In this document: positions 1 through 64,000 of the stretch, one piece after another
Numbering within the stretch: the first letter of the stretch is position 1
How the letters are laid out: the number at the start of each line of letters is the position of its first letter
NCBI GenBank assembly: GCA_008632985.1
Contig: QPGO01000042.1
Location: 372,001 to 436,000 of the forward strand
Origin: Psammoneis japonica
Taxonomy: Eukaryota
Length of the DNA stretch: 64,000 nt
Direction of reading: 5' to 3'
Position numbers and translations under genes: made by a program
The notes under the pieces: generated by a model
What the model was told of the DNA's origin: nothing
What the model saw: the letters and a program-made list of their open reading frames with translations, nothing else
Databases searched by the model: none

Positions 1-178
1 GAGCAAAGACCATGATTCTGACACCCTTGACGAGGAAAATTGTCAGTTTGAAAAAATGACGCGCAGTCATTCTGAGGAATGACTTGCACCGCAAGAGGAG
101 TCTTGCGCTCTGCTGGACATTGGGAAGCCCAGAAAAAGGGCCAAAGTAATTCACACTAGTCCAGCAGTCGTCGCCCAT

Positions 179-3100
179 GTGAATGCTTCATTGGGTGAGG
201 CGAAAAACAAGCCTCCACGCATTCTCCTCGACAGCGGAACATCGTCAACCACAATTTTGCGCAAATTCACGCGGAAACTCAGAACAAAAACATCCGCCAC
301 CAAACTCTGGGAAACCAAAGGAGGGCTCTTCACGACTGATGGTCGATGTAAGATCCAATTCTCCTTGCCCGAATTTGACAAACATGAGATGATTGAAACA
401 ACGGCACATGTTGACAACTCCCCTTCTTCTTCGAGTCATTGTGACATGATCATGGGACGCGACTTAATGTCAAGTCTTGGGGACAACATTGGACTTCTCG
501 AATGAAGAGATTAAATGGGGAAGATGCAACTGCTCCCATGAAGAATGTTGACACACTCTTCGATGCCGATGTTTTTAAGTTGATTGCCGATCACATTGAG
601 GAATCTCATGCAGTGATTGGTCTTGATGACAGGGTCAATCGGATCCTTGACTCAGACTGTCACGCTGCAAACCTCAATGATGTGACCGCAGCAGCCACTC
701 ATCTAACTCCTGAAGAGCAGAAGCAGCTGAACTTCCTCTTAAAAAGATTTGAAAACCTTTTCGATGGTTCTCTGGGCAAGTGGACCGGGAAACCGGTGGA
801 TTTAAAGTTGAAATCGGGCATGAGTCCGTGTCGTGCCAAACCATTTCCCGCACCACAAGCCTTGGAGGCGACCACTCGCAAAGAGGTTGAAAGACTGTGC
901 AAGTTGAAAGTCTCAAGAAAAACAAACTGTTCTGAATGGGCGGCTCCAACCTTTGTTCAACCCAAGAAAAATGGCAGAGTTCGGTTCTTGTCCGACTTTC
1001 GTGAGCCAAGTGAGAGGTCAATTCGTGCTCCGTTTCCTCTGCCCAATGTTCAGGATGTGCTGCAGAAGCTCGAAGGCTTCATGTGTGCAACGTCCCTGGA
1101 TTTAAACATGGGACACTGTCACATCGAATTGACGCCGCGCGCACGTCACTTGTGCACGATCGTCATGCCTTGGGGCAAATGTGAGTGCTGTGGACTCCCG
1201 ATGGGAATCTGTGGAGCTCCAGATGTTTTCCAAGAGCACATGAGTGAGCTCATGGCAGGTCTGGAGTTCGTCAGAACTCACATTGACGACATGTTGTGTC
1301 TTGCAAAAGGCGATTTTCAAGACCACCTCAAGAAGCTTGAAACGGTGTTCTTGCACCTGGAACAAGCCGGATTGAAGGTCAACGCCGAGAAGCCCTTTTT
1401 CGCCAAACCCGAAGCAGACCATCCAGGCTTTCATGTCACCCGCAAGGGCATCAGCCCAATTCCAAAAAAAACAGAAGCGATTCACGCGATCGCAACTCCT
1501 GAAACTCGCAAGGAATTGCGGCGCTTTGTCGGTGTGATCAACTGCTGTCGAGACATGTGGCCTCGACGATCTCATGTTTCAGCTCCTTCAGCCAAACTCA
1601 CTTCTACCCAAGTAAAGTGGCAATGGACCGAAACAGAACAAAAAGCCTTCGAAAACATGAAGCGCATCATCTCCAAAGATGTGCTGTCATCATACCCGAA
1701 TTTTAACGCACCCTTTGAGATGTGTGCCGATGCCAGTAATTCTCAATTGGGGGCGGTTGTTACTCAGAAAAACCGACCAATTGCCTTCTACAGCCGCAAG
1801 CTGAATGGAGCGCAAACGCGTTATGCTACAACAGAAAAAGAACTATTGTCCATAGTGGAGACGTTAAAAGAGTTCCGCAATATACTGTTTGGCCAACAGA
1901 TAAATATATATACGGATCACAAAAATCTCACACACAAAAATTTCACAACGGACAGAGTCATGCGTTGGCGTCTAATAAAATAGAAGAATACAGTCCCAAA
2001 ATAATATACCTTGAGGGCAAGGCAAATATTGTCGCAGATGCGATTAGCCGACTTACTATGAAGAAAATAGAACCTATGGAAACCCTCAGCACAGAAGAGC
2101 TAGCTGAAAAGGTCCTACCAAAATCCTACGACAATGTCTTTCCGTTAAATTACAAAGTTCTTGATTATGAACAAAAACGGGACAAAGACATTCTCTCCCA
2201 ATTGTCAAATAAGACGTTTCATACGAAGACTTTTCGTGGAGGCGAGCGAGACCGGTTGCTCATATGTCATAAGGATAAAATTGTCGTCCCGAGGACGTTA
2301 CAAAAGGCAGTGATAGATTGGTATCATACGTACCTTCTTCACCCTGGCATAAATCGAACAGAAGAAACAATCTCACAACACCTATGGTGGTCCACCTTAC
2401 GTGAAGACATACGAAAATACGTGTCGAGATGTGAGACGTGCCAAAAATTCAAAAAGAAACACAAGAAATATGGACATTTACCTCCTAAGTGCGCAGAATC
2501 CGCACCATGGGAACGACTGTGTGTGGACCTTATTGGGCCATACAAAATACGTCGTAAGGGAAAGAAAAAACCCCCAGTCCTGAAATGCTCAACTATGATC
2601 GATCCAGCAACCGGATGGTTTGAAGTTGTGGAAATCCCAAATGAGGAGTCCATGACTGCAGCTGGACTGCTAGAACGAACATGGTTGAGTGGATGTCCTT
2701 GGCCATCGTCAATTGCATGTGACCGTGGAAGTGAGTTCATCGGACACCAATTTAGAGAAATGGTGCAAGATGATTGTGGCATTGAAGTCAAGCCTGTGGC
2801 TGCACGAAATCCACAAGCAAACGCAATTGTTGAACGCGTGCATCAAGCACTGGGGAACATGCTCCGTGCATTTGATTTGCAACATGCACCTCTAGATGCT
2901 GAGGATCCTTTCACTGGAGTGCTGTCAGCGGCAGTGTTTGCGGTGCGTTCCACGTGTCACACCACTGCGCAAGCTGCACCAGGTCAACTGGTCTTCAACA
3001 GAGACATGACATTTGACGTCCAACATGTCGCAGACTGGAAATTGATCCAGCAGCGAAAACAAGAAATCACAAATAAAAATGACGCTCGAGAGAATGCTCG

Positions 3101-3287
3101 ACGTGCTCCTTGCACGTGCAGAGCAGGAGAAAAGACACTGCTCGAGAAAGACTCGCAAAAATTAGAACAGCCCTGTGTTGGACCGCATGCAATGACAACG
3201 GTGCATGCCAATGGCACAGCACAGATCAAACGCGGTGACGTCATTGACACTGTCAACATTCGTCGAACAATGCCGTTTGACGACTGA
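179..3287 (+). mobile_element. Ty3/Gypsy LTR retrotransposon pol (protease-RT-RNase H-integrase), frameshifted and TA-hypermutated; 5' part lies outside the window
   Basis: Protease ILLDSGT; RT WAAPTFVQPKKNGRVRFLSDFR, LPMG and a degenerate YxDD (THIDD); RNase H DAS..LGAV, YATTEKELLSIV, YTDHKNL; integrase HPG..C..C, CVDLIGP, DRGSEF, NAIVERVH. The PR-RT-RH-INT order is Gypsy. Frame breaks near 490 and 1975. Confidence 0.95.
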
Positions 3288-3300
3288 CTCTAATGTGCAA

Positions 3301-3707
3301 TTGGGGAGGCGAGTGCAACATGCGTTGTCATGCACGCATTGTGCGTGCGTGTCCATGTGTCAAATAAAAGCACATTTCAATCGCACGTCAATCGTGGGTT
3401 CGTACGAAGCACAGATCAGTCACACAGAAGTGATCGGATGTCGAGAATCGCAAATGCGATCGTACGATGATGTTGACATCTTGTGTGTCAACATCAATCG
3501 TGTCCGGACAATCTGTCATCACGATCACATTCTCCGAAAGGCCTTTTGTCTGCAGGAGCAGTGCAAAAGGTTCAGGCTGTTGAGAACCCGTTCGGAGAAA
3601 CCCAAAATGATTGCGTGGAAATGATTCTCATAATTTTCACCTTTTGAACTTCGTTCTACTTTCGTTTGCACTCGTTCTTCGAGCATGGTGCACATGGTTG
3701 CATTGCA
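3301..3707 (+). mobile_element. Polypurine tract (3303-3313) and putative 3' LTR (~3314-3707) of the Gypsy element
   Basis: GGGGAGGCGAG directly after the integrase stop, followed by TG. Candidate end ...TGCATTGCA at 3707, after which CpG density drops. Confidence 0.55.
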
Positions 3708-6243
3708 GAAACTGAAGCTCTTGTGCTTTGAAGCATCATTTTTTGAACAACTTCATGCATGATTGCATTTTGGTGCTCTTCTGGCAGCATGTGTGGTGCT
3801 GACACACTGGCCCAAGCTCTGCCTTGTTAATTGTTGCTCAAAAGCTGGTCAAACAACACAGCCACACAAAACTTTTGCCAGCAGCTTCTTGTCTCAAAGC
3901 TGCTCTCAAGTTCATGTTGGTGCAAACATCATCGTTGGAAAACTGGAGACAATTTTCTGAAAACAGCGCTGTTTCTCAGCACCAACCTGCTGAGAAAAGC
4001 ACCAACAGCTGTTTTTGTTGGCCATGACAAATCAAGGGCAAGTCTTCATCACAAAAAAGCAGGTGCATTTAAAAGAGAGATGCTGGCTTCATGACAAGGA
4101 GCAAGACTTTTGCAGGCAACAATTTTGCCTCCAGCTGCTGTGTGACTGTCAAGAGTTTCTTGTCACTTGCTTCCCACATGCTCTGTCAGCCAAGAGCACA
4201 AGTTGGAAATGATTGTCACACCCCCATCATGTGGCTGTGCACATGTGAGTCAAACAATCCCTGCCACTTGTGGCATTTGCAAGAGATGGCTGGCAACCCT
4301 TGTGTTGTCAAAATTTGGTGATTGCAAGACATGAAATGGCAGATTTCTTGATTGCTGCAAATGCTCTCAGGGATGCTGTGGTGTGAAGAATCTTCCATGA
4401 AGCCAAGCAGTGCTTCTTGCAATGTAAAAGCAGAAGAAAGCAGCAAAAAATGATTCTTTTTTTTGCTTTTTTGGGTTGCAGGCCACAACAGGCTGTCTTC
4501 ACCCCCACCAAAGCTGCCAGCACCCTGGCTCCATGCTGCAGCTGCTGCTGTCACAAAAGCAATTGTGCACTGCCCTGTTGCTTGGCTTTGTTGATGCACC
4601 CATCTGGCCACTGCCCAGCTCAACATCATGACAATTTCCAGCTTCTGAGACTCAAGAAGCATGAGAGAGCAAGAATGTCATTTGCCAAAGAGCAGAGTCA
4701 CTTTGATGCTGCACAAGGGCAGTGTGCCATGCAGCAGCACCACTTTGCCAACTCATCCTCTTTTGTTGTTTTGGGTTGGTGCAGCACCATTTGTTGGAAA
4801 AGTTTCTCACAAAGTGTTGTCAGGCCCACACCCAGCACTTTGCAAAAGAGCAAAGAAAAATGATGGCTGCTTTGCAGTGTGTGGAAATGCAGGGATGCCA
4901 AAGCTGGCTGCTGTCTCTCACCATCATTTTGTGCACAAAAAACACAAATGGCTTGTAGTTCACACAACCGTTGCACACACAGTGCAAGGAGGTGGTGAAC
5001 ACATCATTGAGATGACAACACGCAATGAATTTGGCCAGGGCTGTCTTTCAGCTCTTGCTTGTTTGTGTTTTGGGTGCTTGTTTCCAGGGAAAAGGTTGGC
5101 ACAGAAATCAGCTGGGCAAGTGCAAATGTGGAGAGAGATCAGCATCTCATGCTGCCACCAAGCCAAGCAGTCTGCCTTGTTTGACAACTGAGACCTGGAC
5201 CCACTCCTGGATTTTTGGGTGTGCAGCAACAGTGCAAGCACATTTCAGGATGTGCCCCAATGTGATGTGTGCACACACCATGCTTCCAGCCCCTGAACTC
5301 ACTCTCAGAGAGAGGGAGCTCTGCACAACCACTCTTTGACTGTGCAAAAGGCCAGCAAGCAAAAAGTTGTCTGATGTTTCTTGTTGTCCAGATGTTTCTT
5401 GCTTGCTGCCAGGGTGAAAAAAAAGGCAGGTGCACAATTTTGGACACAAGAGTGCACAAATTCCAGAGAGCCATGATTTCTCATGCTGCTGCTGAGCTGG
5501 GTTGACAACCAAACCTTGTCAGGTCCATGCCTGGATCTGGGCACACACCTTCACAGCATGCTTGTTTGGGTGGCACACCACTTTTTTGACCTCACTCTGC
5601 ACACACAATGATGTGACAGCATCATGGCATGTGCTGGTTTGGTGCCCAGCTTGTTCGCCATGAGAAGCCAGCTGGGCACATGGGGGAACATTGTCACAAG
5701 AAAAGAACAAGAGGGTGCCTGCGCTGCACATGCTGCTGTGATGGCTGCTGTCCACCTTGCACCAAGCTGGGCCTGGGTGCTGGCCACATCTCATGCAGCT
5801 TCCATGGCAGTGCAGGAAAATGGCTGTGATCCACACCAGTCCATCTGGAGGCCAGCTGTTGCTGCACCTTCTTGCAGAGGAGGGGGCAAGGGAACCCCCC
5901 TTCCCCCCCCCCCCCCCCCCACACACACACACAACACATGAGCACAAGTGCCGGCGCCGACAGCGTGCTGGTGGAAGAGGTGGAGGGCCTTTCAACCACC
6001 CATTTTTGTTGCAAGAACAACAAAAACTTGTGGCCTTGCTCTCTTTGAGAAGACCTCAGAGAGGACTTCAGAACGCGGTGGGGCCCTGACATCCACAGCC
6101 CCCACAAGACTTGCTGCCGGCATTGCTGCAAGTGAGCGGCAGCAGTTTGCCATCTGCTGAAGGACATGCGCGCCAATCCTTGCTTGCTTGCCTTGCTTCA
6201 CCCATCACAATCACCATCCACAGCCCCCACATGAGACTTGCCA

Positions 6244-8078
6244 CCAGCAAAAAACCAAATTGAGTCCTCATGACTGAACTGAGCATTTGTCCAACCCAAT
6301 TGTTGAGTCGATCAACAAATGAAATGATGAAAAAAAACAGGAATCAATCTGTGCTTGTTTCTGCAAAAATCTTCAATGGCAGCTGCTTTGGACCATGTGC
6401 TTGGATTTGGGTGCTTCGCTGTTCTCTGGCAGCCCGTTGCCATCGAACATGGTCGTTTGCATTTTTGAACACAAAAACAAGATTCAACAATCCTCTCTGA
6501 GACTTGCACCTGACATCACACAACAATTTTGTTAACACGCAAATGCAACATTCCACATTTTGAAACTTCTGAATTTGATGCCAACATTCCAACCTTTCAC
6601 CCACCACAATGATCGTTTCGTTGTTGGTCATTCCTTCCCACACAGAGAAGTCAGCAAGTGCAACGTCGTCCAAGTCTCCCACTTTCCTCATCAACTTCCA
6701 CCCACTGCGCTTTGTGGACAGTGTCTTTCTCTTGAACCGACAGCAACAACAAGCATCAGCTCCTCCAGGACATGGTGAAGAGGGGAGATTGCCTGAAGGA
6801 GCATCAAAGGAGACAACTGGAGAAGCTGAAGCAAGGCATGGGACATGGGATTGATGTGTCAGTCCATGTCCCAGCAAGATCTGTTTTAAATCAAGCTGCA
6901 CAGAACTGACCCCTGTGACACAATGGCTCATGACTGGGTGTCACATCCACAATGCAAAAAGTCAAGGATGCACTTGTTGGATGTTGCTTTGAATGGAAAA
7001 AGTGCACTCTGTGGATGCAAGCCAGCATCTGATCCACAGAATCCATGTGCCAAACTTGCTCTCAAAGTGTTGCAAAGGCTTCATGAAGCATGTGTGCCTT
7101 GCTGCATCTCTGCGTTGCCTCATGCCGGCATGACAGGAGAGATGCTCAGACATTCTTTGATGCCTTGAGGAGTTGGAGCTTCTTCCACGAGTGCATGGAG
7201 GTCCCGTGCCTTCAACAACGCTCAATGGCCATGGCTTTGTGTTGATTTAACAGGAAGCTGGTGGACACTGCTGCAAATGCATTGACAACTCGGCGCCCAT
7301 TTGACACCCTGCATTCAGCACGGCAAATGAAAACAACAAAGACAACGACAACAAAAAAGACACCAGCGAGATTGCTTCAGAATGAAGCAGCTGCATGGCA
7401 TCAAAAAACACTTCAAAATGCATTTGCTGTGACACTTGCAGAAGCCTGATGCACTGCAGCAAATGTGCTGTGAGAAGATGCCGTGCCGAGAACCTCTTGG
7501 CGCACTGCACTGGCAAGCAGATGACATTGTTTGATCTGCTGATGATGGGTGCAAAGAGTCATTGCACGAAAAAGGTGGTGCAACTTTTAAAGCCAGATTC
7601 AGCTGATCCCAAGCTCACTTCAAAACAAACTGTCATCCAACAGGTCTGCCAGTGAAAAACCAAATTGATTCCTTGTTTTTGCCAATTGTCGAGTGGCTGT
7701 TTTTCGCCTCACATTGGCTGGAGCTGACCATTTCTTCGCATTTCCTGTCCTTTTTCATCATCTCAAAATGTGGGATGTCACGCGCATGTGTTGACAAAGC
7801 TGTCACATGACATCAGGTGAGAATTGTTGAATCTTGTGCTCGCGTTCCAAAAACGCAAACAATGACCATGTTCGACGGCAACGGCCGCCCGAGAACAGCG
7901 AACCACCCAAATCCAAGCACATGGTCCGAAGCAGCTGCCATTGAAGATTCTCATAAAAACAAGTGCAGCTTGATTCCTGTTTTTTTTTCATCATTTTATT
8001 TGTCGATCGATTCAACAATTGGGTCGGACAAGGGCTCAGTTCAGTCATAAGGACTCAATTCGGTTTTTTTTTACTGGT
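6244..8078. repeat. ~260-bp inverted repeat pair (6244-~6500 / ~7815-8078) enclosing ~1.3 kb; possible non-autonomous TIR element
   Basis: The arms are reverse complements, also visible as near-identical ORFs MTELS..RSTN.MMKK on opposite strands. 6131-6220 also recurs directly at 8095-8185. Confidence 0.8.
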
Positions 8079-8403
8079 TGGGGCCCTACATACGAGTGAG
8101 CGGCGGCGCAGTCTGTCTGCTTGAGGGACGTGCGTGCCAATCCTTGCTCGCTTGCCTTGCTTCGTCCGTCATAAAAATCATCATCATCCCCACCCCGCCC
8201 GCCCCACCCCATCACAGGCAAACACCGGTGTTGTACGGTACCTAGGTACCGTACTGTAGTTGTTGCAAGAGCACATAGGTTCAGGTATTACTACTTGTCC
8301 CGGTTCCCGGTGCTAAGTACCAGCGAAGGAAGAGTGAGCAGGAGGGAGGAAAAGCCTCGAATCAGGACACTAGAAAAGACAGAGCTCACCATCTTCATAC
8401 AAC

Positions 8404-11400
8404 ATGGGCAAGCCCAAGGAGGATCGTTCTGGCTGGGTAGCGGTAGCTCCCGAATTTGCAGAGTCGACTGCCGAGGGACCCGCAATCCGTCCTGCGCAAT
8501 CGGCGTATCAGATCTTTCAAAAGGATGTGACGCCGGCAGTACGGGAGGAAGTATACAGCAAGTGCGGAGGAAAGTTTGAGCTAGCTGAATTCACCAAAGC
8601 AATCCATGCACGATGGAATGCCTTGGATGTTGTTCGTAAGGCTCGATATGAGGATCTGGCTCGCGAAGATGCTGCACGTTTTGCCAAGGAAAGCCACCAA
8701 GCCGACATTGAGCAGCTTGAACGACAGAATCGACGAAGGCAAGAACGGGAGGAGCTCATTCTAGATGATGGAACACAAGGACGAAGCACCAGAAGGAGTA
8801 GGAAGAAGCAGAAGAAGAAACAGGAGCGCCTCGAGCGAAAGAAAAAGCAGTCAAACCAGCAAGACGGATCTTCGTCTGATCCTCAGACAGACCCGGACTT
8901 TCACGACACCGGAGACTCTTATGACAGTGATGACTCCTCTTCCTATGACTCGGATGATAGCGACCGTCCTAAAAAGAAGAAGGTGGCTCCCCGGCAAGTG
9001 AGTCAAGCTGTACTTGAACGACGAGAAAAGGCGCGACAAGAGAAGGAAGAGAAAGAGAATTACATTGCGCAACGACAGGACGAGCTCCGACTTGATCGTG
9101 CGGCTCAGGCGAAACGACGACTGGATTTCCTCCTCAAACAGAGTGATATTTTTAGCCACTTTGGCAAGGTTGAAGAGGATAGAGCACGCCTTGTCAGCAA
9201 GAAACCGATTCGACGCGCCGAATCATCGGTCGAAACTGGGACTTCTCGACGTGCTGATTGCACGGAAGACGCTGAAGGAGTTGACGCGGAGGATATGGAT
9301 CAGGGGGATGAGCATAAAGCCACTTTTCTTACCGCACAACCGTCGACTTTAAGCCATGGAAAAATGCGTGAGTATCAGTTGGAGGGTCTCAACTGGATGA
9401 TCAGGCTTCAGGAAAACGGGGTTAATGGCATTCTAGCCGACGAAATGGGATTAGGCAAGTGTCTAGCAGAACAGAATCACGCAACCAATTCTGAATCAAC
9501 ACTCCTCACGTCACATGTCTTTTTTTTGTTTCGTAGGCAAAACGTTACAGTCAATTTCTATTCTTGTATACATGATGGAATACCAGAGTTGCAATGGACC
9601 GCACTTAATCGTCGTCCGAAATCTACGTTATCGAATTGGATGGGAGAGCTCGAACGGTGGGCCCCAACTCTAACTGCGGTAAAGTTCCACGGAAGTAAGG
9701 AGGAACGCACTGACATTGCGGAGAACGTTCTGCAGCCTGGGCAACGCGACGAAGACCGAGCTTGGCACGTATGTGTCACCACATATGAGGTTTGCAATAT
9801 CGACAAGAACGTGCTAAACAAATTTGCTTGGTCATATCTCATCATTGACGAAGCCCATCGTCTGAAGAACGAGGCATCTACGTTCTCGCAGACAATCAGG
9901 ACATATGAAACCCGATACCGTCTCTTACTTACGGGTACTCCGCTTCAGAATAATCTCCATGAGTTGTGGGCTCTCCTCAACTTCCTTGTGCCTGACGTCT
10001 TTGCTAGTTCGGAGCAGTTTGACGAATGGTTCAATCTAGACATTGATGATGCGATGAAAAGAATAAGCTCATTTCTCAGCTGCACAAGATTTTGAGACCC
10101 TTCATGTTGCGGCGTCTAAAAGTGGATGTCGAGAAGAGTCTTCCTCCAAAGCGCGAGACAATTCTTTTCACTGGAATGTCTGCAATGCAAAAGAAACTGT
10201 ACAAGGATATTTTGTTAAGAGACATCGACATGATTCAAGGAGGCGGAGGTTCAGGAAGCCGCACTGCGATTCTAAATATTGTCATGCAGCTTAGGAAATG
10301 TGCCGGACATCCCTACTTGTTCCCTGGAGTGGAAGATCGGTCGCTTCCTCCCCTTGGTGAGCACGTTGTGCAAAGTAGCGGAAAGATGGTCCTATTGGAT
10401 AAGCTGCTGAAGCGTCTGAAGGAAAGAGGACACCGAGTCTTGCTTTTCACTCAAATGACAAGAATCTTGGATATTCTGGAGGACTACATGATTATGAGAC
10501 AGTTTCAATATTGCAGGATCGATGGAAACACGAGTTACGAACTCCGAGAAGACAGCATTGATTCTTTCAACGCTCCAGATTCAAAGAAATTCATCTTTCT
10601 ACTTTCTACCCGTGCCGGTGGCCTTGGCATCAATCTCCAAACAGCTGATGTCGTCATTCACTTCGATTCAGATTGGAACCCGCAAGCCGACTTGCAAGCG
10701 CAGGATCGTGCTCATAGGTATGAAGGTTCATTGGTTCTTTCCGTGTCCTCGAATGTCGCCTGAACTGACTGAACGTACTATTCTTGCTGTTGTAGGATCG
10801 GACAAACGAAGGAAGTTCAAGTGTTTCGGTTCGTTACGGAGCACACAATTGAAGAAAAGATCGTTGAGCGTGCCCAGCAGAAATTGAAGCTCGATGCAAT
10901 GGTTGTGCAACAGGGACGCTTAAAGGATAAGGATAAGCTCTCCACGTCACAGCTGCTGGAGGCTGTGCGATTTGGCGCTGACAAGGTGTTCAAAACAAAA
11001 GACTCGTCCATCACTGACGATGACATTGACATGATTTTGGATGCGGGTGAACGAAAGACGCAGGAGATCAACGAAAAGTTGAAGAATGCCGAGAAAGGGG
11101 ATATGTTGGATTTCAAACTCGATGGCGGTATCTCAGCACAGACCTTTGAAGGCGTCGACTACTCGGGTAACGCCCTTGCGCAAGCGAAAGCGGAGCAAGC
11201 TCAGGCCCAACTGCTTGGCATGCTCGACATTGGAAAACGCGAACGCAGAACCGTTGCCAACTACAACGAAAACCAACTGTATCAGCAACAAATTCTTGCT
11301 CTACAAGGCGGCGCGGTGAAGGAGCGAAAGAAAAAGCCCAAGCGACTACCCAAGGGGTTGCGACTTCCCCGAATGGAAGAGTGGCAAATGTATGACAGGG

Positions 11401-13418
11401 CTCCACTCCAGAAGCTGCAAGAAGAGGAGGAGAAGGGATTTCGAAGCCTACCTGAAGAGCAACAGAAGATGGCTTATGCCAGAGATGGGAAAAAGTCAGA
11501 GACCGGAGAGGCCGATGGTGTGTCGGCAGAGAAAGAAACGTGCGCTGATCTCAGCGTTTTGCCTCCGTTACTAAGCGAGGAAAAACTGGAACAGAAGGAG
11601 GCGTTGCTCTCTGAAGGCTTTGCAGAATGGGGAAGGCAGCACTATTCTGCATTTGTCAAAGCCAGTGCCAAGTTCGGGCGAAACAACTTCGAAAAAATCT
11701 CACCAGAGGTAGGAAAGCCGCAGAGTGCGGTGGAGGAGTACGCCGCAGCATTTTGGGACGAGAACGTGGGAAAGAAGCGATTCTCTGAACATGAATACGA
11801 ACGCGTGGTAAAGTTGATTGAGCGAGGAGAGCGAAAGATTGAGGAGATTAAAGGGCTTGAGCGAGCCACGGATGTTCTTGTATCTCTCTTCGACAACCCT
11901 TGGGCTGAACTAGAGTTCATTCACGTGAATTGCAAAGACAAAATGTTCAGTGTTGACGAAGATCGACACTTACTCTGCTGGACACGAAAGGTGAGAATCA
12001 ACCAATGGTATGATGTCGCTTACAATGTAAGACATTGAAAACTGATTTCTGTGGCGTTTCCTGTATTCCTTCAACTGAAAGTATGGATACGGCCAATGGG
12101 GTGCTGTTAAGCTGGCAATACGACGAAGCCCCGATTTTCGTTTCGATTATTTCCTCCGCAGCTTGCCAGTGGAACTTGTCGGGAGGAGGTGCGAACAACT
12201 AATGAAGGCGGCAGAACGCGAAGTTGAACAGCTAGAGAGATCTGTGCGAGAGGAGTTGGGGTTGCCCCCAGCAGACGAGAAGAAAGATGAAGAAGTGACC
12301 AATGACTCTGTAGAGCGTCAACCGGTAAGCGGTGATCAATCACAATCTCTCCCGATTGAGATTCCAATGTACAAAGTGGCAATGGCGAGGAAGAGAGTCG
12401 AGACTCAGAAGGCCGCAGAATCAGAAAGAAAAGAGCTAGAACGAAAGGTAGAAGATATCGAGAGAGATATGCGCAACATACAAGAACGTTTGAAACAGTT
12501 GCAAGAACACAGCAAGGAGCAAGATGTTGGCACCTCCTTGTTGACAGCTGAGTTTCCAGACGAACTAGTTCCCAACTTAGCGAATCTTCTGGCTAGAAGT
12601 GGTCCAGCTGGGATGGTGTCGGTTGCGAATTCCTTCTCTTCTGAGCATCCAGGGCGAGTAAGTAAGAGAAAGATTTGTTCCAAGATCGAGGATATTGCCG
12701 TGAAGGAGAAACGTGAAGAAGATGGCGACACAAAGCCCATGTGGTATGTACGAGAAGAGTACGCACATTTGCTTGACGCCGACACCCTGCGACACATGCG
12801 AGAAGCTAAGGAAGAAAGGCTTCAGAAGATGCAAGAGAGCAAGGCAGATAGCGTGGACTCAGGCGGAATCGACGATGAAGACCAAGCCGATGAGGCTGAC
12901 TTCAATGAAAATAGCGGATGCGTAGGTCCAGATGGAACTTTCGTTTTGTTTCCCGAGTACGACGGTAAAGAGCCTCCCCGGGAGTGCAAAAAAGCTTTTA
13001 CTCATTTCTGCAATGCCACAAGAAAAGAAATTAAGGCCGCGCTTGATCCTTCTGTGCGGAAGGACAAGGTACGTAACCAAGCGTTGTCGCGCTGCTTCTT
13101 CTGTCGTTCTTCTACATCATCTCATTCGTTTCAAACTATCTTTAGAAAAAGGTTAACTCGATGTTGAAGCAAAAGTGGTTCTCACTAACGGAAGACGAGA
13201 AGAGTAAATGGAAAAAATGGGAAGCGTGGGATGCAAAGCGATTTGATCGCGATGCGGCGATACACGAGAAGTACGACATTACGCAACATGCTTCTGCGGC
13301 TAAAGCTGTTGAAAATACAACACAAAATGCAGTGTCGCAGATGCACATTCCTAAGAAGCGGACGGGGGATGCAGCGACAGGTTTGTCTTCTATTCCAAAA
13401 AAGAGGCGATCGTCGTGA
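8404..13418 (+). CDS. ISWI/SMARCA5-type SNF2 chromatin-remodelling ATPase with HAND-SANT-SLIDE and N- and C-terminal HMG-box-like regions
   Basis: Motifs [62 protein letters not shown] and a SLIDE-like FRFDYFLRS. Introns 9455-9536 (GC-AG), 10718-10795, 11991-12081, 13069-13145. Two apparent 1-bp deletions (~9617, ~10052). Confidence 0.93.
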
Positions 13419-13545
13419 CGGGAAAAAATTTCTGTTCATTGAATTCAGTTCTATTTTCCAACCCGCCAATGCCTTTCTTTGAGCAAAAATCTCAAATAAT
13501 CATCTGTTTTTAACCGTCTCCTGTGCAATGAGAACTCGTTGAATT

Positions 13546-16500
13546 TCAAATCTTCTTTGCAGCTAACTGGATCAGAAATTTCAATCCTCGTAGCCAATCC
13601 TTGTTGTCTTTCCAAACACTGTTTGCGAGTCCGGATTGAATTGACGTGGCCGTCTGGTAGTCGCGGTTTCGAAGCGCCGTAACTAGTGTGATCATTTGAC
13701 TAGCCACTCCAGGTGCTATTTCCCCGTACGAGAGCTTCTTTGTCAGGATTCCTACCGCTTTCTCACCTTCCGAGAGCTGGCGTTTGTCAGTGGCTGAAAG
13801 AACAGTCGTCGAAGCAAGCGCGTCAATAACTTCTAAAAACCCGTCCGATATTGGCTGGTGCTCAGCGCTGAGCGTAGGAGGCTGGCTTGCTTCAACCGAT
13901 TCTGGTACGGAAGAGGCCTTATCTCCAAGGACAGCACGAGCTGTTCCGGGCCTCTCGGCGCCGGTATATGGATTGCTACATGTGACAAGAAGAACAGTTA
14001 GTACGGATTCCGCAACTTTGCGCGTCCGTTCGAGATTTCCAATGCACGGCATTCACTGACCTTGTCCCAACGTTTCCGTATTGCTGAGCCAATTCGGGAT
14101 GGCTCGCTGAAGTAACGAAACCGTCTCCATACTTTGATGCCATAGCGACGGGAGTCGATGTGCCTGAATTCCCATTGACGCCATTGGCAGGTTGCTGTTG
14201 TGGAAAAGAGACGTTCTGTTGTGCGGGCGATGCCACAGGAGCAGCTTGAGGCAATTCCAAGTAGTTTCACCAGTAGTTTGGTTTGCGTAGTACGTTCTCC
14301 CACTGGATGGATCCTGTAGAGCCATCCATCCAGGGGGCAATTGGCTTGTGGCGCTCTGAGAAGCGAAACGGACGAGAGTTAAAAACATGGACGCAACCCA
14401 AAGAAATTTCCTGTACAGGCAAACCCTGACATAACGTACCTGAGGAGTCGCCTGCTGGGTGGCTTGAGCCCGACTTTGTGTGTTGGACGCCGGAACAGCA
14501 GTTACGGGATGCGCTTGTGTCTGCTGAGGTTGCCGTGATGGGCGGGCTCTCTCACTCGACGAGGAGTCAGCTGGAGCCTTCTTCACGCTTTGCAGCGAAA
14601 ATGGAAATTCTGGAGGCGAGCCAAGTGCAGCTGCACAACGATAGTGCTCTCTACTCCTGTAGAGTCTGTCACGGAGTACTTTGCTTCCTTGAGATGTTCC
14701 TCTTTACACGGAGAAAAAAGGAGAAAAAGACCTTAGCTTGATTGATGCAAGGAAAGAGAAAGGATTGATGATCGAAAATGACCGTAAACTCACCTGCAAT
14801 ACTTCGCTGAAGTAACTAACAAACCTTGGTCAGCGAGGGCTTTCGAATACGTTGTAAAAAGCTCTCCGATATCAGGAGCCAAAGATGCTGATGGTTCCAT
14901 TGCATTCAGAAACACAGTCACTTTCACAACAAAGTCATGAAAGGCCATGAGGTCGGGCAACTCCTGCGACTGTGAGAAACAAATAAGAGGACTTGTCAGA
15001 GAAAGAATACACGGTACGTTGGACGGATTCGAGCCCTGATGTTCAACGTACCTTGTTCGCATAGTCGAGTTGCGCCCGCCAGTGTTTAGCTGCTTGGTCT
15101 AAATTCAACGCGCACATGTAACAAAGTGATGCATTAGCCGCGTCGCCGTTCGTTTCCAAGCGGTCTCCGAGAGCGACGCAGAGATTGGGAAATTTGTCAG
15201 ACGCTCCATAGGTGGATAGGATGGCAAGAGTTTCTTGCCAACGTGCAGTGTCAGACGATGCAACCAGCTCCTCGAGCTGAAAAAGATAGGAATAAAAATG
15301 CAAGGTGTGAGCCAGGCTACAACATCGTGCAAAAAGACCTAACCCGACAGCACGGACCTGATCGTGAATAATGGCGCTGACAATAGAGAGAAATGGGCGC
15401 TTCCCAGCCTCCAATTCAAAGTATCTGGCTTGAGTCTTTGTCCAGAGCTCGGCGCCACCGCACGATGCGAGAACAAGCGCATCTGCTAAGTTGCCGGTTC
15501 GGAAACAGCATTCGACAGCGGCTTCAAAATTTCCAACAAGTAGGGCATCTTGAACTGCCTTTCCGGCATTTTTTGTCTGGAAACACACAAGACCCGGAAA
15601 CAAGGTGAGACAAAAAGATTCGGAAATAACTTTAAATAGCACAGTCACGTTGATAAAATCTCACCATTTGAGAAGCTTGCGGCTTGTCTTCGACAGACAT
15701 GGTAGATATACCATTGGATAAATCCTCGCTGTACTCCATAGCCGCTTGAGATATGGCATCCTTATGAAATCCTAAATGACCTAACAACTGCTCACGAGCA
15801 TTAGCCTCTGCGTGAACAGCACACAAAGAGAAGGTAGGAAAGACATCATTTTGTTAAGGAGACAATTGGGCAATACAGAGAATCTCGCAAGATGCCAAGG
15901 ACTTACCAAATATGATTTGCATGAAAGACCAAACCTGAGCTTCGTGCGCGTCGTTTCTACTTCGTGCTTTTGCCACAAGAGATCTGCAAAATCCAATGAC
16001 GTCGTTGGACGCAATTGCCGATTCAAATGTTCGCGACGCTTCCATCAGATCGGGTTGTTCTACAACCGTTTTAATGCTTACAGTCTGAAATACACAAACG
16101 CAAGTCTGTTGGTTAGGCTATGAAGTCAAAGTCCACGGTGTAATTGAAAGCGACACTTCGTTCTCACCTTGTCAGACGAAGAAAAGCACACAATAGACCC
16201 TCCAAAGGCACAAGAGACACCGCTGCTGGGTTTGAGCCACTTTGGAGGTCGTCCGCATTTCTACGTAGAAAAGCGAGAAAGGGATAAGAAAAATGAGATG
16301 GACGTTTCGAGGCGTTGTCGGTTCTAGGTATGCGCGCATTGTACTGTACCGTTGCCAACCCAATCACAGAGTGCGCCTGCACTTTTCTATCAAAAGAGCA
16401 CGTGGACACGACTCCACGCGTCAGCGGTGACCACTGAACGTCGTATCGCTTCTGCTGCGACGAGCTCAGTCCTCCACCGTACAACCCCGAAGCTGAATTT

Positions 16501-17678
16501 TGCATTGCTGCCGTTGGATCGGCGTCTTCTGTGGGTTCATCGTTTGGAATGTCCGCGATTGGTTTCAACGTAAAAAGATCCCACAAGATGGTGCGGTTGT
16601 CCTTCCCACATCTAAGCAAAAGACATGAAACGTCAGTTGTTGAGACGACAAGTCGGGAAGGAAATGTGGTCCGTAAAGGTGCGAGCAACTCTACGTTGCC
16701 ATACTCACGATACAAGGAGCGAGTCATCATGCGGACACCACGCCAAACTCATTATTCCTTGAGTGTGACCAGCTAAAGTGGCAAGTGGCATGGATGTGGA
16801 TGCCCTCAAGTCCCATAGTTTAAGAACGGGGTTTCGATCATCCGCCGATGCAGTGATAATGTGCAGTCCCTGAGTTGGATTCCAGGCCAGGTCCGACACG
16901 GCAACTCCGGCTGTTTCGCATCTCAGATTACACCATGGTTTCTTCGATTTTAAATCCCAAACTACAACACTCCCATCCCGTGCCGACGAAGCAACAATAT
17001 GCGGCACCTGTGTGTTCCAAGAAACCTGTGTAATTTCAGCTCCCTGACTAGGTTGGTCTTCTGATGGTACATAGACGTGCGGCTGATCAGGTGTATCCAA
17101 GGAGGTGATAAGAACGTCCCCTTTACTCCCCCCTGTGGCAAGCAAATTGGCTGATGCTGGATGAGGATTGAACTGCAAACCGGAAACCGCGCCACCCGAG
17201 TGCTGCGAGATTGAGGCTACGAGTGGATCCTTCTGCTCAGCGATTGCCTGCGGGTTCCACACGTGAACGATCCCGTCATTCATTCCACCCGCAAGTAACC
17301 CCATGCGATATCGACTGGCAACAGAGCCGGTACCCGCAGTCCAACCGATCCTGGAGAAGCGAGTCGTCGTCTTGACGCTACCAAGGACCTTGGGCGTCGC
17401 CTCCGAGGCATCCGAGCCGGTGAAATTCAGGTCGTACAACTCAAGCTCAGCGCCATAGTCGTCAAACCCAACTCCACCTGAGTCCTGACATGTTTACAAT
17501 TACAACCCAAAACAACAATTACCGCTCTGTCAGTACGAACAATGTTATTTCCGGCTCGCACCAGACGGTCATTGACCCCGCTTACCTTGGTACCCAATGC
17601 AAGCACATTGGCGTGAGCAGCGATAGGACTCCAGGCAACCGCAGCTCCTCGATCTTCAATTTGAGTAATTCTCGTCAT
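13546..17678 (-). CDS. SEC31: COPII coat protein Sec31 (WD40 N-terminus, ACE1 helical region, Pro/Gln-rich linker with WW domain, C-terminal helical domain); multi-exon
   Basis: AVAWSP, WNPTQG..TASADDRNPVLKLWDLR, GHTQGIMSLAWCPHD, ALLVGNFEAAVECC, WQETLAILSTY and C-terminal W..GLKFLI. Several GT-AG introns. One apparent 1-bp deletion near 14257. Confidence 0.88.
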
Positions 17679-18117
17679 GAGGACAAAGGCGTTGTCGACA
17701 CTAAAGGATCTACGACAGCTGAACTCTCTTGAACGACAGCGCAGTTCGTCCGTAATGTCTTTGTTGCCTCCTCCCGTTTGTGAAGCGCTGGTGTTTGTTT
17801 TCCAGTTGCTTCCGACCTCACTGCCGAGAAAGATTTCGTATGAATACAAGTATACGTTCCCGAAAGCAGTTATTTCAATCCGAGGTGCTGACGTAATTTA
17901 GTCGAAGTATTCCATCAAATCGAAAACTCATAACCTTTCGGCAAGAAACAAAAAAAATGAAAAGCGAAAGGTGATGCTGGTCTATCTGGTCGGTCGTGTG
18001 TGTTGGTCTGTTTTCAAGTCTTGGATGCCTTGGAGAGAAGTCAGTGACGGCATCCTATTGAAATCGGTCTTATTTCGAGAACAGCGTCAAAAATGTTGGT
18101 GTCTATAAAGCGTAATT

Positions 18118-19644
18118 ATGGAAGAAACGAGAGACATAGAAAGTGAATCGCCTCCGTCGCTTGCTTCAGACACGGAGCAAGAACTCCATCGCTGCTATCC
18201 AAAACTACGGGGACAGCCACTTTACGGGGGGAATCGCGAGGCTTTAGGATGGGCATTGGACTCGGTGGGCCGATCCGTCGCCTTTATTTGCGCCGGGGCT
18301 TTTCTTGGAACAGCACTTCTTAGACTGGCGAAACTAGATGCGGGATGCGAAGTCGACCCACCCGAGGGAGAGACCGAGGTTCCCGAATGCAACGGAAAGG
18401 TGTATGGGATTCGTCCTTCTTCCTTACTCACCACTTACACGATCATTATTGGCCTCTTGTCGGCTTCGCTCATGCCTCTCATGGGCGCAGTTGTAGACTA
18501 CACACCCCACCGCAGAAGGATTGCCAGAATCACTTCGATTGCCTTTTGTGTTCTGCTGGTACCTCAAGTATTTGTTGCTCAAGAGACTTGGTTCGCAATT
18601 GCCGTTATTCATGTTGTTTCAACTTTTATTGGATGGGCGCAGAGTATGATCACCTACGCATACCTACCAGAACTCACCACCGACAAAGCACTCTTGAACA
18701 AGTTTACTTCCAGTTTTACAGCCGTTCAGTTCCTAGCAATGGTTCTCTATCTTGTTATGATCTTGGGAATAGCAGCTCTTGCTGGTATCGGAGATGATGA
18801 AGTAGCTGTTGCTCGATTGGGACAGAGCGTGGTTGTGGTTGTATGCTCCCTGTTTCTTTGGCTTGCTTGGGGACATCTCATTCAAGCGCGCCCTGCTCTG
18901 AATACGCTCCCAGAAGGACGCTCAATATGGACTGCTGGATTCTACCAAATCTTTCACACCTCTGTTCGGATCTATCGTCACTTTCCTGCCCTCAAGTGGT
19001 TCTATATTGCTGTGGCTTTTTCCGATGCAGCTATCCAATCACTGGCGACAATCGCAATCACATACCTTACAGACCAGTTGGAATTCTCGTCGACGGAAAA
19101 CGGAATCGCCATACTAATTATGCTAATATCGAGTGTACCAGGTGGACTTGTTGCTGGATGGTACACGGCGAGATTTGGAAACGCAGTTCATAGTTCCATT
19201 TGGAGTACCGGGATTATAATCATTACAACAACACTCTTTGCAGTCTTTGCGACTGGACCTGGACAGCAGATACGTACTTATGTTTTTGCGGTTGGTTGGG
19301 GTTTGGGAACCGGTTGGAAGTGGACATCGGACAAGCTGCTATCCAGCACCATTATCCCTTCTGGTCAAGATGCTGAGCTAATGGGAATGTTCCTCTTTGC
19401 TGGACAGGTGTTAACGTGGATTCCACCTTTGGTTTTCACCGGATTGAACGAAGCAGGTGTGTCACAGAGAATTGGTATCGCCTCTCTCAATGTCTTCTGC
19501 CTTTTTGGGGTAGTAGCATATTTTCTCATGGGAAGCTACAAAGACGCAATCCAGTGGGCGGCTGCAAAAGACGAGGAGGAGAGATCGAATTCGGAGGACG
19601 CTTCGTCGACCGACCATGCGGCTGAATCGGATGTCGACACCTGA
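18118..19644 (+). CDS. MFS transporter, Atg22/UMF1-like vacuolar effluxer
   Basis: 508-aa single-exon ORF with ~12 hydrophobic segments, N-terminal REALGWALD, PLMGAVVD and AYLPEL motifs. Confidence 0.75.
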   Translation: MEETRDIESESPPSLASDTEQELHRCYPKLRGQPLYGGNREALGWALDSVGRSVAFICAGAFLGTALLRLAKLDAGCEVDPPEGETEVPECNGKVYGIRPSSLLTTYTIIIGLLSASLMPLMGAVVDYTPHRRRIARITSIAFCVLLVPQVFVAQETWFAIAVIHVVSTFIGWAQSMITYAYLPELTTDKALLNKFTSSFTAVQFLAMVLYLVMILGIAALAGIGDDEVAVARLGQSVVVVVCSLFLWLAWGHLIQARPALNTLPEGRSIWTAGFYQIFHTSVRIYRHFPALKWFYIAVAFSDAAIQSLATIAITYLTDQLEFSSTENGIAILIMLISSVPGGLVAGWYTARFGNAVHSSIWSTGIIIITTTLFAVFATGPGQQIRTYVFAVGWGLGTGWKWTSDKLLSSTIIPSGQDAELMGMFLFAGQVLTWIPPLVFTGLNEAGVSQRIGIASLNVFCLFGVVAYFLMGSYKDAIQWAAAKDEEERSNSEDASSTDHAAESDVDT

Positions 19645-19974
19645 CAAGTCCGCACACTTTTATCTTGGTTTTGCCAGTACTAATATAATGTTAAAAGAGG
19701 GTGATTGTTGAAGCCTTAACATACATAGTGTCTACTAATAGCTAGGATTCGGACACAAACACACATCTCTCTGTCTCTAGCTTTAGATCGCGCATCAACT
19801 AAAACAAACTTTCTACAAAACTCAGGAGATCGGACCCTCATATGCTAAAGAAGTAGTCATCCATTCGATCGATCTCATCGCGAGAAGTTCAAAGTAGATC
19901 AACTGCCTGCTGCCCGTGTGATTGAATGTGCGCGTTCCGTCGTCAGCACGCATTCTGAATTCCCGCGCCAACGA

Positions 19975-20350
19975 GCGGTTCAGCACGCGGACCATTGGAG
20001 CCAAACTGGCTGCCAATTCCAACTGATTGGGCCCCGTAAACATCTCGGACGGCATGATTTCTCCAAAAAACAAAACCAACGTGACAGAAAGGATCACAGC
20101 CACGTGGCTTCCTGCTGGCGAGTCAAAAAAGAGTGGAAGGGCTTCGTTGGCAATCGAATTCAAGAGCAAGAGTGATGCGAGTTGCAGGTGATGTTGCTTG
20201 ACAATCGGCAGCAGTCTCTGGGCCAGATGCTTTTCCTGGGGACTCGCCGCCACTCAAATCTTGATGTGAAGCAACAAAGGATTGATGCTGAGAAGTCCCA
20301 TGGTCAAGCCAGCAGCCAAGGCAGCCATCATGACACAGACAGCAGCCATT
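19975..20350 (-). pseudogene. CNNM/DUF21 transmembrane-domain gene fragment, frameshifted and TA-depleted
   Basis: AALAAGLTMGLLSI..., HHLQLASLLLLNSIANEALPLF, VILSVTLVLFFGEIMPS..FTGPNQL match the CNNM/DUF21 consensus. No downstream CBS domains are visible. Confidence 0.8.
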
Positions 20351-20899
20351 GAGGCGCTGCAAATGTAAAGCTGTTTTGTCCTTGTCAGTTGCCTCCTCCT
20401 CCACCAGGCAGCAAGCTCTGCTCCGATGAACATGGAGGAATCTCATCACCCAACATTTTGCACTTGCCAGCAGATTCTTTGTTTTTGTGACACAAAAACA
20501 TTGCACCCACGGATTCCAACAATGCAACAGCATCACGAACATCCTTGTCATCCGCTAAATCAGCATGTTGTGCTCAGGCATTGAATCACTTCGGCGTTGC
20601 ATTTTCTGGCGGCCGATGAACTGAGAATGCAACCAAGTCCACAGCAGCGATTCTGGCAAAAGAGAAGTGCCAATTGGTGGCGGCAATCACAAGTGGAAGC
20701 AGCAAGCAATTCCCAGCTGTTTGCTGCAGCATGAACATGAAACCGGGAGCTCCTCATCATCTTTTCATCACTGCTTGTGTGTGCCATTGGCAGGGGTCTG
20801 TGCCACGCAATGGACTGATGCACATGGACAACAGGGAGGTTGCTCAACAATTCACCTTTTAGAAGACTCTTCAGAATGACACCCAGCATTTTGCGCACA

Positions 20900-21160
20900 A
20901 AACTTGTGGAAAAGGCTTGATTCGATCAGATGCGTCTTTCTCTTCATCGGCCCAAAATGAGATCGCAAGAGAGAATGCAGGAACAGCTTCAGACAAGGGA
21001 TGGCATTCACACAAAAAGCAAAGCTCATGATGCTTGTCAGGATCGGAGCCAAAACCAACTGCCAATGCACAAAGCATCAAGTCCTTTGTTGTGTGGGTTG
21101 CCTTCAACTCGACCAAACGTCTCAAATCTGAGTTGACCGCTTCCATCACTGCCCATCTCA
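20900..21160 (-). pseudogene. Fragment resembling the N-terminus of an MFE-2/MaoC-type enoyl-CoA hydratase 2
   Basis: HTTKDLMLCALAVGFG...LCFLCE.HP...AVPAF resembles YT.RD..LYAL.VG...L.FLYE..P.F...PTF with Tyr replaced by His/Cys. Confidence 0.6.
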
Positions 21161-21678
21161 AGAATGCGCTTCTCTCTCTCTTCTTTGCTTGTCTGCACGA
21201 GAAACGAAAATCGATGACAAACCTTGTTGATCTTGCTGCGATGCCTCAGTGGATCACCTGCCCACAATCTCAAGGAATGGCTCGGCTCATGTCACACCGA
21301 ATGAGGCGCTGACGACAACTTAGTGCACTGGGAGTGTGGGTTAGCTTGTTGCCGGAGTTGCAGGGTGGAAGCGTAGCAGCACTTAAAATTAGATTTTGGG
21401 TTTTGTTTTAGCATGTACGGTAGGCTAGTAGAGTAGAGAGAGGTGCAACGTTCGCAACACCGTTCATGCTAGCTGCACACATGGTCATCGCAACGTTACC
21501 CCCTTGCAGTGACAACAGCGCGCTTTTCATGCTCGCATCGCGCATCGCCTCCAACAGAAAAATGGTGCTAACCTTACCGGTGAACCAACCAAACTCAAAA
21601 CAACAAGAAGACATTGGGTTGCTATCCCGACCTCCTTCTTCCCATCTCTCTTGCCCGACGATTTGAAGAATCTTCATC

Positions 21679-22992
21679 ATGGCTTCTGAGAAAGACCCGT
21701 CACAATTGATTCTGAACGATGATGTCGACAAGAACCAGAAGATTTTGGAATCCAACCCTCTGCCCTCCGATTCAACTGTGAGCGCTAATCCTCACATCCC
21801 TTCTGTCTCAGCATCGGCTGTGCTAGGAGAAAGTGCGTCGATGCCCGAGGGCACGCCACAGATTCGAGGACACTGCTTTTCTTCTGGTAAACAGACGTCT
21901 TCGGAGGATCTGCTCGATTCTATAATGGCGTCCATGCGTACCACAGGCTTTCAAGCCACCAACGTCGGACTTGCCATCGAACAAATCGAACAGATGCGGA
22001 ACTGGCGGTTGAGTTCCGTCCCTTTTAAAGAGGGAGACGACGCGGCTCTCCGACCTCCAGAAGTAAGAGATCGGATCAGGGCACGAATCTTTTTCTCGTA
22101 TACTTCCAATCAGATTAGCTGCGGACAGCGTGAGGTCATTCGATTCCTGGTACAAAACAGAATGGTGGACGTTTTAGTAACAACTGCGGGTGGGATTGAA
22201 GAGGATCTTATAAAGTGCTTTCAACCGACCTTTCTCGGAGACTTTAAGCTAAATGGAAGGGAACTTAGAAAGAAGGGTATCAATCGAATTGGAAATCTAT
22301 TAGTTCCCAACAAGAACTACTGCCAGTTTGAGGATTGGGTGGCACCGCTTATTAACAAGATGCACGATGAGCAAGACGAGGCGTGGCTGGAGTGGGCCAA
22401 GACTGTTGCTAACCAAGCCGAGTCCCCTAAAAGCGATGATCAACTACCGCCGAAATTTGTTTGGACGCCTTCCAAAGTAATCGAGCGATTGGGACACGAA
22501 ATCAACAACGAGGAAAGCGTCCTCTACTGGGCAGCAAAAAATGAAATTCCTGTATTTTGTCCGGCTCTTACTGACGGCAGTGTCGGGGATATGCTTTATT
22601 TTCATTCCTACAAACGCCCAGGCTTTGTATTGGACACGAATCTCGACATTCGAAGGATCAATGATTTGGCGGTCAAAAGCCATGCCACCGGTATGATCAT
22701 TTTGGGTGGAGGACTAGTGAAACACCACACGTGCAATGCAAACCTGATGAGAAATGGCGCAGATTATTCTGTGTATATCAACACCGGACAAGAATTTGAT
22801 GGGAGTGACAGTGGAGCGTCTCCAGACGAGGCAATAAGTTGGGGCAAGATAAGAATCACAGCAAAGCCAGTGAAGGTATGTGCAGATGCCACCATTGTGT
22901 TCCCTCTTATTGTTAGCCAGACGTTCGCTAAAGATGTGGACGGATGGAAGGAAAGAACAAAGGACAGCGTGTGCTTTGTTGATGACCTTTAG
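21679..22992 (+). CDS. DHPS: Deoxyhypusine synthase
   Basis: [82 protein letters not shown]. Confidence 0.97.
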
Positions 22993-23153
22993 AAAGTTGT
23001 CGGGAGGGTTGGTGAAGAGATGATTTATAAATTGTAACATGTCATACACATACTTGCAACCGTAGCGAATTTTCCTGCTTGAGTAAAATAGAAACACCAA
23101 TCGATCGACGCCTCTTTTACCAACTATTGTGGCGTTTATCAGATCGAAAACAT

Positions 23154-24275
23154 TCACGTGCATGCTCCACAGCAGCTGCATGTCACCTTTCCGCAGTCGT
23201 ATGTGAATACGGCGGGCACCCCTCCCTGAACGCAAACACTGTCAAGCTCACCCTCCAAATTGTTTTCGGAAAGACGGAGAATAGATAGGGAACCCAAAGA
23301 GAATAATTCAATTGGGATTCCTCCTGAAAAGTTATTCTGGTTGAGCGTAAGGACCCTTAGTCCCGATGCTAGGGCAGCCGACGAGTTGTCGCTTTCAAGC
23401 AAGACACCGAGGCTGCCATCGAGCTCATTTCCGTGAAGTTCGACGACTTCTAGGGACGGAATTGTCAACAGGCCTCGGGGTAGCGGGCCTGTCAAATCGT
23501 TATCATGAATCTCGAGGTGAACTAAGGACTTGAACTCCGCAAAGCACTGAGGGATCGAGCCAACAAGAAAGCCGTTACCCATGTCCAGATGCTCAAGGTT
23601 GTCTCCTAACAAACATAGCTCCGACGGAATTGTGCCTGCAAGGTTGTTCAAGGCCAACTGAATTTTCCTAACAGCGTTACGTTGACCCGACGCACGGCAC
23701 TCCTCAACGCCATACCAGCTACATTCATCAGAAGAGAAGCCATCCCACCCGACATTCTCGATCCATCCATCTGGAGTGGTGCTGAAGTACAAAGTCATGA
23801 GAGCATACCGCTGTAGCACTCGAAACTCATCAAGTGGCTCTGAAAATTCTCTCGTCAACTGACGGAACGCTTGACCTTGAGGTGTGGTATCATCTAGGAG
23901 AGTTTCTTCCGGCGTGTGGGGCTTCAGGAGCTCCAAGAGGGCATCGTCTTCTTCCGGCACGCCCTTGGCAGTTGGCGGTGCTTCATCTCCTTTATCATCC
24001 TTACCCGTGAGAGTTACCGCTAGAGCAATGGCAATTGCTGCAATGGCAAGAAGTAGGAGAATAAGCAATGCCCACTTCTTTCGGCTCTTTCGCTCAGGCT
24101 TCTCTGCCTCTGCAGCAGCACTCTCTTTCTCGTCAGCGGCCTTGACGGCCTCAAAAGCGGCAAGACCCACTTCCATATATTCACCACTACTCTCACTGGT
24201 GTCTTCCTTAGTACCAGCGGGCTCTTCAGACTGCGTTGAGTCTGCGTCTCGCTTTGACGACTTGGGGAAGGCCAT
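23154..24275 (-). CDS. Single-TM leucine-rich-repeat protein of the expanded diatom type
   Basis: TM segment WALLILLLLAIAAIAIALAV, TPQGQAF..L, QRYALMTLYFST, ECSWYGVEC, plant-like LRRs (NNLAGTIPSEL) and C-terminal DC..V.CSCC. Start taken at the first ATG (MAFPKS). Confidence 0.85.
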   Translation of the reverse strand: MAFPKSSKRDADSTQSEEPAGTKEDTSESSGEYMEVGLAAFEAVKAADEKESAAAEAEKPERKSRKKWALLILLLLAIAAIAIALAVTLTGKDDKGDEAPPTAKGVPEEDDALLELLKPHTPEETLLDDTTPQGQAFRQLTREFSEPLDEFRVLQRYALMTLYFSTTPDGWIENVGWDGFSSDECSWYGVEECRASGQRNAVRKIQLALNNLAGTIPSELCLLGDNLEHLDMGNGFLVGSIPQCFAEFKSLVHLEIHDNDLTGPLPRGLLTIPSLEVVELHGNELDGSLGVLLESDNSSAALASGLRVLTLNQNNFSGGIPIELFSLGSLSILRLSENNLEGELDSVCVQGGVPAVFTYDCGKVTCSCCGACT

Positions 24276-24489
24276 TTTGTCAAAGGCAAATGGTTTTTGG
24301 CACGAATCATCATGTGCTTGCGGCGAAGCAAAGCGAATTGGTGCTGGCGTGTGGCATTTTCGTTTCGAAAATTTCAATGCTGTATTAGATCATGATTATT
24401 GAAAATTTATTGCTAAATTTCAAACTTCAATTTATATATGAATTTGTAACGCATATTTCATAGCAGATGATTGTCTACGGTTATTAAAG

Positions 24490-27400
24490 CAATTATTGGT
24501 ATTTTTAGTCATTGCCCAACGCCAATGGAGACCAGGACATTAAAAAAACGGGTGACAGCGCGCACGCGCAAAGAAATCCACAAAATTCCGATTCAAAACA
24601 CAACCAACCGTCACCTCCATGACCGTCAGTTTGTTGCGTCCGTCTCATCCCGTAGTCTGCATTGTTGCTGTATAACACATCATAACTCCACTTCATCCGC
24701 TATGGAGATAAAAGGCTGCTGATTACTGGCTTATCACTTTCTCCATAAAGATGGAATGTCGTTTGATGACTTATGCACCATTTTTCGGCACGGAGCGACA
24801 GTGCGTGGCAGGTAGAGACGACTCGTTTATTGTATGTTGACACCAACTGGCTTGTCTCGGAAATGTAGCAATCATATCAATGGACTTATCATTGGGAAGA
24901 GGCAGCAGTGTAAGTGGCAACCGTGTGCCTTGTTGCGTGCCAGCAGTTGTGTGTGTCTGCACTTGATCAATTGATCAACCAGCAATTGATTCACCTGTTG
25001 CTTTGGATACACTTCTTTGTTATCCCACGTAAGACATATGGAGTGGGCTTTGTTAAGAATTCAGACGTTGCCATGGATCAGAAGACTGTGTTTCTAAAGA
25101 ATCTTCCGTGTCAATGATGGCGCACTACTTGTTGCAGACAATGGTTTCATGGATGGCACACGTGACGTTGCAATTCCGGATGGCATATACGGGTGGCATA
25201 TTTCTTGGTTCAAAGCATGAGCATGGAGCAGACAGCGGCTCTTTACTTGGAACCACACTTGGCCGTTCCAACAGCATTGATGATGGCGCACCACTCGGTG
25301 CAGACAATGGATTCATGGATGGCGCACGTGATGGCACATCACTTGGCATTGCGGATGGCATAGGTGATGGTACATTACTTGGCACGGAAGATGAAATTGA
25401 TGATGGTGTAGCACTTTGACTTCAAATGGGGAGAGGAGTGTTGATAGAACCGCTGACCGTTTTATGGATGGTACCTCACTAGGTTTAAATGGTGTTGGAC
25501 GTGTTGCACTAGCAGATGGTGGCATTGGGCATGGTGTAGCCGGTGTTGGGTGTGTTGGACGTGTTGTACCAGTGCATGGCAGTGATCAAGATGATATCCT
25601 TGGACTGGACATTGAATGTATGAGTCGAAGACTTTCGGGTCCAGAACAACGTTCGAAGCGTAGCTCTGGATGGACCGAGTATTTAAAACGGGGCGGAACA
25701 CTAGACGACGTCATGTTTGGACCAACGAAGATCCAAATGACACCGTCTACCACATTGGATTCCTATTTTCTATCGCGCTGTGGTAAGCAATCACCGTGTC
25801 AATATCCCCACAGCAATGGCGTGGTACAAGAGGCGTTTCCTATAAGCCATGCTGCGAATGAATCTTCCAAGACAACGTACGTGGTGGACATTGAAACGTC
25901 AAGGATGGATTTTGCAATTTCCATTATTACAGAATTGGATGCTTTTCGGGATCCATGTGGTTAAATGAAGGAAGATCGATCTTGGTTCTGGGACTGTTGT
26001 GGCTTTGGCAAGGCGCCGGAAAACTCGACGAAGTACGAAGGCAAGGGAATTGACTCGGGCCAACAAGTCGGTGCAGTAGAGAGTAGATAAGACTCGGATG
26101 ATCCTAGTGACAGAATGTTAACAAGTGACAAACACACATGCTAAAGATGGATAGGTTTACTGTCCATGTCTCGGAGCTGTCGGGACATGTTTAACGTGGC
26201 ATCAAGGTCAACTCGACAGTGCCATGCCGTTGAACAATCGTGTGACACATGGCTTTCCAGGCTAATTTTATGCCCAAGCCTACACCATAAATGTGCATTG
26301 TTAATAACTGCTTCTTTTTACTGACAATAAGAGAGTTGTTTTGATCTTGTTGTATCTAACAACCTTGTCACCTGCCATTCTCGTAACCGCTTGATGTTAT
26401 GGAGGCTTTTGACATTTCGGATCTTTCAATCACGTGTTCAATTCGGTACACACTCGACAATTCCAGGGGCATTAAGTTGTTGCGTTTCCTCGCCCGCTCC
26501 AATAAATTCGCCTCGTGCAAGACACAATCAAAACAAGAATATGAAGCCACCAGCAGCCCATGCTCCCACCGGTGCAATCACGGTTTCAATTCCGTACACA
26601 CTCGACAACTCCAGGGCGTTGAGTTGCTGCGTTTCCTCGCCCGCTCCAATAAATTCGCCTCGTGCAAGACACAATCAAAACAAGAATATGAAGCCACCAG
26701 CAGCCCACGCTCCCACCGGTGCAATCACGGATTCAATTCCGTACACACTCGACAATTCCAGGGCGTCGAGTTGTTGCATTTCCTCGCCCGCTCCAACACA
26801 TTTGCCTCATGCAAGACGCAACCGAAACAAGAATATGAAGTTGCTAGCAGCCCACGCTCCCCATCTACGCCATGCCCATTGCCACCCACGCCACCATCTG
26901 CTGGTGCAACACATCCAACGCCGACTGGTGCGCCGCACCCAATGCCAAATGCACCACCATCTGCCAGTGTAACACGTCTAACACCGCCTTGATTGCTGGC
27001 AGTGCACACGCTCCAACCGCCTCGACCAGCGCAGCAGCCACACAGGCTCCCACCGCCACCAGTGCCAGCAGAGTAACCAGGCTACCACTGCCACCAGTGC
27101 CAGCAGCACACAGCACAAGAGCAGGCACCGCAAGAAGATAGAAGGATCCAACCACCTCGATTGCTGGCAGTGCACACGCTCCAACCGCCTCGACCAGTGC
27201 TGGCAGCCACACAGGCTCCCACCTCCACTGGTGCCAGCAGCAACCAGGCTCCCACTACCACCAGTGATGCCGTCCACAAATCCATCAGCTGCACCGACTG
27301 CGCACAACCTCCCAGTCCAACGGTGTGGGTCCACTGACAAGATTGCTTTGTTTCCGAGACAAGCCAATTGGCGTCATCCATCATCTGAAACAAGCAACAC

Positions 27401-28105
27401 ACCAGCAACTGCGTGACTCCATCATCTGTTCCGAGCAGGGCGCTGTCGTCGACACTGTCGGAACCACCAGGTGTGGTCCCAAGTCCATGCTCATACTTTG
27501 AACCAAGCAATGTGCCATCGGTTTCTCACAAAATCACAAGTGTCGACACAGAAGATTCTTTAGAAACGTAGACTTCTGACCCAAGGCAACAAATGAATTC
27601 TTAACAAAGCCCGCTCCACACGTCACACGTGGGACACTTGTGTTAGAAGCAAAAGACAAAACAGGTGATGGTTGCCACTTGCGCCACTGCCTCTTCCTGA
27701 TGGCATGGGTCCACTTGCACGATTCATGTGTTTCCGAGATGTGCCAGTTGGTGTCAACATGCAACAAACGAGTCGTCTCTGCCACATGCCACAACATGCA
27801 CCGTCGCTCTGTGCCGCAAAGCAGTGCATGAGTCATCAACCGATGTTCCTTCTTTCTCGAGAACGTGACACACCAGTGATCGGCAGCCTTTCATTCCCAC
27901 AGCATGTGAAATGGGGTTCTGATGTGTCAAACAGCAACAATGCAGACCACCGGGATGAAACGGACGCAACCAACTGACAGTCATGGTGACGGTTGGTGTT
28001 TTTGAATCGGGAATTTTTGGGATTTCTGTGCGTGTGCGTGCTGTCACCCGTTTTTTAAATGTCCTGGTCTCCATTGCACACAAAGTGCGATGCTAAAGAT
28101 GCCTT
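24490..28105. repeat. Large inverted duplication (arms ~24490-25575 and ~26860-28105) of a degenerate PS/PT-repeat secreted-protein gene and its 3' flank
   Basis: caatggagaccaggacattaaaaaaacgggtgacagc and gctttgttaagaattca occur in both orientations. Relic peptides include PSDVPSRAPSMNP and PPSASATRPTP. Confidence 0.85.
26437..26860 (+). repeat. Tandem repeat, three copies of a ~147-bp unit
   Basis: ttcaatt..gtacacactcgacaa...aaacaagaatatgaag starts at 26437, 26585 and 26732. Confidence 0.9.
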
Positions 28106-28333
28106 TCAGTCGTGCCCGAAACCTGGAGCCAGCCAGCTTTGGCAGAACGCACGCACCATTCCTCCTCCCCTCCTTGCATGGTCTCAGTGGGCAGTTCAAA
28201 ACTGAAGTTACAACATCACATGTCACCTCTCTGCTCATGCTCTTCAGTTCTTTTTTACCCTCTGCATGGACACCTCTTCCCACCCCATGTCTGCAAAAAA
28301 CAATGTTTGCTCTGTGTCATGACAACACACATC

Positions 28334-28593
28334 GGCCTGTTCCAGCTCCAGGTGCTCCGCTTGGGTTCGATTCCCATCATTTGGAAATTTGTGCATTTGG
28401 CGCAATTGACTTTTTCCAAATCCGTTTTTTGCCAAATCGAAGGGTGAGTGTACACTTTGCATGTATTTTTGGTTGTACACTCACCTTTCGATTTTCGAAA
28501 CGATCAAAATTGAAGGAGTTGATTGCGCTAAACTGCGCAGAAAATCGGCCTCTCGCGTGATGAAAAGCAGATCACCTGGAGCTGGAACAGGCC
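28334..28593. mobile_element. 260-bp fold-back / MITE-like element
   Basis: Perfect 21-bp terminal inverted repeat GGCCTGTTCCAGCTCCAGGTG (28334-28354 / 28573-28593). Nested internal inverted repeat aaatcgaagggtgagtgtaca / tgtacactcacctttcgattt. Confidence 0.7.
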
Positions 28594-31500
28594 CATCATG
28601 CTGCTCCTTGTGCACCCCTCCTCTGCTCCTGCAACAAAGCTGTTTCAACACCTGCCCTTGTGCTTTCCCTCGTGTCTCTGCTTCTGCTCTTTGGCTCTTT
28701 CTCAGTTTAAAAACATGGAAGGGACCATGTGGTTCATGATGTGGAGAGAAAAAAAGAAAGATGAGTGAGAAATGACTGCACAACCAAGGAGAGGAGGATG
28801 TCCAACAAGCTTCTTGTGTGCGGTGGTGGTGGCTGTGCAGCTGAAAAAAGAAAGAGACCAACAAGAGCAAACCTGTGGATGAGAATGCTCCAGCTGGAGG
28901 GAGACATTCTGGCGAGGAAAAAGCAAAGATTCTGCCACTTGTTGGGAAGAGAAAGGCAGAGAAGATAGAAAAAAGAGCTGTTGGCTGGCTTCTGGGAGGT
29001 GCCATCTCCCACCCACAATCTTCGACAGTGGGGGCAGGGTTTGTTTGCTCAATTGATCACACCGGAACAAGCAAAACTTCTTGCTGACTGATCTGTTGCT
29101 TCTTAAACTCATGAGAAGTTCAGTCTGCATCAGCTGCTGCCAAGCTTGAAAAGAAGACCACCTCACATGTTCACATGGCAGCAGTGGGAGCAGCACAGAG
29201 CAGCTGGCTTTGTGGCTCGGGGAGCTCCCCAAACCAGGTCTCCAGAGGCAAGCCCTCCAGGGTGGTGCAAAGTGCAAACAGTTGACAGGCATCAGTTGGT
29301 GCCTGTTTTTTTGTTGCCCTTGAGTTTCCTTTGGAGGATTGGACTCTGACATGGTGCCCAAAAGCTCACCAGCACATTCAGCCAGCAGCAGCACCAGTGT
29401 TGTTGTCACTTGGCACACTGCCACACTTCCATGCAAAATTCTTCACAAAAACCTGTCAAGACAAGGCAATGGCGATGCTCCTGTTGTGCCCACGGTTGTT
29501 TTTGGCACCACTTGAGCACCCCTGTTTGCCTGTGCCACACTTCCCACAGCACTGCACTGTGCTGCCATCACTCCCTCCTGTTGTTTTGGGTTCACAGAAG
29601 GCATTGTGTTTGCAGCTCATTTTCAAGGGGTCAACTGTTGTTGAAACAATCTTCACAACCACCACATGCAGTGCTGCATTTCTCCACATGTCACATGACT
29701 TTCTGCTCATGTTCTCATTGCCACTCTGCAACTCCCTGTGGCAGCAGTTTTTTTTTTCAAATGCCACCAGCTGCCAAGTTGACAATGCCAACAACTCAAG
29801 ATGTGGCCTTGTTGTAAAAACACCATTTCAAACACAAAGCTTGCTCAAAAAATGCAAGTGCCTTCCCAGCATGTTGAAGAGCAAATCAACATCCCAAAGT
29901 CAGTTGGCACACCCTGACTTCATGAACCAAGACAGACACATCCTTTGACCCAGCAATGTCAGCTTGAAAGCAACGGCGCAATTCTGTCCACCAGAAAATG
30001 TACATTGTGTTTGCTCAACAATGGTTGATGGCAACAGCATTGACACCACCACTGTTGTCCTCATTGACTGGCTCAAGGGGGGTCATGCTGCTTTCCAAAG
30101 AAGCAACCCTTGATGCGCTGTTTCTTCAAAGAGAGTCACATCCCTGGCATTGCCATGTGCAGCATTTCCTTTGATGGATCATGTGGACAAACACTGTCAG
30201 CATTGCTGCCACCAGAAACCTCTGCTTTGGAGCTTGAAGTGCCAACCTCAGCTCTGTCAACTTTGCCAGCAGCGTGCACAGTTTAGCTCACTTTTTCTCC
30301 CAAGCCACAAAGGCAAATGTGGAAGACATTGCCATTGTGCCACCCGGCACCAAGAAGTTTGCTTGTGCACTGGGGGTCTGATGTGCAAATGTCAGCTTTG
30401 CTTGCACCCATTTTTGCAAGTGCACTGGATCCCAGGAATGTGCTGCAGACTTGACATGGAGAAACCAGGGCATCTGCACCCAGCAGAGCACCTTCCAAAT
30501 TTTCTCAATTTCTGCAAAGAGTCCAGATCAGAATCTCCAACACATCACCCAAGTGGCAACATGGAAAAAGAAGAGTCACAGGATCAAACAGCACATTGCA
30601 CAAAAAAGCCATGCATCAGAATGCTGGCAGCACCACCAAGAAATGCAATGGATCTGGGGCACACTCCAGCTCTGGACAGGACCTCGCAGCACTGGGCTGC
30701 AACAGAATGGTTTTTGATCATCCTCAATGCAGAAGCTGCACACACATCATTTCTGCATGCACTCTTTTACAAAGCTGTTTTGTGTGCTGCCACCATTTTG
30801 GGAAGCTGACAGAGTTTTGTTTCAATCATTTCTGAGAAGAACAAAACCAAGCTGGCTGCATGTTTTGCGACATGCATGAAGAGCACAACTGAGCACACCA
30901 TGAGAAACAACACACACACACTCACCTCAAGTGCACATTGATGACTTGCTCAAGATTGCAAAATTGTGTCTTTTTCCATTGGCAGTCATTGATTGTCATT
31001 TGTTTCCCAGTGACTTGTCACATGTGGTGTCACAACCAGGGTTGGAGAGCAATGAGCAAAGGGGGCACCCCCTCTTTCACAGCAAGAGGGCATCTTTGCC
31101 AGCCCCATGGCTGACAACATGGTGCGACAAAAGCGCCCATCAGCACCATGCTCACAACTCCCAACAGCACTCATGTCATTTCTCTCACCTTGTGAGCTGA
31201 TGTGGAGCCACACCCACTTGTAAAATGGACTCAGAGGTGTCTCCAGGTCCTTTTGAGGTCCAAGAAAAAGAACAAAGAATGCAGTCCACAATGCCTTGTC
31301 AATGCCTTGGCTTGGGTGAAGAAGTTTTCACAATCAACAGAAGCCAAAATGGATTTTTGCCCACATTGTCCTGGCACAACCAGCTTCTTCAAGTCCAAAG
31401 TCAGCAGAGTTGTTTGTGTCACATCATCATTGGCGGCAACACACAACCCTCAAGAACCCCCAGCCAATGCATGGCACTCTCTTTTGACAGCATTGACTGC

Positions 31501-32586
31501 ATTTCCAAGCCTTTCATTGGCAGTCATTGCCTGGGTGCAATGGGTGTGACATGAAATTTGGCAGGGATGCTGGCGGTGCCTCACAACAATGTGAGAAAGT
31601 GTGCTCAACACACACAAGTTCTGCGCGCCATTTTTGCAGCATGTCTCCCCATGCTCAAATCCATGAGCACCTTCCATTGCAAAGAAAAATGAATCTCACT
31701 GTGTAGAAGAAAAAGCTGCTGTGCAATCAAGAGAGAGCAACACTTTGAGATTGGAGTTTGCAGCTTTGTCAGAACAGCCCATGTGTGTCTCCCCCCTCCT
31801 GTGCCCTGCTCCCAACCAGACCAGAGACAGGTGGGCAAGATGACAGATGGGGTTTGGGGCTGACACCAGCACTTTTACAAAGACCAAATTTGCAAGCAGT
31901 CCTTGCACACAAAATGGCACCCAACATCTTTTGAAGGCTGTGGTGGGGCTGAGCACAATTTGCACTGTGGTGTTCGAGCACAAAACATGCCAAATTTTGA
32001 GTTGTGCCTCAGCCACTTTTTGGTTGGGATGCCATTGACTCCTGACCAACCAGCTCACTGTTGTTTTCTCACATTTTGAGGTCATTAAAACCAAACATTT
32101 GAGTGCCAGCTGCTTTTATCTTGCAGCTGTTCACCTGAGTCTGTGCACACAGCATGATGTGGCACTTCTTTCCATTGAGAAATGTCGGGTTCTGTGCACA
32201 GTGTGGCTCATTGTAAACAGTGCACACAACTGGATTTTGTGCTTTTTGCAAGCAGCACTCACTTTCAAACTGGGGCAAACTGGGGACCAAACAACTCAAC
32301 CTCCTTGACTCCACCCCTGACAAGGGCAATCACATGATGCAAAAAGCCCATGCTTTTGCTGTGCTGTTGTTAAAAATTGGTGCCTGACAATGAAAATCTC
32401 TTCAGCTGAAATGTCCTGCATGGTCATTTGCAGCAGAAGCTGCTCAGAGAATGGTCGCTGAGCCTGGGATTGTTGTTTGCCTGAAGTGATCAAGGAACTC
32501 ATTCAATGTCCACAATCAACTTTTCATTTTCCTGCCATTGAGCTTCTTCCTGAGAAAAAATCCCTTTCTTTTTGTTTTTTGCTCAT

Positions 32587-35360
32587 TGCACCAGACCATT
32601 TGTGGGCCACAAGTCCTGTTGTTAAATTGATCAGAGAGGAGCATGATGGAGATGATGCTGATGAGACACATTTTGTGACACTCACATGGATGTCACTGAG
32701 TCTTGGTTTGTGGGTGATGAACATGTCCAAAAGAAGCCCAAGAACATTGCTGGGATGTTCTTCTCTCCAAAGTTGATGAGTTGATGTGATGCCAATCACT
32801 CCATTGTCAATTGTTTCATTGTCACCCCACATTTGTGAAGACAATGGGACATTGATGGAAGCCTCGTGCACCAGCCACACTGGTCAGACTGTGCGCAGAT
32901 GATGGTCAGGCACTTTTGAGATGGTCGAAATCATGTCTCTGAGATCTTCTCTCACTCTTTCTCACTGGTGCACATGTTGCCCACTGCTGCTGGTTTGCAG
33001 GGATGAGCTCTTCAGCAGCATGTCACTGCTCTTCTTGCCACCACCATTGCACCCAGTTGAATTTTCAACTGGTTGCCCAACGTCCATGTCCCACATGCTC
33101 CTGCTTTGTTGTCTGTTCTGTTGGTTTCTTAACCCAACAAACTGCCTTCATTTGACAGACATCATCTGCCACCACCTCTCGCCCCCACTTTGTCCAAACT
33201 CACCTCACAGCATGCATTGCTGCACAGCAAAGTTGGGCTGGCAACCCTGCCCTGAAGTTTGTGCACAGTTGTTGCACAGTTGTTGTGCTGTTGCACAAAA
33301 CTGGGAACTGGGTCATTTTCATCCTCTGGCTGAATTTTGGAGTTCTCTTGTTGGTGAAACCCATCACAGGGACTGGAAAATTGATGAGAACACATGCATC
33401 TCTCCTTGGAGTCACATGCAAAACAGACATGTTCTCTTCCTGCTGCCTCTTTTTCTCATGTTTCCTCAAAACAATGGACCCCATTTGTGAAATGCAGGCT
33501 GACCTCACCCAATGACCATCAACCCTCATGAATTCCAAATCATCCATGGAAATGCCCCCCCATCAGCTTGACTCCCTTAAAGAGCCTGCAGTGTCACCAG
33601 CTTTTTTTCTCCACATCCTCATTGAAGCTCATCATCAAAGAGGGGGTGGCCACATGGCAAAGCTTGAGAAGTGGGTCCACACACATGCCTCTGGGCAGGG
33701 CACAAACAAAATGTCCTTGGGCAGCTCATCTTGAAAATCCAAATGCTCCCACCTGGTGCCCCACTTTTTCCACTTGAGAGGTTGCTGCTTGTGCCTGTGG
33801 GTTGCAACATTGCAGGTCAGAGGTTGCTGAGCAAGGGATTTTGAGTGGGTCCCCTCTGACACCTTCTTGAAAAAGGTTGGCCTGGTGTCAGGACTCATCT
33901 GACCACAGTGGATGAAAACACTGCTGAGTCATGTCTTCAGCTGCACCAGCTTGCTGAGACAAATGCAAGACAGAGCATGTTGTGTTGACAAAACAACAAA
34001 ACATGTGATGTCAAGAGCTCTTCTCTCACTGCACCAGACCATTTGTGGGCCACAAGACCTGTTGTCAACTTGATCAAAGAGGAGCATGACAGAGATGATG
34101 CTGATGAGACACATTTTGTGACACTCACATGGGTGCCACCAAGGAGTCTTGGTTTGTGGGTGATGAACATGTCCAAAAGAAGCCCAAAACATTGCTGGGA
34201 TGTTCTTCTCTCCAAAGTTGATGAATGTGATGTGATGCCAATCACTCCTTTGTCAATTGTTTCATTGTCACCCCATGTTTGTGAAGACAATGAGACATTG
34301 ATGGAAGCCTCGTGCACCAGCTTCACTGGTTCATTCTCTCTGCTCCAGCCAGCGGAGAGACTCCACCACTCTCTGCTAGAGAGCAGCCACCACAGACCAC
34401 AGCAGAGAGCAGCTTGGTGAATTTGCAGATGCTGCATCAAAAACAAAGGGGCAAGATCACTGCTGACAAGAGAAACATGACTGCTGTCCTCTGGAGGGAA
34501 AAAAGTGGAGTCCACGACTTGATGCACATTGTGCATGTTCTTTAAGAACAGGGTATGACAGATTGCATCATGAGCACCCAGCACATCCAACCAACCCAGT
34601 CTCTTGTGGATGCCAGCCTTGTGGTCACTTGACATGTCCCTGGTGCTGTTCACCTGAGCAATGACCTTGCCAAGGCTCTTGGGTCAATGCTGCATGCCCA
34701 CCATGCCTGTTGGATGATGGGTCGTTGCTTCCATTGAGTTGCTGTTCTGCCTTTTTTTGGCACCTGCAAAATTGCCCTTTGTTGTTGTGTTGTGCCTGAC
34801 TCCTTCAAGAGTCATCTGGTTTGATTTGCACTCCCTTTGGTTGACTGCCACCTTCCCTTTTCATTCTGTCTGTGATCTGCTGTGAGTTGTCTGCATCAGA
34901 TGCTCTGGATCAGGGGAGAGTGCCAGCTGACCAGGTCTGCTGCACACAGTCAGACTGTGTGCAGATGATGGTCAGGCCCTTTTGAGATGGTTGAGGTCAT
35001 CTCTCTGAGATCTTCTCTCACTCTTTCTCACTGGTCCATGTGTTGTCCACTGCTGCTGGTTTGCAGGGATGAGCTCTTCAGTGTGTTGCTGCTCTTCTTG
35101 CCACCAGGGTTGCACCCAGTTGAATTTTCCACTGGTTGCACAACATCCATGTCCCACATGCTCCTGCTTTGTTGTCTGTTCCGTTGGCTTCTTAACCCAA
35201 CAAACTGCCATCATTTGACACACATCATTGGCCGTCTTTGTCCCAATTCTCATTCCTGCTTGGTGTTCCCTTCCATCCATGCATCTCCACCACCTCCCAC
35301 CCCCACTCTCTCCAAACTCACCTCACAGCAGCACACATTGCAGCAAAGTTGGACTGGCAA
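32587..35360 (+). repeat. Dispersed direct duplication: 32587-~33245 recurs as 34030-34321 plus 34944-~35360, with a ~620-bp extra segment in the second copy
   Basis: tgcaccagaccatttgtgggccacaag and cagactgtg..cagatgatggtcagg are shared. Duplicated ORFs read MVE.(M/I)SLRSSLTLSHW. Confidence 0.85.
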
Positions 35361-35669
35361 CTGGCAACAAAAATCCCAAACGCAGAGAGGCAGACTTTTG
35401 TCAGCAAGCAGCCATGGCTGGGGAAGTCCCCCGATTTTGTCCAGCTGGAATGCATTGGGAGTAAAATCCACTTCCAACAATGGCTCCAGTCCATGTGGAG
35501 CCACTCACCACACATTGACAAGCCTGTGGTGAAGTTGCACTTGCATCCAGTGGCATCTTGCTGCAACAGACTTCCATGTTGAATGTCGATTTCAATGCTC
35601 TTGGTTCAGGCAATTGCACTGACAAACACTCAGACAACATAAATCGTGAGACATGGAAACTCGAAACTG

Positions 35670-38560
35670 GTTCAACTTGTGCCAACGGCAGGGTTTTCCA
35701 TGTCCCCAAAAGCAAAGCTTCTTGCAGGTGAGGCACCACCAATTGTCACCCATTGGAGAACCAGCCAAGAAACAACACTCGGCTCCACCACTGGGGTGTG
35801 TGTGGTGCAAAGTCCCACCCCCCAACTCCAAAATGACAGTGCCATCGTCAAAAATGAGCTTCTGCAGGCCGTCCTGAGGGCAAATGAAAGTGGAAACCTC
35901 AAGGTGTTCTTGATGGTCAAATTCGTCAGCAGGGGCCTCTCATCCTGATGTGCCAGACTCAAAGGAAGCATTGTCGTCAAGGTTTTCAATGGCGGCAGGA
36001 GCCTCTTCCAATTCAACAACAAAGGCAGTGTCCTGGACTTCTTCATCCTCTTGTTGAGAGTGGGGCTTGGGCTGGTCCAAAAGCTCAATGGCAGCAGCGT
36101 CTTCATCAATTCCTTCATTTTCTTTGTCTGATTTGGGAACAGCATGAGGCTCTTGTTCATCCTCTTGAGCCTTGGGTTTGGGCTGGTCCAAGTGCACTTC
36201 TTCTGACTCAACAGAAACGGTGTCTTTGACTGTTTCATCACTTCCTTTGTCCAATTTGGCAACAGCAGTGGGAGGCTTTTGCTGATCGTCTTGAGATTTG
36301 AGCCGACCGGACCCGTCTTCTTCCGACTTGCTTGGTTGCACCATGATGCCAAAGCTGAAGCCACCTGCCCCAATCAACCCTTGGAGAGCTGCAGTTGGAG
36401 CCACGTTTTCTTCTGGCATGCTTGGTTGCGCCATGTTGCAAAAGCTAAAGCCACCTGCCCCAATCGACCCTTGGGGAGCTGCAGCTGGAGCCACGTCTTC
36501 CTCCAATTTTTGTTCTTCTTCCGACTTGCTTGGTTGCACCATGTCGCCAAAGCTGAAGCCGCCCAGCCCAATTGCTCCCTGCAGAGCAGCATCTTGAGCT
36601 GCATCTGGCTTTTCCTGACCAGGCTTGAAGGTTTTGCACGCACCACATGTGATCACATGTTGGCATCGTTCTGGCTCCAGCAGCCACTGCACTTCCATGC
36701 TCCCGGGTCCGGTTGATGCATCTCGGTGGCAAAAAAGCCCAGCACTGGTCCACCCACTGCAGGCTCTGGCATGCCTTGGAGAGGCTTGCAGTCAATGCCT
36801 TGATTGTGATTGTCAAGGACCACTTCTTCATTGGCGGCGGGTTTGGGCATGGCTTGGCTCTGGTCAAACCCACAGGCAGCAACATGGCCAAACGGCATTC
36901 CTCGTTGAATCCAAGATCATGGGTGCAATCAATGGATGCATTTTGGTCACAAAGAGGAGAGGGAGAAACTTCCAAGAATCCAATGACATTCAAAAAGGGA
37001 TGGGCAAGCAACACATCTCCAATTGAAATCTCACTCAAGAGAATGTTGCACAATGAGCATTCTTCGCAACTTGGGTCAATTCAACAAGTCCCAAGAAAGT
37101 GCCGGTGGCAGTTTCTTTTTCACAGTTTTTGTGATGGGGGCTGTTGACGTCAATCATCTGAGTGAGCAATGCTTCAATGTTCCCTTTGGCAACAGCTTTC
37201 AAAAGCAAGAGTGATGGAGGCATGGTGCAGAGAAATCCAACCTTGAGGCAAGCCTCTTCAGCAAAGAGATGTTCCACGTCCAAGTTGCAACAATCAAAGA
37301 TGAACATGCTTTTGCTTCTGGACAAGGCACCAGCTTGGTGATGAGTCAAATTGATCTTGTGAAAGTGCACAATCAAGTCAATCAATGACCTGATGAGCCC
37401 GAGATTCTTGGGAGTGGCCGATGTGATGCAATCTTGTGAGCCGTTTACGGCGGACTTCTTGAGATCACCTTTGGAGCAGACAGTCTGCAAAACAAGGTCG
37501 AGTGCAGACAAAGTGCTCATGGAGTCAATTGAAGCAAATTCGACAATGGCATCTGAGCCATTTTTGCAGGTGAATTTGAGGCTTTGCTTGCAACACAAAG
37601 GAACACGCTGTTTTGGCATGAGTTTGCTTTGGATGAAGCCATCTTGGACTTCTTGTCCAGAATCATTCTGAGACACCCACATGAAACATTCTTCATGAAA
37701 GTGTGCCATCTTTCCCATGGCATTGCACAGTTTCTCAGGCCCATTGAGCAAAGATTGCAGGCTGTGATTGTTCACCAAAGCCAGTTGTGAGTGTCCACTG
37801 CTGACATCCTGCCCCACCACAATGACATTTTCAAGTTGTTTGGCAAGACCAGTGACTGGCATTTGGTTGTCCCCATCAATCCAAAATGGCACCCCATTGG
37901 TTTCAATCATGAGGGCCTTGACGATGTCCTGAGGCTTGGTCAAGGCAAAAATCTTGTTCATGACATCTTCTTTTGATCAAGGGGAGACTCTTCCACTCTT
38001 CAAGGATGGGCCACCATTGCGGACCAGAGACTCCACAGCACTCTCAAATTTGTTGCTGAGATCTTTGGGTTTTTGGTGCAAGCTCAAGAAATGCTGGAGG
38101 GCATTGTTGACTTTGCGAGCAGACTCCTTGCCAACATTGGCAACCTTCTTTGACAATTGAGCCTTGCGAGCCTTGGCTTGATCGCCAACTTGTTCAACTT
38201 TCTTGACAATGTTGGCCCCTTCTTTCTTCATGGCGCAGCCAATGCTGTGCCCAAGGTTGTCAATGGCACTGGATTTGGTCAAATTGATCTTGTTGATTGT
38301 CCCAGTTGCTTCCACTGCCACCACTGGTCTTGTTGCCCTGGACGTCATTGCCCTGGATGATCTTGTTGCTAAACTGCACATTGACGTGAAATGTGGCATC
38401 TGAAGGGGCCCCGGCAAAGAGTCCAGCAAAACTTGGTGGCCTTGACTCTAACAACAGCTGGAGGACACCGCTGCCACCACCTCCATTGGAAGGGGTGGCA
38501 GGGTTGTTGGAAGCATGGGGAGGACGGGGGGGGGGGGACACTGGCCTTGTCATTGTCATT
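35670..38560 (-). pseudogene. Degenerate long coding relic of unknown family, with three GxIGxGGFSFxxMxQPS repeats and an acidic region
   Basis: Consecutive minus-strand ORFs (150, 308, 252 aa) have protein-like composition but no Tyr. There are three ~90-bp repeats at 36318-36592. Confidence 0.45.
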
Positions 38561-41500
38561 GTTTGATTCTGGGAAGAGAAGTGGGCAAGGCGTGAGAGTG
38601 CATTGCACGGGACGGAACAAACACACAGTTGCAGTCTCACAACAATGTTGAGTTGTGTGCCAACACTTGACGGTGGAGGTTGTTGACAGTGACTCCTCCA
38701 GGGGAGCTCTGGCTCCTCCGCCACAAAAGACACACGCCCCACTCTGAGACCAAAAACGTGAGACAAAATGCCTTGAGGTTGGCCTCAAAGCATTCCTTTG
38801 GTGCGTTGGATCCATCAACATCAAGCAGAAGCACAAAAAGAGTGGAGAGCTCTTCGTTGGGTGGGTTGGGTGTCTTGCTGACAGTTGCATGCATCTTGTT
38901 GTCAAGAACACAAGTGGTGCACAAACAATTTTTCAAGAAATTCTTCCAGGATCCACCGACCGTGCATCCAAGCTGAGCACCAAGGGTGTCGCAGGAATTT
39001 TCAAGGTCTTTCATCAGCTTCTTGTCCTGTTGCTGTCCCCTTGGAGGGAGCGTTTTGATGAAAGCAAGGACACTGTTGTGTTCTGAATTGGGCCATCATG
39101 GGCCAAAGCAACAAGAGACTGAGTGCTCTTTGTGCAAAGCTGTCTGTTCGTTCACCTTGGCCACAAAGGTTGCTGAGTCCCACAGAGACACCACAGTGGT
39201 GTTGCTTCCTGGATCTGTCACAATCATGTCCTTTGTGGCAATCCTGTGTGCAAAACAATGAAAAGAGGGTGTTTGTCAGAGGACGAAAGCATTGGTCATC
39301 CGATCAATTGGGCTCATCTCATTGACCGATTGGACTGCCACACACCATCCACCATCCAAAATGCAGCCACTCACCTCATCTCTCAAACTTTTTGTCTGCC
39401 AGCCATGTGTTTGCACTGTGGGATGTGAGAGAAAACGCAGTGGGTCAGCACGCCATTTGTTTGCTGTTTTCCAATTGTCCCATTTCAGCCCCTTGTCAAA
39501 CTGAATCAACTCACCTTTCCATGGGCCTCTTGTCATTCCTCTGCAGTTTGTTTGTTGCTTGTGGCTTCAATCAACAGCAATTGCTCCAATGTGGGACAAA
39601 CATTGGCACTTCTGTCGTTGAAATGCGAAACTGAGAAGAGCAGAAAAGAGCCATCATCATTGCTCATCACAGGTTCCCGATGCAATCTCCATGCAATCTT
39701 TTGAATCCGGGTGCAAACACTCAGAGCATTGGAAAAAATGATGTCAGTTGTTTTGTCACCCCCCACCACAGACACCGGTTCAGTCCGGCGCACTTCCTGC
39801 ATGGGGCACATTGCCACTTGAAAGGGAATCCTGAGATGGAATCTCAATGGCTGGCACTGCATGGAATGCAATCTTGACGTCATGTGCTGAGCCTCGTAAA
39901 ATGACTGCAACATTGTTTGTGCAGGTCTTGTAAAATGATCGGATTATTTTTACAAAATTGCTTGGGGCCCTGCATCACCTCCCAGCTCCCTTGCCGGAGT
40001 TTTGCATGTCAGAGCAAAAGTGTGTTCCATGTCAATGGCATGACACAACATTGACACTGAGAGTGCGCCCGGTCATGCAAACATTCAGAAATCTCAAAGC
40101 CTTCAAATGACACACTGCTGCAACAAAAATGTCGTGCGCGATCCGTCCCCGGAGTTTTTTGCATCTCTCAACTCTGGGTGACTGTGGAGACCTGCGCAGA
40201 ATCCCACACAATGTTTTTGCCACATCTTTCACATCACACCGCAAAAACCAACCATGAGCACCAGCTGCATCACCTGCCACACCACACAATGCGCAAGCAA
40301 ACCACCTGAAGAGGCTGGTCGCAGGCCCACCAGGTCCTGCAAGCACTTGGCATTGCAATGGTGAGCTCATTTTATTGTCAACTGGGGGAAGAATTGTCAT
40401 TCAATGGATCAACAAGATCATGCAAACCAAGCCCTGCAAAGCAACAGTTTAAAGTTCATCATGCATTTGCCAGAGTTAATTCTAGCCAAGGAAGGGAGAC
40501 AAAAGGATCACATGCCCAGGATGTCCAACTGTGAGTGCACCACATTGGATCCCAACTTGCCATTTGATTTCAAGTTTCAAGGCAGAGTTTGAAGAAAAAG
40601 CCGCCAATTCGTCACATCATGTCATGTGATGTCCGAAGGTGCGGTGTCTGTGACAAGCTGCCGGCTGGCGCTTTCTTCTCAAGACGTGCCGAGAAAAGGC
40701 ATTGCAACAATGTGAGTGAATGCTCGTGCTTCTTCTGTTTGTTTGTTGTGTGTCATTCTAACCAATGAAACTTGCTTCAACATGTCAAACAGAGCAAGGA
40801 CGGGTTTGCCGGACAAAAAAATGTGTCCCAGCTCACCGCACTGAGCAATGCTTGGAGGTCGGAGATGATCACAACAACCCAGTTCGGAAGTTCTCACTCT
40901 GTCAGACTTCTGCCATGACATGGTTGGACTTGCTGCAGTGAACACCAAGCTCAAGAAGTGTTGCATGCACACTTTTGTCTGGGGCATCAAATGTCTGCAA
41001 TGAGACTTTTGTTCATTGCAGCCACTGACACCCACCAACCACATGTTGTGACATTCTTCCACACCTGGGATGGTCAGTTCTGACTGTTGGAGTGCACACT
41101 CAGCATCCCACTGTCAACATTGTGCACCACAAACTCATCCATGCCTGAGACAGTTTGGGCTGACTGTTGGAACACATGCTCAGCACACTGGTGTCTGGGA
41201 CATCAACTGTCTGCAATGAGATTTTACAGCCACTGTCACCCACTTGTGACATTGTGACACTCGTCCATGCCTGGGAACCACATTTCCGATCTTTGTGCAT
41301 CTCGTTGCAAAAGATTTCCTGGTTTGGGTGAAAAAGGACAAGGGACAGAGCATCATTCTTGTAGTCTGCTCTTGTCGAACTTGTTCGTCCCTCTCTCTCT
41401 CGCCACAGTCGAACATGCCTTGAGAGAAGACCCCAGTTGAGTCTCAAGGACTCAAAAATCAGAGGAGGGATGAAACAAAGTCCCACTTTTGATGCAGAGG

Positions 41501-42581
41501 TCATGTGCAAACTTGTCAAGACAATGCTCTGGATTGTTTTCCAAAACACATTGCAGTGCATCGCAGTGCTGTTGCTGAAAGTGCCGCCCTTCTTTCCAAC
41601 CTCCAGCTGACCGTTTTAAAACTTCTCCACTCTTTTGAAGCATCACAAGGCAATTCACCACAGAAGAGGCAATGCTTGTGCCAACATCTGAGTTGGCTTT
41701 TAGCATTCACCAACTCTAAAATATTCTCTGTGCCATGTCTGAGTTTTGCTGCAAGGCTCATCGCACCCACAAGCAACTCAAGCTGAGTTGCAATGAATGC
41801 TGTGGTGTCTCTTTGAGTTGCCTGTCCTGCAGCAGCACAGGTGGACCTGACAAGGGTGCAGCAAACTGCAAAAACAAAAGCAATCTCTGGCACTTTTTTC
41901 CCATGGAAGTGGCAGGTAGCGTCTGCATGCACTTCTGCGCTGTGCATGCCAAGAATGCTGCCAACAAATCACTTTTCACAAGACGCTCCATGGCATTGTC
42001 GACCGCTGCTCCTGCCTCATTCTGAAGCTTTCCTGCCGGTCCTTGGCATTGCAGCACTTTTTTTTATCATGATGGTCATCAACATGAGCGAGCATGAAGA
42101 AGAGACGGAGTCAATTGGTGAGGAAGACCTGGAGAGCCGCTTGACCGCAATGAGGCGCTGCCGCCAAGCATGACAGCTAACACACCGGTGGAGCCGGCCT
42201 TCAGTTAGGGCCCTACAGAGTACATCGCGCGCATGCACAACGCACAAGGGAAAGGGACGGTTTTGAAAATCGCGGATGCTGTGTCAAAAACAAATGGGCA
42301 AGGGAATAAGAGATCACCACTGACAAGAGAAACATATAACTGCTGTCCTCTGGAGGGAAAAAAGTGGAGTCTATGACTCGATACGCATTGTGTATCTTCT
42401 AAAAATAGGACATGACAGATTATATCACGAGTATTCCAAGCATCCAACCAACCTAGTCTCTTCCCGCTTTACCGAGACATCTACGTAACACCCTCAGGAT
42501 TTCCAAGTCACCCACAACGGCATAATGTAGCGAGCGTATCTCCTCGAAACGTAAAACTGCACACAGAGCCGCAGAATCCAC

Positions 42582-44634
42582 CTATGATAAATGTCTGGTT
42601 TCTTTGTCGCTATCGCTGTCTTCATCGTCGTCAACTTCTTTTTTTGCAATCGTTTGCACGACGATCTGAGATTCTTTTCCAATCCACTCGGTGTGACTCA
42701 ATGTCTCAACAGCTCTATGAGAAGGCGAAACACCGGAGCCACTTCCTACTGAAGCACCACTGTCAGCACTGACTTTGCTTTTATCGGAACTGTCTTTGCT
42801 ATTTCCAGTCCCGGGCTTTCTTAGGTACGACTTTGGCTGATGACACGAGAAAAAAGATACATTAGCAGCAACCAGCAGCAACAAGTACAAAGAAAGACCG
42901 GCGAGAACTTACGTCAGGGTCGTTGTGACCAGGTGGGTGTACGCCACGATCCAGCTGTACTTCGTCCCGGCTGTCCATGCAATTCAGTTGACGCATTCGT
43001 CGAGCCCACCGGACAATACGACGTCCCATCATATGAACCACAGACCGCCGCTTCTGCCAACGAGCCAATACCTTTGGTGGAAGATGAGAGACGATGCGTT
43101 TCGGTGGTCGTTCCGATGAAACGCCAGGTTGGGTAACCGTCACTGGAGAGTTACTAAGCAGGTCAGGAGGCTTGTCCCCGCTTTCCACAAGTTGATCCCA
43201 TGTTTTGATGTTGTCTTCGACAGCACGCGTTCGCGGCCGATTTGGGTGGACCACTATGTATGCCGCATATTCTTCTGAATCCGTCCTCGTTCGATCAAGC
43301 AAGTCTGGTGGAGGTCTAAACTTTGGGGACACAAGTTCAACGTTTCCGATATGCATTCGAGCCTCCTTTATGCGGTTCAACGTAATGACCCAGTCCTTAC
43401 AAGAGCTACTCGTCCCAGCGCGCAGGTGATAAGGACGATCAGATACTTGGATGGTAAACCTACATGCTGTCGGATCGGTGTTGTCCATTACAATGTCACC
43501 AACCTGAGTCGAATAAAAACAGGGTGAGACGCAATCAGATGCAACAGGCAAGATGCATTTAACAGCATTTTCGTCCTTACCTTGCAAAGGTCCAAAGTTG
43601 CCAGAAGCTTGGTTCGGCTGCTTGACTTGTAGTAAGAAAGGCATTCTCCATCAGTCTCGAAGAACCTACGCTGCCACTTCCCATTTCTACCTAACTTATG
43701 GAGGTAGCCATAAATGATGGGTCCACTATGCTCACCCCACGGATCATCATCGCTATCGTAAGAGTTTAAGGTGTGCGGAACCCCTCGACGACCAGGCTGT
43801 CCTCGCTCCTTCGAAGAGAGTCTCTTCTGAAATAAGCAAAAATCAACACGAAAAGGTAAGGGCATGCTCTCACAACGTAAGCTAAATACCGACTATCTCT
43901 GACATTCTCGTACTTACCCGTGTGGTGCGTATTATGCGGCCAATCGAATTCGCTCTCTCCCGGTTGCTGGAGCTATCATGAGATCCAGTAACGGATGAAG
44001 GCTCCGTGTTTTCGTCGTCTTCAAACTGACCATCTTGAAAATTGCTGAAAGTGGGGACATAGTGTTGCTGCGGTGGCACCGATGGGGTGGAATGTGTCAC
44101 AGTTCTTTGGGGTGTTGGTCCTTGCGACAGACTTGGATCTCCCACTCCCACTCCGACCCCGTCTTGAGATTGTCCCAGCGGCTGATCTATGGACACTGCG
44201 CCCGTATTAGGAGGAGTGTGAGTGTGAGTACCGGACATGTTCGCCTCTGTGTTTACTGGTAAAGCAGCATTTGCCGGGTCCGACAGAGGTGTGTTACCCA
44301 CGGAATAACCTATCCCTGAGCTGGAAGGGGTTGTTTGAGATTTCATATGGCTGGGAGGCATGGAGCGTCCTTGCACATTGGGAGGAGGAGCGCTGGAAAT
44401 GCCGCGACCGGGAGTCACCGATGAATCACCAACGCTCTCGACAGCGTCCGATGCGCGCACCGAGCTGTTCATCACAGGAAGGTTCAGCTCAGGCGGTGCC
44501 ACCGGCAGTGTCGAGGAAGCTACCTCATTTGAAGGTATGGGCGTACCAGCAGGGCGCTGGGGAGTCTTCATCCCGGCATATGTAGAACCCGGGTCTGAGC
44601 TGCCGCTGCCTGACGGCGTTGGTGACAAGTTCAT
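42582..44634 (-). CDS. PH-domain protein, multi-exon
   Basis: IIYGYLHKLGRNGKWQRRFFETDGECLSYYK...DRPYHLRA....CKDWVITLNR. Low-complexity S/P/T N-terminus and GT-AG introns. Confidence 0.8.
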
Positions 44635-45363
44635 GCTTTAGGTGAATTCTCTGTCTCTCTCTCTTCTAAGTAGAACCCAACACCAACACCCAGCCCAATC
44701 GTTATACTATCTGATAGGTACCCAATAACTCCGTTCTTTCAGTGGTTGCTTTCGTTCCAATATGCTTCGAAGAGTCGTTGTAAATGGATAGTTTGCTTTT
44801 CCTCTTTGTTCTGTCGGGCTTCTGGCTCCCGCAAAAAAAAAAGTCTCGTCGCTCTCTGCGCTGGTGGAACTCAGTACAAAACCTACGCCTGATTGACGAC
44901 ACGACTGCAGGCACGAAGCTTGCGCTTGAAGTACCAAAGCAAAGCCTGTGTGGTTTCTACGTACCCTCTAGGAGTGTATATAATATATACATGTAATCGG
45001 CAATGATTTATGTTGGTACAGGAATCGTCCAACGACAATGTTAACCAGTATTAAATTATGCATATATATAAACATTTTTATTTAAAGGGGGCATTCGTGC
45101 ATATTTACAGATTTATGCACAGGTATGGCTCTTTCTAGTCTTTTCCCTATAGTGATGTCAGAGTTCGTACTAGTATATTGATAAATACATAATGCATTAC
45201 ATCCGTCGAAATCGGTATTCTGATGAGGCGGCCAGACCGATTACACGCACCACTTACTAAAAATATTCACACGTACCTTTTGTACTGAATCCTACGTCTC
45301 ACAGTATGAACCCATGAAGATTGTGCGCGTCGCATCAACCGCACAAGCTCTCGAATTGCCACC

Positions 45364-46128
45364 ATGGTGCTTGAGAAGACAAAAGTCATCGACGGCCGCG
45401 ACCATCTCCTTGGTCGCCTCGCCTCCGTGGTCGCTAAGGAGCTCCTCGCTGGACAGAAAATTGTGATTGTGAGATGCGATGAGATGTGCATCTCGGGGTC
45501 TCGTAAGTTCATCGCAACGAGGCTGATACTGGGTCTCGTCTTTGACGCGTTTTGGCTGGCTTAACTAGTTTGTCCTTCTCACTTTGGAAAGCACCATCAT
45601 CGAGAACAAGAAACATCATATCTCAACTTTTATTTTTCCTTCTTGTCGTTCTCTACCTCAGTTGTTCGCAACCGCGTCAAGTATGAGCAGTTCCGCAGGA
45701 AGCACATGAACACCAACCCGCGAAAGGGTCCCTTCCACTTCAAGAGCCCAGCTCGCATGGTATGGAGGACTATCCGCGGTATGGTTCACCAGAAGACGGC
45801 TCGTGGTCAGGACGCCATCTCTCGTCTCTCCACATTTGAGGGAATCCCAGCCCCCTACGACAAGCAGAAGCGTGTTGTTGTTCCTGCAGCCCTTCGAGTC
45901 ATGCGCCTCAAACCCGGACGTGACTACACCGTCATTGGGGATCTTGCCCATTCGATTGGATGGAAGCACCGTGACCTTCTCAAGCGTTTGGAAGACAAGA
46001 GGAAATCTGATGCGGAAGCTTTCTTTCAGAAGAAGAAAGAAAAGAACGCTCTGCGTGAAAAGGCCATTGCTGCCTCTGCATCTGAACTTGCCAAGGTGAA
46101 CGAGGTTCTTGTCGCTGCTGGGTACTAG
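45364..46128 (+). CDS. RPL13A: 60S ribosomal protein L13a (uL13)
   Basis: [30 protein letters not shown] and [11 protein letters not shown]. Intron 45503-45661. Confidence 0.97.
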
Positions 46129-46596
46129 ATAATACGTTCTCTTTTGTAAAGAAAATTATAACTTATCAAAAAATTATGATGTTCAGTAGCCTAGGTGCCA
46201 TCGAACTTGTGTGGGAAATAGTGTAGTGTCAGCAAGGGGTGCGTGCTTCGTAGCTTTGAGATGTGCGGCTTGTGCTTGTGGGGGATCCTTGCCAATTACC
46301 ACATCTGGAGGAGAAGGGGCTATGATGATGCATCATCACTAGTATTATGGTTCAGTAGAACTAGCTAGGGCAGAAGTATAACGTAACGAGCTTTAACCAA
46401 AGAACGAGAAGGTGTCATTGCGTGTTGAAACAGAGGGAGGAACAGCACGCGTGCGCGAGGCGCAAGCATGCACTTTCTGTCGCGAGATGTGGATTGGATT
46501 GGCGCCACATTCCACATTGCAACTTGTACGTACGAAGACGAAAGAAAAAGAAACAATTGTAGCAGCGAAACGGAAAGCAGCAAAGTGAGCTCGACA

Positions 46597-47537
46597 ATGG
46601 TTCTTTCAGCAGGGTTTATCGGCTCAGGAATGATGGCATCAGCATTGATGGACGGAATTATCAACCAGAAGGTTGCAAGCGCAGAAAGTATATCCTGCTC
46701 AGACGTCTGGGAACCTGCAAGGGCGGCTGCAGCAGCCAAGGGCATCCATGCGACAGCTTCCAATGCAGAAGTGTGTGATCGTACCAAGGATGCCATTATT
46801 CTGGCCGTGAAACCGAATATCGTTCCGGATGCTTGTGCCGACGTGTCATCGGCGGGCGGGTCTGCTCTTGTCATTAGCATCGCGGCTGGAGTGACGCTGA
46901 AAACCCTGGAGAGGCTTTTACCAGGACGGAGGGTTGTCCGAGTCATGCCAAACACCCCTTGCCTCGTTGGAGAGGCCGCAACTGGATTTTGTTTAGGAAG
47001 TCTCGCTAGTGATGAAGACCGCGAAACTGTGCAAACCATTTTCGGATCCGTTGGAGTTGCAATGGAAGTAACCGAACCCTTATTGAATGCCATTACTGGC
47101 TTATCAGGAAGTGGTCCTGCTTTTGTTTTTCAGTTTATCGAGGCCCTTAGTGATGGAGGTGTTCGATCCGGCCTGCCTAGGAATGTAGCAACGACTCTAG
47201 CGGCCCAAGTTTGTAAGGGAGCCGCAGAGATGGTTTTGAAAACGGGAAAACATCCCGGCCTTCTCAAGGACGGAGTCACTTCACCAGGTGGAACCACCAT
47301 TGCAGGTGTAGAAGCATTAGAGAATGGGTAAGAGATTGTCATTCAATTCTCCGCTATGAAACTACTTGTACCCGCAAAACTTGAATTTCAATATGCTGCT
47401 CACTTTTTCATCTACGTTTCAACCTTTACAGTGGACTACGGGCTACAACGATTGCTGCAGTGAGAGCTGCGACAAAGCGATCCATGCAGCTTGGCGACAT
47501 TCCGGAAGAAGAGATTCGAAACAAATATAATCTTTAA
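46597..47537 (+). CDS. proC: Pyrroline-5-carboxylate reductase
   Basis: GFIGSGMMA, ILAVKP, ISIAAGV, VRVMPNTP, TGLSGSGPAF, VTSPGGTTIAG. Intron 47328-47431. Confidence 0.96.
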
Positions 47538-47972
47538 CAAAGCTTTTCGTATCATGTCTTTCTCGAACGACTGACTCATTCGTCTTTCATCTTGTGCAGC
47601 AGTCGAATAGCAGACTTTGAAGATGCCTTCACATGAAGCAAATACGGGAAAGCAACTATAGAGTAAGCCCATTTTTTTTATGGAGTTGGGCTTTGCTAGA
47701 GATTCAAGATAGAGTACCAAACTTTGGTTCTAAGCTACCGGTACAACCGCGCCCGAATAACCGGGTTCGTAAAATCGTTTCCCGCGTGATTGATGCTACA
47801 GCATAGCACCGGTATTGTATCTTTGAAGAAAATGGAATCATCTTTGGCAAGAGCGAAGGGGCGATCATCGTGCATCGTGCTCATTGCACATTCTGCAAGC
47901 GAGCTAAGCAAGGAAGGCAGCGCAAAGAGGTCGAGGGCCACCAACAACTAAGCCAAGAGGCACAGAGACACC

Positions 47973-48932
47973 ATGACGCGTAATCCACTCAGCGATATCG
48001 ACGGAAAATGGGTTGGAGATGGTTCCGAAGGAGTTCTGTCCTTGTCGTTGCCCGAACTATCGATTGAATCCCAGAGAAAGGGGAGCCCATGCAATGTCAT
48101 TCTGGATTGTGGTGAATCGTCGTTAACGAACAATTTCTACTTTGAGATTGAAATCACAAAGCTGGAAGGAAACATTTCCATCGGTGTAGTCAAAAAAGAT
48201 GATTTTCATCCCGGGTACAAGACAAAAGGCATGTTCTACAACGGGAATGTAACGAATGGATCCGCTGCACTTATTGTGGCATTCGGAGAGTACGTGAAAG
48301 AAGGTAGCACGATTGGCGTGGCGGTATTCCAGCATGAAGTTCCGGGAACTCTCAAGACCATATTTTACCTGAATGGATTTTGCTTAGGTGTAGCATTCAC
48401 CTTGGAGGGAGTTCAGCCTGGAAGTCTCTTTTGGCCCTGTATTCACGTATCGGGCAAGGCAACAGTCAAGTACATAGCGCCGCCGAATATGCCCGAAGAT
48501 ACCGAACGCAAGGTTCAGCAACATGAAGATGCCTACCTTGGAGACTGGAAGATAGAGAAGCTTCTTACAGGGCCTGAGCTTCATGAGTTTTCACTTCCTC
48601 CAAATCACGACATTGTCATGTCGCTTCGCAAAGAGGATCGTAGCGGCACGACCTACGATTTCTCAGTAAAGGTTGCAAACACGCTTGCCACGAACATTGT
48701 AGTTAAAGGAAAAGCAGAGGCATTTGATTCGATTGAAGTTGGTCCAACACGGGCGACAATGATGATGCCCCCGCCCGACTTGGAGCCTTTGGAGAGTTTG
48801 GTTGCATCATCGCTGCCAAAACTTTTCAAAATGATTTATGCATCTGACAAACTCATCATGACTGGCGCTGATGTTGAGCTCACCGCCCATCGTTACTTAA
48901 AAAGCTTCCAACCTTTAGAAAGGTACAACTAG
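47973..48932 (+). CDS. SPRY/B30.2-like domain protein with a possible C-terminal META/HslJ-like domain
   Basis: FYFEIEI, ISIGVV, GSTIGV, FYLNG..LGVAF and FWPCI fit SPRY. The C-terminal GPTRATMMMPP only weakly suggests META. Confidence 0.6.
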   Translation: MTRNPLSDIDGKWVGDGSEGVLSLSLPELSIESQRKGSPCNVILDCGESSLTNNFYFEIEITKLEGNISIGVVKKDDFHPGYKTKGMFYNGNVTNGSAALIVAFGEYVKEGSTIGVAVFQHEVPGTLKTIFYLNGFCLGVAFTLEGVQPGSLFWPCIHVSGKATVKYIAPPNMPEDTERKVQQHEDAYLGDWKIEKLLTGPELHEFSLPPNHDIVMSLRKEDRSGTTYDFSVKVANTLATNIVVKGKAEAFDSIEVGPTRATMMMPPPDLEPLESLVASSLPKLFKMIYASDKLIMTGADVELTAHRYLKSFQPLERYN

Positions 48933-49350
48933 CAAGATTTTTGAGCTTTTTGTGCGAAATTCAAAACAGCTTGGAAAGCGTTGGAACGCATCATAAAATT
49001 AGGGATCGTCTCGATCTAAAGTATGTACGGTACTCGTAGAAGTATTCATATGTAGTGCAACTTACCGGTAACCTTACCGATACCGGTAGATAGAAGTCGT
49101 CGATCTCACATCATGGCACTCATCGTACTCATTACCCATTAGTTTTGGCGGGAAACTTGGATGGTCCGCGCCGTTCGCTCGAGCTCTCAAACTTCCGCAC
49201 GCAACGCACCTGCTTCCGCGCTCCATCCTCCATCCTCCATCCTTCGAACTTCAATCAGCACCAACATACCGATTGACAATACTGGCAAACCCCATCCTCT
49301 TTTCTGACGTTTGCGCAAGAACTTTCAATTGATGGCACGAGAAACTCAGG

Positions 49351-50423
49351 ATGGAACATCGAGGCTCTAGCGTGGTACAGAACGGCAACTGCCGATTCGC
49401 TATTCCAAAAAAGGGAAGGCTCTACGAGAAGGTGGTGCAGATGCTCAAGGGAGCTGGTATTGAGTTTCGTCGAGAGCCTCGTCTAGATGTTGCCCTTTGT
49501 GTGGGTTATCCAATCACCCTTGTATTTCTTCCTGCAGCTGACATTGCCAAGTACGTCGGAGAGGGTAATGTCGACATTGGAATCACAGGATACGACGTTG
49601 TGCAGGAGAGTATGGTCAGTGTGGACCATGTGATGGACCTGGGGTTCGGAAAGTGCAAACTCTGTGTTCAGGCGCCAGTCGCTGACAAGATCACTGACGT
49701 CTCCGCGCTTGCAGGGGGGAGGATAGTCACGAGCTTTCCCGATCTTACCAAGAGCTTCTTCAAGAAATACGACGAAGAAAAGGGAGTCGAAACGCGTGTC
49801 AAGTTCGTCTCTGGCTCAGTCGAGGCTGCATGTTCACTGGGGCTGGCGGATGCTGTGGTGGATCTGGTGGAAACTGGAACTACAATGAGGGTGAGGACTA
49901 GTGCTATTGCTGTAAACTGATGAATACTCAAAGTTTCTTACGCTCGGAAACATCGTTCGTTTGATCAGGCGGCCGGTCTGGAGGTTGTTCATGAAATTCT
50001 TTCGACACAGGTAGGGGTTTCTCGTTTTCGGTGCGGCTGTTCGCATAAAAGTATGGATGGGTTCTGCGGTATCTCAATGTTTTCTTTGCTTTCGTGGTTC
50101 CGTTACATCAGGCAATTCTCATATCTAATCCTCACGGCACTCACAAGGAAATCGTCGATCTCTTGAAGCGACGTATTGGCGGGTATATTACGGCAACAAA
50201 GTACGTGATGGTTATGTATAATGTGTCGGTGGATTTGTTGGAAAAGGCAGTTACCATCACTCCTGGAAAGCGATCGCCTACAATCACGAGCCTTGATGAT
50301 GGACACTTTAAAGCCGTATCCAGCCTTGTTCTCAGGAAAGATATTAGTAAGAAGATGGATGAACTCCACGATGTCGGGGCGACGGATATTCTATGTATCG
50401 AGCTTGCAAACTCTCTCATGTAA
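49351..50423 (+). CDS. hisG: ATP phosphoribosyltransferase (long form)
   Basis: FAIPKKGRL, DIGITG.D, DLGFGKCKL, GSVEAAC.LGLADAVVDLVETGTTMR, PGKRSPTI. Introns 49891-49968 and 50011-50111. Confidence 0.96.
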
Positions 50424-50573
50424 TATTCACGTACTTTAAGCCCTCAATGCCACTGACAATGATACAACGACGTCTGGAAGCGAGGTGCCAGTCTGGTTTC
50501 TCAAAGTTGTACCACTACCAATCACCACGCGATACACGGTCCGTACAATCTATTCTACAGAAGTTTGACTGTT

Positions 50574-53500
50574 CTATGATAATGGCGGTGCCTCATCAAC
50601 GATGCCTCCCTCCACAATGCATCCGTGTCCCGCACACCATTTTCCGAAAGCAGCCCAATGCTTATCACCGTCGGTCAATGTGTCCAAATCTCCAACAACC
50701 ACTAACGCAGATTTTGCGCGAGTCAAGGCTACGTTCATTCGACGCCAATCAGAGAGAAATCCAACGTTCGCTTGCCTGTTGGAGCGCACCGCGGAGAAAA
50801 TGATTGTATCCCGTTCTCTCCCTTGGTATCCATCGACAGATTTTACCTCCACGGGACCCGGGAGGTTGTTCGCCAAGGCCTGGAATTCTTCATCGGACGC
50901 CAACAAGGATTTGATAAGTTCCACTTGCCCGTTGTAGGGAGTAACAATACCAATGTTCCTCGAAGGATCTTGATCCTTGATCAGCGCTTTCAGTATTTCC
51001 AACACCTTTTCCGCTTCGGCCCGGTTCCAGTAGCTATGTTGCTGCATAGCAGGGTTACTCAGCCCTTCGGAACCTGCGTATGAGCTTGAAAAAGCAGTAG
51101 CACTTGAGCGACTTTGTCTTTCATTGCTTCGACCTCCGACGTTGACAAAACGAACGCCAACATCGGAGCTATCTGCCGGTAGAATGCCGTCAAGATTCAC
51201 TTGAGATTTCCGAGAACTGCTAACGAAAGCTGGTGTTGTCAGGAGTCCATCGTAAAAGACAGCAGAAGGAAACGACGATATCGACCTAAAGGGATAACAC
51301 ATAAACAGCGCCAGTGTAAGACAGAGAATGTGATAAATTGTAAAACCCATCAAAGCCGAACTCACGAGTGCATGCGATACTGCACTGACAACAAAAGAGA
51401 ACCAGCAAAGCGTTTTCGGTAGGCGACATGCCTTTCTCCGCGTCCTTCTGAGCGTAGCAGAGAAAGTGCTTGTCTGGTAGGCTTGCTGTTTATGTAAGTG
51501 TCATCTTTTGGAGCGAGATCTGATTTTGCGGTGACCATAACGGGATGCGGAAGCGTCGCTGATAGGCGCTCCATGAGCGACAATGACAGGGGCGCTGACG
51601 ACCCAGTGCGAACGGTTGGCGGAAGTTGGCACGGATCTCCAAGCAACACCAAGGATCTGCAACTATCCGTAGCCGTCAGAGGAATAAGGCTTGCTGGTTC
51701 AACACTCTGACAAGCTTCGTCTACAATGACAAATGGCAGAGAAAGAGGAGGGAGACCATCGGGTGCATCTTGTCGAGTGTTCAGGCCATCGCCACCGACT
51801 GTAGAGGATGATCTTGTAACACGCTCTTTGGTCCGCGAGCCACTAAGTGGGCTGTCTTGTTGCAAATTCTCGTCGTTGGTAACGACGCCACACGCCGAAA
51901 GCAACCTTGATAAAGGAATAAAGGAGGAGAAACACATTGTAAGCTACTGTTCCACGCATAGCGACAGAGGGACAGATATCCGTCAAGAGAGACAGTGTTT
52001 TTGAGTCGAACACATGGATCAAACATTCCTCACCTGGAGTCCGCGGCTCCTATGGAAGTGCATACAATCACATCAGCTTCCCGTAACGCCTTCGTCGCAG
52101 CGACGTTGGAGGCCTATCAGAAAAGAAGAAAATAAAGAAGATGAGCTGGTCTACGTTGTCGGGAGGAGCTTCAAAAATTGCATGAAAATCTCACCTCGAG
52201 AGATGCCTTTATCGCAGCTGTCGCTGCCTCTCTCTTTGTACGGTCACTTAGCAATCGGTCATGCGTTGTCCTACTGCCTCCCTTACTCTTCGCAGGATTT
52301 TTCGCCAGCTGGGAAGAAGCTAAAGCTGCATTTTTTAAGGCTTTCTGAGCAGCAGGGTCCTTATCTATTGCTGCATCCAGCGTGTTATCCCACAGTGATT
52401 TCGAGATAGCAGAAGCCTTTCCAACACGCACCACTTTTAGGCCCAGACTAAGCAATTGCTCCGCCATGTTGTCGGCACCAACATTACTGAAGGCACAAGC
52501 AAGCACCTTTGTGTATGGTGAAATGTTTCTACATTGGTGAACGAAACCGAAACCAATAGCTGCGGCAACGGTTGTCTTCCCTTTACCGACAGGAATAAAA
52601 AAGCAACTGAGCATTTGAATGCACGAAATTGACTGTATACAAAGATGGCAACGCGTAGACGTATCGTACCTGTACCGGGCGGTCCCTGAATGAGAGTCAG
52701 CCTTCTGGTAAGAGCAGCTTCTATAGCTGTCATCTGTGGGGCGTTCAATTCTCTAAAGATACCATGAGGATTTGATTCGACGTAACCGAGAACCTGAGTT
52801 GCCAGCTTTCTAGAATTGGGGATCGGCGATTGTCCAATTCCCCGGGCCTAAGTTGAAATCAAAAGACTCAGTCAGTATTCAAAGTTAACTCAATTGAAAC
52901 AATCGTACTGGAAAAGATATGACATCGTGTAGACTCGTAAGAAGTCAGCTTAAACTCACCAGTTCTCGCAAATTACAAGCATCTGTGTCTCGAAACAGGG
53001 TGCTGGATGGGTCTGTGAAAGAAAAAGTCGATAGAATCGTTTCACGAAGCAGTTCGTCCATATGTATCTGACCATATGTGTTTCCTTCTCCCTTGCTCTC
53101 CTCTCGGCTCTTTTCCAGTGACGAAACTTCGGTTCTGTCCGGAATGGATGTGATCTGGCTCAACGCAGCCACCATGCGGGTGTATGGTATGTTGGAAAAG
53201 AAGCGGTCGGCACGAAGCCTCATTCTTGAATCTCCCTTGCCAGAAGGCCCCATATTATTGGGAGCCGGACCAAACGTGGCCTCAAAAGCTCCACCAGGGA
53301 GGGCGACGTCAATGTAGGTTGGTCCTGTACTGAGCACGCGAGCCTCGACAGTGACCGCGTCTTTGTTTGTAGGCAACGAACTTTTCCCAAAGAAATCTCC
53401 ACTTCCGTTCGGCTGAAGCGTGAGCATTAACACATCGTTAGATGAGAATTTGTGATTGAGTGGGAGACCCTTCAGAGAACGGTTGTCGCCATCGTGATCA

Positions 53501-54407
53501 ACAGGTCTCTCTGAAGGATCAGCTTGTCGTGGTTTCCGAGTTGAGAATGTCGTAGTTGCATCCTTTGCTTTGACCAATCTGTAAACCTATAATTGACCAA
53601 CCAGAAAAGATAAATAGCTAAATTGAGGTACATCAATTCTGGTAAAGAAAACCTCGCGAATGGATGTGCGTACCTCATCCGAGAACAGGTTACCCCGGCG
53701 TTCTACGAAAAGGTCAAAAACAGCGTGGCCGGAAGTCTCTAAACCCAGGACTTTATGGGGATCGTCAATGCTTCCATTTATGCGTCCTACTACCTCGTCC
53801 TCCTAAAACAGCGTGAATAAAGAAAGCCAGATCAGGTGCAATTCATCAACAAAAGAGAATACCCGCGAGACCTATTTCACTAGATTCGTTATCTGAAGTA
53901 CGAGGAATCTCCGCGAAAGCAACGAACCAAAATCGTGCTTACCTCGGCTTGATACTCAGCTGTTAACATCTCCAAAAATTTATTATGGTACAAAGCAAGA
54001 GAGTTATACAGAATAGATCGTTTTCGCGAACGCCCTCTGCCAGAGCTTTTCTCTTTTCTGGTCGGTTGTGCGACGGATTTCTGCCTCCAAGCTGCCGCAG
54101 ACATTGGAGAGCTCGTCAGTGTCGAGACGGGAACCGGCTGACGTGTTCTATCCGACATGAAGCGAACATTTGTCTCGTAACTGATTGCATCACTCAGTCC
54201 TTGCTGCATACGCCGAGTTCTCTTGTCCGAAGCCTTTTGTTTCCGCATCGTGAGACTTGCTGCGCCGTTGGCGGTTCCCGTAATGGGAATCGGCGACGAA
54301 TGGTAAACAGAAGCTCCATTGAAACTTGAAAGCGATAACGAACGTGATCCCGGGAAAACGCAGAGTGCTATTAAGACAACAACCGCGCACAACTGACTTG
54401 ACACCAT
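50574..54407 (-). CDS. UPF1/DNA2/NAM7-like superfamily-1 helicase, multi-exon, possibly plastid-targeted
   Basis: LIQGPPGTGKT, CAFSNVGADN, IVDEACQ, LLGDPCQLPP, QYRMH, IVTPYNGQV, SVDGYQGRE, RRMNVALTRAK. Hydrophobic N-terminus. Confidence 0.9.
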
Positions 54408-57400
54408 GGTCCGACGTTTCGACTCTGGCGAGCAATACACTGATCAGAACAGAACAAAGCCACCAGCTGGTGTCCCGTTGTGCTCGTGTTCGTCTTCGCC
54501 GTTGCTAGCTTCGCGCCAGAATTTTTGCGAATTTCCAAAAAACTTCCGTTGATATTATGAATAAACAGAAATGAAGAAAAATAATAAATAGGTGACGTGG
54601 TCACGATTCCTGATCAATCCAAATCCAATCCCACCGCCCACGAGCTTCCAGCTTTTCCAGACCGAAAATTGCCAAAAGACCCAAGATTTTATTCGCGCGT
54701 TTTTCTTTTTTGTGTCCTTGTGTTTGCACACGTCGCATGTTGTTGCATGGAACACCCCGCGGCCACTGCAAATCCCTGCACTGTGCCAGCACTTGCTTCT
54801 TCACCAACCCACTGCGTGTGTGCCAACCAACTCACTCGTGTGCTTTTGTGCACCTTCTTGTTCACCCCCCATCAAAAAGGGGTGAGGGGCAAATTGAGAA
54901 AGTGCACCTGCTTGTCTTGTGCTGCTGCTGCACCATGCCAGCATTTGGCTGGCTGGCATCCATCCATCATGGCATCGTCTTCCTTCAACTCTCCACAATC
55001 TTGCACGCACTCAGAGTCTTGCTGCTGCCAACTGCGCAACCCAAGCCTTCTCCGACTCTCCAGCAAATCCATTGCTCATGTGTCGGTGATCTCTTTGGCA
55101 AAATTCATCAGTCCATGATGGGAGAGGCACGTTCCAGCACTGTGTGTGCTGCACTGGCAAGCCTGCAAGACAGTTTTGGCCTGCTTCCACTGTTGATCGG
55201 TGGGTGCTGTTTGTGTCATCTTGGACTTGTTTGGGAAAATTCTATCATGGATGACATTGCTGCAGAACACACCCCTGTGACTGGGAAGCTTCAGGGGTTT
55301 CACTTTCGCCGAGTGCGCATCACGAGCAGCACTGCTTTTCTCGTTGGCTTCCCCTTGGGCTTTCAGGTTGCAGCCCTTGAGCAAAGCTGCCATTGCAGCA
55401 CATTGTTCAGTGTTGCAGCTGCCGCTGCAGCTTCTTGTTGGATCGGCTGGTGGCTCACCATGTTCAGCAGTGGCAGGACCAGCAGAAGAAGCCGACGGTC
55501 AAGCAGAGCAGCACCAAGAAAGATCTGGAGCATTGCTTGCCAAGGCAGTGGCAGCCAAGGAGAAGGCATTGCCTTGGGTGGTGGAACCAGGAGTGGCAAC
55601 ACAGTCAACCACACTGAAGAGACCTTTTGCGAGATGCTTCCTCCAAAGGACATCAGAGGTTCTTGGTCCACAGGATTGTTGTGACAGCTCATGGCGGGAC
55701 GGTCACATGGAGGATTGCCTGTCATCTCCAGAGGTCAAGTCTGCAGAGGCCCATTCTCTGTCTGCAAAGGTCCAGCCTGCGAAAGTCCAGTCTGGTGGGG
55801 AGGCTGATGGTTTGTCACCATCTTCTCAGGACATCGGTCAGGTCAGCCCTGTTGCGGAGGTCCAGCATGCTGTGGACATTGATGTTTTGTCTCCGTCTCT
55901 GGAGGAGGTCCATCCCCCATCTGCCAAGGCAGAGCTCCATCATGAGTCTTCATGCTGAAGGCTTTCAAACAGATCAGGCAGGTTGACAGTGTTTCACTGT
56001 GCTTGCTGCAATGTCTTCACTGTTGCTTCATGCAATTGTGAGCTCATGGCTGTTGTTGTGGTGCTGCTGTGAGTGGGGATGCCACAGAAATCACATGGGT
56101 GCTGTTTTTTTAGCAAAATCAACCTCTGCCTGAATGGACCATGGCGGTCATCGATGTCCTGACAAAAAAATGTCATCATCATGATGCACAACACTCAATG
56201 TGTGGTCACAATGCACAAGGCCAGGCTTCCAACTCCTGCCACAATGCACTCCAAGTGACAACCAAATCAACCTGCCATGTCTCACCAAATCACTTGTGCA
56301 CCCTCAGAACAACTGTTTCAGACAGCCCCTTTGACAAAGCATTGTGTCTGCCATCATCTGGTTGGGTGGAATGTGCCAAGGGGCTGTCTCGAACAACAAC
56401 TTGGTTGAGAAATCAAGCAACATCAACACCTGACCAACAAGCACACATGTTTTGTGCCAAATCACTTTCAAACCCTCAGGATCATCGTTGAGAGTTGCAC
56501 TTTTGACATCATCATTTCCACCATCATTGGATCAGGTGGGGTGCACCGAAGCACAACTTTTGGAAGCAGGCTCATCAAGTGATTTTGAAATGTCTGCGAA
56601 TGACCTCATGTCTCATCTGAACATCATGCCGTCATCCATGTGGCACCTTCATGAGAGAAACAATTCTCTTGTTTGCTGGAAACAGAGACCATTGGGAGTT
56701 TGTCCATCAGCAAGAAACAACTTGCTGTCATGATGAAAGCTCTGAGGAAAGGATTTTTGTTGGGCTCTGAGACTCTGAGATTTTGAGAGCGATCAATTCC
56801 GTGTTCACGACAAGCAACAAGCATTCAAAAACACCATGTTTTGGCTGTGTCAAGAGGAAGAGCAGCACCAAGAGGCACATTGTGGAGAGGAGTGGGCAGC
56901 TGCACATGGCTGGCAGCTGCTGCGGATCCACTCTGCCCCGCATCAAGACCATTCGTGAAATGTTGGAGCAGCACAAAAGCCAAGAAAGCTGCTGGACATT
57001 GGCCTTCCTGAGATTTGGCTTTCTGGTCTCAAGGACTTGGTTGTGGATGACATTCACAACTGCTTGACTTGCCATTTTTGAACATGGGCAAGTCTTGTGG
57101 TGTTTCCGGATCAACTTGCTTCAAAAAGCTCATGATGGTGGGTGGCTGTGGAACAGTTGTGGACATGTCAAAGAAGCAAGTGGAGGATGGGGTGCATGTG
57201 ATTGACATGAATGTTGATTAAAAAGTGGGAACTCCCACTTCCACTGCTGCTGTCAATCCAAATGATGCAATGACAGTTCCGACTTGTGTCATGCAAAGTC
57301 ACGCATGCATGACACTGTTGTGTCGGTTGGTGTTTCATCCCCGTTTGTGTGTCTTGCAACAATTGTTGCATGTGGCACAACACTTGCACAATGAGAATGT

Positions 57401-59930
57401 GGTGCATGGTCTTCCTCACGATGGAAAATGTCCATTTTGTCATGTGTGCTTTTGGACCAACAAACTGCGCAGGCTCATTTCTCTTTCAGTTGAAGAGCCG
57501 TCTGTCAGAAATGTTGCCTTTGACAAAAGTGATGTCAATTTGCCGAGTTGGACCATGATGATGATGATGGATGATTTGGACTGCTGGCATTGCTCAAGGG
57601 ATGACAGGGAATTTACACAGAGCAGGAAGGATGACAAAGGCAGATTTCATCACACTTGAAAATGTGACCTTAATTTCACCACAAAAATGGCTTGGATCAT
57701 TGTGCTTGGTTGGTTTTTACATGGTGAAGTGTGGCAAAAGCAAGAAAAGTGCTGTTTCTTGTTCTCTCCAACTGCACAGTCAGGTGACTTGGTGGATGCA
57801 TTGTCAGAGACATGAGAGCTTCTGCTTTTGATGTCGGTCACCATTGGCATCATAAAAGCCGCAACAACCTTCCAAAACTACAAATGAGTCAACGTGTGAA
57901 AAAATTGAATGTTTTCAGTTGTGATCACATGGCAAAGTGCGGGAAAATGGCAGTCACTTCATTGCTCTTGATCTTGACAAATGCAAGGCCAATGAAGAAG
58001 TCATGCCCCAATCCAAGCACCTCTGAGCACCCTCTGTCGAATGAGGCAACTTCTCTCATTTCAATCCAAGAAAGTTCGTTTCCACGTGATTTTGGTGGCG
58101 TCCCCACCCACAGCTGCTGATGGATGGATCCTCTCTCAATCAAAACATGCAGCATTGGGAAAAGTGTCACTGCAAAATTAACAACAATTGCTGAGTTTCT
58201 TTGTCAAAGCTTTGTTTGGAGCCATTTGACCTTTGACAAGAGCTGTCCAATGCTCAACAAGAGCCATCAAGGAAATCGTGTGCAACTCCACATCTCGCAA
58301 GCACAAGCTCATGCGATGCACCAAACACACAGCACACGGCACACTTCAGAAGATCTTCTTGCCACCATGAGCAAGTGCCCATCACATCCCACTGGCCAAG
58401 ATCCAGAGAGCAGCAACCACTGTTGCTTGTCCATTCCCAATGCAGCTCAGTCTTGGGGGAAGAAAGGATGGCAACAAGCTCATCACCAAGTCCCAGCTTG
58501 AATCATGGCAGTGCAACTGCAGCTGTGCAATTGCAAGCAAAGCTTCAGAAATGCTGCTTTTGGACTTGGACTTGAACTGGGATGAAGAGTCATTGCATGA
58601 CTCTGTCTTCAAAAAAGCTGAAAAGATGCTGGCTCATTGCAGTGCTGCAAAAGCTGCAAAGAGTGCCATCCGACGTGATGCCGCTGCACCGAACCTGCTC
58701 TCCCCTGCCCTCAGCTCTGCTGCAAATGCTGCTTGATCAACCACTCCAACATGAGGCAAGGTGATTGTGTTGGACAATGAGGACATGCCAGAAGAAGAAA
58801 CTGCTGAAGTGAAACTTTGAAAAAAAAAGGTCAACAAGATGGGTGGAAGGAAGCTTCCTCAAGCTTTCCCTGCTCAACACAAGCCACAGTTGCTCAAAAG
58901 CACATTGCAGATTGACGCAAAGCTTCTCATCACCAATCAATCACAGATTGATGTCATTGCCAACTGCTTGCCCCCCCTGCTGATTGATTTCCAGATGACA
59001 CACATTCCTCTGCTCTCTGCCAAAATGGACAGTGCTGCTGTCACAATGGCTTGCGGAACAGTGGAAGCAGTCAGCAGATTGGTCATGTGCCGGCAAGTTG
59101 GTGCAGTGGTTTGCCCTCTTTCTGGACTGTCACTTGAATTTCTGACTTTTCTTTCCTGTTCCATTGTGCAACAGGCTGCACTGACAAACACGACAGCTCT
59201 GCCAACTGGTGCAGCCCATCTGCCTGCAGTGTGTCCATTGTGGCTGCAGCTCTGTTGGTTGCGGCTGCTCCCCCTGATGCCGCCAGTGTTGCTCCCACCA
59301 CTCCTTCTCAGACTGTGGTGAGATGTGTGTGCAAGTGAATGAATGCTGGCCGGAAACACACATCACCTGCCATGAAGGCAGCCGACCTCTGGAGATGCTC
59401 CAGGACATGAATGCCGCCTCTCCAAAAGCAGTGAAAATGATCATTGAAGATGAAGAAGAAAATGAAGAAGAGTCTCAAGATGTTCTTGATTGTGCTTTTG
59501 AAACAAAGAAGGTGGAAGTGGCAAAGAGTGGTGAACCCTTTGCTCAACATTCAGCATTTTGCCACCTTTGCAAAAAAAATTGAAAAGACATTCACATGAC
59601 CACAACAGCCACTTTGAAGGTTGACAACCAAAAGTCCTTCACCGCTTGACTTGAAACAAACCATCAAGACTTCCACGCATGATGGTGTGCACCCAACTGC
59701 AAAGAAAATGGAGGCAACTCAGGTGATCACAACACTGAAAAAAAAAAAGAACGTTGCAACATCTTGTCTCAACACACGTCACTGATGTCAAGACATGCAG
59801 CCTCAATGATCTCCTGCACACTTCAAGCCAAATCCACCTCCATGAAGGTCAAGTGCGGAACAAAAGTCTCCAAAAACATGGAGTGCATCATGTCAAAAAC
59901 TGCACCACCATCATGCCTGAAATTTGGCAT

Positions 59931-60018
59931 TCACGTCACAACGGAAAAAGAGCTTCTGTCCATGGTGGAAACACTTGGGAAATTCCGGAATGCACTGTTT
60001 GGCCAACACATTGACATG
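59931..60018 (+). mobile_element. Gypsy RNase H fragment related to 1821-1910, flanked by an ~83-bp direct repeat (59808-59889 / 60020-60101)
   Basis: HVTTEKELLSMVETLGKFRNALFGQHIDM versus YATTEKELLSIVETLKEFRNILFGQQINI. Confidence 0.85.
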
Positions 60019-60103
60019 TGATCTCCTGCACACTTCAAGCCAAATCCACCTCAATGAAGGTCAAGTGCAGAACAAAAGTCTCCAAGAACATGGAGTGCAT
60101 CTC

Positions 60104-60927
60104 AGTTTGGTTTTGCCGTGTTTTTGAACAAAATTCCCCGGGATTGCCACCTTTTACCCTGTTTTTCTACGGAAAGGGTGAGCCACCAGGGAATCGCCAC
60201 AAATTGCCCTTCGTCACATGTGTGCTCAACACACGAATAAAAAACAATGCATTGGCAATTCCCCGTGCTTCCCCTCTCACACATTTCTGCATGTTCTGCA
60301 TCTCAGCACGTGCGGAAAGACACACCAGATGCGCAAATCAACAATCAAACAATGCAACAAAAATGGGCAACATGCCATGGACCTTTCATGTCCCATTTGT
60401 GATGGCTTTTGTCAAACAATGATGACACCAGCAAATCCAGTGAACAACATTGTGATTGACAGCATAAAATGTAAAATGAGCAGAAGCTTGACAGATTGCG
60501 TTCAGAAAACTGGTGTGTTGACAGATCGTTGCACTTGTTCTTTTGTGGTGCGGTCACAAATGCAAGCCATGCGGTGTCCATGGCAAAGTCCAAGGCAAAA
60601 GTGGAACCGTGCATGGCCAACAAAAACATGACAGATTGAATTGCGAACGCTCCATGGCATGTTGCCCATTTTTGTTGCATTGTTTGATTGTTGATTTGCA
60701 CAGCTGCTGTGTGGTTCCATGCGTGCTGGCATGCAGAACACGTGGAAATGTACAAGAGGGGAAGCACAGGGAATTGCCAATGTGTCATTTTTTGTTCGTG
60801 TGTCAAGCACACATGTGACAAAGGGCAGTTCGTGGCAATTCCCCGGGAATTCACAATTTCCGTAGAAAAACAGGGTGAAAGGTGGTGATCCCGGGGAATT
60901 TTGTTCAAAAACATGGGAAAACCAAAC
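60104..60927. repeat. ~275-bp inverted repeat pair (60104-60381 / 60651-60927)
   Basis: Reverse-complement arms, with matching ORFs VFEQNSPG.PPFTLFFYG on opposite strands. Confidence 0.88.
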
Positions 60928-60929
60928 TT

Positions 60930-63535
60930 CGGTGGGTCGGCAGGTTGGCGGGGTGCCCCATCCAATTTCTTCATTGCTGGACATCAAATCACATCCCTTG
61001 GTTGGTTGGTCAGTGGGTTGGTTGGTCAGTGGGTCGGTGGGTTGGCGGGTCGGTGGGTCTGCGGGTCCGCGGGTTGGCGGGTTGGCGGGTCGGTGGGTTG
61101 GCGGTTCAGTGGGTGGACAGGTTGGCAGGTCGGTGGGTTGGCGGGTCGGCGGGTCGGCGCTGAAGTTCCTTTTCATCCCACGCCCTGTTTCTCCTTGTCC
61201 CTGATGGGCTCCAGTCCCAGGTGGGACGTTTTGTGACACTCGGCTCGCAGAATTCTGTGCAACTTCATTTTTAAGACTTCAATCTTTCGCAATTGGAAAA
61301 ATTTCTTTCAAATGGATGTTGCAAAAGCCTGTGATGGGAGAAGGTTCTCACGCATTGCAGATTTGCGTCAGAACATTCACGGTGAGATCCGCTGGTTCTT
61401 CCCACACTCATTTGTCCAAGGAACTTTTCAAAAGGATTTCAAACCTCTCAGTTGGTTGGTCAGTGGGTTGGTTGGTCAGTGNATTGTCTTGTCTGAAGAT
61501 GCTTTGAAAAAATTGGTGACAGATTGGTGCACAATGCGCGCCCACTTCACACTGGAAAAAAGACAGTCTCGCAACACCCGTGCAGTTGCAGTGTAAAACA
61601 TGCAAGGCAAGACACAAACAAACAATGTCGCTCTCAAATGACATTTGGAAATTGGAGCGGCCCTGACCCGCCGACCCGCCGACCTGCCGACCCACCGACC
61701 CACCGACCCACCGACCCACCAACCAACCAACCAACCAAGATGCGTTCCAGCCATAGGTGGGACTCCGTGTGACATTGGGCCCGTAGAATTCTACGTGCGA
61801 GCTCCGTAGTACGAGAATTTAATCAATGGATGTGTTTGTCTTCAACATCAAATAAATGGCCAAGTTTGTGGTACAATCATGCCTCTCACCACTCGACTTT
61901 TTTGCAAATGCGCCTGCCCTGCGCGATTCTTAAGACATTATAGAATCGCGCTGTAACAAAAAATGTCAAAAGTTGTTGGACGGATCGCTCAACAAGTGCA
62001 CCGTAAAATGACACAAAACATCGAAAAAATCACGTAGAAATCTACGTGCGCGACATGCGACGTGATTCAAAAAACTGTCGATGTCACAGTTCAGCAGTGC
62101 GAGGTCCCACCTGGACCTGGAACACGTCCCAACCAACCAACCAACCAAGAGACGTGACTTGATGTCCAGCAATGAAGAAATGAGATGGGACACAGCAGTC
62201 GCCCCATGAAGAATGTTGGTGCATGGTCAGTTGGTCGGAGGGTCGGCGGGTCGGTGGGTTCGCGGGTCGACGGGTTCCAGCCCTGGGTGGGACTCCGTGT
62301 GACATTGGGCCCGTAGAATTCCACGTGCGAGCTCCGCAGTAAATTTGTGCTGCAATGAAAACATGAATGATCGCCAACAGAAAAAGAGGCAATTTTGCGA
62401 ACACATCTCCTCCTTCACACTTGGAGCACATCATTGATGGTTTGCCCGGGTGTGTTCTTCAGACATCAAAGAATGCACCCAGTGCATTTTCATTCTCACA
62501 AATGTTGAAAATAGAAAGCCTTTGGCTTCACAAAACAGGGAGCATGAAACAATTTCGCACAATTTTACACGCAGAAATGTGCGTGCGCAACATGCGACGC
62601 GATCCAAAAAACTGTTGATGTCACAGTGCAGTGGTGCAAGGTCCCACCTAGAGCTGGAATGCGTGGGTCGGCGGGTCGGTGGGTCGGCGGGTCAGTGGGT
62701 CGGCAGGTCGGCGGGTCGGNNNNNNNNNNNNNNNNNNNNNNNNNNNNNNNNNNNNNNNNNNNNNNNNNNNNNNNNNNNNNNNNNNNNNNNNNNNNNNNNN
62801 NNNNNNNNNNNNNNNNNNNNNNNNNNNNNNNNNNNNNNNNNNNNNNNNNNNNNNNNNNNNNNNNNNNNNNNNNNNNNNNNNNNNNNNNNNNNNNNNNNNN
62901 NNNNNNNNNNNNNNNNNNNNNNNNNNNNNNNNNNNNNNNNNNNNNNNNNNNNNNNNNNNNNNNNNNNNNNNNNNNNNNNNNNNNNNNNNNNNNNNNNNNN
63001 NNNNNNNNNNNNNNNNNNGCAGAATTCTGTGCAACTTCATTTTTAAGACTTCAATCTTTCGCAATTGGAAAAATTTCTTTCAAATGGATGTTGCAAAAGC
63101 CTGTGATGGGAGAAGGTTCTCGCACATTGTAGATTTGCGTCAGAACATTCACGGTGAGATCCACTGGTTCTTCCCACACTCATTTGTCCAAGGAACTTTT
63201 CAAAAGGATTTCAAACCTCTCAGTTGGTTGGTCAGTGGGTTGGTTGGTCAGTGAGTCGGAGGGTCAGTGGGTCGGTGGGTCGGTGGGTCGGCGGGTCGGN
63301 NNNNNNNNNNNNNNNNNNNNNNNNNNNNNNNNNNNNNNNNNNNNNNNNNNNNNNNNNNNNNNNNNNNNNNNNNNNNNNNNNNNNNNNNNNNNNNNNNNNN
63401 NNNNNNNNNNNNNNNNNNNNNNNNNNNNNNNNNNNNNNNNNNNNNNNNNNNNNNNNNNNNNNNNNNNNNNNNNNNNNNNNNNNNNNNNNNNNNNNCCGAC
63501 CCACCGACCAAGCAACCAACCAACCAACCAACCAA
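60930..63535. repeat. G-rich GGTC/GGTT/GGYG microsatellite tracts (8-mer GGGTCGGY) in both orientations, adjoining two assembly gaps
   Basis: Tracts at ~61000-61158, 61451-61481, 61664-61737, 62130-62148, 62225-62275, 62663-62719, 63222-63299 and 63496-63535. Confidence 0.9.
61745..62659. mobile_element. Two ~380-bp TIR-bounded MITE-like units (61745-62121 and 62275-62659)
   Basis: Each begins TTCCAGCC...GGTGGGAC and ends GTCCCACC...CTGGAA, with subterminal CGTAGAwwTCTACGTG-type motifs. Confidence 0.6.
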
Positions 63536-63990
63536 GAGACGTGACTTGATGTCCAGCAATGAAGAAACAAGATGGGGCACAGCAATTGCCCCATGAAGAA
63601 TGTTGGTGCACTCTTCGACACCAACATGTTCCAGCTGAGTGCCAATCACATTGAAAATGTGGCACTGTGAATGGAGTCAACAACAGGACCAGTGGCCCTT
63701 GGATCACATTGTTGCACCATTGACTCCAATCAAGTGACAGCCACAGCAATGCATCCAAACCAAAAGAATGCAACCCACTCAATCTTCTTCTCAAGAGGTT
63801 TGAAATCCTTTTGAAAAGTTCCTTGGACAAATGAGTGTGGGAAGAACCAGCGGATCTCACCGTGAATGCTCTGAAGCAAATCTGCAATGCGTGAGAACCT
63901 TCTCCCATCACAGGCTTTGGCCGCATCCACTTGAAAGAATTTTTTCCATTTGTTGAAGATTGAAGTCTTAAAAATGAAGTTGCACAGAAT
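63535..63990 (+). mobile_element. Degenerate Gypsy protease/RT-junction fragment homologous to 454-930; partial inverted copies at 61245-61450 and 63020-63220
   Basis: gccccatgaagaatgttggtgcactcttcga versus ctcccatgaagaatgttgacacactcttcga. LNLLLKRFEILLKSSLDK versus LNFLLKRFENLFDGSLGK. Confidence 0.8.
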
Positions 63991-64000
63991 TCTGCGAGCC

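Follow-up and report, generated by a model that had tools for sequence, protein, structure and literature searches.

The closest described process to the one reported here comes from the chlorarachniophyte Bigelowiella natans, in which integrated viral DNA was shown experimentally to undergo A:T>G:C hypermutation at TpA only, according to a recent preprint (Mettrop et al., bioRxiv 10.64898/2026.01.13.699255). The same preprint reports that mutation-accumulation lines of B. natans acquired de novo A>G and T>C changes, again at TpA only, and that reverse transcriptase and DDE domains are over-represented among the low-TpA coding sequences of this organism (10.64898/2026.01.13.699255). The window, meaning the whole 64-kb stretch of nuclear DNA that was analysed and whose host genes are those of a diatom, carries the same footprint: changes are almost exclusively A>G or T>C and fall at TpA, which becomes TpG or CpA, and the effect is regional, giving clusters that are poor in TpA and rich in CpA and TpG. 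The two cases differ in the host, which is a rhizarian there and a diatom (Stramenopila) here; in the target, which is viral DNA there and an LTR retrotransposon with unidentifiable repeats here; and in degree, the observed/expected ratio (o/e) of TpA being 0.04, near saturation, here against the Rho of 0.45 given for the NCLDV region there. Furthermore, the B. natans case includes mutation-accumulation lines, the present one sequence comparisons. The preliminary description of this DNA knew of no account of such a process in diatoms. No report of TpA hypermutation in diatoms was found in the literature searched, but the phenomenon itself was shown in B. natans in 2026 (10.64898/2026.01.13.699255). 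A term search of the main text of that preprint returned no mention of CpG, TTAA or trinucleotides. New here are the near-saturation, the co-location with CpG decay, the resistance of TTAA and the absence of new stop codons.

Fungal RIP, which makes TpA from CpA or TpG, is similar in being a regional transition hypermutation that disables repeated and transposable sequences and shows as a dinucleotide footprint. However, TpA is destroyed here rather than made, and RIP creates stop codons, which a TA>TG/CA change cannot do. Moreover, RIP strikes every duplicated copy beyond a threshold of length and identity, whereas duplicates outside the affected domains are spared here, and a dependence on duplication is not evident. 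ADAR, ADAT2/3 and TadA, and APOBEC-type antiviral hypermutation, share with the present process transitions of a deaminase-like kind that depend strictly on the neighbouring base, together with the concept of defence by editing; the ADAT substrate A34 follows U33. The substrates of ADAR, ADAT and APOBEC enzymes are RNA or single-stranded cDNA, whereas the changes seen here affect both DNA strands in chromosomal domains. APOBEC enzymes, in addition, produce C>T changes in TC and CC contexts, none of which were seen here.

TA-poor blocks were called from dinucleotide counts per kb and segmentation, and total about 28 kb of the window, spread over several domains with mostly sharp borders. They match closely the blocks that had been listed beforehand, and the earlier manual counts (1 TpA in 841-1560 and 0 in 29161-29760) were exact. 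The blocks and the domains to which they belong are as follows.

1-426, 727-1554, 2745-3215, 3554-7922 and 19997-21234: TA-poor blocks from segmentation, first part of the list
28615-39801, 40524-41572, 54733-61642 and 62465-64000: TA-poor blocks from segmentation, second part of the list
2600-8040: TA-poor domain, whose core at 3554-7922 holds 10 TpA (o/e 0.03) with a CG o/e of 0.25 and no recognisable protein
19900-21300: TA-poor domain, with 4 TpA in 19997-21234, overlapping, at 19825-20253 on the minus strand, a truncated CNNM/DUF21-like fragment (Pfam)
26400-28600: graded border zone
28615-42200: main TA-poor domain, with 27 TpA in the 11.2 kb of 28615-39801 (o/e 0.04; CG o/e 0.18) and a sharp right border near 42200
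54700-64000: TA-poor domain whose left border, near 54700, is sharp; two assembly gaps and degenerate remnants of Gypsy pol lie in it

Across the blocks, 78 TpA were observed where base composition predicts 1819 (o/e 0.04; 27,518 non-N bases pooled). The pooled o/e values are 0.04 for TA, 1.76 for TG, 1.71 for CA and 0.31 for CG, against 0.55, 1.22, 1.18 and 0.93, respectively, in the remaining 36 kb of the window. Taken individually, the nine blocks have TA o/e values of 0.03-0.14 and TG/CA values of about 1.2-2.0, with sharp borders; most domain borders are about 100 bp wide. ORFs within the blocks contain no Tyr, whereas the Tyr content of gene ORFs is normal, and the adjoining genes are ordinary in both TpA (o/e 0.55) and Tyr, as previously stated. 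TG and CA are balanced across the blocks, and a search for strand-coordinated tracts in 500-bp bins showed mild over-dispersion only (chi2 76.7, df 45, p=0.002). The blocks contain 63 TAA and 17 TAG against 1169 TGA trinucleotides. With so few TAA and TAG, long ORFs are expected there anyway.

CpG, overlooked in the preliminary description, is also depleted in most blocks (CG o/e 0.18-0.37). Relative to genic sequence, about 7% of TpA and about 33% of CpG are retained. This CpG>TpG/CpA decay resembles deamination of 5-methylcytosine, which cannot, however, remove TpA; the TpA loss is larger and extends to 1-1554 and 27670-28076, where CpG is intact. Thus, decay of methylated CpG is a co-occurring component and not the explanation. 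As had been argued, neither this decay nor RIP explains a signature in which a TA o/e of 0.04 is accompanied by CA and TG o/e values of about 1.7 and in which TpA can be lost without CpG. Transposable elements are described as major targets of CG methylation in diatoms (PMC9998398). The domains are probably CG-methylated heterochromatin, with the CpG decay as its footprint, and the mutator may have been recruited or admitted by the same silenced state.

Duplicated sequences within the window indicate the polarity, specificity and timing of the changes. The copies compared are the following.

24523-25112, plus strand: unmutated arm of an inverted pair
27545-28076, minus strand: mutated arm of the same pair, in a TA-poor zone
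42252-42462, plus strand: unmutated copy just past the right-hand end of the main domain
34404-34605, plus strand: mutated copy pairing with 42252-42462
6223-6566, plus strand: mutated copy of an inverted pair whose partner, 7760-8097, lies at the domain border
32574-35256, plus strand: duplicated segments, all within the domain (32574-33191 against 34017-34331 plus 34947-35256)

The 24 TpA of the unmutated arm read in the mutated arm as TG (10), CA (8), TA (2), TT (2) and GA (2), while the 400-bp core of the mutated arm retains 20 CpG, as many as its partner. The 10 TpA of 42252-42462 read in 34404-34605 as TG (3), CA (6) and TA (1). In all, 38 TpA of unmutated copies correspond to 15 TG, 16 CA, 3 TA, 2 TT and 2 GA in the mutated copies, and never to CG. 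TpA sites are thus hit once each, on both strands. Transitions account for 31 of the 35 changes at these sites and transversions for 4. The enrichment of A>G at TA that had been proposed as a check was found: weak-to-strong transitions affect 31 of the 74 bases in TA and 37 of the 473 A/T bases elsewhere (OR 8.5, p=1.5e-12), some of the non-TA changes reflecting changes in the other copy. A>G occurred at 15 of 37 A in TA and at 14 of 247 A not preceded by T, with no AA hotspot. The strands are affected symmetrically (28 TG and 26 CA among 54 scored events). The whole TTAA tetranucleotide resists conversion and is a poor substrate; a per-strand rule, by which a strand would be edited less readily when A follows on its 3' side, was not supported by the small numbers available (TTAB, 6 TG and 5 CA; VTAA, 5 TG and 3 CA). 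Where both copies lie inside domains, adjacent double differences number 126, of which 61 are double transitions and, among these, 35 are CA/TG. Such CA-versus-TG differences separate 32574-33191 from 34017-34331 and 34947-35256, which shows that conversion occurred in place, after duplication.

A Ty3/Gypsy element at the left end of the window shows the same change in its protein. Its parts, and a remnant found elsewhere, are listed below.

1-1600: TA-poor 5' part of the Gypsy element (TA o/e 0.06-0.11), with CpG retained (o/e 0.82-0.86)
445-1980, plus strand: pol ORF comprising reverse transcriptase and RNase H (Pfam; 59 relatives)
1740-3284, plus strand: integrase ORF comprising a zinc-binding H2C2 domain and the rve core (Pfam, tblastn)
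1600-2600: unmutated patch within the element, with 61 TpA (o/e 0.76), a CG o/e of 1.02 and both borders about 100 bp wide
59845-60018, plus strand: degenerate pol remnant (tblastn and RY-blind homology)

Alignment with the 59 relatives revealed 10 conserved Tyr columns in the TA-poor part of pol, at which the window has Cys (6), His (3) or Phe (1) and never Tyr, while two of three conserved Tyr are kept in the TA-normal part. The Tyr codons have become TGY or CAY at 9 of the 10 columns (6 TGY and 3 CAY on the sense strand), and the pol ORF remains open for 512 codons despite the loss of all ten. TA>TG/CA never creates a stop codon, so that what disables the elements is missense change, in particular the disappearance of every Tyr, rather than truncation. 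The replacement of conserved Tyr by Cys or His, together with the alignment of paralog TpA to TG or CA, proves the polarity TA to TG/CA. Both changes occur on the same strand, as first noticed in paralogs and protein motifs, and the paralog spectra, Tyr columns and strand symmetry bear out the proposal of a regionally targeted, DNA-level A:T>G:C change at TpA on both strands. Among metagenomic relatives of pol, TA o/e is 0.41-1.18 at all 78 loci, so that none of these environmental loci is as TA-poor as the window, a count that says little about frequency given that the scan favours best-scoring, intact copies. CpG o/e falls below 0.65 in 24 of the 78, with TpA o/e still at least 0.41. A native composition or selection (foreign TA-poor DNA, or avoidance of TA sites) was rejected as having next to no probability: the conserved Tyr columns turned to Cys or His and the ordinary TpA of the relatives dispose of a natively TA-free family, and paralogs with TA exist in the window.

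The process had been described as repeat-restricted. This holds insofar as repeat and retrotransposon DNA is hit, but the repeat copies just outside the domains (24523-25112 and 42252-42462) and the patch at 1600-2600 are spared, and parts of the main block at single-copy read depth, without recognisable repeat or protein, are mutated. Mutation is therefore predicted by position in a domain and not by repetition as such. The recognised targets are the one Ty3/Gypsy element, the pol remnants and the CNNM fragment, which derives from a host gene. Most of the block sequence had no match in Pfam, among homologs or in the Atlas. In the large blocks, no Pfam family was found in ORFs of at least 120 aa (83 of 136 scanned) or of 70-119 aa (150 of 157 scanned). 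The 313-aa ORF at 37038-37976 had no homolog and the 356-aa ORF at 54614-55681 no Atlas match, and no viral gene was recognised in the affected sequence of the window.

The bases were checked in reads, as had been suggested. Read-derived contigs match the window, with 4 differences in 28571-32678 and none in 36839-38999, at a word depth of 58-63 against 54-58 for genes, i.e. as single-copy sequence; one study contains the stretch and its run may represent the sample behind the assembly, so this support is not independent. No RNA run containing the stretch is listed, and the runs X2 and X3 did not cover 28338-38999. Among the 40 variant sites listed out of 213, which may be alleles or paralogs, the window has CA or TG against TA elsewhere at 14 and the reverse at none. 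In the border zone (26400-28600), all 13 listed contig differences oppose TG or CA in the window to TA (8) or CG (5), and in the domain at 19900-21300 TA stands in contigs from elsewhere at sites that are TG or CA in the window.

We consider it probable that several contiguous domains in the nuclear DNA of the diatom, made up of silenced and degenerate repeats and retrotransposons, underwent an in-place, TpA-specific A:T>G:C hypermutation with the signature described for B. natans. Each TpA was converted once, to TpG or CpA and about equally on both strands, until some 95% were gone; the adjoining genes were spared, conversion stopping at borders of mostly about 100 bp. The chemistry may be an enzymatic deamination of adenine to inosine at 5'-TA-3' in duplex or transiently unwound DNA, a leading guess to which we give slightly less than an even chance. 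A>G on one strand is indistinguishable from T>C on the other, so both adenine and thymine chemistries are possible. This explanation covers one 64-kb window and is drawn from sequence data; the enzyme, the modification and the chromatin state that it invokes are putative.

Other mechanisms may be weighed against the same data. A mark maintained on both strands of TpA in heterochromatin, such as N6-methyladenine or an oxidised or hypermodified thymine (e.g. 5hmU), might mispair, deaminate or be misrepaired, so that TA turns into TG/CA much as methylated CpG does. TpA and CpG, the only two YpR steps that are self-complementary, give way to TG/CA in the same domains, all 13 listed border-zone differences being of these two kinds. 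Strand symmetry and one hit per site would suit a palindromic mark, and the resistance of whole TTAA without a per-strand rule would suit a modification enzyme that reads sequence. We nevertheless hold such decay to be unlikely, because we know of no TpA-specific modification in eukaryotes, where 6mA sits at ApT, and because TpA is lost where CpG is intact (1-1554 and 27670-28076). Moreover, the B. natans mutations are described as arising in bursts, in some lines only, a pattern less expected of a steady chemical decay than of a regulated enzyme (10.64898/2026.01.13.699255). Editing of retrotransposon transcripts by an ADAR- or ADAT-like enzyme, fixed through reverse transcription, would agree with the 5' U/T preference of ADAR, as the Discussion of that preprint points out (10.64898/2026.01.13.699255), and one affected element is indeed an LTR retrotransposon. 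Only sense-strand A>G could be inherited in this way, however, whereas both strands are equally changed; the borders at 1600 and 2600 cut through a single element, non-retroelement sequence (an inverted-repeat arm and the CNNM gene fragment) is hit, and copies within domains were converted independently after duplication. Such RNA-level editing is therefore highly improbable.

Error-prone repair synthesis concentrated in heterochromatin, with a WA hotspot like that of Pol eta, was a candidate of the preliminary description but fares little better, even though, of the WA motifs, somatic hypermutation targets TA more strongly. The low rate of A>G at A not following T (14/247, against 15/37 in TA), the lack of an AA hotspot and the predominance of transitions at TpA sites (31/35) make it a very poor candidate. 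Similarly, we assign very little probability to an artefact of sequencing, base-calling or assembly at modified bases. The domains are probably methylated and the sequence comes from one study only, but contigs built independently from the reads of the run agree with the window at single-copy depth, with 0-4 differences over 2-4 kb; every TA carries a single change, CG never resulting; copies differ by TG versus CA; and other public records contain Tyr-free pol proteins.

The occurrence of the same footprint in a diatom means that the in-place TpA hypermutation is not peculiar to one lineage or to viral inserts. It is tied here to retrotransposons and to domains with a CG-methylation footprint, and what may be a genome defence perhaps extends further than is known so far. 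We would go further only speculatively, and think it rather unlikely, that diatoms and chlorarachniophytes share an old, possibly SAR-wide, silencing-coupled defence by DNA editing, in which a TpA-acting adenine deaminase or modification system would be recruited by the CG-methylation or heterochromatin machinery, spread to sharp borders, and erase TpA, along with methylated CpG, in heterochromatin domains. Were this so, diatoms, which can be transformed and edited by CRISPR, would offer an opportunity to find the enzyme. Mechanistic details that can be tested are the single hit per site, the symmetry between strands, the sharp borders, the resistance of TTAA and the absence of stops.

Ordinary DNA searches, moreover, miss repeat homology that the process has obscured. 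A transition-blind (RY-blind) comparison matched 59573-59930 with 1330-1709 and 63558-63939 with 501-884, whereas blastn detected the latter pair only as a 99-bp fragment and the former not at all. Finally, the long Tyr-free frames will be called as proteins by gene finders. Two such pol proteins, P0174 and P0194, are present in public data; P0174 possibly comes from the genome of the window itself, and its named relatives among the listed matches are diatoms.

The window alternates between blocks that nearly lack TpA and genes of ordinary composition. The features are as follows.

Blocks from segmentation of a per-kb dinucleotide table: 1-426, 727-1554, 2745-3215, 3554-7922, 19997-21234, 28615-39801, 40524-41572, 54733-61642 and 62465-64000
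1-3300: Ty3/Gypsy element with reverse transcriptase, RNase H and integrase (Pfam); pol ORF at 445-1980, plus strand
19825-21245, minus strand: stretch where a truncated CNNM/DUF21-like gene fragment overlaps a TpA-poor block
59845-60018: pol remnant, the sole pol trace within the large blocks
Between blocks (Pfam): ISWI-type SNF2 ATPase, Sec16-like protein, WD40 proteins, ATG22-type MFS transporter, deoxyhypusine synthase, LRR protein, P5C reductase, HisG and UPF1-like helicase

These blocks match the positions in the preliminary description, whose manual counts (1 TpA in 841-1560, none in 29161-29760) are exact. The pooled blocks (27,518 non-N bases) contain 78 TpA against 1819 predicted by base composition. 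Observed/expected ratios (o/e) are 0.04 for TpA, 1.76 for TpG and 1.71 for CpA, versus 0.55, 1.22 and 1.18 in the remaining 36 kb, with a GC content of about 0.48 both within blocks and outside. Tyr is absent from the block ORFs and normal in the gene ORFs, in agreement with the ordinary TpA and Tyr content previously ascribed to the neighbouring genes. Assembly gaps (N runs at 61482, 62720-63018 and 63300-63495) fall among intertwined short repeats at 61-64 kb, so the composition figures of the last 2 kb are less reliable. The host is a diatom: the deoxyhypusine synthase shares 72-88% identity with its 120 best relatives, and those with an organism name all belong to diatoms (Attheya, Entomoneis, Cylindrotheca, Pseudo-nitzschia, Nitzschia, Fragilariopsis, Seminavis, Cyclophora), no listed one being identical to it. 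The large blocks yielded no Pfam family, either in their ORFs among the 83 scanned (of 136 of at least 120 aa) or in 150 of 157 ORFs of 70-119 aa. Two long block ORFs have neither a homolog nor an Atlas match. A transition-blind (purine/pyrimidine) self-comparison pairs 501-884 with 63558-63939, and 1330-1709 with 59573-59930.

The bases themselves are supported by contigs derived from the reads of a single study, which may be the source sample of the assembly. Word depth is 58-63 in contigs matching the blocks and 54-58 in neighbouring single-copy genes. The contigs reproduce the blocks, with 4 differences and 1 gap over 28571-32678, none over 36839-38999, and 1 difference in each of two contigs over 35152-36837. 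Among the 40 variant sites listed (213 in total), the window carries CA or TG where the other contig has TA at 14, and the reverse is never seen. All 13 differences listed for the border zone 26872-28033 are window TG/CA versus TA (8) or CG (5). Whether alleles or paralogs, the variant contigs are less derived than the window copy.

We aligned the pol ORF with 59 relatives sharing 36% identity or more. The TpA-poor part of the ORF covers ten conserved Tyr columns, occupied by Cys in six (TGY), His in three (CAY), Phe in one and Tyr in none; Tyr is retained at two of the three such columns in the TpA-normal part. TpA o/e is 0.41-1.18 in all 78 metagenome loci encoding pol relatives, a scan that retains the best-scoring and hence intact copies. 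This rules out a family natively free of TA; TA was the original state. Two of the 150 nearest pol relatives in a representative public library, P0174 (699 aa) and P0194 (397 aa), contain no Tyr (median Tyr fraction 3.5%). Both are evidently gene-finder calls on hypermutated Gypsy elements, with His or Cys where relatives have Tyr: 32 Tyr positions of P0138, a relative 67% identical to P0174, are occupied in P0174 by His (16), Cys (12), Phe (3) or Val (1). The organism-named relatives listed for P0174 are diatoms (Nitzschia inconspicua, Mayamaea pseudoterrestris), and both proteins may come from the window's own genome.

Three pairs of repeats have one copy outside and one inside a TpA-poor zone (24523-25112/27545-28076, 42252-42462/34404-34605 and 7760-8097/6223-6566). 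Aligned with the 38 TpA that the unmutated copies contain, the mutated ones have TG (15), CA (16), TA (3), TT (2) and GA (2), never CG, and there is one mutational event per TpA site. Together with the Tyr replacements in pol, this bears out the TA to TG and TA to CA changes first noticed in paralogs and protein motifs. A>G or T>C changes are seen at 31 of 74 TpA bases versus 37 of 473 other A/T bases (odds ratio 8.5, p=1.5e-12), confirming enrichment at TA. A Pol-eta-type process acting on WA motifs, one of the mechanisms proposed earlier, is disfavoured because A without a preceding T became G at just 14 of 247 sites and only 4 of 35 changes at TpA are transversions. Pairs, read variants and Tyr codons together give 54 scored events, of which 28 have TG as outcome and 26 CA; TG about equals CA across the blocks, and local over-dispersion is only mild (p=0.002). 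Where both copies of a pair are within TpA-poor domains, CA versus TG is the commonest adjacent double difference (35/126, or 35 of 61 double transitions; 14/34 in the three closest pairs), the expected trace if ancestral TA, or CG, had been converted separately in each copy after duplication. Strand symmetry and these differences uphold the proposed action on both strands of DNA, and are incompatible with descent from either an edited RNA or a master copy already mutated.

Most blocks are poor in CpG as well, which has decayed to TG/CA (pooled o/e 0.31, versus 0.93 outside), a feature absent from the preliminary description. As transposable elements are major targets of CG methylation in diatoms, according to PMC9998398, this decay can be read as a probable methylation footprint. 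Measured against genic sequence, TpA loss goes further, and it reaches completion at some places with intact CpG. Block 1-1554 has a CpG o/e of 0.82-0.86 despite a TpA o/e of 0.06-0.11, and the arm 27670-28076 has 1 TpA versus 18 in its partner, with 20 CpG in each; deamination of 5-methylcytosine is therefore no explanation, as had been argued. Conversely, CpG o/e falls below 0.65 in 24 of the 78 environmental pol relatives, with TpA o/e never below 0.41. The two processes are thus separable, and TpA loss is faster or earlier than CpG loss in the window. Five metagenome loci (L003, L028, L036, L067, L073) combine a CpG o/e of 0.07-0.19 with an ordinary TpA o/e of 0.62-0.75; in their hosts the element appears to be methylated without the TpA process.

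In the core blocks (3554-7922, 28615-41572 and 54733-61400), 19 of 57 surviving TpA lie in TTAA; the genic figure is 41 of 1020 (Fisher p=1e-11). TTAA shows a retention of 0.52, VTAA or TTAB one of 0.074 and VTAB one of 0.025, and the surviving TTAA are often at junctions of T and A runs, such as TTTTAAA. The TG and CA outcomes, small in number, lend no support to protection of a strand by a 3' A. By enumeration, TA>TG/CA changes create no stop codon in any frame, and TAA and TAG have almost disappeared from the core blocks (63 and 17, versus 1169 TGA, both strands). This accounts for the abundance of long open frames and for a pol ORF that is intact over 512 codons.

Domain borders near 1600, 2600, 8000, 19900, 21300, 42200 and 54700 each span about 100 bp, and a single border zone, at 26.4-28.6 kb, is graded. 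Just left of the latter, a tandem repeat has three units of about 148 bp that are 86-91% identical (26427-26861), one of which (26480 to 26628) is omitted by one read contig. The preliminary description had confined the process to repeats. Repeats and the Gypsy element are indeed mutated within domains, but the repeat copies 24523-25112 and 42252-42462, just beyond domain edges, are spared, and the mutated main-block parts 29005-31672 and 35675-38999 have single-copy read depth (at least 90% likeness). Within the Gypsy element, a 1-kb patch (1600-2600) bounded on both sides by borders of about 100 bp is unmutated (61 TpA, o/e 0.76); it could stem from gene conversion by an intact copy, assembly chimerism or local protection. 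The CNNM/DUF21-like fragment overlaps the 19900-21300 domain, and read contigs at 2-3x single-copy depth carry TA there versus TG/CA in the window, a pattern suggestive of an intact paralog at another genomic location. Thus, whether a sequence is mutated is better predicted by its position in a domain than by its being repeated or foreign.

The observation made on this window is confirmed, and the evidence supports reading it as mutation. A description of the phenomenon itself exists: it has been shown in the chlorarachniophyte Bigelowiella natans (bioRxiv preprint 10.64898/2026.01.13.699255). According to that preprint, 231 of 302 nuclear point mutations in mutation-accumulation lines fell within two integrated viral regions, in some lines only and at about 6e-7 per site per generation; all but one were A>G or T>C, these transitions all being at TpA. 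The B. natans genome has 124 clusters of 1-kb windows poor in TpA and rich in CpA and TpG, RT and DDE domains are over-represented among its coding sequences of low TpA, and the authors proposed an ADAT2-like DNA adenine deaminase. By a term search, CpG, TTAA, trinucleotides and diatoms do not figure in its main text. Our literature searches found no report of TpA/CpA/TpG or TA-dinucleotide depletion in diatoms and nothing relevant on diatom hypermutation, deaminases or RIP, so the process is, as far as searched, new for diatoms. PMC9998398 describes RID-related DNMT4 as widespread among diatoms and of unknown function. What the window contributes is a process close to saturation, which coincides with CpG decay, has domains with sharp borders, converted copies in place and independently of one another, meets resistance at TTAA and makes no new stop codons; its enzyme and targeting signal are ones that we infer.

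An ISWI-type remodeller gene (8374-13164; HMG box, SNF2, Helicase_C, SLIDE) directly adjoins a TpA-poor domain, which is probably a coincidence. Its spread across four ORFs suggests short introns.

Follow-up and report, generated by a model that had tools for sequence, protein, structure and literature searches.

What process removes every early tyrosine from the reverse transcriptase (RT) of a retrotransposon and leaves its reading frame open? The locus that raises this question lies at the start of a 64-kb stretch of a diatom nuclear genome (hereafter the window; position 1 is its first letter). A preliminary description had read the RT there as recoded codon by codon at TA-containing codons. 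Our analysis leads us to a different answer: the RT is probably that of a dead element, one copy of a high-copy Ty3/Gypsy family, lying in a chromosomal domain of the diatom subject to TA-specific mutation at the DNA level.

The element (1–3700, forward strand) is the 3′ part of a Ty3/Gypsy LTR retrotransposon that is cut by the start of the window, with its 5′ part outside, and is delimited by Pfam matches, the pol proteins of relatives, read depth and a step in CG content. It comprises protease, RT, RNase H, integrase and a probable 3′ LTR. The Pfam matches run RVT_1, RT_RNaseH, Integrase_H2C2 and a weak rve, and with the DSG motif of the protease in frame 83–505 they give a PR-RT-RNase H-IN layout. 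The single pol proteins of relatives are collinear over three frames of the window (125–496, 505–1977 and 1980–2882), and other copies in the reads have one base fewer near 479–517 and two bases fewer at 1977. Up to about position 4000 the contigs sum to a depth of about 6000–8000, whereas single-copy DNA stands at about 60. A drop in depth and a CpG step mark the 3′ end at about 3700, where CG density falls from 5–9 per 100 bp to 0. A separate read run, X2, resembles spliced transcripts, skipping 9452–9533 and 10715–10792 in an SNF2 gene. The element is not covered by this run, which we do not take as evidence of silence.

Across the RT domain (502–1680, forward strand, 1179 bp) we counted 8 TA dinucleotides where base composition predicts 76.1, together with 99 CA, 101 TG and 56 CG (70.8 CG expected). 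The absence of tyrosine from the early RT frame, the starting point of the preliminary description, is borne out, with the earliest Tyr of frame 445–1983 at residue 417 (nt 1693). All seven motifs that it quoted are present, beginning at nt 1000 (REPSERS), 1111 (GHCHIEL), 1174 (GKCEC), 1276 (THIDD), 1417 (DHPGF), 1537 (INCCR) and 1576 (VSAPSAKLT). The YxDD motif does read HIDD (1279–1290), and both catalytic and structural tyrosines have been removed.

We aligned frame 445–1983 with 40 relatives of about 49–65% protein identity, from which, with a few rows of the read table, the ancestral state of the RT is inferred, and treated a column as conserved where a single residue occurs in at least 70% of them. 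None of the 13 conserved tyrosines in 445–1690 is kept (now 8 Cys, 3 His, 1 Val and 1 Phe), and at conserved columns of this stretch Leu has become Ser (TCA) four times and Pro (CCA) twice. Mismatches at conserved columns number 67 of 236 in 445–1690, compared with 11 of 77 in 1691–1983. The 40 relatives keep 13–19 of 19 Tyr columns, and the window's Cys and His are absent from them. Among 120 listed RT matches the lowest Tyr retention is 9 of 16, versus 3 of 16 in the window. Against Pfam RVT_1 the window scores 42.1 bits, and all four relatives tested score 80.5–99.9. Of the 120 listed relatives, only the protein P0103 seems to be touched, and mildly, with 9 of 16 Tyr kept and 5 His.

At the level of dinucleotides, TA falls from 63.3 per kb in 20 relatives to 6.0 per kb in 520–1689, offset by gains of CA (+16) and TG (+35), and CG is unchanged (47.9 per kb, compared with 44.4 in the same relatives). 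The differences from relatives cluster, as had been proposed, at former TA sites, with CA or TG as the outcome. Transitions at ancestral TA can derive 24 of 67 mismatches in the first TA-poor part of the element and 21 of 56 in the second, the top count among 16 dinucleotide models, which overlap with one another (AT explains 16 and 10). At position 873, the window has CA where 2401 of 2496 in read depth from other copies has TA. Recoding codon by codon does not describe this loss, since each of the three codon phases is depleted of TA to the same degree: the RT of the window holds 0, 1.3 and 0.5 TA per 100 codons by phase, against 4.35, 7.5 and 7.1 in 20 relatives. Missense load, to which inactivation had been attributed, is present, but is not the sole damage, with pol split over three frames.

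The erasure is interrupted within the element. TA-poor part 1 (1–1690) holds 12 TA in total and has its CpG intact, and TA-poor part 2 (2600–3700), comprising the integrase core, C-terminus and LTR-like end, has 7.3 TA per kb (2600–3284). Between them, a TA-normal patch (1691–2599) extends from RNase H to the zinc-binding domain of integrase, with 64.9 TA per kb; it includes the 2-base frameshift at about 1977, and a 119-nt contig (depth 528) is identical to its positions 2040–2158. In the RT and integrase alignments, the patch keeps 9 of 11 conserved tyrosines, whereas the TA-poor parts keep 0 of 13 and 0 of 7 (Fisher p = 2.7e-6), four of the latter seven having become Cys; over both TA-poor parts of pol the 20 lost tyrosines include 12 now Cys and 3 now His. 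The preliminary description had overlooked this unmutated stretch. That 0.9 kb should stay unmutated in an otherwise saturated element is hard to square with simple targeting of the whole domain.

Nor is the loss of TA confined to the RT or the element: it runs on into the single-copy flank, and five TA-poor blocks summing to 32.5 kb make up about half of the window. These blocks (1.4–14.7 kb) have sharp edges, a TA o/e of about 0–0.14 and a CA+TG o/e of 1.3–2.0, with CA and TG about equal in all five; adjoining blocks have a TA o/e of 0.4–0.9. Ordinary host genes occupy the normal blocks and are unaffected, as are the relatives of the element. The claim that this kind of change cannot make stops agrees with the stop counts, which per 1000 triplets are 2.0 TAA and 0.8 TAG in poor blocks, compared with 9.3 and 8.4 in normal ones. 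Because TAA and TAG stops are almost absent, the poor blocks carry long spurious ORFs.

The flank of the element (3701–8000; TA o/e 0.00–0.08, CG o/e 0.00–0.68, CA+TG o/e 1.6–2.0) has a depth of about 58, with a single-copy contig beginning at 3699, and its 3.7 kb of single-copy DNA are the most depleted of all; Pfam matches none of its six ORFs that reach 130 aa. This flank is the hypermutated domain that received the element and is older than it: a young Gypsy copy, rich in CpG, sits in surroundings that have lost both TA and CG. The remaining poor blocks are a short one between host genes (19950–21300; 4 TA in 1351 bp), the largest, a 14.7-kb block depleted of both TA and CG (27300–42000; 56 TA, 217 CG, 1656 CA and 1561 TG), and a further TA- and CG-depleted block (54650–64000; 42 TA) with a decayed second Gypsy-like element, matched by tblastn at 59725–60012 and 63581–63967. 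In these other poor blocks, 45 ORFs of at least 130 aa gave no credible Pfam match, only two sub-threshold chance matches; 27300–42000 has one weak match, to ApoLp-III (17.9 bits, cutoff 36.3). The poor blocks contain two Gypsy copies and about 25 kb without an origin recognisable by Pfam on ORFs, and since the 45 ORFs gave no real match, foreign origin is demonstrated for the Gypsy copies only.

Four paralogous segment pairs, each split between a normal and a poor block, reveal the direction of change. The 35 TA of the normal copies read TG 14 times, CA 14 times, TA 3 times and otherwise 4 times in the poor copies. Apart from CG, of which 19 of 38 have been lost to TG or CA, the remaining dinucleotides are retained at 64–86%. 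In the copy at 27670–28076 (reverse strand; normal-block partner 24523–24922, 80% identity over 412 columns), the partner's 18 TA have become TG 7, CA 7 and other 4, with no TA left and 13 of 18 CG kept. In the copy at 34425–34605 (forward strand; partner 42272–42462), 10 TA read CA 6, TG 3 and TA 1, and 4 CG read CA 2 and TG 2. Both strands are therefore hit, as the equal counts of TG and CA in the pairs, the near-equality of CA and TG in the blocks and the presence of both Tyr-to-Cys and Tyr-to-His changes in the element attest. In each pair one copy alone is mutated, always that in the poor block; its partner keeps its TA.

The rate of loss depends on sequence context. Residual TA density in poor relative to normal blocks is highest for TTAA (0.60) and lowest for ATAT (0.011), and TTAA is resistant to erasure. 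From the four palindromic tetramers we fitted a model that assigns a single rate to each base 3′ of the target A; the rates were 2.25 for T, 1.28 for C, 1.13 for G and 0.26 for A, those for C and G being about equal. The model closely predicts four of the six other classes; GTAA and CTAA lie about 1.4–1.7-fold below prediction. Sense-strand gains in the element seem to favour TG (12 Tyr-to-Cys versus 3 Tyr-to-His; prediction of the context model, 0.60), so part of the process could be strand-dependent. TA erasure is also far quicker than CpG decay in the same DNA, because about 89% of the TA expected in the element is missing and its CG stands at the level of its relatives.

Several other processes could deplete TA. 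RIP, in ascomycete fungi, converts C to T at CpA, so that TpA and stop codons arise, and strikes both members of a duplicated pair. A RIP-like, homology-triggered process, in which repeats are paired and mutated at TA instead of CpA, would find a suitable substrate in an element with a summed depth of about 6000–8000 versus about 60, and diatom DNMT4 enzymes are described as related to fungal RID, with unknown function (PMC9998398). We nevertheless consider it unlikely: in four of four duplicated pairs the poor-block copy alone is mutated, whereas RIP hits both; the 3.7-kb flank is single-copy (depth 58) yet most depleted; and the A:T to G:C direction is the reverse of that of RIP.

Alternatively, there may be no targeting, with a neutral spectrum that strips TA and CG everywhere, poor blocks being old unconstrained DNA and genes being held by selection. 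The oldest-looking blocks do lack both TA and CG, and differences between TA and TG occur among the gene-region read differences (3 of 11 listed rows). Three non-coding stretches of normal blocks (1.6–2.0 kb), however, have a TA o/e of 0.63–0.77 and a CG o/e of 0.84–1.06. The loss of TA from an element with intact CpG, the 0.9-kb patch at baseline with its exact match to other copies over 119 nt, and the sharp block edges also argue against it, and we regard it as quite improbable.

An artefact, whether from modified bases that were miscalled or misassembled or from a chimeric assembly, is very unlikely in our view. The TA-normal patch might be a mis-join, given the scaffold N gaps and the high-copy family, and the window's base is without read-contig support at 68, 2588 and 3348. 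Against this, independently built contigs of run X1 reproduce the TA- and CG-free flank at single-copy depth, differing from it at 7 of 2188 and 15 of 1509 bases, the context rule is consistent, and it is conserved residues that are struck. The erasure signature is a footprint in one assembly, and this confirming read set probably comes from the same sample. Adjacent CA/TG differences between the window and the read contigs, at 7023/7024 and 7223/7224, are at most a hint of mutation still under way.

APOBEC3 and ADAR enzymes edit one strand of cDNA or RNA during element replication. ADAR/ADAT-like A-to-I editing of a transcript, fixed by reverse transcription, would suit the 5′ U preference typical of ADARs (cited in bioRxiv 10.64898/2026.01.13.699255) and the apparent sense-strand TG bias in the element. 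Sense-strand T-to-C changes are common, however (Tyr to His three times, Leu to Ser four times, Leu to Pro twice); the LTR-like end is changed as well, the surrounding domain bears the same signature, and flanks that are not retroelements and non-coding duplicates are changed at a TG:CA ratio of 14:14. With changes restricted neither to sense-strand A-to-G nor to a retroelement, RNA editing is largely refuted, and we give it hardly any weight. Selection against TA in a functional element, through codon choice, RNA stability or restriction avoidance, has nothing beyond the open RT frame in its favour and is refuted by the lost YxDD tyrosine and the frameshifts that leave pol in three frames, invariant catalytic and structural residues being gone, the RVT_1 score halved, and the depletion frame-independent and reaching into non-coding DNA; its probability is close to nil.

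We therefore return to TA-specific mutation of a chromosomal domain. T:A pairs at 5′-TA-3′ have been converted to C:G, yielding TG or CA according to the strand hit, whatever the reading frame or coding status. The aim of the process would be set by position, in a silenced or foreign-DNA domain, rather than by sequence duplication. It is probably the same kind of targeted hypermutation as has been measured directly in Bigelowiella natans, and its role would be to defend the genome by ruining inserted elements, with no stop codons made. More speculatively, the agent could be an ADAT2/TadA-type deaminase acting on adenine in DNA, the candidate put forward for B. natans, though we would sooner bet against this identification than for it.

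A broader reading, which we offer tentatively and as a single claim that we think somewhat more apt to fail than to hold, joins several propositions. Diatoms would possess an active, chromatin-domain-directed conversion of TpA to TpG or CpA in silenced or invading DNA; its agent may be a DNA adenine deaminase preferring TAT over TAC and TAG, these two about equally, and all of them far over TAA; TA would be erased within the lifetime of an element, at least about 10 times faster than methyl-CpG decays; together with CpG decay, this would create domains without TA and CG that are nearly stop-free; and its occurrence in both stramenopiles and rhizarians would make it an ancient means of genome defence across SAR rather than a peculiarity of chlorarachniophytes.

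The first report of TpA-directed hypermutation, in 2026, concerned one chlorarachniophyte, without a known enzyme. A diatom footprint would extend the process to a second supergroup lineage, one that is ecologically important and includes transformable species, and with a diatom system it would become practical to look for the enzyme and the targeting signal. The sparing of TTAA, the order of rates by 3′ neighbour, positional targeting and the loss of TA ahead of CpG decay are the new specifics here. For annotation, a further consequence is that transposon proteins encoded in poor blocks, stripped of Tyr and of many Leu and Ile, score near the thresholds of domain detection or fall beneath them.

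Like RIP, the process described here is a defence-like, dinucleotide-specific transition hypermutation that kills transposons; unlike RIP, it destroys TpA, creates CpA and TpG, makes no stops and hits only the copy within the domain. With the APOBEC3 and ADAR systems of animals it shares the inactivation of retroelements by editing and a neighbouring-base preference, but in the window both strands and non-element DNA are changed. Diatom transposable elements are described as CpG-methylated via DNMT5a (PMC9998398), and the older blocks show the loss of CG to TG and CA expected of decaying methylated transposons, whereas in the young element TA is gone while CpG is intact; CpG decay does not account for the missing TA. 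Some metagenomic relatives show the opposite state, CpG-poor with normal TA (L009, CG o/e 0.12; L035, 0.07). None of 80 related metagenome Gypsy loci contains a 600-bp window with a TA o/e below 0.15 (median 0.75), a scan that serves only as a baseline, because its search patterns (e.g. LDLNMGYY) select intact copies, and that does not argue against hypermutated copies elsewhere.

The GyDi elements (Maumus et al. 2009, PMC2806351) are diatom Ty3/Gypsy elements with the same type of pol; the words dinucleotide, TpA and hypermutation do not occur in that paper. Our searches of the openly accessible literature returned no report of TpA hypermutation in diatoms. The closest known system is that of B. 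natans (Mettrop et al. 2026, bioRxiv 10.64898/2026.01.13.699255), whose main text reports de novo mutations exclusively of TpA to TpG or CpA, at an approximately 1000-fold elevated rate active in some lines only, in integrated NCLDV and virophage DNA. It also reports 124 clusters of 1-kb windows low in TpA and high in CpA+TpG, finds TpA-depleted CDS enriched in reverse-transcriptase Pfams, and proposes an ADAT2/TadA-type DNA adenine deaminase. There the rate was measured, whereas the diatom window offers a sequence footprint. B. natans is a rhizarian with viral inserts, and the diatom, a stramenopile, presents an LTR retrotransposon and its surrounding domain, with depletion near saturation (TA o/e 0.00–0.14, versus 0.45 in the B. 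natans NCLDV region). The window further shows complete CpG loss in older DNA and the TTAA-sparing rule; the terms CpG, TTAA, flanking, trinucleotide and logo are absent from the B. natans main text. As far as that text describes them, the two systems have in common the target dinucleotide, both outcomes, both strands and kb-scale regions, and they share a long-term footprint of TpA depletion with CpA+TpG enrichment, in which reverse-transcriptase sequences are among those depleted.

The window opens within the pol region of a Ty3/Gypsy-type element, of which this copy occupies positions 1-3700. A DSG protease motif lies in the frame 83-505, the Pfam domains RVT_1 (42.1 bits), RT_RNaseH and RT_RNaseH_2 in the frame 445-1983, and Integrase_H2C2 and a weak rve match in the frame 1740-3287. 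Relatives encode pol as a single ORF, whose protein aligns collinearly with this copy but across three frames (125-496, 505-1977 and 1980-2882). From a public run, probably of the same sample as the assembly, 2931 contig pieces were placed: 599 at ≥99%, 836 at 95-99% and 1496 at 90-95%. Summed contig depth reaches ~6000-8000 over positions 1-4000, compared with ~60 on adjoining single-copy DNA, and this pile-up indicates a family of dozens of copies or more. Relative to this copy, the family's other copies in the read contigs are one base shorter near 479-517 and two bases shorter at 1977, showing that the copy in the window is broken by two frameshifts plus missense changes. The preliminary description was thus right to see missense changes here, but not in treating them as the whole of the damage.

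The loss of TA in the RT region is real and strong. Positions 502-1680 contain 8 TA dinucleotides versus 76 predicted from base composition, together with 99 CA, 101 TG and 56 CG, the last near normal (71 expected). As a mass balance for RT, TA drops from 63 per kb to 6, against rises of ~16 in CA and ~35 in TG, and CG is unchanged. The first tyrosine of the RT frame appears only at residue 417, in line with the early absence of Tyr noted before, and all motifs quoted at that time are found in the frame. A protein search identified 1659 relatives, with at most 65% identity, in aquatic metagenomes and in eukaryotic contaminants of MAGs. We aligned 40 relatives to the RT/RNase H part and 40 integrase hits to the remainder, and called a column conserved when at least 70% of aligned relatives agree. 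In the TA-poor parts, 0 of 13 and 0 of 7 conserved tyrosines are kept, being replaced by 12 Cys, 3 His and 5 other residues, versus 9 of 11 kept in a TA-normal patch at 1691-2599 (Fisher p = 2.7e-6). Further recurrent changes are Leu to Ser (TCA) or Pro (CCA), Ile to Val, Thr or Met, Val to Ala, Lys to Glu, Asn to Asp, and Thr to Ala; 50 mismatches are each explicable by a single change of TA to TG or CA in a codon for the consensus residue. The relatives do not share the Cys and His residues but retain Tyr: the window keeps 3 of 16, against a minimum of 9 of 16 among 120 relatives, and RVT_1 scores 80.5-99.9 bits in all four relatives tested. One metagenome RT relative (P0103) keeps 9 of 16 conserved tyrosines, the others including 5 His and 1 Cys, and may represent another organism's copy that has undergone partial TA hypermutation.

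TA is depleted in every codon phase: the poor RT part has 0, 1.3 and 0.5 TA per 100 codons in the three phases, versus 4.35, 7.5 and 7.1 in 20 intact relatives and 4.2-4.9, 6.3-7.4 and 6.9-7.4 in the patch. The loss also extends over five blocks of the window (1-1690, 2600-8000, 19950-21300, 27300-42000 and 54650-64000), which hold 135 TA in 32.5 kb compared with 1249 in the remaining 31.5 kb, with CA+TG at 1.3-2.0 times expectation. The mutational direction proposed for the RT earlier therefore stands, but its framing as codon-wise and RT-specific does not. Host genes in the normal blocks encode an SNF2/ISWI ATPase, a WD40 protein, an ATG22-type transporter, deoxyhypusine synthase, an LRR protein, P5C reductase and an AAA_12 helicase. 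Contigs of the read run X2 omit 9452-9533 and 10715-10792 within the SNF2/ISWI gene; X2 thus behaves as a transcriptome would, and the omitted stretches are short introns of 82 and 78 nt.

TAA and TAG number 2.0 and 0.8 per 1000 triplets in 3701-8000, 27300-42000 and 54650-62700, versus 9.3 and 8.4 in normal blocks. Because these triplets are nearly absent, both strands of these blocks are packed with overlapping ORFs, 130-356 aa long and without homologues, which can mislead gene-calling software. A CNNM transmembrane domain (Pfam E = 1.7e-12) is encoded by an ORF at 19822-20250 (minus strand) that spans the edge of the block 19950-21300; the space downstream is too short for the remainder of a CNNM gene, and the ORF may be a host-gene fragment captured by the hypermutated domain. 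Immediately before the largest poor block, 26427-27266 carries ~147 bp tandem direct repeats (copies 91% and 86% identical) that yield overlapping repeat-derived ORFs on both strands. The last block contains decayed RNase H and RT N-terminal fragments of a second, related Gypsy-like element (59725-60012 and 63558-63967), next to N gaps and to short repeats, inverted as well as direct, at 61242-64000.

Within the element, the patch at 1691-2599 has 64.9 TA per kb, equal to baseline, and matches a contig of depth 528 without difference over 119 nt. Its boundaries are fairly abrupt. The left one falls between a TA-type change at 1688 and the first TA at 1693, with isolated TA-type changes occurring as far as ~1830; the right one falls between the final TA (2594) and the next change (2643). 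The patch may have been copied in from an unmutated family member by gene conversion, may be an assembly chimera (the scaffold has N gaps), or may reflect patchy targeting.

Comparing the window with itself gave four pairs of segments with one copy in a normal and one in a poor block. The 35 TA of the normal copies read TG (14), CA (14), TA (3) or other (4) in the poor copies. CG is conserved at 18 of 38 sites, with 19 becoming CA or TG, and all other dinucleotides are conserved at 64-86%. At position 873, where the window reads CA, TA is found in family copies of depth 2401/2496. Of the 22 differences listed for the single-copy flank, 16 are CG or TA versus CA/TG, or adjacent CA versus TG swaps; such swaps, seen at 7023/7024 and 7223/7224, are the pattern that two independent hits on a single ancestral dinucleotide would leave. 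At 5887-5942, a C run followed by a CA microsatellite lies in this TA- and CG-free flank, and read contigs break there.

CG density, 5-9 per 100 bp as far as 3700, is 0 from 3701 on, exactly where single-copy depth starts. A CpG-rich, and hence young, Gypsy copy thus lies within an older domain devoid of TA and CG. The loss of TA is far in advance of CpG decay, with ~89% of TA gone from the element versus little or no CpG. CpG decay without TA loss is found in other hosts, in three related metagenome Gypsy contigs (L009, L035 and L059; CpG observed/expected 0.12, 0.07 and 0.26, with normal TA at 0.59-0.67).

A RIP-like homology trigger is unlikely, since only the poor-block copy of each duplicate is mutated and the most strongly depleted stretch (3701-7450) occurs once in the genome; targeting thus looks positional. 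A genome-wide neutral bias, which we consider quite improbable, conflicts with non-coding stretches of 1.6-2.0 kb within normal blocks that retain TA at 0.63-0.77 of expectation, and with heavy TA loss in an element whose CpG is intact. RNA editing fixed by reverse transcription is highly implausible given the symmetric outcome (TG:CA 14:14 in the pairs, with near-equal CA and TG in each block) and the changes in non-coding and non-element DNA. The probable explanation is DNA hypermutation of the chlorarachniophyte kind, specific to TpA, acting on both strands and targeted by position, here at saturation in a diatom.

The TA that survives follows a clear context rule. By tetramer, survival in poor relative to normal blocks is 0.60 for TTAA, 0.15 for GTAA and CTAA, 0.10 for CTAG and CTAC, 0.08 for ATAA and GTAC, 0.04 for ATAG, 0.02 for ATAC and 0.01 for ATAT; TTAA makes up 6 of the 12 TA remaining in 1-1690. 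A separate rate was fitted for each base 3′ of the target A, using the four palindromic tetramers (T 2.25, C 1.28, G 1.13, A 0.26); the resulting model closely predicts four of the six remaining classes, with GTAA and CTAA observed ~1.4-1.7-fold below prediction. It expects a TG share of 0.60 at Tyr codons and 0.52 overall; the sense-strand gain in the element is TG-biased (12 Tyr to Cys versus 3 Tyr to His), in numbers too small for a strand-effect claim.

The window's deoxyhypusine synthase shares 71-79% identity with named proteins of diatoms (Attheya, Entomoneis, Cylindrotheca, Pseudo-nitzschia, Nitzschia, Seminavis and Fragilariopsis), identifying the host as a diatom. Our literature searches found no diatom report of the TpA signature, and the text seen of a 2009 diatom retrotransposon paper (PMC2806351) mentions neither dinucleotides nor hypermutation. 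Hypermutation of this kind has very recently been described: a full-text search returned a single paper on the signature, a study of Bigelowiella natans (bioRxiv 10.64898/2026.01.13.699255), whose main text places 231 of 302 nuclear mutations from mutation accumulation in two integrated viral regions. Almost all mutations there are A→G or T→C, all of these on TpA, at ~6e-7 per site per generation. The same text reports an ADAT2-like candidate, 124 clusters of windows low in TpA and high in CpA+TpG, and enrichment of reverse-transcriptase and DDE domains in TpA-depleted CDS; supplements aside, it does not contain the terms CpG, diatom, Gypsy, retrotransposon or TTAA. What is new here is the detail on context, targeting and timing. 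In diatoms, according to PMC9998398, DNMT4 enzymes of unknown function are related to fungal RID and TEs are CpG-methylated, which is consistent with the slower CpG decay in this window but not with its loss of TA.

What the first reader, a model, noticed from the sequence alone, without database searches (positions are those of the whole stretch)
1690..2580. Sharply bounded ~900-bp unmutated island inside the hypermutated retrotransposon
RNase H and the integrase N-terminus keep abundant TpA (8 in 1861-1920 alone) and Tyr (AFYSRKL, YTDHKNL, WYHTY, KYGHL). Both flanks of the same pol have none. After GPYKIRR the integrase has no Tyr (IACDRGSEF, STCHTT, QPCVGPH). This internal control shows the element was natively TA-rich and that mutation acts in tracts. 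Possible causes are processive or homology-limited mutation, gene conversion from a young copy, or a chimeric assembly.
Basis: partly seen in the sequence, partly recalled or inferred. Interest (0 to 1): 0.75.

Follow-up and report, generated by a model that had tools for sequence, protein, structure and literature searches.

The report
Spared patch in hypermutated diatom retrotransposon
In a diatom, a process that rewrites TA to TG or CA has wrecked a jumping gene except for one 0.9-kb patch; the same patch is untouched in about four in ten sister copies and wiped out in most of the rest, which suggests that the mutator is switched on or off block by block along the element.

Summary
The island is real: 58 TpA in 1690-2580 (65/kb) against 7-9/kb in the flanks. 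It lies in a young Ty3/gypsy copy in a diatom. Each family copy carries its own TpA>TpG/CpA changes on both strands, made after insertion. Corrections: the flanks keep a few TpA, and the edges fade over 100-250 bp; only 1830-2490 is clean (40 of 40 sensitive sites). Among 31 copies this block is nearly on/off (12 spared, 14 converted, 5 between), with right edges clustered at 2469-2642. A second block (about 2800-3550) switches separately. Island lineage markers match each copy's own converted siblings in 11 of 12 (4.75 expected from a random donor). That argues against paste-back from an unrelated copy and against mis-polishing. Spared tracts also lack CpG decay. Best reading: a stable local protection, probably an unmethylated chromatin patch, against a TadA-like DNA mutator. 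The mutation type is in print for Bigelowiella natans, and this scan noted it many times elsewhere in this genome; I found no description of position-fixed on/off blocks. No long reads were available.

The parts
1690..2580 (+). TpA-rich island (block A) covering RNase H, the linker and the integrase zinc-binding domain
   Evidence: 58 TpA; HMM spared tract 1737-2594
1830..2490 (+). Clean core of the island: 40 of 40 sensitive TpA sites kept, once shared lineage variants are set aside
1605..1830 (+). Left transition zone with kept and converted TpA sites mixed
2490..2600 (+). Right transition zone; 11 right edges of spared tracts among the copies fall in 2469-2642
1..1604 (+). Converted protease-RT part of the same element (2 of 45 sensitive sites kept in 1-1400). 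The element continues upstream of the window through gag to the 5' LTR at about -1488..-1110 (L031 about 8512-8890), whose outer part is a second spared tract (17 of 17)
2600..2780 (+). Integrase-core stretch converted in most copies (0 of 9 kept here; mean retention 0.20 over 31 copies); it separates blocks A and B
2780..3550 (+). Block B (integrase C-terminus to the first part of the 3' LTR): converted here (4 of 50 kept), spared in 9 of 31 copies
964..1434 (+). Reverse transcriptase domain (PF00078), Tyr-free
1699..1974 (+). RNase H-like domain (PF17917)
2286..2456 (+). Integrase zinc-binding domain (PF17921)
2502..2813 (+). Integrase core (PF00665, below its curated cut-off); the island's right edge runs through its start
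3314..3692 (+). 3' LTR; differs from the 5' LTR at 33 of 376 positions, 32 at TA sites and 1 at a CpG
3693..3696 (+). 4-bp target-site duplication, the same four letters as before the 5' LTR
1972..1980 (+). 2-bp insertion found only in this copy (frame break inside the island; assembly error not excluded)

Best explanation
The island is original sequence that was left alone in place, not sequence put back later. SHOWN: the element inserted; afterwards its TpA steps were changed to TpG or CpA, on both strands and independently in each copy; the change is near-complete or near-absent block by block, and the blocks sit at recurring places in the element; the same blocks that escape TpA change also escape CpG decay. 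INFERRED: the mutator is an adenine deaminase of the TadA/ADAT2 kind acting on DNA (A to inosine, read as G), working slowly over many cell divisions. It is recruited to, or can only reach, silenced CG-methylated chromatin. Silencing starts at fixed hot stretches (gag-protease-RT and the integrase core), and the stretch between them is in one of two inherited states, silenced or open. In this copy block A stayed open for the whole time that its flanks went to about 94% conversion. Confidence 0.7 is for 'spared in place by a stable local state'; about 0.4 for the methylation link being causal; about 0.45 for a TadA-like enzyme.
For: Direction and both strands: over 248 sites in 30 copies, TA 3111, TG 2025, CA 2005, CG 34; Tyr columns of outside homologs. 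After insertion: LTR pair 32 of 33 differences at TA sites in this copy; 578 of 682 over 27 copies. Independent per copy: of 516 pairs only two near-identical pairs share their TG/CA pattern; mean z 0.1, sd 1.1. On/off blocks: block A 12 copies with at least 37 of 39-40 sites kept, 14 with at most 11, 5 between; block B 9 spared, 20 converted, 2 between; 11 right edges within 200 bp against 4.9 expected, p 5e-5. Not pasted from a random copy: island markers equal those of the nearest converted sibling in 11 of 12, random donor 4.75, p 1e-4; Mantel r 0.50 in spared and 0.53 in converted copies. Clock not reset: transversions plus non-CpG GC>AT private changes 22 in 33,695 spared bases and 73 in 94,846 converted bases, ratio 0.85, 95% interval 0.50-1.38. 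Methylation link: CpG decay 38 of 2130 in spared against 402 of 5795 in converted state, while non-CpG GC>AT is equal; 27 matches to the cytosine methylase family in this genome; CG methylation of transposons depends on DNMT5, an orthologue of a maintenance enzyme, in P. tricornutum (PMC9998398, passages). Many rounds: no strand coordination at 3-200 bp. Enzyme hint: relative rate TAC 1, TAT 0.57, TAG 0.40, TAA 0.33, best well-sampled context TACG, as in the UACG motif of bacterial TadA (PMC12296453, passages).
Against: No methylation, chromatin or RNA data were available; CpG decay is only a proxy, and a recent overwrite would lower it too. Inside block A alone the clock has little power (2 neutral private changes in 6527 spared bases against 5 in 7594), and private changes may include assembly errors. 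For block B the lineage test is weak (4 of 9 against 2.0, p 0.07). Left edges cluster only weakly (7 in 200 bp, p 0.05) and edges are rounded to TA sites, which inflates clustering. I found no sequence feature that explains why these blocks: CpG density is not lower in them, and there is no long inverted repeat. The many-rounds argument assumes that hits on opposite strands segregate at replication. A preference for TACG could also come from the adjoining CpG. No enzyme was identified; the deaminase set looks ordinary in number (9 matches).
Confidence: 0.7

Rival explanations
1. Paste-back: the block was converted like the rest and later overwritten by gene conversion or cDNA recombination from an unconverted copy of the same sub-lineage.
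For: It would explain near-zero TpA change and low CpG decay together. Neutral private changes are nominally fewer in spared block A (2 in 6527 against 5 in 7594).
Against: A random donor is rejected for block A (11 of 12 against 4.75). A converted recipient differs from every donor by about 6-8% at TA sites, far more than lineages differ, so a lineage-faithful donor choice has no obvious basis (inference). Five island haplotypes occur among 12 spared copies. The pooled neutral clock is not reset (ratio 0.85). Edges are graded.
Confidence: 0.2
2. Assembly artefact: the island was collapsed or polished in from unconverted copies.
For: Contigs of the only sequencing run cannot phase island and flanks, and that run may be the assembly's own source. 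The copy has four indels of its own.
Against: Both ends share one target-site duplication. Island markers follow the flank lineage rather than the commonest haplotype. Unconverted island pieces have read depth 6.1, 9.0 and 10.4 times the unique flank, against 6, 7 and 11 assembled copies that carry them. Partly converted edges with private letters are not what overwriting gives.
Confidence: 0.04
3. Homology-limited mutation as in fungal RIP: only the parts that pair with a partner (for example a deleted copy lacking block A) are hit.
For: A conserved 20-mer of the integrase core has 50 exact matches against 37 for one in the island and 39 for one in RT; 2 of the 12 extra loci (L090, L096) have lost much of block A.
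Against: The extra matches are mostly older full-length relatives or scattered fragments, not a family of hot-zone-only derivatives. Every block has at least 37 partners. Block A and block B are spared in different copies. In B. natans a single-copy region is hit.
Confidence: 0.04
4. Error-prone patch resynthesis by a polymerase-eta-like enzyme near decaying methyl-CpG (the WA>WG signature is recalled, not from a call).
For: It would couple TpA change to CpG decay and could give adjacent same-strand changes at TATA.
Against: Non-TpA A>G changes are rare (1.2 per kb) and sit mostly before a pyrimidine (84 of 114), not after A (37 of 114); transversions are not raised. This rival concerns the enzyme and does not explain the island.
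Confidence: 0.05

Closest known systems
TpA hypermutation of integrated viral DNA in Bigelowiella natans (Mettrop et al., bioRxiv 10.64898/2026.01.13.699255; abstract, Results and Discussion read, supplements not seen)
   Same: A>G and T>C only at TpA, on both strands, in foreign-derived DNA, about a thousand times above background; reverse transcriptase domains are among its TpA-depleted genes; an ADAT2-like enzyme is proposed but unproven.
   Different: A different host lineage (diatom). There the units are 25-186-kb viral regions and the variation is between cell lines; here it is near saturation in a multi-copy retrotransposon, with on/off blocks under 1 kb at fixed places, a 3' context order and coupling to CpG decay, none of which appear in the sections read.
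Repeat-induced point mutation (RIP) of ascomycete fungi (features recalled; search listing only)
   Same: Dense, dinucleotide-specific transitions that ruin repeats after insertion, linked to cytosine methylation.
   Different: Opposite direction (RIP makes TpA from CpA); here no one-strand tracts and no sign that pairing sets the limits.
TadA/ADAT2 tRNA adenosine deaminases and TadA-derived adenine base editors (PMC12296453, passages)
   Same: A>G with a 5' T/U, best context TACG/UACG; paired same-strand changes at TATA resemble bystander editing (the latter recalled).
   Different: Natural TadA acts on tRNA; no diatom enzyme has been tied to the DNA changes here.
DNMT5-dependent CG methylation of diatom transposons (PMC9998398, passages)
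   Same: CG methylation concentrated on transposons, kept by an orthologue of a maintenance enzyme, which could carry a patchy state through many divisions.
   Different: Described as silencing only; the passages seen mention no mutation and no on/off blocks inside elements.

Membership tests
Ty3/gypsy LTR retrotransposon | Two LTRs flanked by a target-site duplication | tested here: met
   LTR pair of about 379 bp and a 4-bp duplication
Ty3/gypsy LTR retrotransposon | pol order RT, RNase H, integrase | tested here: met
   PF00078, PF17917/PF17919, PF17921, PF00665 in that order
Ty3/gypsy LTR retrotransposon | Aspartic protease before RT | tested here: inconclusive
   No Pfam hit for 83-502; a D-S-G motif is visible in that frame (motif recalled)
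B. natans-type TpA hypermutation | A:T>G:C changes confined to TpA, on both strands | tested here: met
   TG 2025, CA 2005, CG 34, other 36; 83 of 98 differences to L008 in 2561-3560 are TpA>TpG/CpA
B. natans-type TpA hypermutation | About a thousand times above background, local, host genes spared | tested here: met
   About 94% of sensitive sites in the flanks against 0.8 neutral changes per kb; gene regions keep 36-43 TpA/kb
B. natans-type TpA hypermutation | Arises de novo during clonal growth, in some lines only | not testable with these tools
   Needs mutation-accumulation lines
B. natans-type TpA hypermutation | Hits single-copy foreign DNA | not tested
   Only a multi-copy family was studied
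Fungal RIP | C>T at CpA (gain of TpA) | tested here: not met
   Direction is TpA loss
Fungal RIP | Limits set by paired homology | tested here: inconclusive
   No matching derivative family; partner counts differ little
ADAR-type editing of element RNA fixed by reverse transcription | A>G on the transcribed strand only, before insertion (LTRs alike) | tested here: not met
   Both strands equally; LTRs differ at TA sites
Ectopic gene-conversion tract | Tract carries a donor's haplotype, different from the flanks' lineage | tested here: not met
   11 of 12 match their own converted siblings
Ectopic gene-conversion tract | Neutral private changes reset inside the tract | tested here: inconclusive
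   Pooled ratio 0.85 (0.50-1.38); block A alone 2 against 5
TadA/ADAT2-type DNA deamination | Preference for T-A-C(G) | tested here: met
   TAC>TAT>TAG>TAA; TACG highest of the well-sampled contexts
TadA/ADAT2-type DNA deamination | An identified enzyme that deaminates adenine in DNA | not testable with these tools
   TadA-like genes exist but nothing ties them to the changes

The most novel reading that the evidence does not exclude
Diatoms run a natural adenine base editor on their own chromosomes, guided by inherited chromatin state. Each transposon copy holds sub-kilobase blocks that are locked on or off for something like 100,000 or more generations, so the TpA pattern of the assembly is a permanent written record of past epigenetic states, readable copy by copy. 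The editor opens only a few bases at a time, which is why the two adenines of TATA are changed together on one strand (TGTG or CACA 86 of 106, TGCA 5 against 51 expected, 7 sites).
Probability: 0.3. Interest if true: 0.88.

Novelty: new variant of a known kind. Interest (0 to 1): 0.62.

Why it matters
TpA-directed A:T>G:C hypermutation is in print for one alga, in a preprint, with neither enzyme nor targeting rule known. This family gives 31 natural replicates of one 5.2-kb substrate. They show that targeting is finer than 'the repeat' or 'foreign DNA': it is decided block by block, at recurring positions, and goes together with CpG decay. That makes the targeting question directly testable: spared and converted versions of the same block sit in one genome and can be told apart on single long reads, together with their methylation. 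If the enzyme is a TadA relative, it would be a natural counterpart of engineered adenine base editors. If the paste-back rival is right, the result is more ordinary (recurrent gene conversion among transposon copies).

Tried and rejected
Sequencing runs: 3 listed, 1 holds the stretch, contigs only, no RNA holder listed; no listed piece spans island and flank, so phase was not tested. One contig piece (666-726) differed by a letter and was left out of the depth comparison. Two of five 20-22-base patterns were badly chosen (one search covered a TA-capable site, a minority allele) and give no copy number. Homology dose: no support. Inverted repeats: only short imperfect pairs in two regions (the second region was given without regard to that copy's orientation and is shifted by about 260 bases). 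CpG density as the cause of the blocks: not lower in spared blocks, lowest in the hot integrase core. Nearness to host genes as the cause: block A is spared in copies with fully depleted flanks such as L033, L038, L046, L068, L070. Long one-strand tracts: none. The promoter scan uses bacterial consensus and is uninformative here. A against B: 2, 10, 7, 7 copies, Fisher p 0.11, Spearman -0.44; not claimed as exclusion. Protein search gave no organism names. Enzyme search: 9 matches to PF00383, no expansion. Literature: searches for diatom + TpA + transposable elements + mutation (5 papers), RIP/diatom/hypermutation/dinucleotide (29 papers, 20 listed), TpA/hypermutation/retrotransposon/adenine deaminase/algae, diatom + TpA depletion (1 unrelated) and diatom mitotic recombination/gene conversion (4 listed) showed no description in diatoms; listings only, and the library lacks most subscription papers. 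Rows dropped: 9 of 55 loci (under 84% identity or under 2 kb aligned) from the map; 13 more (84-92%) from the statistics; L067 and L083 as near-duplicates of L072 and L071; the 12 loci were only compared, not counted; 7 sites with lineage-shared letters were set aside and 9.

Full report
Observation. The stretch 1690-2580 holds 58 TpA (65/kb). The left flank 1-1689 holds 12 (7/kb) and the right flank 2581-3290 holds 6 (8.5/kb). A two-change-point fit puts the limits at 1692 and 2556, and 0 of 200 shuffles came near. All Tyr codons of the two pol frames fall between 1693 and 2541. So the contrast is real, but the flanks are not TpA-free.

What it sits in. The host is a diatom (24 matches to the silicon transporter family). 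The element is a Ty3/gypsy retrotransposon of about 5.2 kb with RT, RNase H, integrase zinc-binding and core domains in that order, LTRs at about -1488..-1110 and 3314-3692, and one 4-bp target-site duplication on both sides. It inserted into older DNA poor in both TpA and CpG. The window has six TpA-depleted domains at 3-6 TpA/kb, between gene regions at 36-43/kb. This copy has four small indels of its own, one inside the island.

The family. I fetched 55 loci from three searches (fetched). 46 were mapped, 33 are at least 92% identical to the window copy, and 31 remain after dropping one of each of two near-identical pairs. All copy statistics below use these 31 unless stated.

Direction, strand and timing. 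At 248 sites where at least two of the first 30 copies show TA, the states are TA 3111, TG 2025, CA 2005, CG 34, other 36. One site giving both TG and CA fixes TA as the starting state. Outside proteins agree: where most homologs have Tyr, the window keeps Tyr at 9 of 12 columns in the island and at 0 of 15 outside, with Cys or His at 9. The two LTRs of this copy differ at 33 of 376 positions, 32 at TA sites and 1 at a CpG; over 27 copies 578 of 682 differences are at TA sites. The choice of TG or CA is not shared between copies, apart from the two near-identical pairs (516 pairs). The change is therefore in DNA, on both strands, after insertion and separate in each copy. That excludes editing of the element's RNA.

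Anatomy of the island. Of 73 TA-capable sites in 1690-2580, 57 are TA. Five of the others are shared variants of the lineage, and 11 are conversions at the margins. In the core 1830-2490, 40 of 40 sensitive sites are kept, against 2 of 45 in 1-1400, 0 of 9 in 2600-2780 and 4 of 50 in 2930-3500. The upper bound for the core is 7% converted, against 94% in the flanks, a difference in rate of about 40-fold or more. Edges fade over 100-250 bp.

The same block recurs. Block A is kept almost whole in 12 copies, nearly gone in 14 and intermediate in 5. Block B (about 2800-3550) is kept in 9, gone in 20, intermediate in 2. The outer part of the 5' LTR is a third such block. Of 37 spared tracts of at least 400 bp, 11 end within 2469-2642 (4.9 expected, p 5e-5) and 7 begin within 2775-2932 (p 0.05). 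The integrase-core stretch between them is converted in most copies. A and B are spared in largely different copies (2 both, 10 A only, 7 B only, 7 neither). Gag and protease-RT behave differently, with many intermediate values.

Artefact? Only contigs of one run were available, possibly the assembly's own source. Unconverted island pieces have 6.1, 9.0 and 10.4 times the depth of the unique flank, and 6, 7 and 11 assembled copies carry them. The junction contig has about half the flank's depth, so the read-based counts may be up to twice as high. With the matching target-site duplication and the lineage test below, a chimera or mis-polish is unlikely, but it was not tested with long reads.

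Spared or pasted back? Variants outside TA sites mark sub-lineages. Among the 12 copies with block A spared there are five island haplotypes. In 11 of 12 the island markers equal those of the nearest converted sibling as judged by markers outside; a random donor gives 4.75 (p 1e-4). For the window copy, the two nearest copies outside the island also have its island haplotype. Neutral private changes are about as dense in spared as in converted sequence (ratio 0.85, 0.50-1.38). Against this: block A alone has too few such changes to decide, the test on block B is weak (4 of 9 against 2.0), and a donor from the same sub-lineage cannot be excluded.

What marks the blocks. CpG decay follows the TpA state: 38 of 2130 CpG observations in spared tracts against 402 of 5795 in converted ones; private CpG transitions 0.45 against 1.48 per kb, while non-CpG GC>AT changes are equal at 0.36. 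The simplest reading is that converted blocks were CG-methylated and spared ones were not (inference). In P. tricornutum, transposon CG methylation depends on DNMT5, the orthologue of a maintenance enzyme (PMC9998398, passages), which could preserve a patchy state; this genome has cytosine methylase genes, not typed further. CpG density, inverted repeats, nearness to genes and partner number did not explain the blocks.

How the mutator works. TG and CA outcomes are intermixed, with no same-strand excess from 3 to 200 bp. If hits on opposite strands segregate at replication, this needs on the order of 100 rounds or more. At the B. natans rate (210 changes, 6169 TpA, 3132 generations) 90% conversion takes about 200,000 generations, so the protection must be long-lived. 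The 3' base matters: TAC 1, TAT 0.57, TAG 0.40, TAA 0.33, and TACG is the best well-sampled context, matching the UACG motif of bacterial TadA. One exception to independence: at 7 isolated TATA sites the double changes are TGTG 42, CACA 44, CATG 15, TGCA 5, against 19, 25, 10 and 51 expected, which suggests two same-strand hits in one encounter (few sites). No enzyme was identified.

Comparison and novelty. It works like the TpA hypermutation of B. natans (preprint; abstract, Results and Discussion read; supplements not seen and they may hold context data). It meets the two defining features that could be tested. It is not RIP and not RNA editing. My searches found no description in diatoms. 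This scan has noted the process, the T-A-pyrimidine preference and spared patches many times in other parts of this genome. What this finding adds is the fixed position and on/off behaviour of the blocks, the lineage test against paste-back, the coupling to CpG decay at block level and the TATA pairing.

Verdict. A real island, most likely spared in place (0.7); a new variant of a recently described kind; interest 0.62.

Noticed in passing
L031 about 8512-8760 (window about -1488..-1250): The outer part of this copy's 5' LTR is a second spared tract (17 of 17 sensitive sites kept) while the same part of its 3' LTR is converted.
   Followed up: yes
family copies, TATA sites: Double changes at TATA are mostly on one strand (TGTG or CACA 86 of 106 at 7 isolated sites; TGCA 5 against 51 expected), though no strand coupling is seen at 3 bp or more.
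   Followed up: partly
window 3665-3728: The read-derived contig over the 3' junction has depth 32.5 against 58.6 for the unique flank, so the insertion may be on one chromosome of the pair only.
   Followed up: no
family copies, flanks: Most copies sit in DNA that is already TpA-depleted on one or both sides: either insertion preference, selection, or spread of conversion into the flanks.
   Followed up: no
window 1935, 2059, 2183, 2220, 2963, 3329: Some TA/CA or TA/TG variants are shared by many otherwise spared copies, so they predate these insertions; mildly converted ancestors may have kept transposing.
   Followed up: no
L041, L093, L096: More diverged relatives (87-88% identity) also keep block B unconverted while the rest is converted.
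   Followed up: partly
L104 313-1785 minus (G000:C79): One open frame holds a zinc deaminase domain followed by a 2-oxoglutarate dioxygenase (PF14226, PF03171); probably a metabolic fusion, not tied to the mutation process.
   Followed up: partly
L114 (G000:C301): A cytosine methylase reading frame lies in TpA-depleted DNA (4.5 TpA/kb), so methylase-bearing mobile or foreign DNA is hit too.
   Followed up: no
window 19901-21300, 27101-42200, 54601-61700, 62101-64000: Four more TpA-depleted domains; seven long Tyr-poor frames from them gave no informative Pfam match.
   Followed up: partly
window 8374-12038: Host gene of the ISWI/SNF2 type (HMG box, SNF2 and SLIDE domains) with normal TpA, right after the depleted domain.
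   Followed up: no

What the first reader, a model, noticed from the sequence alone, without database searches (positions are those of the whole stretch)
19900..21320. 1.4-kb TA-depleted island of fused host-gene fragments between two intact genes
CNNM/DUF21 and MFE-2-hydratase-like fragments lie in tandem with Tyr->His/Cys changes (GSHVAV, LMLCALAVG, FLCE). The flanking genes are untouched. The process therefore also hits duplicated cellular genes, not just TE proteins, as expected for homology- or chromatin-triggered mutation. The island may be Pack-type or Helitron cargo, but no termini were identified.
Basis: partly seen in the sequence, partly recalled or inferred. Interest (0 to 1): 0.7.

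Follow-up and report, generated by a model that had tools for sequence, protein, structure and literature searches.

The report
TA-erased chimera of two host genes
A dead 1.3-kb patchwork of two ordinary diatom genes has had 45 of its 48 TA steps rewritten to CA, TG or CG while the source genes kept theirs, which shows that a barely known DNA-mutating process also hits the cell's own sequence and does not simply strike every duplicate.

Summary
Observation confirmed. The island is a dead chimera in a pennate-diatom genome: the 5' 750 bp of a CNNM gene (donor family on C10) joined to the 5' 583 bp of an MFE-2 hydratase gene (C30), then an 88-bp LINE 3' end and a relic of a 0.3-kb repeat. Against intact parents, 45 of 48 TpA are lost (25 CA, 18 TG, 2 CG, all transitions, no strand bias); other A/T sites change at 4.5%; 35 of 75 CpG decayed, mostly in the centre. 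Parents, two sister CNNM duplicates (1 of 68 and 6 of 47 TpA lost) and the small repeat are largely spared, which argues against simple RIP-like pairing. No Pack or Helitron ends. Both donor breakpoints lie 85-109 bp from copies of the same nine-locus repeat whose relic flanks the island, which points to repeat-guided break repair. The TpA signature matches a 2026 Bigelowiella preprint on integrated viruses. This scan has already noted it many times elsewhere in this genome, also on dead gene copies. Trigger and enzyme are not shown.

The parts
18109..19644 (+). Left flanking gene, ATG22/MFS-like transporter, open frame, TA o/e 0.67
   Evidence: run X1 contig has 0 differences over 18400-20019
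19646..19896 (.). Spacer with normal TA (21 TA, o/e 0.91); last TA before the island at 19895
19897..19989 (.). 93 bp without TA but with CpG intact (12 CG); source unknown: native spacer at the domain edge or a third piece
   Evidence: no second genomic match by DNA search or by a TA/CG-degenerate pattern
19990..20740 (-). Copy of the 5' part of a CNNM (DUF21) gene, from codon 3 to about codon 247; 27 of 29 TA lost, stops and frameshifts
   Evidence: 85-88% identical to three C10 copies L002-L004; Pfam match at window 19975-20346
20739..21321 (-). Copy of the 5' part of an MFE-2-type enoyl-CoA hydratase gene: about 136 codons (20739-21146) plus about 170 bp upstream of the ATG; 18 of 19 TA lost; shares 2 bases with the CNNM piece
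   Evidence: 85% identical to C30:558084-558655, L005; Y18H, Y26C, Y46C
21322..21409 (+). Last 88 bp of a LINE family (endonuclease, RT-like and RNase-H-like frames), ending in a short T-rich tail; keeps 5 TA counting the junction
   Evidence: 36 other matches, a lower bound
21410..21440 (.). Filler; 21409-21421 is a 12-of-13 inverted copy of 21459-21471 (a templated-insertion-like scar)
   Evidence: pair I23; 0 of 200 shuffles reach 12 of 13 (test chosen after seeing the pair)
21441..21526 (+). Relic of the right half of a 0.3-kb dispersed repeat (nine loci), whose left half lies 85-109 bp from the donor breakpoints on C10 and C30
21527..21582 (+). Weak collinear similarity to the DNA right of the repeat at the C10:281 kb CNNM copy (L004/L041)
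   Evidence: 0 of 200 shuffles reach the score, 1 of 8 loci tested; null maxima of other loci reach it: marginal
21679..22992 (+). Right flanking gene, deoxyhypusine synthase, open frame, TA o/e 0.54

Best explanation
Two steps. (1) Assembly, inferred: the island was built at DNA level by error-prone break repair guided by a small dispersed repeat. A segment holding the CNNM 5' part and its neighbouring repeat was copied from C10 into the MFS-DHS spacer. A later break in the repeat was repaired from the C30 copy and brought in the adjoining MFE-2 5' part. A LINE 3' end then replaced the left half of the repeat. (2) Mutation: the spectrum is shown, the cause is inferred. The dead chimera became a small silent chromatin domain in which a DNA-level activity turned A:T into G:C at TpA on both strands almost to saturation, while CpG methylation decay acted more weakly and mostly in the centre. 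Targeting is by local state (silent, TE-like chromatin), not by foreign origin and not by pairing of any two similar sequences. The most likely chemistry is adenine deamination to hypoxanthine in TpA (about 0.4 on its own); the enzyme is not identified.
For: Shown: 45 of 48 aligned parental TA changed, all by transition; 47 of 96 TA bases against 26 of 578 other A/T bases, Fisher p=5e-27; CA:TG 25:18, p=0.36; 1 new TA gained. Polarity: Tyr18 and Tyr26 of the hydratase are Tyr in 114 of 118 and 114 of 119 homologues, His or Cys in none. Parents keep TA o/e 0.62 and 0.50 over the copied spans, although 39 of 50 TA there are non-coding or have a silent option. Sister duplicates lost 1 of 68 and 6 of 47 TA, against 28 and 30 expected at the island's rate ratio. 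Seven full repeat copies keep 59 of 68 TA cells. Edges: CpG transitions 7 of 30 in the outer bins against 28 of 45 in the centre, p=0.001, while TA loss is 19 of 20 against 26 of 28 (bins set after seeing the pattern). LINE ends beside normal DNA keep more TA (5,4,2,5) than those inside depleted DNA (21 copies, 0-3), p=0.009. Assembly: donor breakpoints 109, 86 and 85 bp from the repeat, same orientation, with nine repeat loci in 91 Mb; 2-base overlap at the gene-gene joint, inverted filler, no target duplication. 58 of 126 500-bp bins of the window share the depletion.
Against: No chromatin, methylation or expression data. The sister duplicates are younger (background 0.8% and 1.5% against 4.3%), so an old burst that predates them would explain their sparing under any trigger; part of the island's background may itself be repair noise. 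L004 has a mild TA excess (p=0.03), and the repeat copies show 6 CA/TG cells, so sparing is not absolute. What made this 1.3-kb piece silent is not shown: its LINE end keeps most TA, and a solo 85-bp LINE end elsewhere (L006) has normal TA on both sides. The order of the assembly steps is a reconstruction with no intermediate found. The donor spans hold no intron, so an RNA template is not excluded. The nine deaminase matches look like housekeeping enzymes.
Confidence: 0.55

Rival explanations
1. RNA route: a LINE reverse transcriptase started at its own 3' tail and jumped onto antisense transcripts that run toward the small repeat (or the repeat is a SINE that carried 5' flanks); the insertion was then silenced and mutated as part of a retroelement, guided by small RNAs to the LINE end.
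For: A LINE 3' end with its tail is joined directly to the cargo; distal truncation would fit 5' truncation on the LINE's strand; several repeat copies are followed by a short-unit TC/A-rich run like a retro-tail.
Against: Cargo is antisense to the LINE, keeps the 5' ends of the genes and non-coding upstream DNA, with no poly(A) and no target duplication. It does not explain the repeat relic to the right of the tail. The LINE end is the least mutated part; the solo end L006 left its flanks unmutated.
Confidence: 0.2
2. Reverse-polarity RIP: pairing between the copy and its parents triggered TpA mutation, one-sided or with mutated parents removed by selection, in rare (sexual) episodes.
For: Both pieces are longer than 500 bp and were identical to their parents when copied; depletion ends close to the limits of the homology; B. 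natans hypermutation was active in only some lines.
Against: Parents unmutated even at silent and non-coding TA; at most 2 CA/TG discordant columns; a 1.8-kb, 99% identical pair 8 kb apart lost 1 of 68 TA; 93 bp with no known homologue is also TA-free (weak, 3.6 expected); the B. natans NCLDV target is single-copy.
Confidence: 0.15
3. Pack-type or Helitron cargo, mutated as part of a DNA transposon; the small repeat could be the fixed end of a non-autonomous rolling-circle element.
For: Two gene pieces in tandem and in one orientation; CNNM plus repeat is duplicated as a unit between L002 and L004.
Against: No terminal inverted repeats, no target duplication, no conserved TC or CTRR ends in the repeat alignment; left flanks of two other repeat copies are single-copy native genes; no second copy of the chimera; sequential Helitron capture predicts an MFE-2 piece at C10, which is absent.
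Confidence: 0.07
4. Assembly or base-calling artefact, or RNA A-to-I editing before reverse transcription.
For: Run X1 differs from the assembly at several island sites.
Against: X1 contigs match the island at about 99% (2 of 181; 6 of 596 with 2 gaps), one crosses the gene-gene joint, and depth 57-61 equals the flanks (54-58); CA and TG are equally frequent, which single-strand RNA editing would not give.
Confidence: 0.03

Closest known systems
TpA hypermutation of integrated NCLDV and virophage DNA in Bigelowiella natans (Mettrop et al., bioRxiv 10.64898/2026.01.13.699255)
   Same: TpA to TpG/CpA transitions on both strands, confined to local regions, enzyme unknown (ADAT2 proposed there).
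   Different: Here the target is host gene sequence in a 1.3-kb chimera, in a diatom, near saturation (94%), with added CpG decay; there the targets are 25-186 kb of viral DNA with TpA still common and the rate measured in mutation-accumulation lines.
Repeat-induced point mutation (RIP) of fungi
   Same: Dinucleotide-specific transitions that wreck duplicated or mobile DNA inside sharp limits.
   Different: Opposite direction (A:T to G:C, destroys TpA where RIP makes it); only one partner is hit; near-identical sister duplicates are spared.
CpG methylation decay in diatom transposons (DNMT5; Phaeodactylum paper PMC9998398)
   Same: CG to TG/CA in 35 of 75 sites.
   Different: Cannot produce the TA changes; methylation itself was not measured here.
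Pack-MULE and Helitron gene-fragment cargo; templated insertions from break repair (features recalled)
   Same: Tandem pieces of two unlinked host genes, microhomology at the joint, inverted filler.
   Different: No transposon ends; donors are chosen by adjacency to a shared small repeat.

Membership tests
B. natans-type TpA hypermutation | A:T to G:C transitions restricted to TpA, both strands | tested here: met
   45 of 48 TA changed, all transitions, 25 CA:18 TG:2 CG; other A/T 26 of 578
B. natans-type TpA hypermutation | Local confinement, neighbours spared | tested here: met
   flanks TA o/e 0.54-0.91
B. natans-type TpA hypermutation | Target is foreign (viral) DNA | tested here: not met
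   targets are copies of two host genes with diatom homologues
B. natans-type TpA hypermutation | Ongoing raised mutation rate in some lines; silent target | not testable with these tools
   needs mutation-accumulation lines and RNA; the differences of X1 that were shown include three CG decays and no TA change, 64 rows not shown
Fungal RIP | C:G to T:A transitions | tested here: not met
   main signature is the reverse; the CpG part fits methylation decay
Fungal RIP | Both copies of a duplication mutated; any long similar pair is a target (recalled) | tested here: not met
   parents and sister copies spared; caveat: sisters are younger
Fungal RIP | RID/DNMT4-type enzyme, premeiotic timing | tested here: inconclusive
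   27 C5-methyltransferase matches, not classified by tree; timing not testable
Pack-type DNA transposon | Terminal inverted repeats and target-site duplication | tested here: not met
Pack-type DNA transposon | Fragments of several host genes | tested here: met
Helitron | 5' TC, 3' hairpin plus CTRR, AT target (recalled) | tested here: not met
   CTAG at 21425 and 21469 is not shared with other loci; repeat alignment shows no such ends
Helitron | Autonomous Rep/helicase partner sharing the ends | not tested
   no search made
LINE-made chimeric retrocopy | LINE 3' end with tail at the 3' side | tested here: met
LINE-made chimeric retrocopy | Cargo in the LINE's sense, mRNA 3' ends, target duplication | tested here: not met
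   cargo antisense, 5' ends kept, no duplication
LINE-made chimeric retrocopy | Intron loss | not testable with these tools
   donor spans align without introns
Ambal-like LINE (label recalled) | APE endonuclease, RT and RNase H in that order, placement by RT tree | tested here: inconclusive
   endonuclease Pfam E=6e-6 and weak zf-RVT; RT and RNase H motifs by eye only; no tree

The most novel reading that the evidence does not exclude
Diatoms have a natural TpA-specific DNA adenine editor that is aimed by silent chromatin alone: it needs no foreign sequence, no transposon gene and no pairing partner, can saturate a domain as small as 1.3 kb between two working genes, reaches further out than CpG methylation decay, and so disables stray copies of host genes that repeat-guided repair creates.
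Probability: 0.4. Interest if true: 0.8.

Novelty: new variant of a known kind. Interest (0 to 1): 0.5.

Why it matters
The one published case that I found is on integrated viral DNA and was read as defence against foreign sequence. This island has host sequence with parents in hand, so it gives a polarised before-and-after record plus built-in controls (parents, two sister duplicates, a small repeat, a solo LINE end). It moves the question from whether the process exists to what aims it, and is a small, PCR-sized locus for methylation, chromatin and allele tests. It also shows a route by which a nine-locus repeat pulls neighbouring gene starts to new sites. The general TpA process in this genome was noted many times by the scan already, so the added value here is the controls and the anatomy.

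Tried and rejected
Empty-site allele: none in the assembly; no joint skipping the island in 3 runs laid as contigs, but contigs drop rare variants, all are one sample, and it may be the source sample. No RNA holder listed; run X2 covers the flanking genes and the CNNM parent but not the island copy, which is not evidence on expression. Target-site duplication: a 6-mer (19893/21427) and a 10-mer (19787/21537) were found and not accepted, the first being expected by chance and the second marginal and enclosing TA-normal DNA. Source of 19897-19989: not found. Identity of the small repeat: no Rfam match at E<=1, no exact match of its motif in metagenome contigs, no compensatory pair in 18 predicted pairs; snRNA, spliced-leader and ribozyme ideas stay unsupported. 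The repeat as a general gene carrier: 2 of 2 other left flanks tested are single-copy; C29 and C188 flanks were not searched. Enzyme: 9 PF00383 matches read as dCMP deaminase, TadA, ADAT2, RibD and guanine-deaminase-like by motif (labels recalled); ADAR-type, TET/JBP and adenine methylase families were not searched. Context rule: the strand reading TA-pyrimidine was changed in 18 of 26 asymmetric sites (p=0.076); only 1 of 3 surviving TA is YTAR and 7 of 8 YTAR sites were lost, so this island does not confirm the YTAR rule. A column tally over 19 LINE copies (7 of 26 short, duplicate or own loci left out) shows CA and TG alternating at 81 columns but cannot separate TA from CG ancestry cleanly and was not used for a count.

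Full report
Setting. The window is C40:372001-436000 of a 91-Mb, 597-contig assembly. Named homologues of the hydratase parent come from pennate diatoms (Seminavis, Cylindrotheca, Fistulifera, Nitzschia), so I call the host a pennate diatom. 58 of 126 500-bp bins of the window have TA o/e below 0.2; the island is a small member of that class set between two normal genes.

Observation. The span 19900-21320 has 4 TA, o/e 0.05; 245 windows of that size in the gene-rich blocks have 33 or more. The peptides quoted are present. The flanking ATG22/MFS-like and deoxyhypusine synthase genes are open and have TA o/e 0.67 and 0.54. Logan contigs of run X1 match the island at about 99%; one (20517-21114) crosses the gene-gene joint; depth is 57-61 against 54-58 in the flanks and 138-179 on the three-copy CNNM parent. 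Limits: 8 of 252 X1 pieces were listed, 64 difference rows were not shown, the left joint is crossed by only 30 letters, the MFE-2/LINE joint by no listed piece, one piece at 21380-21514 has depth 33 (possibly heterozygous), and X1 may be the source sample.

Parents. 19990-20740 matches three CNNM copies on C10 (L002-L004, 85-88%); 20739-21321 matches one hydratase gene on C30 (L005, 85%). L003 has a 597-residue open frame and L005 a 367-residue one; L002 has a deletion in its 3' part and L004 is frameshifted and truncated. Both pieces are 5' parts: CNNM from codon 3, the hydratase from about 170 bp upstream of its ATG.

Spectrum. With L002 and L005 as parents, 45 of 48 aligned TA changed: 25 CA, 18 TG, 2 CG, 3 kept; with L003 as CNNM parent 28 of 30 changed. 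All changes at TA bases are transitions. Other A/T bases changed at 26 of 578 (p=5e-27). CA against TG is 25:18 (p=0.36), so both strands are hit. 35 of 75 CG became TG or CA, against 9 transitions in 472 other G/C bases. One new TA arose. Homologues polarise the change: Tyr18 is Tyr in 114 of 118 and Tyr26 in 114 of 119, never His or Cys; Tyr46 is Tyr in 82 of 119 and never Cys. One site goes the other way: at S100L the island state is the commoner among homologues (51 against 2 of 120). CpG decay is centre-weighted (7 of 30 in outer bins, 28 of 45 inner, p=0.001, bins set after the fact), TA loss is not (19 of 20, 26 of 28), so the two look separable. A preference for TA-pyrimidine is weak here (18 of 26, p=0.076).

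Controls. The parents keep TA o/e 0.62 and 0.50 over the copied spans, though 39 of 50 of those TA are non-coding or have a silent option. L003 against L002 (1.8 kb, 8 kb apart): 1 of 68 TA lost. L003 against L004: 6 of 47, a mild excess (p=0.03). At the island's ratio of TA loss to background, 28 and 30 would be expected. These copies are younger (background 0.8% and 1.5% against 4.3%), so a past burst is not excluded. Seven full copies of the small repeat keep 59 of 68 TA cells, with 6 CA/TG. A solo 85-bp LINE end (L006) has normal TA on both sides, and the hydratase parent is unmutated next to a partly depleted retroelement.

Right end. 21322-21409 is the 3' end of a LINE family (36 other matches, a lower bound); a long copy shows an endonuclease domain (Pfam E=6e-6) and RT-like and RNase-H-like motifs seen by eye; the label Ambal-like is recalled. 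The cargo is antisense to it, and it keeps 5 TA. 21441-21526 is a relic of the right half of a 0.3-kb repeat with a 22-base internal tandem unit, found at nine loci. The left half of that repeat starts 109, 86 and 85 bp from the donor breakpoints in L002, L004 and L005, always in the same orientation; L003 lacks it. With nine loci in 91 Mb this cannot be chance. The gene-gene joint has a 2-base overlap; the filler behind the LINE tail is a 12-of-13 inverted copy of nearby sequence (0 of 200 shuffles); 21527-21582 weakly resembles the flank right of the repeat in L004 (marginal). No terminal inverted repeats, target duplication or Helitron ends were found. At C30 the tandem unit is interrupted by an RT-bearing element with a 24-base duplication (CRE-like by recalled motifs), which offers a possible source of breaks in the repeat; that is inference.

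Mechanism. I favour stepwise break repair between repeat copies for the assembly, followed by silencing and a TpA-specific DNA mutator aimed by chromatin state (0.55 together). Rivals: a LINE or SINE RNA route with TE-guided silencing (0.2), reverse RIP by pairing (0.15), Pack or Helitron cargo (0.07), artefact or RNA editing (0.03). Shown: parents, spectrum, polarity, controls, repeat adjacency. Inferred: order of events, chromatin state, chemistry. A search for CDA-fold deaminases gave 9 housekeeping-like matches, among them an ADAT2-like gene; 27 C5-methyltransferase matches were not classified.

Known work. Mettrop et al. (bioRxiv 10.64898/2026.01.13.699255; I read parts 1-3 of 5: abstract, introduction, results, discussion, conclusion; not methods, references or supplements) report TpA to TpG/CpA hypermutation on integrated NCLDV and virophage DNA of Bigelowiella natans; the NCLDV region is single-copy and silent, and 11 of 15 lines were hit; they note host-type domains among depleted coding sequences, and their supplementary tables, which I did not see, may hold host-gene cases. 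I was led to it by earlier notes of this scan. PMC9998398 (passages) gives DNMT5-dependent TE methylation in Phaeodactylum and DNMT4 of unknown function in diatoms. PMC5348765 (passages) added nothing on Ambal. Searches listed no diatom report of TpA loss, and no matching case of repeat-guided capture; the library lacks most subscription papers. RIP, Pack, Helitron and templated-insertion features are recalled. The scan's own notes report the process many times in this genome, including dead gene copies; none matched this island or the small repeat by sequence.

Verdict. Real, well controlled, a new variant of a once-reported process; interest 0.5.

Noticed in passing
C8, C10 (two), C29, C30, C35, C188, C220 (L040-L048) and window 21441-21526: A 0.3-kb dispersed repeat with a short hairpin and four 21-22-base tandem units, not TA-depleted, often directly upstream of a gene; no Rfam or metagenome match; identity unknown.
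   Followed up: partly
L064 about 2330-5555 (C30:558830-562055): A 3.2-kb RT-bearing non-LTR element (CRE-like by recalled motifs) sits inside the repeat's tandem unit with a 24-base duplication; it is only partly TA-depleted (o/e 0.05-0.4). It may target that unit.
   Followed up: partly
L004 / L066 (C10:281 kb): The broken CNNM copy lost 6 of 47 TA (5 CA, 1 TG) and lies 1.5-2 kb from a TA-depleted block: possibly an early or light stage of the process.
   Followed up: partly
L113-L115 (C301, C297): Several cytosine-methyltransferase gene copies lie in TA-depleted DNA (o/e 0.03-0.09), some with stops, while others are in normal DNA; an expanded family partly hit by the mutator.
   Followed up: no
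L006 (C5:198720): A second solo LINE end truncated within 1-2 bases of the same position as in the window, unmutated.
   Followed up: partly
window 20648, 20681, 21168: Run X1 has TG or CA where the assembly has CG, suggesting CpG decay still segregates in the island.
   Followed up: partly
window 1-1500, 3500-8000, 27000-42000, 54500-64000: Large TA- and CG-depleted blocks; N runs at 62720-63018 and 63300-63495.
   Followed up: no
L072 (C79:88.5 kb): A deaminase-like domain in one open frame with a 2-oxoglutarate/Fe dioxygenase-like domain (read by eye).
   Followed up: no
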